DNA of 64,000 nt, taken from NCBI RefSeq assembly GCF_020745735.1, contig NC_083429.1, positions 34,081,877 through 34,145,876 on the forward strand. Direction: 5' to 3'. Position numbers and translations under genes: made by a program. Shown here piece by piece: positions 1-64,000 of this stretch. The stretch's first letter is position 1, and each line of letters begins with the position of its first letter. This DNA comes from Hemiscyllium ocellatum (taxonomy: Eukaryota). Below the pieces are notes generated by a model. That model was not told the DNA's origin. It searched no databases and saw only the letters and a program-made list of their open reading frames with translations.

Positions 1-218
1 GTATTTAGGTCTTATCATTAGCTCCATTGCCCAGAGTCAATTCTAATCAAAGAGATAAATATCCAGTGCACACAATTCTGGGCTATATATAAACAAGATA
101 AATAATACTCAATAATAACGTTCAAAACATTGAATAAGCCAATGCATGTGACATCCAAGACAAGCGCTGATACACAATGGAGTTCAACATAAACATTAGT
201 TGGAAGTAGCAAGGAACA

Positions 219-224
219 TTTATT
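219..224 (-). terminator. Candidate AAMDC polyadenylation signal AATAAA
   Basis: tttatt on the + strand about 245 nt past the stop codon. Confidence 0.45.
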
Positions 225-466
225 ATTCATTGAAACAGGGGAAAAATTCAAGCGTTGGCTTATTGTAGTCCAAATAATCATTTTAGTTGCAAAAGTAGGC
301 CACTGAATAGTGTTAATTGTTTACATGGTTTTCAAAATCTGCTCTAACTCAAAGTTTGTGTTCTGAAAAGTAATGTGCTTTTGTATTGTGCATGAAATAT
401 CATAACAGAGTGCTAAAACTACCACCTAAAACAGAACAAAATATTCTCCTGTCGTCCTTGGATGCT

Positions 467-607
467 TCAGCACGTTGAATGGAAAATTCCTCCAACGGCA
501 ACACCTCCCTTCACTAGTTTGTTGTACTGCTGCACAGCTTTCTCTGTTTGGAGAACCACAGGATCAATACCCTTACTTCTGATGAAGGACAGAGTTGCTT
601 CAGGCAC
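467..607 (-). CDS. AAMDC: AAMDC (Mth938-domain protein) last coding exon, VPEATL...GGIFHSTC*
   Basis: AG acceptor at 609-608, 141 nt in frame, TGA at 469-467. The C-terminal GGxFHSTC matches AAMDC. Confidence 0.96.
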   Translation of the reverse strand: MPEATLSFIRSKGIDPVVLQTEKAVQQYNKLVKGGVAVGGIFHSTC

Positions 608-2125
608 CTAAAATCAACATTGCAAGTTAGATTTCCATGATGCCTCTTCAATGAAAGAAACTGTGCTCATTACTGATTTGGATCAAATCTGAATCCATAA
701 CAAATCAATTGATTGCCGTTTCACAAATGGATAACTTAAAAAAAAATGATGCATACTGGTCTGACTTGTCTTGTACAACTTAAAAGCGAGCTCCAGGATG
801 ACTAGTACACTCATTTCCAAAGTAGCACTTTTTTAAAAAAACTGGATGCCGTCTGGAAAATCTATTCATATTCCATTTCAATTCAATGTGATAATAAACT
901 GATGGCAACTAATAACTCCCAGCACATCATCAAAAAGTAATCACCATGAGTATTTTCTAAATGCAGTGAATAGTTCCTGTAATGTGAATAGGGTTGAAGC
1001 AACTACAGTGGGGATGTTGAAAAGAGAATTTGACAAGCACCTGATGAGGAAAAAAAAAGTAGGGGTACAGGGAAAGGTAGGGAAACAGAACAACTTGAAT
1101 TTGTCTAGGTGAGGGCCAGCATGGATATAATGAATCAAATAACCTCTTCTAGTGCTCTAACCCCCATTTCATAATCTAGAAATGTTAGTAAATTTAGCTT
1201 GATGAAAGGTCAAATTCACTCACCTTTTTTAAAAAATGGTAACATTTGATTTAACAAGCTGAAAACTTGACAAGGCAGCATTCCCCAAGTACCAGACTGA
1301 ACTATCAGCTGTGATTATAATTTTTTATTCAACCTATTTTTCTAATCAACTTGTTCAGAGATGTTATTATACACTTCGGGAGCAGATGGAACTTGAACTC
1401 AGACACTACCACTACACGCCAAGAGGGCCCAGCTGTGATTACATATTTACTTTGTAGTGGAGCTAAAACCACGAATGTTCTGACACAAGGGGAGTCAGTC
1501 GCTGCTGAGCCAAGGCTGAGGCCTATATTACTAGCATCATTATATATTCAGTAATGTAGTGCAAGATGTTGGATTGGATGAGCGTGATCTGACATATCTT
1601 TTGATATTTTAATCTCAGGGCCTTCTTTATTATAACTAGTGATCAGCAGTCTGATGCTTCTTGGTTTACCATAGCATTCCAAAGGGATTCAGAGGAATTT
1701 CTGGCTAATTTCCTGTAGCAGCAAACTTGCTCTATGAAGATTCTCAAATGGATACTTGTATACAACTTTATGGTTACTTAAGGTTAATAATAAAGGAATG
1801 GATATTGTAGTGGTGATGTTACTAGACTGATAGGTTAATTGTCTGGAGACACAGATTCAGATCCCACAACAACGTGGTTGAATGTGAACAGCTCTCTAAA
1901 ATGATGTAGGAAGCTATCCAATTGTGGCAGGAAAAGCAGAAGAGCTGAATTAGCTTTGTTGCAGTATTTAGAACCAAATGAGCTGCAGAGGTTTAAGAAA
2001 TCAGCTTGCTATAATCTTCTCAAATGCAAGTGATGGATAATAAACATTGGCCTTTCTGATGTCCCATAAGTGAATTTTAAAATTGACAGTCGTGCCTTCA
2101 AAATATTCAGATAAATCATGTATGT

Positions 2126-2149
2126 ACACACACACACACACACACACAC
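2126..2149. repeat. (CA)n microsatellite; also (CT)n at ~26019-26047
   Basis: Seen directly. Confidence 0.9.
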
Positions 2150-2267
2150 GTCAATGAGTCACTTTTATGTCCAAATCTGAAAAAAATGGTCTAATGAATG
2201 GACTGTGAAGAAGAAAATACATCTAAAAAAAAGACAATGACCTCAAAACTAACAGCAAGTGAACTTA

Positions 2268-2465
<198 letters not shown>

Positions 2466-3725
2466 TCAAAAACTTTCTTTTTATTCACTAAGGGTTTTCA
2501 GGGCTTATTAAATTCTCTTCAGCTGGTGGTTTTGAATGGTAGGTGCAGTGATTGTTGAAAGCCTCAAAGCTCAGAAGCCTTCCCATTAAAATATTGTACA
2601 TGTCCCATTCTACAATATTTTGGTCTCCAGAGATAAGCCATACAGAAACTAGTCACACAAATAAACACCTGGAATATACTTTGAGAATTCAACCATCAGG
2701 GCTCATTTCAGCTAAAGGAGCCAATGTGCTAATTGGCTACAGGTCAGGCCCTATATAGAAGTGCTAAACCTCAACATGGCAGCAATTCTTAGCACATGCA
2801 CTTGACCATAAAGGAGACCATTCGATTACCATTTAAAAACAAAACTGGATTCACAGGGGTAATTAAAGTGTTCTGGTTTCTCCGGTAAAATTTTCCAACA
2901 AAGTATAATCAGGAAAGAAAATGGTCATAGACACCACAGATATATTTCAACCAAAAACTTTAATTCATAGAATTCTTTTATATCTGAAAGACATGCAGAA
3001 TGTCACCATACTGTACAGATGAAAACATACACGCACAAGGAAAAAAATAATAGGCAAAATGCATTTCAGTGACAGTGTCGAAAAAAGGATGAAAGTAGTG
3101 TAACTAGAGAGCTTTAAGTATGAAGAATACATTGATATGCATCAATATTATTTCTGCCTTGCACTTATGTATTGTTACAAGTATCTCCTTTAAACGTTAA
3201 ATGAAGCAGTTTAATGCTGTTTATCGAGTATCTATTGTTTAGGTTCAGAGTCTCAAAGTAGGGATCAGGACACTATGTGGGATTGTGAGCTGAAGTTTTG
3301 AGGTTGAGCTCTTGAGACAGCAATGGCCATACTAGAGCTTCAACCAAGCGATTACAGCTGTGATCTCAGTCTTGCAGTTCCCCTTCCAGTTCCGAATTCT
3401 TACTGAGGGGCCATGACAATTGTCAAGTCTTGAAATGGCATCACAGTGTGAAAAGCTTTACGAAGCACTCGTTTAGGCTGAAGATTGTGTTTATGTTATA
3501 GAAACAAAAAAGCTCCAGAGAAACTCAGCAGGTCCAGCAGCATCTATGAAGAGAAAGCAAAGTTAACATTTTGAGTCCAGTGACCCTTCTTCAGAACTAG
3601 TTTCTATTTTAGTGTATTCATTTTTTTTGTTGTTTTTGTTCGATAGGAATTTTCTTGAATTTAAAGTAAATCTTTCGACTGCAAACATTACAACATCAGA
3701 ACATGGAATTGATAGAAGAACTCTA

Positions 3726-4028
<303 letters not shown>

Positions 4029-7000
4029 TCACTCACTATTGGGAGAGGAAAACAAACATTTAAGCTTCCAAAGCAACTTCATATTTTGTAAAGTTTCAAT
4101 TTGGTCTGAAATACAGCTCGAAGCTTTTGACCAAATGAATCACTGGAATGTTTGGCATCAGCACTTCCAGCAGAGGGATTAATTATTACAGAGATTTGTT
4201 TATCTTGTTTTTTTCTTGAATGGCTTTCTTCTCATGCTCGGGTATGGATCAACAGATGTAGACCTCCAAAGAAACTACTTGTGTAGGCCCAGACAGCGAA
4301 TGTTCGTCAATTGTTTGACCAGAAAAAGATAAAGAGAACATCAACAGAAATCTCACGGTTGTTCCTTTTCCTGTCCCAGGATAGTGAGGCACCCTTGCTA
4401 CAGCTCTTTCTCAACTTGATTAACCCACTCTGGTCCATTTTTTTATAAATTAATTTGGGAATGTGGGCTTCACTGACCAAACCAGCATTTAACCTCGATC
4501 AATGATTGCCTTTAGAAGATGTACTGTTTTCTTAAACCATTGCTGTTTTTTTAAGTGTCAATACATCTGCATTTAGGAAGGCCAGCAACCTATGTTGAAC
4601 CTCAAATGTTTCCAAACTGTAAGGCACCAGATTATGTTGAACTTTCAAGTCAATCATGTGCTTTCTCTTTATAATATTATATTACTTCAAAAAATAAACC
4701 AATTACATGGTCGCATATTATCATATTTCTATTTAATTGTAATAAGTAAATTAGGTGGCATTGGTTCTGTTTATTTTAATATCTCATTCAGATTTAACAA
4801 CTCAGATCACAACTTGCATTTACAGATAACTATGTATATGATCTAAGCAACAGGAGCTCTTAGTTCTCTAAGCAATAAAGTAATTGTTCAATAGAGAGGC
4901 TTAAATATTTTGGACTCTTAACGAGGGGAGTTTGAACATTGGATAACAATAGGATCAGGCTGTGATCATCCTGATGGCTTACTAGTTTGCCTGCTCACTA
5001 TGTTTACATTTGAATAAGTCACTTGGGTGAGACACTGAAGCAGTACTGGCATCGACTGGCTTGAGCTGGAGCCATTCTCTCCCAAAAGAAGAGGAAGAAA
5101 ATCATAATGGAAATAATAATAGTTACAGCTGAACAGATACTACATAAGTGTGAAGCCATTTTATCCAAACACATCAAATCTTTCATAGAAACCTATGACT
5201 ACTAAAGTCACATCATCAAAATATATATTGATTAATTCTTGAGTTTTTTTCTGCGCACACTAGCCTGAATGCCAGCACAGGTGTGAATCATGCTTCGTGT
5301 GATAAAGTGGTTCCAGATACTAAGTCTTGATCTTGCCTTTTGCTTTTGTGCCCAGGTACCCTTGTGTTCAACAAACATTTGACTAAAATTAATGCATTTA
5401 TATTTTAGATGTTCCCTTCATTCTTAAACGAGTTTATATGGCCTCATCTCCCTACCGTCTACATTTATCTAGCTTACAATTTTTGTAATTCAGTTATGAG
5501 AGAATAAACAAAATGAAATGGTGACCTCCCTTGTCTTTACTTTCCCATGCAATTCAACTATTAATCTTTGCTCCTTACATAAATTTACTAATTTGATAGT
5601 ACTGCTCATCATTATTTGTATTTGTTGTGGTTCTGCAAATAACTACACATGTCAAATAGGCCATTGCTTCCAGATCTCTTTCAGACTTTCTCCTTTTATG
5701 TTCATTATCATTTGAATGCGTCTCCCATTCTTTCAGCCAAGATTAAATAGTTCACCAAATTTTATCTATGATTGCTCTGCTTACTTGTCAATGTTATCTA
5801 TGTGCTTCTTTCATTCAATGGATGCTTCAGTTGTCCACCTGCTCCAGCTGAGTGCCTTCTGTGAATTTTAATAAATAATATTTCCTTTTTCTGAATCTAA
5901 GTTGTTTCCACAAATTAATAATAAAGGTCCAGCACTGATTCCTGTAGCACCTTACTCAGTACATCTATCCAGCTCAGGATATCTTGTAATTGGTATATTT
6001 CGATGGTCTTTGCCAGTGACTATTGTTTCATTCTTTCACTATTTCTTTCAGAACAACTACTTGTATTAACTAGCAATTTTACCACAGTAAAACATCTCTG
6101 GATGCTTAATTAGTCATCAACAAATACTTTTGACATTGAGCTAAAGTGAAAGTTCACAGCAGCTGACCAAAAGCTTCATTGAAAAGTTAGTATATTAACT
6201 TTTAGAATCACATTATTGTTAGAAGTGCACAACAAGGTCATTTGGCCTATTGTGTTTGCAACAGGTCTCTAATTGAGCCTTGATTGAATTTGTCTCCATT
6301 ACACTTTTAGATATTGCATTCCAGACTCTATCCACTCACTGCATGAAAAAGCTTTTTCTCATATTGCTTTTACTTCCTTTGCCAATTGCTTTAAATCTGT
6401 ATCCTGTTGTTCTTCATCCTTTCATGAGTTGAGACAATTTATCCCCATCACCTCTGTTGACCCCTCATGATTTAGAATACCTCAGCTCAAAGCATCTCTT
6501 CTCCAAGGATCATAGTCTTGACTTCTTCAACTTTAGCTGAAGTTCTTCATCCCTGAATGGTTTTTGTGAATCTCTTCTACACCATTACAATACCTTCACA
6601 TCCTTTTCACCACATCTCTCACATACTTTTAATTTATTGTCTCACAACATTTTTCCTATTAAAATTAATCACTTCACATTTCTCATGAGTTTTAACTGTC
6701 ACTTGTTTACCAATTCCATGTCTATGCTGTTTTCGATTTCTAAACAATCTCCTCACAGTTTGCAATTGTTGGAACTGTACTGAGATCAAGGCCACAAGTA
6801 TAAATCAGGAAAATCAAGGGTTCCAATCGCTGTTCCTGCAACTTTTCTTGCTGCTGCGCAGTCCTTCTGAAGCCTATGGACGCTGAAACCATGCTTTAGC
6901 AAGTTGACATCCATGGAGCTTCCCAGCAGCTGCGCAGCCAAGAGGGAATGTTGTTTCCAATACTGGCCCTTTGCATGAATTCCACTAAAAGCTTCCCTCT

Positions 7001-7287
7001 AATCCAAAGAATATCCATTAAGTATTAGTCTCTAATTCGTATCACTCAGCCATCTTGCTGCTGCCTATTTTATTTCATGGCTACAACATTACTCAAGCAC
7101 TTGTCATTTAGCACTATATCAAATGCCTTTTGAAAGACGATACACACAATAGCAGCATTACTTCCTTGTAATTCTTTCTGATCACTTCAAAAAAAGTTAA
7201 ACATAATTTTTCCTTAAGAAATTCCTGCTGACTTTCCTTAATTAACCTATTTTTCTCCATTTATATATTAATTTTGTCCCCAATTAT

Positions 7288-8444
7288 AGAACATAGAACA
7301 TAGAAAGGTACAGCACAGAACAGGCCCTTTGGCCCATGATGTTGTGCCGAAATTTAATCCTCATGTCAAATATAGTAACTTAACCTACACACCCCTCAAC
7401 TTACTGCTATCCATGTGCATGTTCAGCAGTCGCTTGAATGTCCCCAATGATTCTGCTTTCACCACCACAGCTGGCAATGCATTCCATGCATTCACAACTC
7501 TCTGCATAAAGAACCTACCTCTGACATTTCCTTTATACCTTCCTCCTAATATCTTCAAACTGTGACTTCTCGTACCAGTCAATCCTGCCCTGGGCAAAAG
7601 TCTCTAGCTATTGATTCTATCTATTCCTCTCTTTATTTTGCACACCTCGATCAGGTCTGCTCTTTTCCTCCTTCTCTCCAGAGAGAAAAGTCTGAGCTTA
7701 TTCAACCTTTCTTCATAAGGCAAGTCCTCCAGTCCAGGCAGTATCCTGGTAAATCCTCTTTGCACCCTCTCCACAGCCTCTGTATCTTTCCTATAGCAGG
7801 GCGACCAGAACTGGACACCATATTCCAAGTGTGGTCTCACCAGGGACTTGTAGAGCGGCAGCAAAACCTCACGGCTCTTAAACTCGATCCCTTTGTTAAT
7901 GAAAGCCAAAACACCATATGCTTTCTTAACAACCTTATCCACTTGGGTGGCAACTTTGAGGGATCTATGTACTTGCACACCCAGATCCCTCTGTTCCCTC
8001 ACACTGCCAAGAATCTTGTCTTTAATCCTATATTAAGTATTCGAGTTCAACCTTCCAAAATACATCACTTTGCATTTATCCAGGTTGAACTCCATTTGAC
8101 ATTTCTCAACCCAGCTCTACATCCTATGTCACGCTGCAGCCTGCAGTAGCCTTCTATACTATCGACGAACCTCCAACCTCAGTGTCATCTACAAATTTAC
8201 TAACTCACCCATCAACCTCTGCATCCAAGTCATTTATAAAAACTACAAAGAGCAGAGGCCCAAGAACAGAGCCCTGTGGGACCCCACTTAACACTGACCT
8301 CCAGGCAGAATACTTCCCATCCACAACCACTCTCTGCCTTCTGTCACCCAACCAATTCTGAATCCAGATAGCCAAATCTCCCTGTATCCCATACTTCCTA
8401 AATTTATGAATGAGCCTACCATGGGGAACCTTATCAAATGCCTA
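7288..8444 (-). mobile_element. CR1/HER1 LINE 3' fragment (RT C-terminus and tail), nested in an older CR1 (~6217-7285)
   Basis: RDLGVQV..LYKSLVRPHLEYGVQFWSP peptide and (TAGAACA)n tail. Confidence 0.9.
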
Positions 8445-9079
8445 ATTATTGTTAGAAATTTCCTCACCATTGAAATCAAGTTGAATTTTTGTTTTGCTGG
8501 TCACAGAAAATGCCAGTCCTGCTGAACGTTTCCAGAAATTTCGATTTCGCATGAATTCATATCAGATAACAGGAAAATGTCAAGAAAGACACAGAAGAGT
8601 AACTTGAGATAATCGTACAAAATGACATAAGCAACGTTTAAATATTCCCAAGTCCACAAGTATAGTTAATGTAGAATTATTTTAATAGCAGCAGGGTGTT
8701 GGCCTGAGATTCCCATTCCATTCAAAAAAAGTAATTAATTGGCATGAATAATAAATAGAAGTCTCCATATTTGTAAAATGCACCTGAAAGTCATCCGTTT
8801 AAATAGTAATACCGTATCCGAAATAACCCAGTAAAGACGACAACAAAGTCACTGGGGAAAAAAAGGCGTTTCAAACGTGGAAATTTATGCAACATCAGGA
8901 CTTGGCCAGCTGCCAGAACTGGTGCAGTTTCTGTTTCTGTTCTGGAAATGAATCCAGAAAGTTGCCAACGTGGCAACTGATCCCTGCAGTAATGTTTCAT
9001 ATCGAATGTGGTTTCTCCTGTCAGCTGGGCTGACCAGCGAGTTTGTACATGTACTGGTGTTTTTGGTGAAGCTAGAGGT

Positions 9080-9345
9080 GGTCCCGGGGCACTGGAGGAC
9101 ACCGAGAGAAGCTCAGCGACCTATCCCTCCCACCCGAACCACAGGCCGGGGGAAGAGGTTCACACGGTCCGGCTGCTGATAGACCCTCCTCTCGGCTGGG
9201 GACGAACTCCCATCAGCAGCAACTTGAAAACTCCCTCCCTGCACTCACCTCCCGACAGCCGAGAGTGAAGCTCAGATTTCTGGAGACCAGCCCCTTGTCC
9301 TCAGAACCACACCCACCGTTGTCATAGTAACATCTCGCAAAATAC
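9080..9345 (-). promoter_or_regulatory. AAMDC: Probable AAMDC promoter and non-coding first exon (donor GAG|gtgagt at 9249/9248)
   Basis: Local GC/CpG-rich patch, strong minus-strand donor, and an X-box-like GTTGTCATAGTAAC at 9318-9331. The first coding exon has an acceptor 10 nt before its ATG, so an upstream UTR exon is needed. Confidence 0.6.
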
Positions 9346-9456
9346 TTCTATTGCAAGCCCAATCATTCAACCTCCCCTTTCAACCCAGCAGCATCTCTCA
9401 TCACATCTCTTCCACACCTAGTGCTGCATAAACAGAATTTATCTGCATTTTAAAAA

Positions 9457-9830
9457 TATTCATTCACAGAATGAGGGCAGAGCTGGCCAAACCAGCATTT
9501 ATTGTCCATTCCTAATTGCCCAGAGGGCAGTTAAGATTCAGCCACATTGCTGTGGGTCTGGAGTCACATGAAGGTTAGACCAGGTAAGGATGGCACCTTA
9601 GTGCCCCCCCCCCCCACAAACACACCCCTTAAGGGTATTAGTGAAAGAGGCGGATTTTTACAAGCATCCACAATTTCATAAACATCATTAGGCTCTTAAT
9701 TCCAGATTTTTAAAAAAATGTTGAATTCAAATTCCACTATCTACCCTGGTGGGATTCAGTCGTGGGTCCCCAGCTCATTACCTAGGTTCCTGGATAACAG
9801 TCCAGTCACATTCCCACAAGGCCATCATAA
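9457..9830 (-). mobile_element. Shark SINE of a second family (SacSINE1/Deu-like); related copy at 15748-16040 (+) and fragments at ~1805-2080 and 4440-4530
   Basis: Shared GACTCCAGACCCACAGCAATGTGG core between copies. Confidence 0.65.
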
Positions 9831-11362
9831 GATTTAATTGGGGGAGGTGAAGTTCAAAAGCAAGATTTTGAGACCATGGGTAGCTTGCTCCTCCATGACT
9901 GATTCCTGTCTCTTCATGAACAGACTGAGGCTAGCTTGGATTGTTTTTGGTGTAAAGATGAGTTTAAGCACCATAAGCTACCACCTCTAACAGTACCAAA
10001 TGCTGACCCTACCTAAAGTCAACTGCTGCCACAAATTTCATTCACGTTGGCTTTATATTAGACTTGACCAACCCAACACACTTCTGAGCAGGCCAGGACT
10101 CTTTTGGTGAGTGTACATTATGGACAGAAGTGGCACATTTTTCAATCTTAGAGCTTAGTGGAACAGAAATATTCATGATGAACATTTAAAAAAATGCAGT
10201 TAAATGAGTCTTTGGAATTCTCAGTGCCAGAAGGTTTTGGAATCACCAGTGAGTACATTTATGCTTTGAATGGACAAATTCTTGGGTCTCACATAGAATT
10301 AAGGGATTATTGCAAGAGGGCAGGAAAGTGAGGTTGACACCCAAGATTAGCTATGACCATAATCACAGAGCAGGCTTAGCAAGCCACATTAGCACCACCT
10401 ACTCAAATAATCAAAATCAGATTAAACGCAATTCCTACTGTAACAAAGAGACAAGCAAACAATGACAAATGGAAACTTATAGAAGGGAACAGAAACTAAT
10501 TATTATAATCTCACCCTCTTTGTTGCATTCTACACACAGGGGATTTAAGGTTATCCTTAACACTTTTGCCAGTGTCCCAACTTCAATCCCTATACGGATC
10601 ACTCGACCAGGGAAAGAAAAAGGCCTCAAGTCTCAAAATTTCTCAAATTGCTCTATGGCCTGTCCCTTTGAAATGTACAGCTTCACAAGCCTGCAGGATA
10701 TCCACATCCTGAATTAATTCTGGTGCTCAGCAGCTCAAAGTCCCCTGTTGCTCATAGCTTAACCTTAAATCTCTCCATTCGAATTTAAAAGGACCTCCTG
10801 ATAACCAGCAACTGGTCATTTCCATCACCAATGTTAAATGTTTTAACATTAAGTTTTGATCATGGATCATGCTCTTGCACTGGCTGATTCTCACTCAGGT
10901 ATCTTTTCCCCATATGGATCAGGCAGTGGGGTACTGAATGCAGAATTTGCTTCCTTTCCTTCTTTGCTGATCTGTCTCACCTTTAATCCCAATGCCTTAA
11001 GTGTGAAGCAACTGGAGGTAGTGTTACAAATCTGCACAAAACTAATATCATTGAGAAACCGGTCTTGGTAAATAGCCGAATATTCTTTGTCAGTTCAATT
11101 TAAGTCCAGAGTTTGATTTCCTTAAACCTATGCCCTTTGGCCCCTCCACTTCATGAGACTTATGAGTAAGGTTCAAATCACTTAGCTCCTTATACTCAAC
11201 ATCAAGCTACAAAATGCCTCCAAAGCACCCTGGAAATGATGTCTTTAAAAATAATTTTAAAAAAAAGGTTATTGCTGGTTGAAGAACCATTTTATCTCAA
11301 ATCTCCTGTACTCCACTCTTCAAAGTTAAAACAGACATGACCTTTTGCTGTAACAGGCAGGG

Positions 11363-11812
11363 TTTATTTTGCATAAAAATAGTGCATTTTCAAGGTTTAA
11401 TTTTTAAATTTCATGCAATGTGCTAACAAAGTTGAGGATAATGAAGGGTTTACAGAGTGTTTACACTATTTGTTAGTCAAATCAGAAATGCTATGTACAC
11501 TATTTCAACATGATTAAATGTTAACTAGTTTCTGGCAAGTTGAAATCAGCAACAAAGAAACAAGGAAGTCACACCATATGCAGTAATAAATTCTAAATTG
11601 CAAATAATTGTAAACCAAATCATTCCAAAGACATTGAAATTGAAATCTGAATTAGAAATTGAAGCAGAAAATGGTCAGATTTATTATGCATTTAAATGGG
11701 AAAAATGTGAAATAAAAAAAGCAGCGGTGTTCTAAAATAATGCTGTTGTGTTGATCTATAGGCCAAAGACTCCAACTGCAAGAAACAAAATGAAGCCTTG
11801 ACTGGCTTTATT
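11363..11812 (-). terminator. Candidate REXO2 polyA signals (AATAAA at 11807-12, 11680-85, 11363-68)
   Basis: Three minus-strand AATAAA hexamers in the AT-rich 3' region. Confidence 0.45.
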
Positions 11813-12001
11813 ACAAATTTGATTGAAGTCCAACTAAAAAGGGCTAAACACAACAGAAAGAAATTTAGATACTGCTTTTAACCACTACATGTCACAAAAG
11901 AGCTTACTTTCAAGTGTCCAACACTTGACTGGAAGCAAAAAATGTAAACAGGCATAGAATTTTCTGGATGAGCTTTCCAGATGTCAGCCAATCCTTTAGT
12001 T

Positions 12002-12137
12002 CTAGCTCTCTTGCTGGTTATTGTCACCATTTTCTAGATGAGTTTTTCTTTTCTTCTCATCTGCTTTAGTTTCTTTAAATATATGTGTCCTGTAAAACTG
12101 TAGCTCTTTGATGCTCTCACGGATGTCATTTAGTGCT
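12002..12137 (-). CDS. REXO2: REXO2 exon 7, (R)[16 protein letters not shown]...QQES*
   Basis: tttcag acceptor, TAG at 12004-12002. Carries the ExoIII Asp of the HRALxD motif. Confidence 0.96.
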
Positions 12138-12985
12138 CTGAAAGATGATACAATTTAAGGATTACAGTTAGCTTGTGTAGCAAAAGTGACAAAAGCTTGC
12201 AAAATTATGCACTTGGATAGTGTTCTCAGCAAAAAAGGTAAAACGGTTCTGTTGGATCATACTTTCAGAGACGTCAGTACAATTCTCAAAAGATGACTAT
12301 CAACAAAAGACAAATTTTGTTCCTTGATTGAATAGTCTAGATCATGACTGTGGACACGGCAGCAAAGTTTGATGTTGTCTTTATCTGTTCAAAAGACAAT
12401 CATTCTGTGTTCTACTTCTACACTGTAGAAGTTTGCCTAATTTCAACTACATTTTTAAAAAGTGCAAAGTTCTAAGGGACCAGATCAATAACACCACAAA
12501 GATCTTTTCATACAAGAAATTTGTGCAGCCTTCTTCTGGACAGGTAACGATACAGCCAAATAGAAACAGTTATGTAGAAAGTCAAGAAACTGAAAAGGAT
12601 GAGCATTATAGCAAATGCTGACAAAACTTCAACAGCATCTGTGGAGAGAGAAACAGAATTAATGTTGAGTCTGATGTGACTCTCCTTCAGAGAGCTCCAC
12701 AGTTGCTGCAATGAGACCTGCAGAGTTTTTCAAGCATTTTCAGTGCTAGTTGGATTTCTGGCATTGGCAAAATTTCACTTCCATTGGAAAAAATACTGCC
12801 CAGTTGTTATATTTATAGCTGTTAAGAATCAGGAGTAGATAGCTTTTCAAGGGGTTGAAAAAAATTACAGAATCCCATATCCATAATCTATATTTAAAAC
12901 TAATGTTTCATGATAAATAAGGATTTAATAAACAGCTCATTTTGAATGTTCAAAAATATAGTTAGCAATAGCAGGCATTACTCAC

Positions 12986-13039
12986 CGATGTGATGCTTTC
13001 TTCTTTGGTGCGTCTTCATATTCATCTGGATACCAGCGT
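12986..13039 (-). CDS. REXO2: REXO2 exon 6, RWYPDEYEDAPKKKASHR
   Basis: 54 nt, AG/GT boundaries, phases match neighbouring exons, contains the catalytic His. Confidence 0.95.
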
Positions 13040-13389
13040 CTAAAAATACCGAAACAAAGAACATTTACTCTTATGACTCATTAGGCTGACGGATCGGTGG
13101 GGGGTTAATATAATGGACAGCATCAAATGATGAAAGTATTCTTTGGAACCAAAACTATAGATTTTAGAAATTGATAGCTTGGGGGAAAACAAAAGGCTTA
13201 AGTATCAACACTACTCAAAATGGAGATCAGTTAGCAAGGATTATTTTTGATGTCACAATAGAATGGTTAAAATGGGATAGAAGAGTTTTCTCAGTAGTTA
13301 AGCTTCTCATTTAGCTTAGAAAATTGCAAGTAAAATGGCTAAATAATAATAGAAACAGCAAGAAACCAAGATCAAGCCTTCATATTATC

Positions 13390-13870
13390 AAGTCACACAG
13401 CAGGGAAACAGATCCTTTGGTCCAACTTATCCATGCCGACCAGACATTCCAATCTGACCTAGTCCCATTTGCCAACATTTGGCTCATATTCCTCTAGCCT
13501 TTCAATTCAGATGCCTTTTAAATGTTATAATTGTACCCACCTTCATCTCCTCTGGCAGCTCATTCCATACATGCACCACCTTCTGCATGAAAGTCATGCC
13601 TCAGACCCTTTATGATTTTTTCCCCTCACCTCAAATCTGCCCTCTTCATTTGGACTCTCCCATTCAAGGAGAAAAGGTCTTCGTTATTCCCCTATCCATG
13701 TCCCTCATGCTTTTATAATTCTCAACAAAGGTCATACCTTAACCTATCACTCCAGGGAAAACAGACCCAGCCTATTCAGCTTTTCCCTGTAATTCAACCT
13801 CCCAGTCCTGTCAATGTATTTGTAAATCTTTTCTGCACCCTCTGAAGTTAAACAGCATCTTTCCTATAGA
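13390..13870 (-). mobile_element. CR1 LINE 3' fragment (others at ~930-1160, 10180-10410, 14570-15200, 15490-15640, 19105-19260)
   Basis: CR1 3' UTR and RT-tail similarity. Confidence 0.7.
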
Positions 13871-14149
13871 TATTAATTATGGACAGGAGTTTATTTTATC
13901 GTTACCATGGCTGTCAGTTAAGCATCTTGTTGTCTGCAGTCTGTCTCCTACAATAGCAATCTAGATGCAGATATATGCATCAAGTAAACTTACTCCTGTG
14001 CAGTGGTGATACCATTGGCGCCAACAAAAAAAAAAATCAGAAGCATACAAAAGTGCAGTGCACTCAAGTTCATTCATCTTCACATTGTATTTCAATATCA
14101 TTACTGTTCAGTAATATTCAAAATTTGACTAAAACAGGAAACATCTTAC

Positions 14150-14258
14150 CTGCACAATTCTTTGATAGTGCTAACATCTATTATTCGGTAATGCAAGTGC
14201 TTCATGAACTGTGGCATATACTTGTCCAAAAACTTTTTATCAGCATGGACTGAATTTC
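14150..14258 (-). CDS. REXO2: REXO2 exon 5, [37 protein letters not shown]
   Basis: 109 nt, AG/GT boundaries, ExoII motif. Confidence 0.97.
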
Positions 14259-15278
14259 CTAGAAATAAGCATTTGGAATATGAATTTTGTTACACTCATC
14301 CCTTCTGAATGGTTTTCACTCATCTTGAAGGTTGTAAGCTCATGCAATTGTATATTTAGTGTTCGCACATCAGAAGTGTATGAATCATCCAATTATGACC
14401 AGGCTGGTGGTTATAAACATTTCCCCAGTACAATTTTGTCCAAAGAAAAACCCCTTATTCGCGACATTTTTTGGTTTATTTGCCCATTCTCAGTGATTCT
14501 TTGCTTCTTTAGGTATTAAATAAAAAAAGTGAATATTTGCTACAATCATTAAATTTCCTTAAAATATGTAAAGTCTTTCGAGCATGGAAAACAGTTCCTC
14601 TGGCCTATGATCTCTATGTCAACCAATAACTATACTGATTTATTTGCACTTGGTCCATGACCCATATTGCCTGGGCATTTTAATTACTGATCTAGAGGCT
14701 TAAGTGTGGCTAGAGTACCTGCCTCCACCACTCCCAGGCAACATATTTCATATATCTGCACACTCTGGGCGAAGAAAACCTCATTCATACCTCCTCTGAA
14801 ACTACTTGTTCCTTACCTTCAAGGTATGCCCTCTGGTTTTAGAAAATGTCTGCCAAGGGGAAGAGATTCTCAATCTACTCTGTCTACACCTCTCAATTTT
14901 GTACATCATATCGGACGCCTGCCTCAGCCACCTTTGCTCCAAGGAAAATAAACCCAGTCTATCCAGTCTCTTCGCGTAACCGAGACTTCTCACCACAGGC
15001 AACATCTTGTTGATTCTTCTCTGCCCCCATTCCAGTGCAACCACTTCTTTCTAAAAGTAAAAAAACGTGACAACCGGGACTGCATATGGTGTTCCTACAT
15101 TTTACAACTATCACAAGACTTGCTTGCTGCTACATTCTATGCCCTGCTAATGAAGGCAAGTATAATATGTGCCTTCTTCACCACCCTATCCACCTGTGCT
15201 GCGCCAAGTAATTATACACCAAGCATTATGAAGAAACCTACACAAGACAATACAATACCTTATTTGAATCTTCCATAC

Positions 15279-15390
15279 CTGCAAGAGGACAGAGGCCTGG
15301 TGGCGTATGCTGACGTACAAAAGACAGAAATTCATATTCTGCTTGCTGCAGGCTGATCTTGCTATCACGCACTGCCTGTGTGAGGCCTGA
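15279..15390 (-). CDS. REXO2: REXO2 exon 4, [37 protein letters not shown]
   Basis: 112 nt, AG/GT boundaries, near-identical to the human sequence. Confidence 0.97.
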
Positions 15391-16656
15391 CTGCAAGAAA
15401 GATCAAAATATACATGTTTCACATTGTTAACGTGGTAATCACGTGCCATCACAGAAATTCAAACTGAGTCACGCTTTCAAATTCAACTCAACAGTACAAT
15501 TTAAAAGGCATCTGGACGGGTAGATGAATAGGAACCGTTTGGAGGGATATAGGCCGTGTGCTGGCAGATGGGATGAGATTGGGTTGGGAAATTTGGTCAG
15601 CATTGACAAGTTGAACCAAAGGGTCTGTTTCCATTTTGTACATTTGACACTTTTGCCCATTAAATAGTACATCCTTTACTCTTTCTTCCACTAATTTGAA
15701 TAATGTATGAAGACATGATTAATATCTCCTGTAGTGCGCAAGAGTCGATGGCCTTGTAGTATTATAATGTAGGACTATTAACGCACAGACCCAAACAGTA
15801 TTTTGGAGAATTCAAAAAATCTTTAGAATTAAAGAGTGTAATGACCGCGAATCCATTGTCAAAAAAAACTCATCCGATTCACTAATGTCCTTCAGAGAAG
15901 GGAACTGCCATCTTCACCTGATTAGGCCTACATATGACTCCAGACCCACAACAACATGGTTGACTCAATTGCCCACTGGACAATTATAGATGCGCAATAA
16001 CTGCCTAGCCAGACACCCTCATCCCAGAAAGTATTAAAAATAAAAGTAGTGAAGTTCTCAAGAAAAAAAAATTGATGCCAGTGAGTAAAGATTACGAGCA
16101 GTGTAGATGCAATTCAGAACAACTGACCAATTTGAAAATAGCAAATTCTGCCCTTCCAATAATAACAACAATTATATGGATACTTCAGCATCACTGTTTG
16201 CTGCAACAATAAACAGCAAGGCCACTGGCAATGACATTACTATAGGGTAAATTTGACAGTAACCTCCGGCACTGTTACAGATGCCAATCTAGAAACTACT
16301 GTCAAATCGGTTTTGCCACAGGGCAGGTTGATCCACTGATATACATGGAACTGAAATTATACTAGAAAAAAAAAAGGTAAAAATCTTACTTGATTTACTG
16401 AAGTCATTTGAAATAAAAGAAAAAAAAAGGTGCTATTGCGTGAAAAGGGAGTTTTAGAACGGAGGAAAAGTAATTAGTGAATAATTTTTCTGGCACCAAT
16501 GTATGTTATGTTGTGAACTCAGTTACAGATTCAAAGCAAAAGTGTCTTAGTCATTCACACTTATTTTCTCATCTTTGTTTTCTCCACATAAATTAACTAA
16601 ATGTATTTCATGCTTTTGTGGGCAAACAGTCTAACAAATAGTAAACAACCACATAC

Positions 16657-16734
16657 CTTTCCATGATGTTCTGTACACCACTCTGACATGCCATCCAATA
16701 GCTCATTTGGTTGGTTAACAATCAAGTGTGGACC
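16657..16734 (-). CDS. REXO2: REXO2 exon 3, [26 protein letters not shown]
   Basis: 78 nt, AG/GT boundaries, separated from exon 2 by an 83 nt intron. Confidence 0.96.
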
Positions 16735-16817
16735 CTAATAGAAAGTAACAGGGACAATGTTTCAAAACACATACAAAAGACACCATTTAAAGACACCAGA
16801 ATTTTAAGAAACCTTAC

Positions 16818-16901
16818 CTCAGCTAAAATATTCAAATCTGCATCAGTTATAATGCATGCCATTTCTATGATTTTATCTTTTTCTATATCCAATCCAGTCA
16901 T
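16818..16901 (-). CDS. REXO2: REXO2 exon 2, [28 protein letters not shown]
   Basis: 84 nt, AG/GT boundaries, continues the ExoI motif DLEMTGL. Confidence 0.97.
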
Positions 16902-18289
16902 CTATTTAGGGATAAAAGCAAAATGTCAGACCACATTGTAGTTTTAATTACATAGCTTTCCCACTTTTCTGGCACTTACACAATAAAAAAAAGGTTAAGT
17001 ATTAATTGCATCATAGCTAGCTTCTGTAAAAGCTACACCCCATATTACAAAAGGCAGAACATTATTCTGGTTCTCTATACTTCACTTCTAATCAAGTTAG
17101 GAGACACAGCTCTGCACAGAACAGGCTAGTTGAGGAACCTAAAACTGGTCACATCAACAAACCCCAAGTGAACCAGTTTCCAAAAACACCACCTCACATA
17201 AAACTTAAATGACTTATGCCTTCATATCAACTATTAAAGTAATAGTCAATCTGATGACTATAGTACTGACTGCACAAGATGGGTATACTCCAAGCACATA
17301 TCCTGAAAGCTTCTAAGAAGGAGATCAAACCCCCAGTTCATGGGAGATCCTTTTAAGTGACCTAAAATGAAGGTGGCTCTTTCAGGAAGGCACCAAGCAT
17401 AACAAAAGACTTCATCAGGAACACTAAAAAGTGAAGCTAAGTGATTGAACAGGTGCACAAGTCATGGACTCAACTCTTCCTCCCTCCAGGCACCACCTAC
17501 TTTACAGACAGCAGTGTCTGCCAATCTTACACAGCTATCTGGAGTGGAACAAATCATTCATAATCTTAAAGGGCTAGCAAAGGAGACAATAAAGTGCTTA
17601 TAATCTAGAACCCAGGCCATCAAACTGAAATGTAATTCGATCCCTTTTCATTCCATCAATTCTTGCTTCTTAGCTGCACACGTCATTTCCCACCCAGGTA
17701 GAAAACCTATATAGGTCCCGAGTACCAATACTTTAAGCTAAGAAGAGTTGATCGGTTTGCATGGTCAAGTTACTGACTTTTTGTGCAAAAAGTGTACCAT
17801 CCAATAGCAAGTACCACGCCAGATATAATGCAGCTCACTGCAGAAAAACCATTGGGTAAACTTGCATCATCTCTCTCTGGCACAGTACAAACGCCACATA
17901 TGCCATAGCACAAAGCATTTCTTAATTTAGGGTCGGATCTATTAAAACCATAAACTAGGTTTCCTTGTCAAATCATGCCTATTACAAGATCATTGCGGGA
18001 CGTTTTTTTTTGTAAGTAGTCTCTGGAAACGACCATGTTCGGGCTACTTTAGGGGAGATCAAAATGCAGAAAAAGCAAAGTGAAAAGCTGGACGAATTAA
18101 AAGATTATTCACAACTGGGCTAAAATGAAATCCTCATTTGTAGAAAACATTTTGCAAATGCTGTTTAAAGTGAGGAGAGGCTGATGCAAAGCGGCAGTTC
18201 TCTCCTGGTCCCCAGGGATACATTAGTTTGCCATCAGATGGCTCTAGCAGGCTGGAAGGGAAAGGGGTGAGGGTTGGGGTAAAAGTTAC

Positions 18290-18541
18290 CTCCAGATCCA
18301 CCCAGACCATCCTCTTGGCCATGCTCTGGGCTGCCATGGTGGCGTGTGACCGCGCTAAAAGGAGCGAGTCGGAGCTGGGTGAAAGCGGCTCCCGCTCGCT
18401 GCGACTGAGCGGGGACTGGAAGCAGGGGTAGGCCGAGCGGAGGCAGCCGGGACACGGAGCAAAGTCCCAGAACGGCCGGCTGCAAGGGATGGACACGCCG
18501 GCGGCTTTAAAGCCGGCACCGAGAACGCGCAGTCGCAGCAT
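18290..18541 (-). CDS. REXO2: REXO2 exon 1: putative mitochondrial presequence (ATG 18541) plus internal ATG 18337, MAAQSMAKRMVWVDLE
   Basis: WVDLE|gtaact donor, 252 nt in frame. The choice of the upstream ATG is inferred. Confidence 0.9.
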
Positions 18542-19100
18542 CGATGACCGGCGGCCGGCACGGCCAATCTGAGCGACGGCAGCTTGGCGACGGCGCCCCG
18601 CCCACCTCGCGGCAGCAGTGTCGCAAAGCGGCGGGAGTCTCGAGCGGGAGGCTGTCGCTGAGCGGGAAGGCGCGCGGTTCCACAGAGAGTGACGGTTAAT
18701 GTCGCCAAGTGGTGACCGCCAAAACACTCAGTGGCGCTGACACTCCACACACAGTGTACGGTGACCACATTCCCCACTCCCAGCCGCACTCGCTGGGATG
18801 TGGATGAAGGGCTATCCTGCTCCCCTCAAGGCCCGGGGCTCTCTTGCTCCTCTGTGCGTCACGGGGTTTTGGCTTCGCCCGCTCCCGAGAGAGAGAGAAA
18901 ACAAAAAAAAAAGTCACGGCAGAGTTGTGAGATTCTGGAGTGAAGCGGGGCGCTTGAGATGCTAATTGAAGGGAAATGTGAGACGCCGATGAAGGAGAGT
19001 GCATGAAGGGGGAAGAGAGGGTGAATGGGGGGACGCTGAGTGAAGGAGTGTGGGGCAGGAAAAGCTCAGCAGGCCGAGCAGCAGGAGAATCGACATAAGA
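18330..19100. promoter_or_regulatory. REXO2 CpG island and promoter (CCAAT 18564-68, GC box ~18596-18603)
   Basis: Dense CpG over exon 1 and upstream, in an otherwise CpG-depleted window. Confidence 0.8.
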
Positions 19101-19739
19101 CAGGAGTGGGAATAAGGCCATTGGGCCCATTGAGACCATTCCGCCGTTTAGGCATGGCTGATGGGCATTTCAACAGCACCTCCCGCACTCTCACCGTAGC
19201 CCCGTAATTCCTTGCGAGGGCAAGAATTAATCAATCTCTGCCTTGAAGACATTTATAGTCCAGGCCTCATTCTGGGAATAAGCCCTTCCCAGGTGGAAGG
19301 GAAAGCAAGACATGGAGCGAAGAAGTTGAGTGAAACACCCGGGTGAAGGCTAGAGCTTGGGGTCATACGATGGAGAGAGCTTGAGTCAGAGTGAGGGAGA
19401 GCAAGACCTGGAGTAAAGAGTTAGAGCGAGATGTAGAATGAACGTGGTCTCAGAGAGAGCTGTGAGAAGCAGGAAAAATGAGATTCAGTTAAGAGGGAGA
19501 ATGAGACAGTAAGTGAGATGCCGGATGAAAGGTGTGAGTGTAGAATTGCAAAACACTGGGGGGGGGGGAGAATGTGAGAAGGGCTGAGCAAGATGCTGAG
19601 TAAATGGGAAAGGGAGAGTGTGACACCATTGGGGAAAGAGACCAAGAAGGTTGAGAGAAAATAAGTGAGACACAATAATAGAGTGAATGATGCCAAATGT
19701 AAAAGTTAATTAAGTAGTTTTGGCTGAGCAGGTGATGTG

Positions 19740-20160
19740 TTGTAGCTGTATGATGGGGACTGGCTGATCCCATTGTGAATGGCAGTGAGGCTGTGGAAAG
19801 ATTTAGACAGTTTAGGAGAGTGATCCAGGAAATGGCTGATGAAATTCAACGTCAGCAAATGTGAGGTCTTCCATTTTGGAAAAATGAATACAGGAATCAA
19901 CTATTTTCTAAACGGTGAGAAAATTTATAAAGCCGAAGTATAAAAGAATCTGGGAGTGTAACCCAGGATTCTCTAAAATTTAACTTGCAGGTTGAGTCCG
20001 TGATTAAGAAAGCGAATGTAATGTCATTAATCTCAAGCGGGTTGGAATGTAAAAGCAGCGATGTGTTTTTGAGAATTTATCAAGCTCTAATTAGGCCACG
20101 TTTAGAAACTGACCAATTTTGGGCTCCATGCCTCAGGAAGGACATACTGGCATTGGGTAG
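19740..20160 (+). mobile_element. CR1 RT fragment
   Basis: ..IYQALIRPRLE..QFWAPCLRKDI peptide. Confidence 0.8.
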
Positions 20161-21410
20161 TGTCAGGGCTCTCACAGACACACTAAATGATTGAGTTCTA
20201 AGCTGCTACAGTGAAGTCTTAGAGGAGAAGTTTCCTCAAAAATCCAACCGGGCATATTGTTTTTTTTCTCTGGACAGGTCAGAGGCAGCAGGTGAGATCC
20301 AAAACTGTTTTGCTAAAGGCATTTTTGTCATATGCTGTGTTTATAGAATGCTGTGGATATCAGAGCAGCTGAGGATTAGTGGTTAAAAAAGATGTTATCC
20401 TAGTTTATATTTCAATAGAGTTAGTTATGTCAGTTCTTTTCATTTGTATTTTAACTATGTTGTAAGAATAACGTGTTTTGCTTTAAGCCTTGTAGTGGAC
20501 CAGTTGAATTTCATCTGAAACACAGTGCCTTTTACTTGCCTTCAAATAGATATAAAAGTTAGCTTTTTCAAAGATAGGGGTGCTTGTCTGGTCCACAACA
20601 ATATTGATGATTTGTCCAGGATAGAATTGGGTGGCACGGTGGCACAGTGGTTAGCACTGCTGCCTCACAGCGCCAGAGACCCGGGTTCAATTCCCGACTC
20701 AGGCGACTGACTGTGTGGAGTTTGCACATTCTCCCCGTGTCTGCGTGGGTTTCCTCCGGGTGCTCCGGTTTCCTTCCACAGTCCAAAAAAAAATGTATAG
20801 GTTAGGTGAATTGGCCTTGCTAAATTGCCCGTAGTGTTAGGTGAAGGGGTAATGGTAGGAGTATGGGTGGGTTGAGCTTCAGCGGGTCAGTGTGGTCTTG
20901 TTGGGCCGAAGGGCCTGTTTCCACACTGTAAGTAATCTAATGATTCCAGTTTGGGTTTTGGAATATTGGACCAAAAAATAGTGTTCTCTTTTCAAGTGTT
21001 GCAATCAGTTGGTGAAAATAAGGTGTGCCTTGTGTAATAATGGCTCTTTCGGTGTCTTTGGAAGTGGAAGGCATCACTTGGGATGGTTTACAGAAGGTGA
21101 ATAAGGACACAGTTTTGGAATTGGCAGGCCAGCTGATGATGGAGTTGCCTGTGTCTGTGAGTAAAAAGATAATTGTAGCAAGACCTCAATATTTCCAATA
21201 GCCAAAAATGGAATTGCAATTATTAGAGATCTCCAAAATTCACTAGCAAATGAAGCAAATTGAATTAGAGGGAATGACAAAGGGGAAAGAAGGAGAAACA
21301 AAAGAAAGATAATTGCAGGGGAACAAAGAACAAAATAATTAAATTAGCTTGAGAATGAAAAGGAAATTAAAGAGTTTGAGTTAAGATTAAAAGCAGAGGA
21401 CGTCAAGTGA
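20161..21410 (+). mobile_element. Array unit 1: partial LTR (to 20600), PBS 20605-20622, SINE insertion, gag stub from ATG 21040
   Basis: Homologous to the other units. LTR ends ...gtccacaACA. Confidence 0.75.
20629..20941 (+). mobile_element. HE1/V-SINE (tRNA-derived)
   Basis: A box TGGCACAGTGG, B box GGTTCAATTCC, V-domain, AATCT tail. Confidence 0.9.
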
Positions 21411-22968
21411 AGAAGAATAAATCGCTGAGTGGAAAACAAAACTAAATGCTGAGTGAAGGAGTCTGAGACATCATGCAAAGGAACAGAGTGATAAGACAAT
21501 TCAAGAGGAAAGTGAGCCGGCGAGAGAGGTCATCGAGTGAAGAGGTTGAGCCAGCCCATGCATGAATGGGGAAGAGAGAGCTGGCAAGTAAAGAGAAGGT
21601 GACACAGTGGGAACAGGGCAAGCAAGATGCTGTGAGGAGAGAAAAATGAGACGCCGATTGAAGGAGAGCAAGATGCCATGTGAAATGTGAGACACACTGA
21701 GCAAAGGAGGAGAATGAAACAAGTGAAAGGACAGGAAAAAACTGAGAGAAAGAGGAAAGGAAAGGCTTAGTGAAAGGGCACAGCGAGACACTGAGAGAAG
21801 GAAGAGGGTGAGATGTTGAGTGATGGAGAAGAGTGAGATGAAGAAGAAAAGGAAAGAGTATGTTGCTAACTCAAGGAGAGTGAAATGCCAAGCGAAGAGG
21901 GAGAGTGAGATACTGAGTGAAGTAGAAGAGCAAGACGTTAAGTGAAGGAGATCAAAATGTTGACGGAAGATGTTACATGAGACGTTGACTAATGGAAAGT
22001 GACTGACCAGGTGAAGGAAAGTAAAACACAGTGAAGGATGGACTGAGATGACAATTAAAGTATAGCAAGACCCCGACTGAAGGAAGGGCGTGAGACATGG
22101 AGTAAAGGAGGGAGTGAGATGCCGAGTGAAGAGGGAAATGAGTCGACAAGTGGACAGAGAGCACGAGGTGCCAAGTGAAGGAGAAACTGACTGAATGAGA
22201 AGAGCAAGACATTGAGTAAAGTGGAGACTATGACACTGAGTGAAGAAGGAGAACAAGATGTTATAAGGAGAGAAAAATGCCAAGAGAGGAGGGAGGACGT
22301 GATACTGAGTGAACTGGGAGAGCAAGATTTGAAATACAGGTGAGGCAACACTGAACGAAGGGATTATATGAAATGCTGAGTGACGGAAAGTCACTAACTG
22401 AATGAAGGCAAGCAAGACACCTAGTAAAGGAGGGAGGTAGGATACAGAGTGAAGGAGAGCAAGATACCAGTTCAAGGAGAAGTGCGAGACACTGGAGTGA
22501 AGGAGGGAGTGAGATCCCGATTGAAGGAAAATGAGAAACATGTTAGATGAGAGTGAGAAGAAGAGTCAAGAGGAAAATAATTCGTCAAGTGAACAGAGAG
22601 ATTAAGATGCTGAGCAAATGGGGATACTGAGGTAGCAAGTGATGAGGGTGAGATATGGAATGAAGTGGAAAGCATGACACTGAGTGACCAAGATGAGCAA
22701 GAGGCCATATGAAGAGGAAAGTGAGGTACTGATTGAAGGAGTGCAAAATGCTAAGTGAGGAGGGAGAATGTGATACCAAGTGAAGTGGGCGAGCAAGATG
22801 TGAAGGAGAGCAGCATATTGAATGAAGATATTACATGAGATGCTGAGTGACGGAAAGTGACTAAGTGGGTGAAGGAAAGCGAGACACCGAGTGAAGGAGG
22901 GAGGGAGATGCAGAGTGAAAGAGATATCGAGTGAAGAAAGAGAGCAAGGCATGGAGCAAAGAGGTAAT

Positions 22969-23281
22969 GATTAGATTATTTACAGTGTGGAAACAGGTCC
23001 TTCGGCCCAACAAGACACGCTGACCCACTGAAGCGCAACCCACCCATACCCCTACCATTACCCCTTCACCTAACACTACGGGCAATTTAGCAAGGCCAAT
23101 TCACCTAACCTGCACATTTCGTTTTTGGACTGTTGGAGAAAACCAGAGCACCCGGAGGAAACCCACACAGACACGGGGAGAATGTGCAAACTCCACACAG
23201 TCAGTCGCCTGAGTCGGGAATTGAACCCAGGTCTCTGGCGCTGTGAGGCAGCAGTGCTAACCACTGTGCCACCGTGCCTCC
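22969..23281 (-). mobile_element. HE1/V-SINE, inverted copy carrying the 5' flank of the 20629 copy
   Basis: Reverse complement of the 20629 SINE. Confidence 0.9.
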
Positions 23282-24007
23282 CAATTCTATCCTGGACAAA
23301 TCATCAATATTGTTGTGGAGATGCCGAGTGAGGGAGAACGTGATACATGTAGGATCAGAGTGAGAAGAAGAATCAAGTGGAAAATGTGTCACCAATTGAG
23401 AAGTAGACACTGAGTGAAAGGGGACTGAGATACTGAGTGAAAGGGGACAGCAGTACGAGTGAAGGAGAGAGTGTGATACTGAGTGAACTAAGAGAACACA
23501 AAGCCATGAGAAGGAACAAGTGTGTTGCTGAATGAAGGAGAGCAGGGCGCAAAGTGACAGGGGAGAGCAAGACACTGAGCAAAGGAGGAGGATGAGATGT
23601 TGAAGGGGGAAATTGAGGTACCGAGAGGTAGATATTGAGATGCTGACTGAAGGGGAGTAACATGCAATTTGAAGCAGGGAGTGAGCTACTGAGTGAAGGA
23701 TAATGAGACACCGAGTGAAGGAGCGAGTGAGACACTGAGTAAAGAAGAGAAAGACACCAAGTAAATGAGAGAATGAAATTCCAAGAAATAGTGAGTGAGA
23801 TCCTGAGTGGAGGATAGTGTGTAATTACAGGTGAAGGAGCGTGAGACACCATGCGAAATAGGAGACAGAAGACACTAGTCAAAAGGAAAATAAGTAAAGT
23901 GAATAGAGAGCACAATACGCTGAGTGAAGGGGCGATTGAAATAGTGAAGGAGAACAGCGGGATGTTTAGTGAATGTGGAGAGTCAGATGTCAAGTGAACG
24001 TGGTCAG

Positions 24008-24750
24008 TATAACAGTTCTATGCTTTAAAGTGAGATGTGTTCTGTTTCTGTTGCAGAGAGATTTTGCCATGATGGTGTTAGAATGTATCCTTCAGACAGG
24101 CAGTTGATATCAGCCTTTGAAGTCTCTTTGGGTTTATTTTGTGAATGCAACGAATGAAGTGGTTAGCATCAGGGCTGTCACAGACAGAGTGGTATTTACT
24201 TTTGCTTTTAGTTGGTCAGTAAGAAGGTTTCCGCGGACACTGAACTAAATGTTTGAGTTCCAAACTGCTAGAATGAAGTCTTAGACAAGAGATTTCCTCT
24301 TAAAAATCCAAGGGGCATGTGTTGCTTTCTCTTGGACTGGAGTCAGGCAGGAGATGTGATCCAGAACTGTTTTGATAAACGCATTTTTGTCCAAGGCTGT
24401 GTTTATAGGATGCTTCGGATACTGGAACAGCTGAGGATTAGCAGTTAAATAAGATGTCATCTTGGAATGTATTTCAATAGAGTTAGTTATGCCAGTTCTT
24501 CTTTTCATTTGTATTTGAACTGTAAGAATAAGGTGTGTTTTGCTTTAAGCCTAGTAGTGGACCAATCGAATTTCATCTGAAACACAATGCCCTAAACTTG
24601 CCTTTAAATATATAAGTTTGGGTCTTGCCTACCTCTTCACAACATTTTTGTTTGAAGATGGTGGTGTCCTGTCTGGATCACAACAAAATTGATGATTTGT
24701 CCAGGATGGAGATCTCTGATTCCAGTCTGGGTTCAGGAATATTGTGACAA
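24008..24750 (+). mobile_element. Array unit 2: full LTR 24008-24685 and PBS 24690-24707; gag deleted
   Basis: tataacag...cacaaca followed by TGATGATTTGTCCAGGAT. Confidence 0.75.
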
Positions 24751-25029
24751 ACTGGGTGACAGAAAGCGATAGAGAAGGAGGGAATAAGATGCGTAGTGAT
24801 GGAGAGCAAGATACCAAGTGAAGGAGAAGAGCAAGAAACGAGTGAAGGAAGGAGTTAGATGCCACGTGAACGAAAATGAGATCCATGTAGGATGAGAGTG
24901 AGAAGAAGAGTCAAGTGGAGAATAAAGCGCCAGGTGAACAGAGAGTATGATGATGAGGAATAATCCTTGGCACAACATCGTGGGCTGAAAGGACTGTTCT
25001 GTGCTGTACCATTCTATGTTCTGTGTTCT

Positions 25030-26015
25030 ACCATCACAACGTGCACTGGGCCTCACAGGGCTGTGTGCTCATTCCATTGCTGTTCACCCTGCTAACACTG
25101 TGCAGTAATGCAGAGGTCAAATCACATCATCAAGTTCGCTGATGATGCAACTGTTGTTGGTCTCCTCAGCAGGAACGACATGTCAGCATACAAAGAGGTG
25201 GCGCAATGGCTAATAGACTCATGCAGAGCCAATAAACTGTCTTTGAACATGGACACGACCAAAGAAACGGTTGTTGACTTAAGGAGGCGTGGACTGACCC
25301 TCTCTGCTGGACATTGACGGCTCCACAGTGGAGGTCATGAAGAACACCAAATTTCTTGGCGTACACCTGGCGGAGAATCTCACCTGGACCGCCAACACCA
25401 GCTCCATAGCCAAGGAAGCCCAGCAGCTTCTCTACTTTCTGCGCAGGCTGAGGAAACCCCGCATCCTCACCACATTCTACAGAGGGTTCATTCGGAGTAC
25501 CTTGAGCTGCTGCATCACTGCCTTGTTTGGGAATTGCACTGTCTTGGATCCTAAGACCCTACAATGGATGGTGAGGGCAGCTGAGAAGGTCATCGGGTCT
25601 TTCTTCCCCCTATTAAAGGCATTTACACCTCACATTGCATCCGAAAAGCTAAGAGCATTGTGCAAGACCCACATACCCCTCATTTAAACTCTTCTCCCTC
25701 CTGCCATCTGGCAGAAGATACTGGAGCATTCGATCTCTCATGGCCAGATTGCAAGTTTCTTCTCTCAAGCCATTAGGCTCCTTTCCACAGTATGATCGGA
25801 CTCTTTCCCATCTGAAATTCTTTACATGACTTCAAAGTGCTGAAAAAATGTTTATTATTTATCATTCTTTTATTACATTATAACTTGCACATCTTGCACA
25901 TCTTATGCACTTTATGCTGTGTAGTTTTTGCTGTCCATGTAGCACCCTTGGTCCTGGAGGAACACTGTCTCGTTTTTACTGTATCAGTTGTGTGTGGTGG
26001 AAATGACAAGAGTTG
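25030..26015 (+). mobile_element. Rex1/Babar-type LINE 3' fragment; second copy at 43248-43958
   Basis: IIKFADDATVVGL and [22 protein letters not shown] peptides. Confidence 0.85.
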
Positions 26016-26017
26016 AG

Positions 26018-26054
<37 letters not shown>

Positions 26055-26129
26055 GAGACAAGTCAAAAGGAAAATGAGTCACCAAGTGAATACAGAATAC
26101 AAGGCACCAAGAGAAAGGGAGATTAAAAT

Positions 26130-26725
26130 TGTTGTGGTTCTGTTCGCCGAGCTGGGGATTTGTGTTGCAGATGTTTCGTCTCCTGTCTAGGTGACATCCT
26201 CTGTGGTTGGGAGCCTCCTGTGAAGCGCTTCTGTGATGTTTCCACCGGCAGTTATGGTGGTTTGTCTCTGCCGCTTCCGGTTGTCAGTTCCAGCTGTCCG
26301 CTGCAGTGGTCGGTATATTGGGTCCAGGTTGATGTGCTTATTGATTGAATCTGTGGATGAGTGCCATGTGTCTAGGAATTCCCTGGCTGTTCTCTGTTTG
26401 GCTTGTCCAATAATAGTAGTGTTGTCCCAGTCGAACTCATGTTGCTTGTCATCCCCATGTGTGGCTACTATGGATAATTGGTCGTGCCGTTTCGTGGCTA
26501 GTTGGTGTTCATGGATACGGATCGTTAGCTGTTTTCCTGTTTGTCCTATGTAGTGTTTTGTGCAGTCCTTGCATGGGATTTTGTACACTACGTTGATTTT
26601 GCTCATGCTGGGTATCGGGTCCTTCGTCCTGGTGAGTTGTTGTCTGAGAGTGGCTGTTGGTTTGTGTGTTGTTATGAGTCCTAGTGGTCGCAGTAGTCTG
26701 GCTGTCAGTTCAGAAATGTTCTTGA
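26130..26725 (-). mobile_element. Penelope-like element 3' fragment (GIY-YIG endonuclease)
   Basis: NVVYKIPCKDCTKHYIGQTGKQL..RIHEH peptide. Confidence 0.92.
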
Positions 26726-26801
26726 TTGAAATAGCAAGTGAAGGAAAATAGTGAGGTGTTGAGTGAACGTGGAGAGTTCAATTTCAAGTGAACATTGTTA
26801 G

Positions 26802-27950
26802 TATAAAAGTTATTTGCTTTTGAGTGAAACGTGTTCTGTACGTTTTGGCTTGCAGAGAGATTTAGCCACAATGATGTTAGAATGTGTGCCTCAGATGGGC
26901 ACTTAATATCAGCCTTTGAAGTCTCATTTGGTGTATTTTGTTATTGAGACAAAAGGAGCATGAATAGGTAATGTCAGGCTCTCTCAGATACAGTGGTGTT
27001 TAATTTTGCTTTCAGTTGGTTAATGAGAAGGTTTGGGCTGATACTGAACTAAATGGTTGAGTTCCAAGCTGGGAGAGTGAAGTCTTAGATGTGAGGTTTC
27101 TTCTTAAAACTCCAGAGGGGCATGTTGTTGCTTTCTTCTGGACTGGAGAGAGGCAGCATTAAAGATCCAGAATCTTTTTGGTAAATTCAACTTTGCCAAA
27201 AGCTGTATTTATAGGATGGTGCGGATATTAGAACAGCTGAGGATTTGTTGTTACATTCCAAGATAACGTCTTATTTATTTCAACAGCATTAGTTATGCCA
27301 ATTCTTTTCATTTGTATTTAAACTATGTTATAAGAATAAAGTTCTGCTTTAAACTTAGTGGTTGACCAAACAAATTTTATCTGAAACACAGTGCTTTCTA
27401 CTTGCCTTTGAATAAGTATAAAAGTTAGGGTCTACTTATCTCTGCACTGCATTTTTTTGTGAATTCCAGTTTGGGTTTCGGAATATTGGACCAAAAGATA
27501 CTGAGTAGTGAGAGTTGCAGTCGGTGAAAATAAGGTGTGCCATATGTACTAATGACTCTTTCAGTGGCTGAGAGTTCCTGGACGTGGATGAAGTAACTTG
27601 GTTTGGTTTACAGAGTATGAGTAAGGTGAACGATTTAGAATTGGCAAGAAAGCTTATGTTGGAGTTGCTTATATCTGTGAGTTAAAGGAAGATAATTGTA
27701 GCAAGAGCTCAGTAGTTCCAATTGCCAGGAATGCAATTGCAATTATTAGAAATGTCTAAATATCAATAGCAAATAAAACAAATTGAATTGTAGGAAATGG
27801 CAAAGTAGTAGAAGGAGTGACAAAAGCAAAAGAAAGAGAAATAATTACAGCAAAACAAAGAGCAAAAGAATGAAATCAGCTTGAAAATGAAAAGGAAATG
27901 AAAGAATTTGGGTTCAGATTAAAAACAGAAGATGTCAAGTGAAAAAGAAG
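26802..27950 (+). mobile_element. Array unit 3: LTR (3' end and PBS deleted at ~27462) and gag stub from 27552
   Basis: Homology to the other units; AATAAA at 27335. Confidence 0.75.
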
Positions 27951-29927
27951 AAATCGCTGAGTGAAGAAGGAAAATGAAATACTGAGTGAGGAAGAGTGTG
28001 ATGCCATGCGAAGGAAGAGATTGGTAAGACAAGTCAAGAGGAAAGTAGGTTGGCGAGAGAAGATGTTGAGTGAAGATGTCAAGCAAGCCCATGAGTGAAT
28101 GGGGAGAGATGGCAAGTAAAGAGGAATGTGACGCTATGGAAACAGGATGAGCAACATGTGATGAGGGAAAAATCAGATGCCAATTGGAGGGCGAGACACA
28201 ATGTGAAAGGCGAGACACTGAGCAAAGGAGGCGAATGAAATGAGAAATGAAAGGGCAGGACAAGACACTGACGGAGGAAAGGGACAGGCCGAGTGAAGGA
28301 TCACAGTGAGACACAGAGAAAGAATAGGGTGAGATGTTGAGTGACAGAGGAGAGTGAGATGCCATAGGAAAGGAAGGAGTGAGTTGCTGATTGAAGGTGA
28401 ATGAAGAGGGAGAGTGAGGTATCGAGTCAAGTGGGAGAGGAAGATGTGAAGTGATGGAGAGGAAAGCGTTGAATGAGGGGTTACTTGAGATACTGACTGA
28501 TGGAGAATGAATAATCAGGTGAGGGAAACTGAGACATCGAGTGAAGGATAGGAAGACTCCGACTGAAGGAAGAGAGTGAAATACGGAGTGAAGGAGGGAG
28601 TGAGATGCCGAGTCAACAGGAAAGTGAGTAGCCAAGTGAATAGAGAGCGTGAGATGCGGAGTGAAGGGGAGACTGAGAAACTGAGTGAATGAAGATAGCA
28701 AGACGTTGAGTGAAGTGGCTAGTATGATACTGAGGGTTGAAGGGGAACAAGATGTCATAAGGAGAGCGAAGCACCGAGAGAGAAGGGAGAACGATATAGT
28801 GAGTGAAGTGGAAGCAAAGGCTATGAAGTGTAAGAGAGGAAACCACTGAATGAGGTTACGTGAGATGCTGAGTGACAAAAAGTGACTCACTGGGTGAAAG
28901 ACAACAAGAGACCAAATAAGACGCACGGTGATGGATTGCAAGATACCAAGTGAAGGAGAAGACCGAGACACAGAATGAATTAGGCAGTGAAGTGCCCAGT
29001 CAACAAAATTGAGATATATGTGGTTGAGATTGAGAAGGAGAGTCAAGAGGAAAATAAATCACCAAGTGAACAGAGAGAGTAAGACGCAGAGTAATGGGGT
29101 TACTGAGATCCGGAGTGCCAAGATTGAGTAATGGAATGAAGTGGAGATTATGACACTGAGTGACCAAGGTAACCAAGATGGCATAAGAAGAGGAAAGTTA
29201 AATGTTGATTGAAGGAGAGAGAAATGCCGAGTAAGGAGGGAGTGCGAGATACTGAGTAAAGTTGGAGAATGAGAAGTGAAGGAGATCAAAATGCTGAATG
29301 AAGGGGTTACGTGAGATGCTGAGTGACGGAATCTGACCAACTGGGTGAAGGAAAGTGAGACACTGAGTGAAGGCGAAAGTGAGATGCAGAGTGAAGGCGA
29401 GGAAGATAATGAGTGAAGGAAGAGAGGGAGACACAGCGAAGAGGTCGTGAGATGTGAAGTGAAGAGACAAGGTATATGTAGGATGAGAGAAGAAGAATCA
29501 AGAGGAAAATGCATCACCAAGTGAAGAGAGAGTAAGTCTCCGAGTGTAGGGGAGACTGAGATACTGAGTGAAAGCCGAGAGCAAGGCGATGAGTGAAAGG
29601 CAGAATGTGACACGGAGAGGGAGAGCACATTGCCATTAGAAGGAGTAGATGAAGTGCTGAATAAAGGAGAACAAGACGCCAAGGGAAAAGGGAGAACAAG
29701 ATACTAAGGGACAGAGAAGGGCAAATGATGTGATAAAGTGGGGATTGGGGTCGTGACAGATGGAGAATGACACACCGTGCAAAGCAGGGATTGAGCTACT
29801 GAGTGAAGGAGAATGAGTCACTGAGTGAACGATGAAGTGAGGTGCAGAGTGAAGGAGAGCAAGATACTGAGTGAAGGAAGAGAGCCTTTATTTATGGAGT
29901 GAAGAAGATTATGAAATGCTGCGTGAA

Positions 29928-30555
29928 GGTGTTTAATTTTGATTTCATTTGGTTAGTGAGAAGGCTTCTGCTATTGAAGTAAATGATTGAGTTCCAATCT
30001 GCTAGAGTGATATCTTAGATGAGAGGTTTCTTTTTAAAATCCAAAGAGGCTTGTTGTTTCTTCTAGTCTAGAGAGAGGCAACATGTGAGATTCAGAAGTG
30101 TTTTGATAAACACATTTTTTCAAAAGCATTGTTTACAGGATGCTGTCCATATTAGAACAGCTGAGGGTTATTTGTCTTATTTTAATAGAGTTAGTTATGC
30201 AGTTCTTCTTTTCATTGGTATTTTAACTATGTTGTAAAAATAACGTGTGTTTTGCTTTAAACCTAGTAGTGGACCAATTGAATTTCACCTGAAACACAGT
30301 GCCTTCAACTTGCCTTTAAGTAATTGTAAAAGTTAGGTCTGGCCTATCTCCTCAGTACATTTTTTTTGTGAAGATGGGAGTGTCTTGTCTGGTCCACAAC
30401 GAAGTTGATGATTTGTCCAGGATGGAAATCTCACATTCCAGTTTGAGTTTAGGAATATTGGACCAAAAGATAATGAGTAGTGAAAGTTGGTGTTCTCTTT
30501 TCAACTCTAGCAATGAATTGGTCAAAATAGGGTGTGTCTTGTGTAATAATGAAGT
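29928..30555 (+). mobile_element. Array unit 4: 5'-truncated LTR, PBS 30406-30423 and leader; a further gag stub lies at ~31605-31830
   Basis: Homology to the other units. Confidence 0.72.
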
Positions 30556-32194
30556 TTAATGAGACACCTTGCAAAGGAAGAGAGTGCTAAGACAAGTCGA
30601 GAGGAAAGTGAGTTGGCAAGAGAAGACGTCGAGTGAAGAAGTCGAGCAAGCCCATGAATGAATAGGGAGACAGAGGTCGAAAGGAAAGAGAATGTGTCAT
30701 GAGGGGAACAGGTCGAGCAAGATGCCATGAGGACGGAACAATGAAACGCTGATTGAAGGAGAACGAGACACCATGTGAAAGGCGAGAGCTAGACACTGAG
30801 TGAAGGAAGAGAATGAAATGAAAAGTGAAATAACAGGTCAAGATACTGACTGAAGGAGGAAAAGGAAAGGATGAGTAATAGTGCACAGCAAAACACTGAG
30901 AGAAGGAAGAGGGTGAGATTTTGACAGATGGAGGAGAGCGAGATGCAGAAGGAAAGGAAGGAGTGAGTTGATTTTAGGAGAGCAAAATACAGCAAAGAGG
31001 GAGAGCAAGGTACCGAATGAAATGAAAGAGGAAGATATAAAGTGAAGGAGAGGAAAACATTGAATGCAGGGATTACGTGAGATGGTGATGGATGGAGACT
31101 GACTAACCAGGTGAAGGAAAGCAAGACACTGAGTGAAGGAGAGAGTGAGATGCCAAGTGAATGATAGCAAGAAGCCGAGTGAAGGAAGAAAGTGAGTGAC
31201 GGAGGGAGTGAGATCCTGAGTGAAGAGGAAAGTGAGTTGCCAGGTGAATAGAGACTGCAAGATGCTGAATGAAGGTGGGTCTGAGAAACGGAGTAAATGA
31301 AGATAGCAAGATGTTGAGTGAAGTGGGGAGTGTGAGAATGAACGTAGAAAAAGACCAAGATGTCATAAGGAGAGCAAAACACCAACGGAGGAGGGAGAAA
31401 TAGATACTGAGTGAAGTGGGAGAGAAGGTTGTGATGTGTAGGAGAGGAAACTGCTGAATTAAGGGGTTACGTGAGATGCTTAGTGACAGAAAGTGACCAA
31501 CCAGGTGAAGGAAAGCGTGACACTGAGTGAAGGAGGGAGTGAGATGCAGAATGAAGGCGAGGAAGATATCATGTGACAGAAGAGAGTGAGACACAGAGGA
31601 AATGAAGGCATGGAATTACAATTATTAGAAATGTCTAAAATTCAATTGTAAATGAAGTAGCCTGAAATACAGTGAATGGCAAAGGAGAAAGAAGGAGAGC
31701 CCAAAGCAAAAGAGAGCAAGATAGGGATATTTGCCACAGAACAAAGAGCAAGATAATTAGATTCAAAATGAAAAGGAAATGAAACAGTTTGAAGTAAGTT
31801 TAAAAGCGGAGCTTATCAAGTGAAGGAGAATAAATTGTGAAATGAAGAAGGAAACTAAAATGCTGAGTGATAGTGAGATGCCATGCGAAGGAGGAAAGTG
31901 AGAAGACAATTAAAGAGGAAAGTGAGTTACAGTGAGAAAATGTCGACTGACGAGGTTGTGCGAAAAAATTGGTGGAGAGAGATGGCAAGCAAAGAAAAAT
32001 GTGACGCACAGGGAACAGGGCGAGCAATATGCCATGAGAAAGGGAAAATGAGATGCCAATTGAAGGAGAGCATGATGTGGAGTGGAGTAGGAGAGTGTGA
32101 TATGAGTGTAGCAGAAGAAATCTTCAAGTGAAGGATAGCAAAATGCTGAATGAAAGGGGATAATAAGATGCTGACTTTAGGAGATTGAGATGCT

Positions 32195-32371
32195 ATGCGA
32201 AGGAGGAGAGTGAACTCAAATAGAGAGCACAAAACACTGGGTGAAGTGTCTGTGTAAAGAAGATTGAGACAACATGCGAAGGAGGAGAGTGAACTCAAAT
32301 AGAGAGCACAAAACACTGGGTGAAGTGTCTGTGTAAAGAAGATTGAGACAACATGCGAAGGAGGAGAGTGA
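32195..32371 (+). repeat. Perfect 79 bp tandem duplication
   Basis: Unit starts at 32195, 32274 and 32353 (third copy partial). Confidence 0.9.
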
Positions 32372-34504
32372 GAGGATGAATCAAGAAGAAAGTGAGTCGT
32401 GAAGTGAATAGATGCCAAGTGTAGTGGAGATTGAGATATGGAGTGAAGGAGAATAGCAAGTGAAGGTGATGAGTGAGGCTCAGACTGAATGAGCAGAGGC
32501 AGGTATTCAGAGAAGACGAGTGAGATATCGAGAGAAGTGGTAGAGCAAGACCACAGGTGATGGGTGAATTGTGACACCGAGAGAATGGAGAGTGTGACTC
32601 GAGATAACAGGGAGAGCAAGATGCCGTGAGATGGCAAAGATGAGATGCTGATTGATGGAGTGCGATACAGCATGTGAAAGGGGAGAATGAGATACTGAGA
32701 AAAGGAGAAGTGAAAGGGCAGGGAAAGACACAGAGAAGGATGAAAATGAAAGCCTGAAAGGGCACAGCGAGGCATTGAGAGTAGGAAGTGGGTGAGATGT
32801 TGAGTGATGGAGGAGAGTGAGATGCGAAAAGAAAGTAACAAGTGAGTTGCCGATGTAAGGAGAGCAAAACACCAAGCGACAAGGGTGAGCGAGATACCGA
32901 GGGATGTGGGAGAGCAAGTCGTGAAGCAAAAGCAAAATATTGAATAAAGGAGCACGTGAGATGCTGTGTGAAGAAGAGTGACTAACCGGTTGAGGGAAAG
33001 CAAGACACAGTGAAGGAGAGAGATCATAAATGAAGCATGGCAAGACACTGAGTGAAGGAAGAGAGTGAGGAGGGAGTGAAATGCCGAGTGAAAGAGTATG
33101 AGATATGTGTTGGATGAAAGTGAGATGAGTCAAGAGAAAAGTGAGTTTCAGTGTGACTCGAGCGCAACATGAGAAGTGAAGGAGAGACTAAGAAACCAAG
33201 TAAAGGAGGATAGCAAGACATTGACTGAAGTAGAGAGTATGACAGTGAGTGAACAAAGAGAGCAAAGTGTCATGCGAAGTGGAAGTGAAATGTCAATCCA
33301 AGAAGAAAGGTGGAGCAGAGAGTTAGAGTGAGATCCTGAGTGAAGGAGGATAGCAAGGCATTCACTGAAGAGTAGAGTGTGACACTGACTGAACAAGGAG
33401 AGCAAGATGTCATAAGAAGAAGTGGAGATGCCGATTGAAGGAGAATGATGCACCGAGTGAGGAAAGGAAACCATATATGGAAAGTAGTGGGGGTGCAATA
33501 TATGAAATGCAGGAGAGCAAAATGCTGATTGAAGGGGTTATGTGAGATACCGAGTGAAGGAAAGTGAGACACCGAGTGAGTGACAGAGTGAGATGCAGAG
33601 TGAAGGAGAGCAAGATACCAAATAAAGGAAGAGAGTGATACACCATTGTCGCAATATTTCTTTGCAAGGGAAACAGGAGAAAATATTTCTCACTTTATAG
33701 CACAGAACTGTTCCACTCTCCGCTTTCACTCAATATCCCACTATTCTCATTTACTCTATTTCAGTCTCCTCTTCTCTCAGTGTCTTGCGCTCTCTATTCA
33801 CTTGGTTTCTTACTTTCCTTTTGACTTGTCTCCTCACTTTTCTATTATGCATGGCATGAAGGTAGTGAGATGCCTCATGATTGAGAATGAGATATATGTA
33901 GGGTGAGAGTGAGAAGAGTCGAGGAAAATGAATCGCTAAGCGTAGAGAAAGTAAGTCACCGAGTGAAGGGAAGACTAAGATACTAAGCGAAAGAGGATGG
34001 AAAGACAAAGATTAAAGGGGAGAGTGAGGAGAGAGAGCAAGAGAAGAACTAAGTGTGAATCCGAATGAAAGACAGCAGGATGCCAAAGGAAAGAGGAAAG
34101 TGAGACACCAAGCAAGGGAGTAGGGTGAGATGTTGAGAGAAAGTGGAGATTGAGGTACTGAGTAATGGGGAGTAATACACCATGTGAACCAGGGAGTGAG
34201 CTACTGTGTGAAGGACAATGAGACACCGAGTGAGGGAGGGAGTGAGATACCATGCAAAGAAAAGCAAGCTATCGAGTGTAGGAGGGAGTGAGGTGTCGAG
34301 TAATGCAGAGTGAGAGCTCGAGTGGAGAATGGAGTGAAATATCAAGTGAAAGAGAACGAGATGCTATGTGAAATGGGAGAGTGAGGAGACAAGTCAAAAA
34401 GAAAGTGAGTCTCCAACTGAATAGAGAGCACAAGACACCGAGAGAAGGGGAGATTGAAATACAGAAGGAAGGAGAAAAGTAAGACATTCAGTGAATGTGG
34501 AGAG

Positions 34505-35660
34505 CGCAACATTTCTCTGGTTTAAAGCAAGATGTGTTCTGTCCTGTTTCCCTTGCAGAGAAATATTGCCACAATGTTGTTAGAATGGCTCCTTCAAACA
34601 CGCAATTGATATCAGCGATTGACATCTCCTTGGGTGTTTTATGTGAATGAGTCAATAGTTGCATTAGTGGGCGTGACAGCGCTCTCACACACCCAGAAAG
34701 ATTTTTAGTTTTACTTTCAGTTAGTGAAAAGGTTTCTGCTGCTACAGAGCTAAATGTTTGAGTTTTAAGCTGCCAGAATAAATTCTTTGATGAGAGATTT
34801 CCTCTTAAAAATCCAAAGGGGCATGTTGTTGCTTTCTCTGGCTTGGCGATATCAGTACATGAGAATGAGAATTGTTTTGCAATATGCAAAGGCTGTGTAT
34901 ATTAGGGTGCAGCAGATATTAGAACAGCTGAGCATTAGTGATTAAGTAAGCCATTATCTTGCTCTGTATTTCAGTAGAGTTAGTTATGCTAATTCTTTTC
35001 ATTTGTATTTTAACTATAATTGTAAAAATAAAGTTTTTTTTGCTTTAAGCTTAGTGGTGGACCAATTGAATTCCACCAGAAACAAAGAGCCTTTACGTGC
35101 CTCTAAATAAGTGGAATCGTTCGGGGTCTAGTCTATCTCCTCACTATATTATTTTTGTGAAGGTAGGGGAGGTCATATCTGTTCCATAATAAAATCGGTG
35201 ATTTGTCCAGGATTTAAATCTCTGATTCCAGTTTGGATTTAAGAATGTTGGGCTGAAAGGTAGTGGGTAGTGAGAGTTGGTGGTCTCTTTTCAAGTGTTG
35301 CAATCAGTTGGTGAAACTAGGGTGTGCCTTGTGTGATGAAGACTCTTTCAGTGGTCCAGAGTTCCTGGGTATGGAAGGAGTCACTTGGGTTGTTTTATTG
35401 AAGGTGAGTAATGCAAAGGTTTTGGAATTGGCAGCGTTGGTGGTTTACAGAAGGTGAGTAAGACGAAGGTTTTGGAATTGGGAGGCAAGCTGACATTGGA
35501 GTTGCCTGTGTCCATGAGTAAAAGAGAGATATTTGTAGCAAGAGCTCAGTATTTCCAATTGCCAGGAATGGAATTGCAATTATTAGAAATGCCTAAAATG
35601 CAATAGTAAATGAAACAGCTTGAATTAGAGGGAATGGCAAAGGAGAAAAAAAAAAGAGGC
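34505..35660 (+). mobile_element. Array unit 5: full LTR 34505-35191, PBS ~35196, gag stub with an internal ~55 bp duplication
   Basis: Homology; ORF 35263-35457 contains the gag-like FLGMEGVTW..KVSNAKVLELA. Confidence 0.75.
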
Positions 35661-37088
35661 AAAAGAGTGGGCAATTGATCAGCCCAATCAACAGAACAGT
35701 CAGTTGCCGAAAGAAAATGTCGAGAGAAGATATTGTGCAAGACCACGAGTGAATGGGAAAGCAAGGTGGCTAGTAAAGAGGATTTTGACACAAAGGGAAC
35801 AGGGTGAGCAAGATGCCATGAAAAGGTCAGAACGAGGCACCAATTGAAGAACGAGATGCGAGTGAAGTGGGAAAGTGAGATACCAAGTGAAGTAACAGGA
35901 CAAAGGTTCAATTGAAGGAAACCATAATGCTGAGGGAAGTGAGAACGGCTGACTGTAGGAGTTTGAGATGCTAAGTGAAGGAGGAGAGTGAGAACTCAAG
36001 GCAAGAGGGAAGTGAGTGGCTGGTTGAATGGAGAGAGCAAGATACCAAATGATTGAAGTACTGAGCAGTGGACAGTGAGACACATTCTAAGGGGGAGAGT
36101 GAGTCGAGAAGAAAGTGAGTCACCAAGTGAATAGAGATGGCAAGATACCAAATGAAGGAGGATAGCAAGTTGTTGAGTTAAAGTGAGACTATGACACTGA
36201 CTGAACAAGAAGCACAATATGCCATAAGAGGACAGTGGGATGCGAATTGAAGGACAGAAAACGATATAAAATTTATGAAGTGGAAGAGCAAAATGTGAAG
36301 TGCAAGAGAGCAGAACTTTGATTGACAGGTTACATGAGATGCTGAGTGACGGAAAGTTACTATTTAGGTGAAAGAAAGTGAGACACAGAGTGAAGGAAGA
36401 AGTGAGATGAGGAGTCAAAGAGACCAAGATTCTGAATGAAGGAAGAATGCAAGACACAGAGTGAAGGAGTTAGTGAGATGCTGAGTGCCAGAGTAGGAAA
36501 TAATTGTATGATGAGGATAAGAAGAGTAAAGAGGAAAATAAGTCACAAACTAAACAGACAGTAAGACGCTGAGTGAAAGAGGATAGGAAGATGATGAGTG
36601 AAAGGGAGAGTGTGACACTGAGTGGAGAGGAGAACAAAATGCCATGAGAAGGAGTAAATGAAATGCTGAATGAAAGAGAGCAAGACACTGAGGAAAGGAT
36701 GGGAGTGAGATGTTAATAGAAGGTAGAGATTGAGGTAATGTGTGAAGCAGAGTGACATGCCACTTGAAACAGGCAGTGAGCTACTGTGTGAATGAGACAC
36801 TGAGTGAGGGAGGAGTGAGATCCCAAATAGATGAGAGCAAGATACTGAGTGAAGGAGGGAGCGAGATGCCGAATAATGGAGAGCAAGATCCTGAGTGAAG
36901 GACAAAGTGAAATACCAAGTGAGATGCCTTGCAAAGTAGGACAGTGAGGAGACAAGTCAAAAAAAAAGGGAGACCAAGTGAATAGAGAGCACGAGATGCC
37001 GAGAAATGGGAGATTGAAATACAGAGTGAAGGAGAACAGTGAACGTTAAGTGAACGTGGTGAGTGAGACGTCAGGTGTACATGGAGAG

Positions 37089-38324
37089 TGTAACAGTGCT
37101 GTGCTTTTAAGCGAGTTACGTTCTGTCCTTTTTCTCTTGCAGAGTTATTGCCACAATGGTGTTGGAATGTCTCCTTTAGACAGGCAGTTGACATCAGCCT
37201 TTGAACTGTCCTTCGGTGTTTTTGTTTTGTAAATGAGACAGAAGTAGCATGAGTGGACAGGGTCAAGGTTCCTACAGATCCAAAAGGTTTCTTAGTTTTG
37301 CTTTCAGATGGTTAGTGAGGTTAGAAGGTTTCAGCTGCTCCTGAGCTAAATGTTTGAGTTTCAAGCTGCTACAATGATGTCTTAGACGAGAGGATCCCTC
37401 TGAAAAGTCCGAAGGGGTGTGTTGTTGTTTTCTTCTGGACTGGAGAGGCAGCACGTGAGATCCACAACTGTTTTGCTCAATGCAATGTTGTCAAAGGTTG
37501 TAATTATAGTAGAACAGCTGAGGATTTGTGGTTAAATAAGATGTTATCTTGATCTGTATTTCAATAGAGTTAGTAACACCAGTTTTTCTTTTCATTTGTA
37601 TTTTAACAATGTTGTAAGAATGAAGTGTGTTTTGCTTTAAGCCTAGTGGTGGGCCAGTAGAATTATATCCAAAACACAATACCTTCCACTTGCCTTTAAA
37701 TAAATATAAAAGGGTCTAGCCTATATCCTTATTACATTTATTTGAAGATGGGGGTGTCTCGTTTGTTCCACAGCGAAATTGGTGATTTGCCCAGGATGGA
37801 AATCTCTGATTCCAGTTTGTGTTTCGAATATTGAACCGAGCGATAGTGAGTAGTGAGAGTTGGGTATTCTGTTTTAAGTGTCACAATGAATTGGTGAACA
37901 TAGAGTATGCCTTGTATAATAACGTCCCTTTCAGTGTCTAAGAGTGCCTGTGTGTGGAAAAAAATCACTTGGGGTGATTTACAGTAGGTGAGTAAGGTGC
38001 AGGTTTTGGAAAAGGCAAGCAAGTTGATGTTGGAGTTGCCTGTGTCTGTGAGGAAATCAGAGATAATTGCAGCAAGAACTGAGTATTTACAATTACCTGG
38101 AATGGAATTGCAATTATTAGAAATGTTTAAAATTCACTATCAAATGAAGCAACTTGAATTTGAGGGAGTTGCAAATGAACAAGAAGGAGTGGCAAAAGCA
38201 AAAGAGAGAGAACTGCAACATAATAAAGAGGAAAATAATTGAATTAAATCAGGTTGAAAATTAAAAGGAAATAATTTGAATTAAGATTAAAAGCAGAGAA
38301 CATCAAGTGAAGAAGAACAAATTG
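37089..38324 (+). mobile_element. Array unit 6: full LTR 37089-37775 (starts TGTAAC), PBS 37780-37797, gag stub (ORF 37988-38242)
   Basis: TG start, PBS TGGTGATTTGCCCAGGAT, coiled-coil gag-like peptide. Confidence 0.8.
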
Positions 38325-38412
38325 GGAGAAAGTGAGGACTGCAGATGCTGGAGATCAGAGCTGAAAAATGTGTTGATGGACTTGCTGCACTTTTCCAGCA
38401 ACACATTTTTCA
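38325..38412. mobile_element. 88 bp fold-back Penelope-terminus mini-insertion
   Basis: TSD AGAAGAACAAATTG (38311-24 / 38413-26); perfect 14 bp inverted arms 38362-75 / 38399-412. Confidence 0.75.
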
Positions 38413-40277
38413 AGAAGAACAAATTGCCAAGTGAAGGAAAATAGTATGCTGAGTGAAGCCAAGTGAGATGCCATATGAAGGAAGTGAGTGAGGAAAGCGA
38501 GTCGCTGATAGATGATGTCAAGGAAGACCAGGAGTGAATGGGGAGAGAGAACTGACAAGGAAAGGTGAATATGATGCAAAGGGAACAGGGAGAGCAAGCT
38601 GCAGGGAGAAGGGAATAGTGAGACACCGATTGAAGGAGAGTGAGAGGCATATGAAAGGGGAGAATAAGACACTGAGCGAAGATGAAGAAAGAAATGACGT
38701 GATAGGACAGGGCAAAACATTGAAAGAAGAAGTAAAATGAAAGACCGAGTGAAAGGACACAATGAGATACTGAGAGATGCTGAGTGATGGAGGAGAGCGA
38801 AATGCCAAATGAAAAGGAGTGAGTTCCCAATTGAGGGAGTGCGAAACATAGGATGAAGAGGGAAAGCCAGATATCAAGTGAATTGGAGAGCAAGAGGTGA
38901 GGTGAAGGTGAGCAAAACAGTGAATGACCCGTACATGAGATGCTGAGTAGGTGAGAGTGACTTATTGGTTGACGGAAAGTGAGACACCAGTGACGGAGGG
39001 AGTGAGGTGCCACGTGAAAGAGAACAAGATAAGTGTAGGTTGAGAGCAGATGATTCAAGAGGAAAGTGAGTTGCCAAGCGAATAGTGAGATGCTGAGTGA
39101 AGGAGGCTAGCAAGATGTTGAGTGAAGTGGGGAGTATGACATTGAGTGCAAAAGGAGAGCAAGATGTCATAAAAAGAAGAAAATGAGATGCTGATTGAAG
39201 GAGAGTAAGATGCCAATTGAAGGAGAGTGAAACGCTGAGCGAGGAGGGAGAGCGAGATACTGAGTGGAGTTGGAGAGCAAGAGAGAAAAGCACCGAATGA
39301 AGAGGTTGTGTTAGATGTTGAATGACAGAAAGTGACTAACCAGGTGACAGCGAGACAAGGAATGAAGGAGGGAGTAATATGCAGAGTGAAGGATAGCAAG
39401 ATACCAAGTGAAGGAAGAGAGATAATTATGGAGGGAAGGAGGGTGGAAGAGAGTGCTGAGTGAAAGAGAATGAGATGAGTGTAAGATGAAAGTGAGAAGA
39501 TGAGTCAAGAGGAAAGTAGGTCCCATGTGAATTGTGACCATGACTTGTTGAGTGAAGTGATTGAGATTCTGTGTGAAGGAGGATAGCAGGATGTTGAGGG
39601 AAGGAGACTGTTAGCCACCAAGGGAATACAGAGAACATGACGCCATAAGAAGAGGAAAGTGAGATGCCAATTGAAGGTGAGTGTAATGCCGAGTTTGGAA
39701 GGAGAGCGAAGTACTGAATGAAGTGGGAGAGCAAGACGTGAAGTGCAGAAGAGGAAACTGATGAATGAAGGGGTTAGGTGAGATGTTGAGTGACGGGCAG
39801 TGGTTAACCTGGTGAAGGAGGGAATGAGATGCAGAATGAAGGAGAGCAAGGTACTGAGTGAAGGAAGACCGTGAAACATGGAGTGAAGGAGGGAGTGAGA
39901 TGCCGTGCATGAATGAGAACGAGATATATGTTGGATGAGAGTAAGAGTCAAGAGGAGCATGAGTCACCAAGTGAATGGAGAGAGTAAGACGCCGAGTGAA
40001 GGAGAAAGAGACACTGAGTGAAGGAGGGAATGAAAGCAGAGTGAAGGATTGCAAGGTATCAAGTGAAGGGGGGGGAGTGAGGTGTTAAGTAACAAAGAGT
40101 GAAACTTTGAGTGCAGGATGGAGTGAAATAGCAAATGCAGACAAGTGAAACAACAAGAGAAATAGGAAAATGGAAAAACAATTCAAATGAAAAGTGAGTT
40201 GCCAATTGAATAGAGAGCGCAAGATGCCAAGTGAAGGGCAGATTGAAATACCGTGTAAAGGAGAATACTGAGTGAAG

Positions 40278-40568
40278 GAGGAACCTCGATTATCCGAATA
40301 CCAATTAAGCAAAAATTGGATTATCCAAAGGAGATCTCAAGGTCCCGATGGAAACATTACATCAAGGAGGTGTTTCCAAAAGTGATCACATCTTTTAGTT
40401 CCTGTTTAATTACTGGAAACATCTTCAAATGACTGTCTGCCCATCCTCTCCCTCTCCCCACAGACTTTCCCTGGAGTTCTGTACCCTAAACCCTCCTTCC
40501 CAACATAATCTCTCCAACATTGTCCTATATAGGGCAAAGGTGGAACCTGTCAAAGTTGGAGTAAAAGG

Positions 40569-40617
<49 letters not shown>

Positions 40618-40834
40618 GTGCTATTTGGAGACTTACCCCACAAAGGCAACTGCAGTAGTCTTGTTGGTGTCCACTCCAGCTGCCCGGAGAGGGGGCGGGT
40701 GTGTACGAGGTTGGGGTTCTGGTGGGACACGGGGTTGGAAGCAGGAGGGGGCGGTGGTGTTGGACAGAGTTTGGGGTGGGAGGGCGGTGTTGCATGGTGT
40801 TGGGGCAGGAGGCAATGATGGGGTTGATGAACAT
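40278..40834. mobile_element. Tc1/mariner (Tigger/pogo-like) non-autonomous fragment containing a (GT)n run at ~40570-40614
   Basis: Begins GAGGAACCTCGATTATCCGAA, like the MITE terminus at 41346. Confidence 0.55.
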
Positions 40835-42115
40835 CTTTTGAACTCTCCTTGGGTGTCTTTTGCTAATATGACAGAAGAATCATGAGTGGGCAGGGTTAAG
40901 GATTTCACAGGCCCAGAAAGGTTTTTAGTTTTGCTTTAAGTTGATTAGTGAGAAGGTTTCTGCTGCTTCTGAGCTGAATGTTTGAGTTCCAAGCTGCTAG
41001 AGTGAAGTCTTAGAGGAGAAGTTTCCTCTTAAAAGTCCAAAAGGGCATGTTGCTTTCTTCTAGACTGGAGAGAGGTTGCACATGAGATCCAGAATTGTTT
41101 TGCTAAATGCATTTTTGTCAAAGGCTGTGTTTATACAATGCTGCAGGTATTAGAACAGCTGAGGATTAGTAGTTAAATAAGATATTATCTTGATATATAT
41201 TTCAATAGAGTTAGTTATGTTAATTTTTTTAAAAATTTGTATTTTAACTATGTTGTAAGAATAAAATGTGTTTTGCTTTAAGCCTTGTAGTAGACCAATT
41301 GAATTCCATCTGAAACACTGTGCCTTCCACTTGCTTTTAAATATACAGAGGAACCTTGGTTGTCTGAAGGACACGGGTGGGGAGTATTTTGTTTGGTTAA
41401 TCAAATACCGGATAATATTGTTAGCCAAGCATCGGCACTTTGTGATCTGTTCGGATAATCTGAAACTCGGTTTATTGATTGCCAGCTAATCGATATTCCT
41501 CTGTATATAAAAGTTTGGGTCTAGCCTATCTCCTCAGTACATTTTTTTTTGTGAAGATGGGGGTATCTTGTCTGGTCCACATTAAAATTGATGATTTGTC
41601 CAGGATGGAAATCTCCCATTCCCGTTTGGGTTTAGGAATATTGTACCAGAAGTCAGTGAGCAGTGAAAGTTGGTGCTCTCTTTTCAAGTGTTGCAATCAG
41701 ATGGTGAAAATAGGATGTGGCTTGTGTAATAAAGGTTCTTTCAGTGGTTAAGAGTTCCTGGGTATGGAAGAAGTCACTTCAGTTGTTTTACAGAAGGTGA
41801 GTAAGGCAAAGGTTTTGGAATTGGCAGGCAGGCTGACATTGAAATTGCCTGTGTTCGTGAGGAAACAGGAGATAATTGTAGCAAGAGCTCATATTTCCAA
41901 TTGCCAGGAATGGAATTGCAATAATTAGAAATATCTGAAATGTAATAGCAAATGAAGCAGCTTGAATTAGCGGGAATAGCAAATGAGAAAGAAGGAGAGG
42001 CAAAACGAAAAGAGAGATAATTGCAGCAGAACAATGAGCAACATAATCAATTTAGCTTGAAAATAAAAAAGTAATGGAACAATTTGAGTTCAGATTAAAA
42101 GCAGACCATGTCACG
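40835..42115 (+). mobile_element. Array unit 7: LTR (5' part lost, MITE inserted), PBS 41589-41606, gag stub
   Basis: Homology; AATAAA at ~41260. Confidence 0.75.
41346..41503. mobile_element. 158 bp Tc1/mariner-type MITE
   Basis: TIR CAGAGGAA..TTCCTCTG, TA on both sides, empty site visible in sister LTRs. Confidence 0.85.
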
Positions 42116-44794
42116 TGACGAAGGACAAATCGTTGAGTGAAGGGGGAGAATTAAATCTGAGTGAAGGATAGTGAGATACCATGCAAAGGAAGAGAGTGAG
42201 AAGACAAGTCAAGAAGAAAATGGGTCATCGAGAGAAGATGTTGATTGAAGAGGCTGAACAAGGCCATGAGTGAATGGGGAAAGAGAGGTGGCAAGTGAAC
42301 AGGGTGAGAAAGATGCTATGAGATAGGGAAAATGAGATGGGAGAGTAAGATTCCAAGTGAAGCAGCAGAACAAAGCTTCGATCAAAGGAAAGGAAAATGC
42401 TGAATTAAGGATGAAAATGAGATGCTGACTTTGAGAGTGAATACGCCATACGAAGGAGAAGAATGAGAACTCAAGTCAAGAGGAAAGTGAGTCGCTTGTT
42501 GAATAGAGAAAGCAAGATGCTGGGTGAAGTGGAGATGTAAATATTGAGTCAAGGGCAGTGAGACAACATGCAAAGGAAGAGAGTGAGAAGACGAATGAAG
42601 AGGAAAGTGATTCGCCAAGTGTATAGAGAGAGCACGAGATGCCGAGTCAGATGGTGATTGAGATACAGAGTGAAGGAGGATAGCATCACTTTAATTGATG
42701 GAGAAGAGTGAGTCTCAGGCTGAAGGAGAAGAGCGAGGCATTATGAAAAGAAGCGCAAGATGCTGAGTGAAGAGGTAGAGCAAGGCGACAAGTCTCAGTG
42801 AAGTGTGACACCAGGAGAAAGGAGAGAGAGAGAGTAACTCTGAGTGAACACGGATGGTAAGATGCTGTGAGGAGGGATAAATGAGACACTGATTGAAGGA
42901 GAGTGAGGTGTCATGTGAAATGTGAGAGCGAGACACTGAGGAAACGAGGAGAATGAAACGGGAAGTGGAAGGGCAGGGCAAGACACTGAGAAGGAGGAAA
43001 ATGAAAGGCACAGTGAAAGGGTAAGTGAGAGACAGAAGGAAGAGGGTAAGATGTTGAGTTACAGAGGAGAGCGAGATGCCAAATGAAAGGATGAAGTTCA
43101 TTGATGATTGAAGGAGAGCGAAATATGGAGTGAAGAGGGAGAGCAAAAGACTGAGTGAAGTGGGACAGCAAGACATGACATGAAGGAGAGGAAAATGCTG
43201 AATGAAGGGGCTACGTGAGGTACTGAGTGGAGAGTCAATGACTTCCCTGTGGAGATTGCAGAGCACCTGATTTCTTGGTGTACACCTGGCGGAGAATCTC
43301 ACTTGCACCCTCAACACCAGCTCCATCGCGAAGAAAGCCCAGTAATGTCTCTACTTTTGGTGCAGGCTGAGGAAAGCCCATCTCCCACTCCCCATCCTCA
43401 CCACATTCTGCAGAGGGTTCATTCAGTGTGCGTTACTGCCTCATTCTGGAATTGCACCATTTCGGTTTGTAAGACCCCACAACGAATAGTGAGGAGAGCT
43501 TAGAAGATCATTGAGGTCTGTCTTCCCTCTATACAGAAGTTTACACCACACACTGCATCCAAAAGGCTAAGAGCATTGTGGAAGACCCCACAGACCCCTC
43601 ACTCAAACTCTTCTCCCTCCTACCATCTGGCAGAAGATACTGGAACATTCGGTCTTTCGCAGTCAGACTGTGCACCAGTTTCTTCCCCCAAGCCATTGGC
43701 CTCCTTAACACAGTAAGATCAGACCCCTTCCCATCTGAAATTCTTTACATGACTTCAGATTGCTGCTAGAAAAAAAATTTATTATTTATCATTCTTCTAT
43801 TGCACTGTAACTTGCATGTTTTCACTTCTGCACTTTATGCCATGTATTATTATGTAATTCGTACTGTCCATGTAACAGCCTTGGTCCTGCCTTGTTTTTT
43901 TACTGTATCATTTGTATATGGTAGAAATAACAAACATAAAGCTACTCTACTGTACTGTAACCAGGCGAAGGAAAGCGAGACATGAAGTGATGGAGGGAAT
44001 GAGTTGCCAAGTGAAAGCAAACACGATGTGTAGGATGCGGGTGAGAGGACGAATGAAGAGGAAACTGAGTAACCAAATGAATAGTGTGTGTGAGACGCCA
44101 TGTGAATGGGAAATTTAGATACTGAGTAAAGGAGTATAATAAGACGTTGAGTGAAGGGGAGAGTATGACATTAATGAACAAGGTGAGCAAGTTGCCATAA
44201 AAAGAGGTAAATGAGATACCGATTAAATGGGAGCCAAACACTGAGCCAAGGATTGAGTGAGTTGCTTGTTGCATAGAGAAAGCAAATGGCAAGTGAAGTG
44301 GAGATTGAAATACTGAGTCAAGGAGAGCAAGACAACATGCAAAGGAGAAGAGGAAGAAGATGAGTCAAGAGGAATGGGAGTCACCAAGTGAAGAGAGAGC
44401 TTTTTGCTGAGTGAATTGGTGATGGAAGCACAGAGTGAAGGAGGATAGCAAGACTTTGAGTGAAGGGGAAGACTGAAGGAGGAGAGAGAGGCATTAAGAA
44501 AAGAAGAGTGAGATGCTGAGTGAAGAGGTAGAGCAAGACCACAAGTGATGGACAAAATGTGACACTGAGTGAACGGAGAGAGAGTGACTCTGTGTGAACA
44601 GACAGAGCAAAATGCCATGAGATGGGAAAAATGGAGAGTGAAATGCCATGTGAAAAGGGAGACAGAGAAACTGAGGAATGGAGGAGAATGAAACAACAAG
44701 TGAAAGGGTAGGGCAACACACTGAGAGAAGGAGGAAAACTCAAGCCAAGTGAAACGGCACTGCAGGAGACTGAGAGAAGGAAGATGTGATGTTG

Positions 44795-45094
44795 ATTAGA
44801 TTTAGATTAGACTTACAGTGTGGAAACAGGCCCTTCGGCCCAACAAGTCCACACCGACCCGCCGAAGCGCAACCCACCCCTTACCTAACGCTACGGGCAA
44901 TTTAGCTTGGCCAATTCACCTGACCCGCACATCTTTGTGACTGTGGGAGGAAACCGGAGCACCCGGAGGAAACCCACGCAGACACGGGGAGAACGTGCAA
45001 ACTCCACACAGTCAGTCGCCTGAGTCGGGAATTGAACCCGGATCTACAGGCGCTGTGAGGCAGCAGTGCTAACCACTGTGCCACCGTGCCGCCC
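44795..45094 (-). mobile_element. HE1/V-SINE, young copy; older copies at 50720-50985 (-) and 55783-56050 (+)
   Basis: Intact A/B boxes, V-domain and CpGs retained. Confidence 0.9.
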
Positions 45095-46470
45095 AAGTGA
45101 CGGAGGAAAGTGTTGCCGATTGAAGGAGAGTGAAACACCAAGTGAAGAGGGAGATCGAGATATTGAATGAAGTGGGCGAGCAAGACCCGAAGTGAAGGAG
45201 ACCAAAATGCTGAATGAAGAGTTTATGTGAGATATTGAGTGATGGATACTGAGTAATCAGGTAAAGAACAGTAAGACACTGAGTGAAGGAAGGAGTGAGA
45301 GTCCAAATAAAGAAGAGCAAGGCACCGAATGATGGGTGAGAGACATGGAGTGAAGGAGGGAATGAGTTGCTGAGTGAAGAAGAATGAAGTTAAGTGTAGG
45401 ATGAGAGTGAGAAAATGAGTCAAGAGGAAAGTGAGTTGGCAAGTGAATAGAGAGCATGAGATGCCAAGTGTAGGGGATACTGAGATACTGAGTGAAGCAA
45501 TGATAGCAAGATGTTGAGTGAAGTGGATAGTATGACACTGAATGAGCAAGGAGTCCAGGATGCCATAAGAAGAGAATTGATGGAGAGCAAGACATTGAGT
45601 GAAAAGTGATAACAAGATACCAAGTGGAAAAGCAAGAGGTGAAGTGCAGGAGAGCAAAATGTTGAAAGTAAGTTACTTGAGATGCTGAGTCACGGAAATT
45701 AACAGAGTAAAGGAACATGAGATACCGAGTGAAGGAGGGAGTGAGATGCAGCGAGAAAGAGAGCAAGGTACCCAGTGAAGGAAAAGAGCAAGACACTGAG
45801 TGAAAGAGGAAGTGAGATGCCAGGTGAAGGAGTATGAGATGCATGTTGGACGAGAGTGAGAAAAAGAACCAAGAGGAAAATAAGTCGCCAATGAATAGGG
45901 AGAATAAGATACTGAGTGAAATGGAGACTGAGATACCAAGTGAAATGGAATAGCAAGACGTGACTGAAGGGGGGAGTGTGACACTGAGTGAAGAGGGAGA
46001 GTAGGATGCCATGAGAAGGAGTAAGTGAGATGCTGAATGAAGGAGAGCAACGCACCAAGTGAAAAGAGGTGAGCAAGATATTGAGAGAAAGTGGAGATTG
46101 GGGTACTGAGTGATGGGGAGACACAGACCATGTGAAGCAGGGAGTGACCTCCTGAGTGAAGGCGAATGAGTCACTGAGCGAAGGAGGGAGTGATATACCA
46201 AATAAAGGAGAGAGAGAGATACCGTATGAAGGAGGGAGTGAGGTGCCAAGTAATGGAGAGTGAGATCCCGAGTGAAGGATGGAGTGAAATAGCAAGTGAA
46301 GTGGAGTGAGATGCCATATGAATTAGGAGAGTACAGAGACAAGATAAAAGGAATTTAAGTCACCAAGTGAATAGAGAGCTTGAGATAACAAGTGAAGGGG
46401 AGATTGAAATCCCGAGTTCTCTTTGTTCTTTGTTAAGGAGAATAGCAGGATGTTGACTGAATGTGGAGAG

Positions 46471-47355
46471 TGTAACAGTACTGTGCTTTTAAATGAAATG
46501 TATTCCATCCTGTTTTGCCTGCAGAGAGGCATTGCCACAATAGTGTGTTTATAGGATGTTGCGGATATTAGAACTGCTGAGGACTCATAGTGAAATAAGA
46601 CATTATATTATGATGTATTTCAGTAGAGTTAGTTATGGCAGTTCTTCTTTTCATTTGTAAAAAAAATTGTGTTTTGCTTTAAGCTTAGTGGTGGCTCATT
46701 TGAATTCCATAAACACAGTGACTTCCACTTGCCTTTAAATAAATATAAAAGTTAGGGTCTAGTTCTGTCTCCTTACTACATTTTTTTGTGTGAAGGTGGG
46801 GGTGTCTTGTCTGGTCCACAGCAAAATTGGTGATTTGTCCAAATGGAAATCTCTGATTCCAGTTTTGGTTTAGGAATATTGGACCGAAAGATAGCGAGTA
46901 GTGAAAGTTGATTGCAACAAATGTTGCAATCAGTTGGTGAAAATGGGGTGTGCTTGGTGTAATAATGGCTCTTACAGTGGCTGTGAGTTCCTGGGTGTGG
47001 AGGAAGTCACTTAGGTTGGTTTACAGAAGGTGAATAAGACAAAAGTTTTGGATTTGGCAGGCAAGCTGATGTTGGATTGTTTGTGTTTGTGAGGAAAAGG
47101 GAGATAATTGTTGCAAAACCTCAGTATTTCCAATTGCCAGAATAGAATTGCGATTATTAGAAATGTATAAAGTTCCAATAGCAAATGACGCAGCTTGAAT
47201 TGGAGGAAATGACAAAGGAGAAAGAAAGCGAGGCAAAACCAAAAGTGAGAGAGATAATTGCAACAGAACAAAGAGCAAAAGAATGAAATCAGCTTGAAAA
47301 TGAAAATAAAATGAATCAGTTTGAGCTAAGACTAAAAGCAGAGGATATCAAGTGA
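46471..47355 (+). mobile_element. Array unit 8: internally deleted LTR 46471-46823, PBS ~46828, gag stub from ATG 46965
   Basis: TGTAAC start; roughly 330 bp internal deletion near 46545 relative to unit 6. Confidence 0.75.
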
Positions 47356-47764
47356 AGAAGAACAAATCGCCAAGTGAAGGGGCAAAGTTAGATGCTGAGC
47401 AAAGGAGAGTGAGAAGAAAGTCAAAAGGAAAGTGAGTCATCTTGAGAAGAAATTGAGAGAAGAGGTTGAGAAAGACCATGAGCAAGATACGGTGAGAAAG
47501 TGAGAATGAGATGCCAATTGAAGCAGAGAAAGATACTGAGTGAAGTAGGAGAACAAAATGTGAAGTTAAGCAGAGCAAAGTGCCAAGAGAAGGGGGAAAG
47601 TCATATGCTGAGTGAAGGAGACTGAAATGCTGAATGATGAAGACCGAGACAGCATGTGAAGGAGAGTGAGAAGATGAGTGAAGAGGAATGAGAGTCCCAT
47701 TTTAAAGAGAGAGCATGATACCAAGTGAAGCGAACTTTGAAATACCGAGTGAAGAAGGTTAGCA

Positions 47765-48260
47765 ATAGAGTCAGAGAGATGTACAGTACAGAATCAGATC
47801 CTCAGTCCAACTCGTCCATTTTAACCAGATATCCTAATCTAATCTAATCCCATTTGCCAACACTTGGCTTATATCCCTCTAAACCCTTCCTATTCGGAAA
47901 CCCATCCAGATGCCTTTTAATTGCCAATCTCTACCACTTCCTCTGGCAGCTCTTAGATGCACCACCCTCTGTATGAAAAAGTTGCACCTTAGGTTCCTTT
48001 TATATTTTGCACCTCTCACCCTAAACTTATGCCCTCTAGTTCTGGACTCATCCACCCCATGTAACAGACCTGTTTATCCTATCCATGCCTCTCATAATTT
48101 TATAAATCTCTATAAAGGTCAACCCTCAGCCTCCAACTCTCCAGGGAAAGCAGCCCCGGCCTGTTCAGCCTTTTCCTGAACCCTTGCACACAATATTCCA
48201 GAAGTTGCCTAATCAATATCCTGTACAGTCGCAATATGACCTCCCAATTCCTGTAAATAC
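47765..48260 (-). mobile_element. CR1 LINE 3' fragment
   Basis: Same family as the 62031-62640 element. Confidence 0.8.
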
Positions 48261-51084
48261 TTTGACTGAAGGCGAGAGTGAGATTCAGAGTGAAGGAGGT
48301 GGTAACGGAAAGATAAGAGTCAGACGCTTAATGAAGAGGTCTAGCAAGGCAATGAGTGAAGGACAAAATGTGATGCCAAGTGAAGGGAGAGAGATGCTGA
48401 GTGAACAGGGAGAGCAAGGTGCTGTGAGATGGGGAAATAGAGACATCAATTGAAGGAGGGTGACACTTCAAGTAAATGTGTAAGTGAAACGCTGAGTGAA
48501 AGGACAGAGCAAGACACTGCGTGAAGGAGGAGAGCAAGATGCTAAAGGAAAGGAGGGAGTGAGGTGCTGAGTGAAGGAGAGCAAAACACCAAATGAAGAG
48601 GAAGAGCAAGCTACTGAGTAAAGTGGGAGAGCAAAACATGAAGTGAAAGAAAACAAAATGAGTGAAGGTGTGAAGTGAGATCCTCAGTAAAAAGGAGCGA
48701 ATAATCCGGTGAAAGAAAGTGAGACACCAAATGAAGGAGAGAGTGACATGCTGAATGGACAGCAAGATATCAAGTGAATAAAGAGGGTGATTTATGGCAA
48801 GGAGGAAATGAGATACTGATTAAAGGGAAGCAAGACACCAAAGGAAAGGGGAAAATGGGACACCAAGAGAAGAAGATAGAGGGTGTGTGTTGCCGAGTGA
48901 AGGAGATTAACATGTCAATTAAAAGGAGTGAGTGAGACATTGAGTGAAGAGGGAGAGCAAGATAATGCAACAAGGGGTAAGAGGAGGATGCTGAGTCCAC
49001 TGTTTTCCTGTATGTTTGTTTTCATTACAGATTTCAAGCCTCTGCATTATTTTACCTTTAGAATAAAAATCAATCATGAATACATCAGTTTAGCCAACTG
49101 TTTAAATACCAAACCATTATTTGGGTATATATTCAGTTGATGTGAAAACTGAATGGTTAACATTGAAGTCAGGTTTTGAAGAGCTAGAAAATATAAGAGT
49201 TTTGTTTTAAAACTTCAGGGAGGTTTTTCAGAGCCCTTTCAACAACAGTGATTGGACTAACAAGATGATATGTTTTGGGCCAGTTTTATAGAGCCGCAGT
49301 GCATTTGTGAAGTAAATGTTAACTGATACTGGACTGTTGGTGCAGAATCATGATTAAGCTAAATTTGAGAAAAGGCTGCACATTTAAGATAAGGGAAAAG
49401 ATGAAAATAAGGATGCAGACTTGATTTTGATACTTTGGGGTGATTGGAATCTAGGTGAACTTGTTAAAACAGTAGGCCAGTTGGAATACGGAACTTGGTA
49501 TGGGAGAGAAAATTGAACAGTGGAGGTTGTAAAATGAGAGAGTATTTTCAGTTCTGTAGGTAGTGATGTTAGTTAAGGTCTCAGCACAGACAATGGAAGC
49601 ACTGGAATACACACAGTGAGTTTCAAAAATGATGGAGTATTTTTAGCAGAAAATCTAAGAGGAAAGAAGTAAACTAAGGGTTCAGAACGTTACTGAGATT
49701 GTGGTCATAGGGAAGGCTCTTCTAGTTGGAGGGATCTAAGATCTGTGGATTAGCTAATGTTAAGATGGAGTTTTTCTGCTTTTCAACAAATTGGTTAGTA
49801 AGACTTGGGAAAAATTCTCATACTTTGGAAATGTGCCCTCAAGGAATGCCACTATCCTTACATCAGGAAAGCAGGTTTTCCCCTTGGCCGACTCCATGAT
49901 CATGTCTGGAAACAGCACGGCACTTAGATAAAGGTTAAAATCAAATTGGAACATACTGTTCTTACTGCCAGTTGTTTGATGCAGAACCCTGCTCTATTAT
50001 AGGCACTGTTAAAGCTCTACATTACTTTCCCCAAAGACATCTGAGGTCCATCATGTGAATCTGATGGCAAGAAAAAAACCAAACTCAGTGAAATTTGTCA
50101 TTGCACTGAGCTCAAAAGCACAGACACCATCCTCTGGAAAATGCCATAGTCTCTTGCATAGATTACTGCTGGATCCCCAAGCAGATTACTATTGAATGTT
50201 GTCTCAGACCAAACAGCATTTAGGTGATTATCACAAATCAACCAAAGCCCCCTCAAAAAACTTGCAGACTGCTGCACTGCAGATGTCTCTTGGGAAAAGG
50301 CTATAACTGATTAGTGCATAGCTCGGTCAGGATTGAAGCACTTAAGTCAGCAGAGCTTGTATGTTGGTACTTGTGAACATTGGTTCTGCATTGTGAGTTT
50401 ACAGTCAAATTATTTGATTAACAAGATAATTATAAAACAATACATCATGGACAGAAATGGTCCATTGTACCTATGCTGGAAGAGGAGCAAGGATGGATTA
50501 CAGGTGTGTAGATTCTTAACCAAACTTACTAAAGGTGAGAAAATGTTACTAAGTATGCTTTTTATCTGTTCAGATCTAGGAATGTTTTTTTTGTTTGCCC
50601 AGGAAAATGAAAAATGTCAGTCCATGGACTGGAATATTCTGGACCTGAAATTCTGCACATTCTCTGTCAGTATAACATGATGGACATGCTTTCCTTTCTT
50701 TGACCCACCTGCATTTTATCATAGAAATCCCACAGTATGGAAGGAGGCCATTTGCTCTGAAGAACATCTCACCTGGACCCTTAACCATCTACGGTAACTC
50801 ACATTCAGCATGACCAATCCACCTAATCTGTGCATCTTTAGGACTGTAGGAGGAAACCAAGGCACTGAAGAAAACCCACACAGCGGGAGAACATGCAAAC
50901 TCTACACGGACATCCAGGGCTGCAATCAAACACAAATCCGGGTGCTGTGAGGCAGCAGTATGAACCACTGAGCAACTGTGCAGCTCACAGAGCCTATTAC
51001 ACCAATGTAGCTTTGTTCATTATTCTGTACTCAAGTTATGTTCTATTGGCTTGCCAAATTGCCAGGGCAGATTTGTGTTCGGTT

Positions 51085-51850
51085 TGTTACAACATGGTGG
51101 TGAACCCTGCTAAACCAAACACCCAGAAAAGCTTACCTTGCCTTGTAATCTGTTAAAATATGAGTACCAGAGAACTCCCAAATTCCACTACTTAAAGACA
51201 ATTTTTTTAAACTTTAAAAGTGAACATTAAACAACAACTATCCACAACTGTAAGCCCCTTTCTCCTAACTGCTTATTACCTGCCTCCAACTCTATAACAA
51301 TGTGATGTTCCAATAAGAAATTTATTAAAATTACATCAACCTAATTTGTAAACCACAAAGCTACTGTCATCTTCGGTATCTTTCTTTTTCTGGCTGAAGA
51401 TCTCCCTGGATGGTCATCTTTTTTACTACAAATATGTTTCACGTGAACAGATACCTTTGATAGAGAGTGTTTCCTAATTTATTGGGCCCCTCTCAATGAC
51501 AGTTGCCCTCTCTTAATTTTTAAAATGCATTTTATACTCCCAACATCAGGTCATCTCATTGGTTCGATGTTGGCAAAACAATAAATTAAAACTCGTTTTT
51601 TTAGTAAATTGATACCAAAGCGAGTTTTAGTATCCTGGGGCATAATTTAAACTGGTTAAATTTGGATTGTTGTCAAAACAGCAAGCAAAACTCTGGTATC
51701 CATTTCACAGCCAAATTTTACATATTTTCGATTTTCCAGTACACGCTCAGACTGCCAATTTGTCATATATATAGATGTTTGTAATCTCTCAGTTCAAAGC
51801 AGCATTCACTTTCTCTTAAAGATACAGTACACACCTTTAACTTCATAATA
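51085..51850 (-). mobile_element. Solo LTR (~766 bp), unrelated to the array LTR
   Basis: Termini TGTTAC..CATAATA, near-TSD cggtt/aggtt, minus-strand AATAAA at 51321. Confidence 0.55.
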
Positions 51851-53305
51851 AGGTTCAATATGCACACATTTCACAAGACTGTTCAGGCTCATTTTCGGTA
51901 GAATCCTTGGAATTTAGATCATAGTAGAACATACTGTGCCATTAATGTGACAGCCCATGTACAAATTATCAAGATTTGCCATGCTGTTCAGTGTTTAATG
52001 TTTGTTGCTGACTAAAGAATTTCCAGCCCCTCCAGTACACTACTGTTGAAATTTTAAAAATAAACACAAAATTCTGAAAATACAGTGAAGTCTGTCACTG
52101 TGGAGAGAGAAAAACAGTTATTATTTCAGGTTGTGACCCTTCATTCCTACTGCTGTCGGAATAACTTCAAGCAGAAGCAGGAATGGAGTTGGACTAATGT
52201 CAAAGGAAAACAAATAGGTAACAAATTAGAAGAGTAATTGGGAGGGGTGGAACGTATAGAGGAGACACTTTGAAACAGGAGAGAAATGGGGAGCAGTATT
52301 TGGGCAATAATTGAGCGATGGATCTGTTGGTGGGGAAAGGGTAGAAAGGAATGCTTGAATAATATCACTGTGATCTTTGTGGGATTGGATTGATTTTGGA
52401 TTAATCATTGGGGGATAAGGAGAAAAATGTTCAATTAGTGTCCAAGGATGTGTAGCCTAGGTGGATTAGCCATGGAAAATCTAGGTTACAGGTAAGGGGG
52501 TGGATCTTGGTGGCATGCTCTGTGGAAGGTTGGTGTGGACTCAATGAGTCAAATGAGTCAATCCACTGCAGGGATTCTGTGGTATGATTCTAATGTGTGT
52601 CAGCTTAACTAGAAATGGAAGAAGATCACCTTGAATTAGGTTGTTGAAATTGTTGAAAGCCAAGTTATTTTGCACAATTCTGAATTTGCTGCCTTTGACC
52701 TTGCATGATAATCCCATGGTGAATAAGACAAGATTAAAAACTCCTCTCAGAATTATTTTCAGAAATAAATTGGTTTGATTTTTAATTTTTTTCAAAGCTT
52801 GTAATGGAGTCATTTCTAATAAAGTTGAGGGATGTATCTTCTAAAAGACAGGAAGTTGTAATGATTGTTTAACTGTAGATTCCAAAACATTGGAAATGCA
52901 GTAACATAAAGTGCAAGAGCTCAAAAATAACTGGGATTCAAGAAATGTAACTGTTATGCAGTTGACTTAATGAGAGTAATTTGGTCAAAATTTACTCAAT
53001 ATTAAAGAGATTAGATAGGGTAGGTAGGATGAACCGATGACAAGGAATCATAAAATTAGAGCATCTCAGGTCTGAAATTTGGGAATACCTGTCTGTACAA
53101 AAAATGCAGTTGTCAATTTTTAATTTGAAGTCTGAGCTTAATAGATTTTTATTAACCACTTGTATTAAGAGGCTTTATTCGGCAATCAGTGAAGACAGAT
53201 CAGCTGCGATCTGAATAATAGTACATTTTGACTTGAAGTAACATATTCGGGCGTGCCTTAGAATGAAGAGAAGATTGCCCCGCTTTAAATTTAGAATTTG
53301 GCAGT

Positions 53306-53676
53306 CCTCTCTTCCACGGGTGTGTTAGAGCCCGCGTGTCTTTGGAGAGGTAGCACAGTGTCCACCAACACCCTTGAGCTGTCCAGGGAGAGGTGGGTAC
53401 CGCAGGGAGTGGAGTGTATTATATTTCTATCCAACTCTATTTTGATTTAATCCCTGCCCTCCCCTTCACTGTTTGATCACACAGCATTGCCCTTTGATGT
53501 GAAGGGCACTACTTGTCACTGGCCACTTGGGTGTTTCCTTTCTTCCTGGTGGTGGAAATTGAATAAAGTTTTGTCCATCTGTTGTCTTTCACTGTCTCAC
53601 GCCTGTACACACACAACATGGATATTGGGGAAAATATAGGTACTACCGCAGTTAGGCGATAGTAAATTTAAAAAAA
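53306..53676 (+). mobile_element. Tx1/L1-clade LINE 3' end with TSD
   Basis: 14 bp TSD TAGAATTTGGCAGT (53292-305 / 53677-90), decayed ORF2 end, AATAAA and A tail. Confidence 0.75.
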
Positions 53677-53762
53677 TAGAATTTGGCAGTAATTGTGATT
53701 ATTTAGGGCTATAGTGGCTCAGTGGTAACGTCCCTTCCTCTGAACAAGAGGGCTGAGTTCAA

Positions 53763-55529
53763 AGTTGAAAAGTGTGGTGCTGGTAAAAGCACAGCCGGTC
53801 AGGCAGCATCTGAGGAGCAGGAGAACCCGCGTTTTGAGCATAAGCCCTATATCAGGAATGAGGATTGTAGCCCAAAGGGGCTGAGAGATATATGGGAGGG
53901 GGGTGGGGTTGGAGGAAGGTAGCTGCGAATGCAACAGGTAGATGAAAGTGACAGGTCGGAGAGGAGGGTGGAGTGGGTGGGAAGGAAGATGGACAGTTCA
54001 AGAAGGTGGTGCTGAATTACAAGGTTGGATCAGGGATAAGGTGGGGAGAGGGGAAATGAAGAAATAGGTGAAATCCACATTGCTACTGTGTGGTTGGAGG
54101 AGGCCAAGGCAGAAGATGAGGCGTTCTTCTTTCAGGCGTTAGGTAGTTAGGTTTGCCAGTGGAGGAGATCCAAGACTGGCATGTCCTTGGCGGAGTGGGA
54201 GGGAGAGTTAAAGTGTTTGGTCACAGGGAGGTGGGGTCATTTAGTGTATGTATCCCAGAGATGTTTCTCTGAAATGTTCTGCAAGTTGGTGTCATGTCTC
54301 CCCAATGTAGAGGAGACCACATCAGGAGTCATGGACACAGTAGATGACATGAGTGGAAGTACAAGTGTATCTTTCAAATGTGGAAGGATCCTTTGGGGCC
54401 TTGGAACAGATGTCAGGGTAGGAGGTGATGTGGGCGCAAGTATTGCACTTCTTGTGGTGGCAGGGGCAGGTGCCTGGGAGTGGAGGTCAGGTTGGTGGGG
54501 GGTGTAGATTGCACAAGGGAATAGTGGATGGAATGGTCTTTCCAGAATGCAGATAGGGGTGGGGAAGGAAACACATCCCTGGTGGTGGAGTCTGTAAGTG
54601 GCAGAAGATGATGATGCGATGTATCATGCAGTGGAAGGTGAAGACAGGGGTGGGGGGGTCTGTTGTTGTTGCGATTGGAGGTATGGGGTTCAAGGGCGGA
54701 AGTGGAGGATATGTGCAGGAGGGCATTGACGACTACATGGGAGGGAAAATTGTGGTCTTTGAAGAAGGAAGCCACGTGGAATGTTCTCTAATGGATTTGG
54801 TTCTCCTTGGAGCAGAAGTGGCGGAGGATTTGGGAATAAAGAATAGCATTCCTACAGGAGGCAAGGTGGGAGGAGGTATAGTCCAGGTAGCTATGGGAGT
54901 TGATGGGTTTGTAGTAGATGTCCATGTTGAGTCGTTCACCAGAAATGGAGAGGTCCAGGTGAACTTGAGGTCAGGATGGAAGGCATTCATGAAGTTGATG
55001 AACTGGTCAACCTTGTAAGAAGCATGAGGTGGCACCGATACAGTCAGTGATGTAACAGAGGAATATGTGGGGAATGGTGCTAGTGTCGCTGTGGAAGATG
55101 GACTGTTCCACATACCCATGTGGTTCCAGGGTCCCAAGGCAGATGAGGAAGCATTCTTCCTCCAGAATCAGGTGGTTAGGGATTGACAGTGGAGGCAGCC
55201 CAAGAATTGCATGTCCTTGGCAGAGTGAGAGGAGTTATGTCAGATCCAAACTTCCAACTTGACACTGCCCTCTTGAATTGCCCTACCTGTCCACCTTCCT
55301 TTCCATCTGTTCACCGCACCCACTTCTCCAACCCATCATCTTCCCCATCTTCATCTATTGCATTCCCAGCTGCGTTTTCCACCCACCCCCTCCCATTTTT
55401 CTCTCAGACCTCCTGGACCACAAGCGTCATTCCTGATGAAGGGTTTATGCTTGAAATGTCAATTCTCCTGCTTTCCCAGCACCACAATTTTTGACTCTAA
55501 TCTCCAGCACCTGCAGCTCTCACTTACTT
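53763..55529 (-). mobile_element. Penelope-like element (second family) with inverted 3' arm, inserted in a SINE head
   Basis: RT-like VDQFINFMNAFHPDLKFTWT; TSD AGGGCTGAGTTCAA (53749-62 / 55530-43). Confidence 0.8.
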
Positions 55530-56194
55530 AGGGCTGAGTTCAATACCTATCTGCTCCAGAGGGTGTGATAACATCACAGGTTGATGAGAATAATGGAGCA
55601 GGCTTGGAAGGCAAAACCATTCCTGTTTATATTTCTTTTGGGGACTAATAATCATTTCCCAAATTATCAGTTTTCCAAAGCTGTTCATCAATTTATGTTA
55701 ATTTTCTAGGTTGGTATTAATGAGCTGCAGATAGAATAACCTATAAACTATTGAATGCAAAGACTTGATTTTGAACTTGATTGTGGCACAGTTGCTCAGT
55801 GGTTAGCACTGCTGCTTCACAGTGCCAGGGATCTGGGTTTGATTCTCACCTCAGCCTACCCTATGTGAGGAGTTTGCACATTCTCTCTGTGTGGGTGTGC
55901 TCTGGTTTCCTCCCACAATGCAAAGCTGTACAGGCTAGGTGAATTGGCTATTCTAAATTGCCTGTCGGAGAATGGGTCTGGGTGGGTTACTCTTTGGAGG
56001 GTGTATGTTGGGCTGAGGGGCCTATTTCCACATTGTAGGTAATCTATCTAATTTAAAATTACATTGCTTTAAACTGGTGATTTGGTGGTGGGTCACACCA
56101 AAAAAAAGTGTTTGGCATTCTTTTCAAATCAAATATTGACTATAACATAGGGCAGGATCTGAAATCTTAAATTTGCGAGGCCAAAGTGAAGGTG

Positions 56195-56486
56195 GAGAAG
56201 GACGGTGGCGGGGCGGAATTGAGCTCCGAAGGCGGCTGCCATGGCGCGGCTCCTCCACGGTAGACTGAAGGGGCGGAAGTGTACACCGACGATGGCTGTA
56301 AAGGGCGGAACTAAATCCCGAGAAGGACGTTGGCGGAGCGGAAGTGAATCCTGAAGGAGATTGTAGCGGGGCGGAAGTGAGGTCCGCAGTGGAACGAGTG
56401 GGACTGAAGGCGCTTGAAGTGTAATCCGGAACCGAGTTTAGTTTGGTGGGACGGGGTAAACGGGTGGATGTTAATTTGAAACTACC
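56195..56486 (+). promoter_or_regulatory. RBM7 promoter: CpG-rich, repeated GGCGGAA(GT) ETS/GC-box motifs, YY1-like GCCATGGCG
   Basis: GCGGAA at 56213, 56273, 56305, 56338 and 56371, directly upstream of the ATG. Confidence 0.75.
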
Positions 56487-56579
56487 ATGGGGATATCGAA
56501 TGATGCGGATACAACGCTGTTCATCGGGAATCTGGATCAGAGAGTAACGGAGGAGCTTCTATTTGAATTATTCCTGCAG
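56487..56579 (+). CDS. RBM7: RBM7 exon 1, MGISNDADTTLFIGNLDQRVTEELLFELFLQ (RNP2)
   Basis: RRM start typical of RBM7/RBM11, Kozak accATGg, CAG|gtgg donor. Adjacency to REXO2, as in human, favours RBM7. Confidence 0.92.
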
Positions 56580-57023
56580 GTGGGCCTTGGCCTAGTGAGG
56601 CCTTGGGCGGGATTGAACTTGTCTCCGCTCTTCCCTCAGAAGCTGTTCCTTTCGATTTTCAAACCCGCTTATTTTTTTTGTCTCAGCTTTTACTGGGTCA
56701 GTTTGAAGTCATTGCCGTTTAATGAAGTGGTTAAGCTGCTTTTGTGCAGCCATCAGCAGAAAGTGAATCTGAAATTGAATTGAACAGCCGCGTGTTTCAT
56801 TCATGTTCTGCAACTTCGATTACTTTCATTTATGAGATACTTCAGAGCAAACTTTCTGTTTATAGTTTGTTTATAGCCCGGTTTGTTCAAAATTCCCCAA
56901 CTTCACTCTTTGGTTCTAATGTAATTCCGCAGACACTTTTTCAAAATGCACGTTTTTCTCCTTTTTCGCTACTTGATTGGAAATGTGAGTATCCTCCCTC
57001 ATTTCCTTTTTCTGCTTTGCCAG

Positions 57024-57186
57024 TCTGGCCCGCTCCTCGCCGTAAAGATCCCCAAGGATAAGGATGGAAAATCAAAGCAGTACGCGTTCGTGCATTTTAA
57101 ACATGTGGAGTCCGTCCATTATGGGAAAAACTTACTGAATGGAATACAACTCTACGGAAAGGCTATTAAGATACAGTTCAGATCAG
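57024..57186 (+). CDS. RBM7: RBM7 exon 2, SGPLLAVKIPKDKDGKSKQYAFVHFKH...KIQFRSG (RNP1)
   Basis: Polypyrimidine tract plus cag acceptor, 163 nt, G|gtaag donor. Confidence 0.94.
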
Positions 57187-57429
57187 GTAAGTTCAGAAAA
57201 CTTGAATTGCAGCAGTTTATTTCCTGCCTTGTCGGGTGATAGCTTGAATTCCAATAGACATTTTTCATTTTTGGTCTGCTTGCTTTCATGTCATATGTTT
57301 TAAATTTGTCACTGTACGTTTTTCCCAGTCAGGGAGAATGTAAATCTGTTCCAAGTTTGATATTTGAACTTGTTACAAGAAAGGGAGATAATTGGTATCT
57401 CTGGTAGCACCTAGTAGGAAAAACATTTA

Positions 57430-57792
57430 ACTTATGAAGATGTTAGATAAGAGAGAAGCAGAATGGTTGTTTTCACTGCTGAGTGAAAGTAGAACTGGGG
57501 GATATAGCCTCAAAATAAGGAGGAGCAGATTGAGGACTGAGTTGAGGATGAACTTCTTCACCCAAAGGATTGTGAATTTGCAAAATTCCCTGCCCAGTGA
57601 AGCAGTTGAGTCTGACTTGTTGAGATGTTTTGAATGCAAAGATAGATTTTTGCACAGTGAAGGAATTGAGGGTTGTGGTGAGCGGGCAGGTAAGTGGAGC
57701 TGAGTCCGCAAAAAGATGAGCTTTGATTTTATTGAATGATGGAATAGATTTGATGAGCCAGATGGCCTACTACTCCTATTTCTTATGTTCTT
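57430..57792 (+). mobile_element. CR1 3' fragment in RBM7 intron 2
   Basis: RTELRMNFFTQRIVNL peptide and CR1 tail. Confidence 0.8.
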
Positions 57793-58317
57793 CAGTGGTC
57801 AGGACACTTTTGACACAGATTTTGCAAATACTAAACTTTTTTACTAATGGCTCAATCTGAAAAAAGGTTGAATTCTGTGTATCAGTTTTGGAATCAATTT
57901 TGACTTTAAGTCAGATGAAAAATTGTATTTCAGCATGTGCACTCTAAACTTTTAAATACAGATAATAGGTTTTGAGCTTTCTTCCTGGTAGAAACAGTTG
58001 CTTGATCTGGTGCCTGTCAATTGTTCTGTGATATCGCTGTCATTGTTAACTTTCAGTGGATACAGGTTAATGTTGAAGATAACTTTAGATGGGTTAATTG
58101 CAGTGTTAATGCTTTTTAAGCAGTTGCAGAGAAAGAAAAGGTGATTGAAGAGAATTCACTTGGTCATGAATGGGGAGAGGCAAACTGCAGGATGGATATT
58201 AATCTTAATAGAAAGCAAACTACCATTGATTTGAGATGTCATTCCAGACGCAAGAAAGTCAAAAGTGTTAAATTTAAAATTGACAGTAATTTTCTATTTT
58301 CTGCCTTCTGTTTCTAG

Positions 58318-58411
58318 GGAGTGTTCATGAATCTCGGGAAGGAAGCCAGTCTCAGAATTCAACTTCTTCTTTCGCTCCTCCCTCCCATTCTAACCAGTTC
58401 AGCAATAATCG
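58318..58411 (+). CDS. RBM7: RBM7 exon 3, GSVHESREGSQSQNSTSSFAPPSHSNQFSNNR; gene continues beyond the window
   Basis: Strong acceptor tttctag, phase-1 start fits exon 2, open Ser/Pro-rich linker, CG|gtat donor. Confidence 0.8.
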
Positions 58412-59188
58412 GTATAAACATTGTTCTGTAATTGTTTAGCTATTTTTGTTTTCAGTTCTGCATGTTGCTAACTAACATGTAGTCTGTTTGCTTCTGTAGA
58501 CTCTTAAAAAGAAATTGCAATGCACATCAAGTAGGCAGAACTTGCAAGGGCTCAAAAGTTGCTTTATAGATTCTGAATATTAAAGGAGGCTTTTTGAGGA
58601 GTTTAGAATTGCTGAGACTAAGTCTTTCAGGGCAGGAAGTGAAAGCCATACTGAATATTGACAGCATTCATTTATACTTGGGAAATTTTGGCAGTTGTGC
58701 TTTCTGTGTACATGTTAATGTGTAGATTTGTAATTGTGCAAAAAATCTAATGTAAAATTATTCCTGCAAGATGGTCTCTCAGTAGACCACTTTCAAGGTT
58801 ACATAACATTGCAACTTCGATATTCAATATAGGATAGTGGTGACAAGAAACATTGTGATGCTAAACGTTGTCTTAAGGAGCTTAGACTATAAGAGACCAT
58901 AGGACATAAGAGCAGGAATTGTGCCATTCAGCCCATCAAGTCTGCTCTGCCATTCAATCATGGCTGATAAGTTTCTCAACTCCATTCTCCTGTTTCTCCC
59001 CGTAACTCTTGATCCCCCTGACAATCAAGAAATATCAATCTTCGTCTTAAAAATACTCAATGACCTGGCTTCCAGCCTACTGTGGCAGTGAATTCCATAA
59101 ATTCACCACTTTTCTGTTTAAAGAAATTTCTTCACATCTCTGTTCTAAAAGTTGTTGTGGTTCTGTTCGCCGAGCTGGGAATTTGTGT

Positions 59189-59230
59189 TGCAGACGTTTC
59201 GTCCCCTGTCTAGGTGACATCTTCAGTGCT
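59189..59230 (-). ncRNA. Minimal type I hammerhead ribozyme motif in a Penelope terminus
   Basis: gca-CUGAAGA-u-GUCACCU agac AGGGGAC-GAAAC-GUC-ugc: intact core, stem II and palindromic ACGU stem III. Confidence 0.7.
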
Positions 59231-61004
59231 TGGGAGTCTCCTGTGAAGCGCTTCTGTGATCTTTCCTCCGCCATTTGTAGTGGTTTGAATCTGCCACTTC
59301 TGGTTGTCAGTTCTAGCTGTCCGCTGCAGTGGTTGGTATATTGGGTCCAGGTTGATGTACTTATTGGTTGAATTTGTGGATGAGTGCCATGCGCCTAGGA
59401 ATTCCCTGGCTGTTATCTGTTTGGCTTGTCCTGTAATAGTAGTGTTGTACCAGTTGAAATTCATGTTGCTTGTTATATGCGTGTGTGGCTACTAAGGATA
59501 GCTGATCGTGTCGTTTCGTGGCTAGTTGGTGTTCATGGATGTGGATCGTTAGCTGTCTTCCTGTTTGTCCTATGTAGTGTTTTGTGCAGTCCTTGCATGG
59601 GATTTTGTACACTACATTGGTTTTGCTCATGCTGGATATTGGGTCCTTCGTTTTGGTGAGTTGTTGTCTGAGAGTGGCTGTTGGTTTGTGTGCCGTTATG
59701 AGTCCTAGTGGTCGCAGTAGCTGGCTGTCAGTTCGAAAATGCTCTTGATATACGGTAGTGTGGCTAGTTCTCTGGGTTGCAGCATGTCCTCATTCCGTTG
59801 TCTTTCCCTTAGGCATCTGTTGATGAAATTGCGTGGATATCCGTTTTTGGCAAATACATTGTACAGGTGTTCTTCATCCTCCTTTTTGCAGTTCTGGTGT
59901 ACTGCAGAGTTTTGTGGCCCTTTTTGAATAGTGTCTTGATGCAACTTCTTTTGTGTGTTGGGGTGGTTGCTTTCGTATTTTAGGACTTGGTCTGTTTGTG
60001 TAACAAACAGTCTTACCGCAAATTCAACCCAAACTCTGGGTCAGATATGTGGATGACACCTTTGTAATCATTAAAAACACAGAAATAGAGAACACACACT
60101 GGATCATCAATGCCACACTCACAGGAATCCGATTCACTATGGAGAAAGAAAAGGACAACCAACTCCCATTCCTGAACGTGATGGTACAGAACACCGAACG
60201 GAGAATTCAGTACAAAGGTATACAGGAAAGCCACACACACAGACCAAGTCCTGAACTACGAAAGCAACCACCCCAACACACACAAAAGAAGTTGCATCAA
60301 GACACTATTCAAAAGGGCCACAACACACTACAGTACACCAGAACTGCAAAAAGAGGAAGAAGAACACCTATACAAGGTATTCGCCAAAAACGGATACTCG
60401 CACAATTTCATCAACAGATGCCTAAGGGAAAGACAACGGAATGAGGACATGCCGCAACCCAGAGGACTAGCCACACCACCATACATCAAGAGCATTTCCG
60501 AACTGACAGCCAGACCACAGTGACCACTAGGACTCATAAAAGCACACAAACCAACAGCCACTCTCAGACAACAACTCACCAAAACGAAAGACCCAATACC
60601 CAGCATGAGCAAAACCAATGTAGTGTACAAAATCCCATGCAAGGACTGCACAAAACACTACATAGAACAAACAGGAAGACAGCTAACGATCCGCGTCCAT
60701 GAACACCAACTAGCCACGAAACGACACGATCAGCTATCCTTAGTAGCCACGCACGCAGATGACAAGCAACATGAATTTCAACTGGTACAACACTACTATT
60801 ACAGGACAAGTCAAACAGAGAACAGCCAGGGAATTCCTAGAGGCGTGGCACTCATCCACAGATTCAATCAATAAGCACATCGACCTGGACCCAATATACC
60901 GACCACTGCAGCGGACAGCTGGAACTGGCAACCGGAAGCGGCAGATTCAAACCACTACAAATGGCGGAGGAAAGATCACAGAAGCGCTTCACAGGAGGCT
61001 CCGA

Positions 61005-61044
61005 AGCACTGAGGATGTCACCTAGACGGGGACGAAACATCTGC
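61005..61044 (+). ncRNA. Hammerhead motif variant (GAAACAUC)
   Basis: CUGAGGA..GUCACC..GGGGAC GAAAC AUC ugc, with a G>A change in stem III. Confidence 0.55.
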
Positions 61045-62030
61045 GCACACATTCCCAGCTCGGCGAACAGAACCACAACAACGAGCACCTGAACTACAAA
61101 TCTTCTCACAAACTTTGATCTGTTCTAAAAGGTCTTCCCTGTAATCTAAGGCTGTGCCCTTAGGCCCTAGTCTCCCCCACCAATGGAAATGTCATGCCAA
61201 CATCCATTCTGTCAAGGCCGTTCAGTATTCTGTAAGTTTTTTTTAATTAGATCCCTCCTTGTCCTTCCAAACTCCATCTAGTATAAACCCAGATATGTTA
61301 AGCTTTTCATTCCTGGTACCATTCTCATGAACCTCCTCTGAACACGCTGCAGGGCCAGTACATCCTTCCTGAGATTTGGGGCCAAACATTGTGCACAATA
61401 CTCCAAATGTGGTCTGACCAGAACATTAGGCAGCCGAAGAAGTACATCTGTGCTTTTATATTCAAGTCCTCTCTACCTTAATGCCATAATTGCATTTGCC
61501 TTCCTAACTACTGAGTTAACTCAAAAGTTTACATTGAGCGGATCTTTGACGAAAACTCCCAAGTCGCTTTGCAGTTTAGACTTCTGAATTTTCTCCCTAT
61601 TTAGAAAATAGTTCATGTTTCTATTCTTACTACCAAAGTGTATGACCCCTCACTTTCCCACGTTGTACTCCATCTGTCACTTCTTTGCCCACTCTCCTAA
61701 CCTGTCAAAATTCTTCTGCAGCCACCCTGCCTCCTCAATACTACCTGACCCTCTATCTTTGAATAGTCTCCAAAAGTAGCCAGAATGCACTCAGTTTATT
61801 CATCTAGATTGTTAATTGTAAAGTGAAAAGTTGTAGTCCCAATGCTGAGTCTTGCACAACAGCACTTGTCACCAGCTGCCATCCTGAGAAAGACTCTTTT
61901 ATTGCCACTCTCTGCTTTCTGCCAGAAAGCCAATCTTCTATCCATGCTGGCACCTTGCCTCTAACACCATGGGCCCTAATCTTACTCAGCAGCCTCCTGT
62001 GTGGCACATTGTCAAAGGCTTTCTTGAGAT

Positions 62031-64000
62031 CATAGAGTCATAGATGTACAACATGGAAACAGACCCTTTGGTCCAACTTGTCTATGCTGACCAGATATCC
62101 CAACCTAATCTAGTCCTATTTGCCAGCACTTGGCCCATATTCCTCTAAACCCTTCCTATTCATATACCCATCCAGATCATTTTAAATGTTGCAATTATTC
62201 CAGTCTCCACCACTTCCTCTGGCAGCTTTTTCCATGCACGTACCACCCTCTGTGTGAAAACGTTGCCCCTTAGGTTTCTTTTATATCTTTTCCCTCTCAC
62301 TCAAAACCTATGTCCTCTAGTTCTGGACTCCCCAACTCCAGGGAAAGGACTTTGTCTATTTATCCTATCCATGCCCCTCATGATTTGATAAACCTCTATA
62401 AGGTCAACCCTCGGCCTTCGAAACTCTAGGGCAAACAGTCCCAGCTTATTCAGCCTCTCCCTATAGCTCAAATCCACCAATCCTGGCATCATTCTTGTAA
62501 ATCTTTTCTGAACTCTTTCAAGTTTCACATCATCCTTTCGATAGGAAGGAGACCAGAATTGCACACAGTATTCCAAAAGTGGCCTAATCAATGTCCTGTA
62601 CAGTTGCAACATGACCTCTTAACTCCTGTACTCAATACTCTGACCATTAAAGGAAGGCATACGAAACTCCTCCTTCATTAGCCTATCTACCTGCAACTCT
62701 TCTTCTAAGGAGCTGCACTCTAAGTGTTTTGTTCCAAAACACTCCCCAGAACCTTACCATTAAGTGTATAAGTCCTGGTAAGATTTGCTTTCCCAAAATG
62801 CAGCACCTCCCATTTATGTAAATTAAACTCCATCTGCCATTGTTCAGGCCATTGGCCCATCTGATCAAGATCCTGTTGTAAACTGAGGTAATCTTCGCTG
62901 ACCCCTACACCACCAATTTTAGTGTCATCTGAGAACTTACTAACTATACTACTTAAGCTCACATCCAAATCATTTATATAAAGGATGAAAATTAGTGGAC
63001 TCTGCATTGATCCTTGTGGCACTCCACTGATCACAGGCCTCCAGTCTGAAAAACAACTCTCCACCACCACCCTCTGTCTTCTACCTTCAAGCCAATTCTG
63101 TATCCAAATGGCTAGTTCCCTTTGTATTCCATGAGATCTAACCTTGTGAACCATTCTCCCAAGGGGAACATTGTCGAACTCCTTACTGGTCCATATAGAA
63201 CACGTCCACTGTTCTGCTCTCGTCAATCCTCTTTTGTTACTTTTTCAGAAAACACAATCAAGTTTGTGAGACATGATTCCCCATGCTCAAAGCCAAGTTG
63301 ACTATCCGTAATCAGTCCTTGCCATTCCAAATATGTGTAAATCCTGTCCATCAGAATTCCCTCTAACAACTTGCCCACCACTGATGTCAGACTCACTAGT
63401 ACTACCTTTCTTAAATAGTGGTACCACGTCAGCCAATCTCCTGTTTCCGGCACCTCCCCTGTGACTATCGATAATACAAATATCTCAGCAAGGGGCCCAG
63501 CAATCGCTTCCCACAGAGTTCTTGTACACCAGATCAGGTCATAGGAATTTATGCGTTTTAAGATATTTAGCACTTCTTCCTCTGTAATATTGACATTTTT
63601 CAAAATGTCACCATCTATTTCTTCACACTCTATATCTTCCATGTCCTCCACAGTAAACACTGCAAAATACTTGTTTCGTATATTCCCCCATCTTCTGCAG
63701 CTCTACAGAAAGGCTGCCTTGCTGATCTTTGAGGGGCCTTATTCTCTACCTAGTTAACTTTTTGTCCTTATTGCAATTGTAAAAACCCTTTGGATTCTCC
63801 TTCACCCTATTTTGCCAAAGCTATCTCATGTCCCCTCTTTGCCCTCCTGATTTCCCTCTTAAGTGTATTCCTACTGCCTTGTAAGGATTATACTGTTATA
63901 CTCCTTATACTCTTGTGAGGATTCACTCAATCTCTCCTGTCTATACCTGACATCTACCTCCTTTTTCTTAACCAAGCCCTCAACTTCTTTTGTCATTCAG
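62031..64000 (-). mobile_element. CR1/HER1 LINE, decayed RT (~2 kb)
   Basis: SGVPQGS..KFSDDTKIGG and LYRTLIRPLLEYCVQFWSP peptides, frameshifted. Confidence 0.92.

Follow-up and report, generated by a model that had tools for sequence, protein, structure and literature searches.

The window analysed here is a stretch of 64,000 nucleotides from Hemiscyllium ocellatum (NC_083429.1, positions 34,081,877 to 34,145,876), in which the divergent promoters of REXO2 and RBM7 are separated by about 37.6 kb. REXO2 is encoded on the minus strand: its exon 2 is at about 16.9 kb, and an open frame at 18134–18727 covers both exon 1 (..MAKRMVWVDLE, at about 18.3 kb) and the GC-rich promoter. On the plus strand, the CpG island of RBM7 with exons 1 and 2 occupies 56200–57200, exon 1 (..TLFIGNLDQRVTEELLFELF) lying within the island at about 56.5 kb and exon 2 (..VKIPKDKDGKSKQYAFVHF..) at about 57.05–57.2 kb. 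Self-BLAST, MAFFT and landmark searches revealed a tandem array on the plus strand at 18930–48995, its left end adjoining the REXO2 open frame. It consists of a leading purine tract and eight same-strand units, which start at the positions given in the original prediction. As also predicted, the array fills most of the gap between the two promoters (about 30 of the 37.6 kb), and it accounts for the large size of the REXO2–RBM7 spacer.

Anatomy of the array

The units are 2.5–5.6 kb long and share one order of parts: an LTR-like block of about 685 bp, a primer-binding-site (PBS)-like 18-mer, a leader, a short ORF (hereafter the stub) and a purine-rich minisatellite. Successive interiors all lie in one orientation on the plus strand with exactly one LTR-like block between each pair, which agrees with the LTR–interior–LTR–interior arrangement that had been proposed. 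The array opens with a partial unit of purine minisatellite only (18930–20160), which has no LTR-like block ahead of it and is interrupted by a repeat fragment at about 19085–19290 and a LINE reverse-transcriptase fragment at about 19760–20160.

In unit 1 (20161–24007), a 5'-truncated block (20161–20601) is followed by the PBS-like 18-mer (20605–20622), a SINE insertion ending at 20945, the ORF start at 21040 and a purine tract from about 21400 that contains an inverted copy at 22966–23319; the 354 bp past the primer site turned out to be the SINE insertion and do not belong to the block. Unit 2 (24008–26801) has a full block (24008–24686) and the 18-mer (24690–24707) and lacks the stub; after a short purine tract come a LINE fragment (25328–26009), (CT)14 and a Penelope fragment (26124–26726). 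The block of unit 3 (26802–29927) starts at 26802, but its 3' end and the primer site are deleted; the ORF starts at 27552 and the purine tract runs from about 27900 to 29925. Unit 4 (29928–34504) combines a 5'-truncated block ending at 30402, the 18-mer (30406–30423) and a truncated stub with a long purine tract, in which we found a perfect 79-bp duplication (32195–32371) and a second partial stub at 31560–32080 that has no block and is the exception to the alternation of blocks and interiors.

Unit 5 (34505–37088) contains a full block (34505–35192), the 18-mer (35196–35213), the stub (35230–35650) and a purine tract reaching the end of the unit. The best preserved block, starting with TGTAAC, is that of unit 6 (37089–40834); it spans 37089–37776 and is followed by the 18-mer (37780–37797), the sole stop-free stub ORF (37988–38242, 84 codons), a purine tract to about 40250 and an unrelated G-rich piece with (TG)22 (40250–40834). 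In unit 7 (40835–46470), the 5'-truncated block (40835–41585) carries an insertion of about 170 bp at 41346–41519; the 18-mer (41589–41606) and the stub (41620–42300) precede a purine tract containing a LINE fragment (43249–43933) and a minus-strand SINE (44802–45096). Unit 8 (46471–48995) begins with TGTAAC at 46471, has an internal deletion in the block, which ends at 46824, and carries a PBS-like 17-mer (46828–46844); its ORF starts at 46965, and its stub shows the longest homology to the outside relative L001 described below, reaching 47435. The purine tract of this unit holds a repeat insertion (47765–48180), and the array stops at about 48995, where no terminal block is present. Both ends of the array thus lie in purine tract: the flanks, when aligned locally with three copies of the LTR, scored no better than shuffled sequence, and because neither end has a terminal LTR, there is no target-site duplication.

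The LTR-like block and the primer site

Intact copies of the block measure 679–688 bp. The start motif is intact TGTAAC at 37089 and 46471 and decayed to TATAAC or CGCAAC at 24008, 26802 and 34505, while seven copies end in ..ACAACA or variants of it (about 20601, 24686, 30402, 35192, 37776, 41585 and 46824). About 160 bp ahead of the block end there is an AATAAA with a GT-rich stretch behind it. The length of about 685 bp, the TGT..ACA ends and the internal AATAAA expected of the block were therefore all seen, its boundaries being defined by motifs and not by independent insertions, since whole units were copied. Immediately before TGTAAC stands ..GTGGAGAG, which is short and indistinguishable from the surrounding purine minisatellite, and the polypurine tract ahead of the block amounts to no more than GGAGAG.

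The PBS-like 18-mer lies 3–4 nt past ..ACA in seven of the eight units. A tRNA-Pro primer site, the type that had been proposed for it, is equally a hallmark of MLV-type retroviruses. With the MLV tRNA-Pro site as the one tRNA compared (sequence from PMC4587795), 12 of 18 positions matched in the seven units; only six other sites reach 12/18 among the 128,000 window positions. The tRNA-Pro-type assignment thus stands as a resemblance, to which L001 adds a 9/9 match over the first bases, and not as an exact match. No tRNA gene was found within the window.

The 5' end of an MLV-type retrovirus (PMC4587795) is built alike, with an LTR ending in CA, a nearby 18-mer related to TGGGGGCTCGTCCGGGAT, a leader and a first ORF. 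The array differs from it in that its site matches that published sequence at only 12 of 18 positions, and in having no matrix, capsid or nucleocapsid homology and neither pol nor env, which leaves it without an assignable retroviral or Ty3 genus.

The purine minisatellite

Across the interiors the purine content is 70–78%, and TRF gave repeat periods of 22–25 and 46 bp. The motif TGAGTGAAGGAGAGAGTGAGA, allowing up to three mismatches, occurs 24 times where none is expected, always on the plus strand and always within the array. Per unit, the tracts are 0.2–4.2 kb long, a wider and lower range than the 2–5 kb of GA-rich repeat originally described. Between units, the purine tracts were 71–77% identical when aligned in register as compared to 60–71% off register, and it follows that whole units were copied. 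By the time of the burst, the minisatellite forming the purine tract was old and had diverged internally.

The ORF stub and its outside relative

The stub is present in units 1, 3, 5, 6, 7 and 8; unit 4 has a truncated one and unit 2 none, so that most blocks are indeed trailed by both the PBS-like 18-mer (7/8 units) and a stub (six present and one truncated). Neither the stub pieces nor ORF2 of L001 matched any Pfam family. A profile search of 1.84 billion proteins returned a single match, an unnamed protein of 69 aa (P0001, E = 5e-7), and a word search with L001 ORF2 returned no protein. Nothing that belongs to the unit matched a known family of gag, protease, reverse transcriptase (RT), RNase H or integrase, and by base composition the array lacks a stretch the size of pol, its non-purine islands being SINEs, LINE fragments, the Penelope fragment and short unknown pieces. 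The element's own RT, RNase H and integrase are therefore missing, as had been stated from the sequence at the outset; such absence is expected for a non-autonomous remnant. No Rfam family matched the array either.

For the N-terminal domain of the ORF, SAP-, HeH- and Rho_N-like leads were obtained (Atlas scores 0.78–0.85), and Foldseek matches to Rho had E-values above 1 and a TM-score of about 0.5. The description of the stub as a coiled-coil gag held for the position of the ORF and for the coiled coil; gag-family homology did not emerge, with no Pfam match and one unnamed match, and "gag" is only a positional guess. The Ty3/Gypsy layout fared similarly: the order LTR, PBS, leader and N-terminal ORF is present, while homology to pol or gag was not found. 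For a Ty3/Gypsy or Gmr1-like placement, which depends on RT and integrase phylogeny and on the order of pol domains, neither the window nor L001 supplies any pol sequence of this element.

The sole outside relative is L001, one short metagenome contig of 891 bp that encodes P0001. It shares with the array the block end, the start of the primer site, the leader, the ORF and the coiled coil, which is longer in L001. By BLAST, the similarity begins in the leader, crosses the ORF and reaches into the coiled coil (E down to 9e-49), with 62–70% nucleotide identity to six stub copies over their full length and to two incomplete pieces of unit 4; MAFFT carries the alignment upstream into the block end. 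At the homologous place L001 has TGGGGGCTC, which equals bases 1–9 of the tRNA-Pro site (9/9), and it has the tRNA-Pro base at four of the five positions where the best copies in the window deviate. L001 supports reading the conserved part as a putative LTR, primer site and gag-like 5' module.

The homology stops at about L001 position 756, inside the coiled coil and before any purine repeat. For this reason the claim that pol was replaced by a satellite is unproven, and the array itself ends inside the tract. The age of the tract, the array ends and the break in L001 homology fit equally well with the insertion of an element into a minisatellite already present at the locus.

Divergence and presence in other samples

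Pairwise K2P divergence between copies is 0.19–0.35. The copy tree, based on about 560 columns, is a star with terminal branches of 0.07–0.19 and unsupported inner branches of at most 0.005, and adjacent copies are no closer to each other than distant ones. The star tree indicates one amplification burst followed by independent decay. Taken together, differences of 16–28%, the star tree and the missing adjacency effect mean that the copies were not homogenised. The term macrosatellite, used in the original prediction, consequently applies to the tandem kb-scale units, but not to the similarity that concerted evolution would bring.

To check that the array is real, a sample of 31-mers was looked up in sequencing runs of two further samples of this species, produced by a different study, and in two related species. 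Across 10 kb spanning three units, 0.95–0.97 of the sampled 31-mers were found in the independent samples of the same species, as compared to 0.08–0.25 in the related species. The array thus exists in other individuals, and at least three related shark species have inherited it as the bulk of the DNA between the REXO2 and RBM7 promoters.

Discussion

The locus is probably a fossil tandem array whose building block was the 5' module of an LTR retroelement, amplified in place in a burst and then left to decay. We infer the retroelement origin from the anatomy of the block, primer site and ORF. The progenitor unit would have comprised one LTR of about 685 bp, a tRNA-Pro-type primer site, a leader (about 125 nt), the beginning of the first ORF and the purine minisatellite of 22–25 bp; at the place of gag, this ORF would have encoded a small helical domain and then a coiled coil. 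Within one short episode, a single unit of about 3 kb probably gave rise on the spot to eight or nine units, likely by unequal exchange between misaligned LTRs or purine tracts, or alternatively as a one-step concatemer. Since that time each copy would have diverged on its own by about 12%, with no homogenisation, while gathering SINE, LINE and Penelope insertions as well as deletions. The array encodes nothing and gives no sign of a function, and we take it to be presumably neutral.

How the minisatellite and the element came together can be pictured in two ways, each tentative and neither as probable as the general reading. A mobile non-autonomous LTR element of the LARD/TRIM type may have had the minisatellite as its true interior after losing pol, the array arising by LTR–LTR recombination from one complete insertion whose terminal LTRs were lost later. 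The single shared blocks flanking every interior and the conserved, purine-rich, polypurine-tract-like junction of tract and block speak for this, as do published cases of shared-LTR arrays and of LTR elements that contain internal tandem repeats (PMC7004042, PMC11899658, PMC13648407); however, two extra deletions are required to leave both array ends in purine tract, free of any terminal LTR or target-site duplication, homology to L001 stops before the purine repeat, and no dispersed LTR–purine–LTR copy has been observed. The minisatellite may instead have pre-existed between REXO2 and RBM7 and received an LTR element that lost everything past the start of its first ORF, the remnant then being multiplied as a passenger of unequal exchange between the flanking purine tracts. 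Purine tract at both array ends, its age and internal divergence when units were copied, the ample homology it offers for misalignment, and the abrupt end of L001 homology in the coiled coil, as at a deletion breakpoint, suit this possibility, although a star tree without an adjacency signal is unusual for stepwise unequal exchange and no surviving purine tract elsewhere in the window attests to an independent origin.

The nearly zero inner branches of the tree would also follow if a one-LTR circle had been copied by rolling circle and integrated by a break within the purine tract, delivering all copies at once. The array ends, both of which carry interior sequence and are permuted with respect to the LTR, fit such a concatemer, and a rice study attributes LTR tandems to a single insertion (PMC11899658); yet a tree of about 560 columns is compatible with a short series of duplications and later deletions explain the ends too, which makes this route improbable. 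Less probable still is the fuller version, in which one such event involved a circle already carrying the minisatellite and the resulting 30-kb one-strand purine block has been kept in several sharks as a spacer or boundary of the REXO2/RBM7 promoters. We consider it very unlikely that the array is a host-gene cluster without any transposon, that is, a decayed tandem gene for a small SAP/HeH-like domain and a coiled coil with the 685-bp block as promoter and 5' UTR. The lack of a transposon protein match and the likeness of the N-terminal domain to SAP, HeH and Rho_N of cellular proteins, which are leads only, would suit it, but it leaves unexplained the TGT..ACA ends, the AATAAA in the upstream block and the tRNA-Pro-like 18-mer at the exact expected place in the array and L001; moreover, L001 similarity in the leader and block end is about equal to that in the ORF, and no homologue exists among annotated proteins. 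Finally, an assembly artefact, with the repeat collapsed or falsely expanded, is hardly credible: repeats are a general assembly risk and nothing specific points to one here, while units 20–30% apart with distinct insertions cannot be confused and the 10 kb over three units recurred in the two samples of another study.

Shared-LTR tandem arrays are a known kind, and the shark array is a new member. HERV-K(HML-2) arrays in humans hold up to six proviruses with shared LTRs (PMC13648407), and LTR-retrotransposon tandems are known in rice and other plants (PMC11899658). They likewise have same-orientation interiors with single LTRs between them, and their origin has been ascribed to unequal LTR recombination or a single complex insertion (PMC13648407, PMC11899658). 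Whereas those arrays are nearly identical internally and enclose gag-pol(-env), the eight units of the shark array are very old, each copy having decayed by about 12%; the array is non-coding, lacks terminal LTRs and target-site duplications, and encloses a purine minisatellite. Cassandra, a plant TRIM (PMC7215508), is also a non-autonomous LTR element forming LTR–interior–LTR–interior arrays of 12 or more units; it differs in being tiny, in carrying 5S RNA sequences in its LTRs and in clustering near 5S rDNA, while the shark units are 2.5–5.6 kb and lack an Rfam match. In the LTR-born satellites of Lathyrus sativus (PMC7004042), a minisatellite-like tract is tied to the interior of an LTR element and transposon sequence likewise became tandem DNA, but there the internal repeat itself expands and the parents are dispersed and identified, whereas in the shark the whole unit repeats and membership of the purine tract in the element is putative.

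The array reveals no new mechanism. It offers a clear, datable vertebrate case in which mobile-element DNA became a large tandem block, in the slowly evolving genome of a shark, outside the mammals, and shows that such arrays can form in a burst and then last, without homogenisation, for several times the age of the split between related species. The array further points to an unannotated elasmobranch retroelement lineage; its first ORF combines a SAP-like domain with a coiled coil and has no named relatives. As a separate observation and a warning to annotators, the long minus-strand ORFs in the REXO2–RBM7 spacer are artefacts of base composition.

Structure of the Array

From 18930 to 48995 the + strand consists of 70–78% purine, broken by evenly spaced islands. 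With the first island as self-BLAST query, seven further copies were retrieved, all on the same strand. A MAFFT alignment of the eight islands together with landmark searches reproduced the copy coordinates of the original prediction (units 1–8 at 20161, 24008, 26802, 29928, 34505, 37089, 40835, and 46471). Self-comparison of the region from 17 to 52 kb showed that the units are colinear over their full length, purine tracts included, at 73–84% identity. The array occupies about 30 of the about 37.6 kb separating the divergent REXO2 and RBM7 promoters. Exons 1 and 2 of REXO2 are oriented leftwards from about 18.3 kb, and the left end of the array touches the promoter of this gene; RBM7 exon 1, within a CpG island, is oriented rightwards at about 56.5 kb and followed by exon 2 at about 57.05–57.2 kb.

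Each unit opens with an LTR-like block. Full copies start with TGTAAC, TATAAC, or CGCAAC (24008, 26802, 34505, 37089, and 46471) and end in ..ACAACA, full blocks measuring 679–688 bp. The 5′ parts of the copies at 20161, 29928, and 40835 are missing, the block at 46471 carries an internal deletion, and unit 3 lacks the block end together with the adjoining downstream sequence. In unit 7, the initial ~130 bp of the block is replaced by a G-rich piece that is unrelated and contains (TG)22 (40250–40834), and a ~170-bp insertion lies within the block at 41346–41519. A second partial ORF stub was observed at 31560–32080, in the middle of the purine tract of unit 4 and with no LTR-like block upstream; it represents a ninth interior that lost its block by deletion, or else a partial internal duplication.

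The block terminus (..CACAACA) is followed 3–4 nt downstream by TG(A/G)TGATTTGTCCAGGAT. In seven units this 18-mer agrees with the MLV tRNA-Pro primer site TGGGGGCTCGTCCGGGAT (PMC4587795) at 12 of 18 positions, and only six other sites on both strands of the whole window reach 12/18. As ARAGORN found no tRNA genes in the window, the published MLV site alone served for comparison. Within the block, about 160 bp before its end, AATAAA is followed by GTGTGTTTTGC, a position that fits an R/U5 boundary. Downstream of the primer site lies a leader of about 125 nt.

The ORF Stub and Its Only Outside Relative

Behind the leader, a start ATG preserved in three copies (21040, 27552, and 46965) opens a short ORF, stop-free in unit 6 only (37988–38242, 84 codons). 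The ORF passes into a coiled-coil-like stretch rich in Glu and Lys, which in turn gives way to the minisatellite without a sharp change in base composition. Its position is the sole pointer to gag. Searching Pfam with four stub pieces and ORF2 of L001, an 891-bp contig described below, yielded nothing above cut-off; DUF2560 in one stub piece reached 20 bits against a cut-off of 25 bits and was treated as chance. The N-terminal domain was modeled with modest quality (pLDDT 74), and Foldseek against the PDB returned nothing at E ≤ 0.001, the Rho N-terminal domain scoring a TM of about 0.5 at E > 1. Look-alikes in the Atlas were SAP, Rho_N, and HeH (scores 0.78–0.85), and the modeled domain may thus resemble helix-extended-helix motifs of the SAP, HeH, or Rho_N kind, to be taken as leads only.

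Scoring a profile of the stop-free ORF pieces against 1.84 billion representative proteins gave exactly one match (E = 5e-7), P0001, an unnamed protein of 69 aa that is the sole member of its own cluster and is encoded on L001, from an ENA metagenome assembly. At the nucleotide level L001 aligned fully with six stub copies and with two partial pieces in unit 4, at 62–70% identity and E-values down to 9e-49, and the BLAST homology spanned the leader and ORF and reached up to about 270 nt into the coiled coil; MAFFT carried the alignment upstream as far as the last nucleotides of the block. At the homologous primer site, L001 reads ..TACAACAATTGGGGGCTC.., the intact first nine bases of the tRNA-Pro site. 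The best copies in the window match this site at 13 of 18 positions, and at four of the five differing positions the L001 base agrees with it. Beyond a single stop codon, a coiled-coil ORF of 131 codons extends to the end of the L001 contig. The non-coding block end and leader are conserved about as well as the ORF, and the same primer site is present in a better copy, as would be expected of a transposon family but not of a host gene. No further relative appeared in a word-index protein search with L001 ORF2, or in two JGI scans, one of metagenomes with P0001 and one with a 33-nt pattern conserved in both L001 and the array.

The absence of the element's pol, as originally proposed, held up: the non-purine islands of the array are all short and accounted for by a tRNA-derived SINE, LINE reverse-transcriptase tails, a Penelope fragment, and a few short unknown pieces. 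Without pol, an affiliation with Ty3/Gypsy or Gmr1 is not assignable; a tRNA-Pro primer site is at least as typical of MLV-like retroviruses.

Age of the Array

Pairwise K2P distances between blocks ranged from 0.19 to 0.35. Adjacent copies were not closer to each other (mean 0.25) than all pairs (0.26), and the maximum-likelihood tree of the blocks was a star, with terminal branches of 0.07–0.19 (median 0.12) and unsupported inner branches of at most 0.005. The star tree and the missing effect of adjacency point to one progenitor that multiplied within a short time span, with no homogenisation since.

We sampled 31-mers from unit 6 and from a 10-kb stretch across units 3–5. In two other samples of the same species, from a different study, 0.95–0.97 of them were present, and the array is therefore not an assembly artefact. 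In two other species the fraction was 0.08–0.25; as a 5% change leaves about one fifth of such words, these species are roughly 4–8% diverged at the array, provided that the stretch is present throughout, and the burst would be several times older than the species split.

The Purine Minisatellite

The purine tracts form a degenerate minisatellite with periods of 22–25 and 46 bp. Its core motif, allowing up to three mismatches, occurs 24 times (expected 0), always inside the array and on the + strand. Compared between units, the tracts are 71–77% identical in register vs. 60–71% off register, so the minisatellite was old and had diverged internally by the time of unit copying. In the old, decayed tract of unit 4, a 79-bp sequence is tandemly duplicated (32195–32371; 2.2 copies, 100% identity), which shows that slippage or duplication is still ongoing there.

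The minus strand of the tracts contains open frames 346–375 codons long (21501–22541, 27919–29046, 31927–33048, and 45257–46342), in which Ser, Leu, His, Phe, and Pro are abundant. They were rejected as genes, being almost certainly artefacts of base composition on a pyrimidine-rich strand where few stop codons can arise; gene finders may nevertheless call them.

Origin of the Array

Tandem arrays with shared LTRs are established in humans (PMC13648407) and plants (PMC11899658); also established are arrays built from a non-autonomous LTR element, Cassandra (PMC7215508), and satellites seeded inside LTR elements (PMC7004042). The locus is a shark example of these arrays, unusual in its age, lack of homogenisation, purine-minisatellite interior, and missing ends. 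No Rfam family matched between 17 and 52 kb, so no Cassandra-like RNA gene is embedded there; with no surviving ORF either, the sequence gave no sign of a function.

No block remnants were found in either flank, and the array both starts and stops in purine tract, so that terminal LTRs and a target-site duplication are both lacking. Simple LTR–LTR recombination in one complete insertion, which has been proposed as the mechanism behind human HML-2 arrays (PMC13648407), would leave other ends than these. An element with a purine interior, as originally proposed, fits if both ends were later lost. The accompanying proposal that the satellite had replaced pol is without direct support: no BLAST homology to L001 extends past about position 756 of the contig, short of any purine repeat, which likewise leaves the purine tract as decayed coiled-coil coding sequence unsupported. 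An element inserted into a minisatellite already present at the locus fits as well; it would have lost its 3′ part and multiplied via exchange between the flanking purine tracts. A third fit is a concatemer made in one step and integrated where a purine tract broke; the star tree suggests this history, as does the rice LTR-tandem study, which favours single-insertion origins (PMC11899658).

Later Insertions and Duplications

Several pieces of other repeats were observed in the array. A 354-bp inverted duplicate (20592–20945, +; 22966–23319, −; 94.6% identity) is far younger than the array. It comprises the tRNA-derived SINE of unit 1 and the 39 bp upstream, namely the PBS-like 18-mer with the last block bases before it and a few bases after it; either the SINE retroposed over 2.4 kb with a transduced 5′ flank, or a small inverted duplication took place. 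Two LINE reverse-transcriptase tail fragments (25328–25684 and 43249–43933, both +) are 77.8% alike. The former matches Pfam ALKBH8_N (PF09004, E = 3e-14), a model that evidently also captures a LINE-derived segment, setting a trap for automatic annotation of shark genomes.

In unit 2, a Penelope fragment (26124–26726) holds a GIY-YIG trace and a minus-strand ORF (26187–26606). It is about 90.6–90.8% identical to 59146–59749 (+) and 60485–61081 (−), the arms of a Penelope inverted repeat in an RBM7 intron, an identity that places it in one young family with them and dates its insertion to long after the array had formed. Finally, a ~410-bp repeat occurs at 47765–48171, where it interrupts the last purine tract, and again downstream in the RBM7 gene region (62032–62456), the two copies being 78.7% alike.
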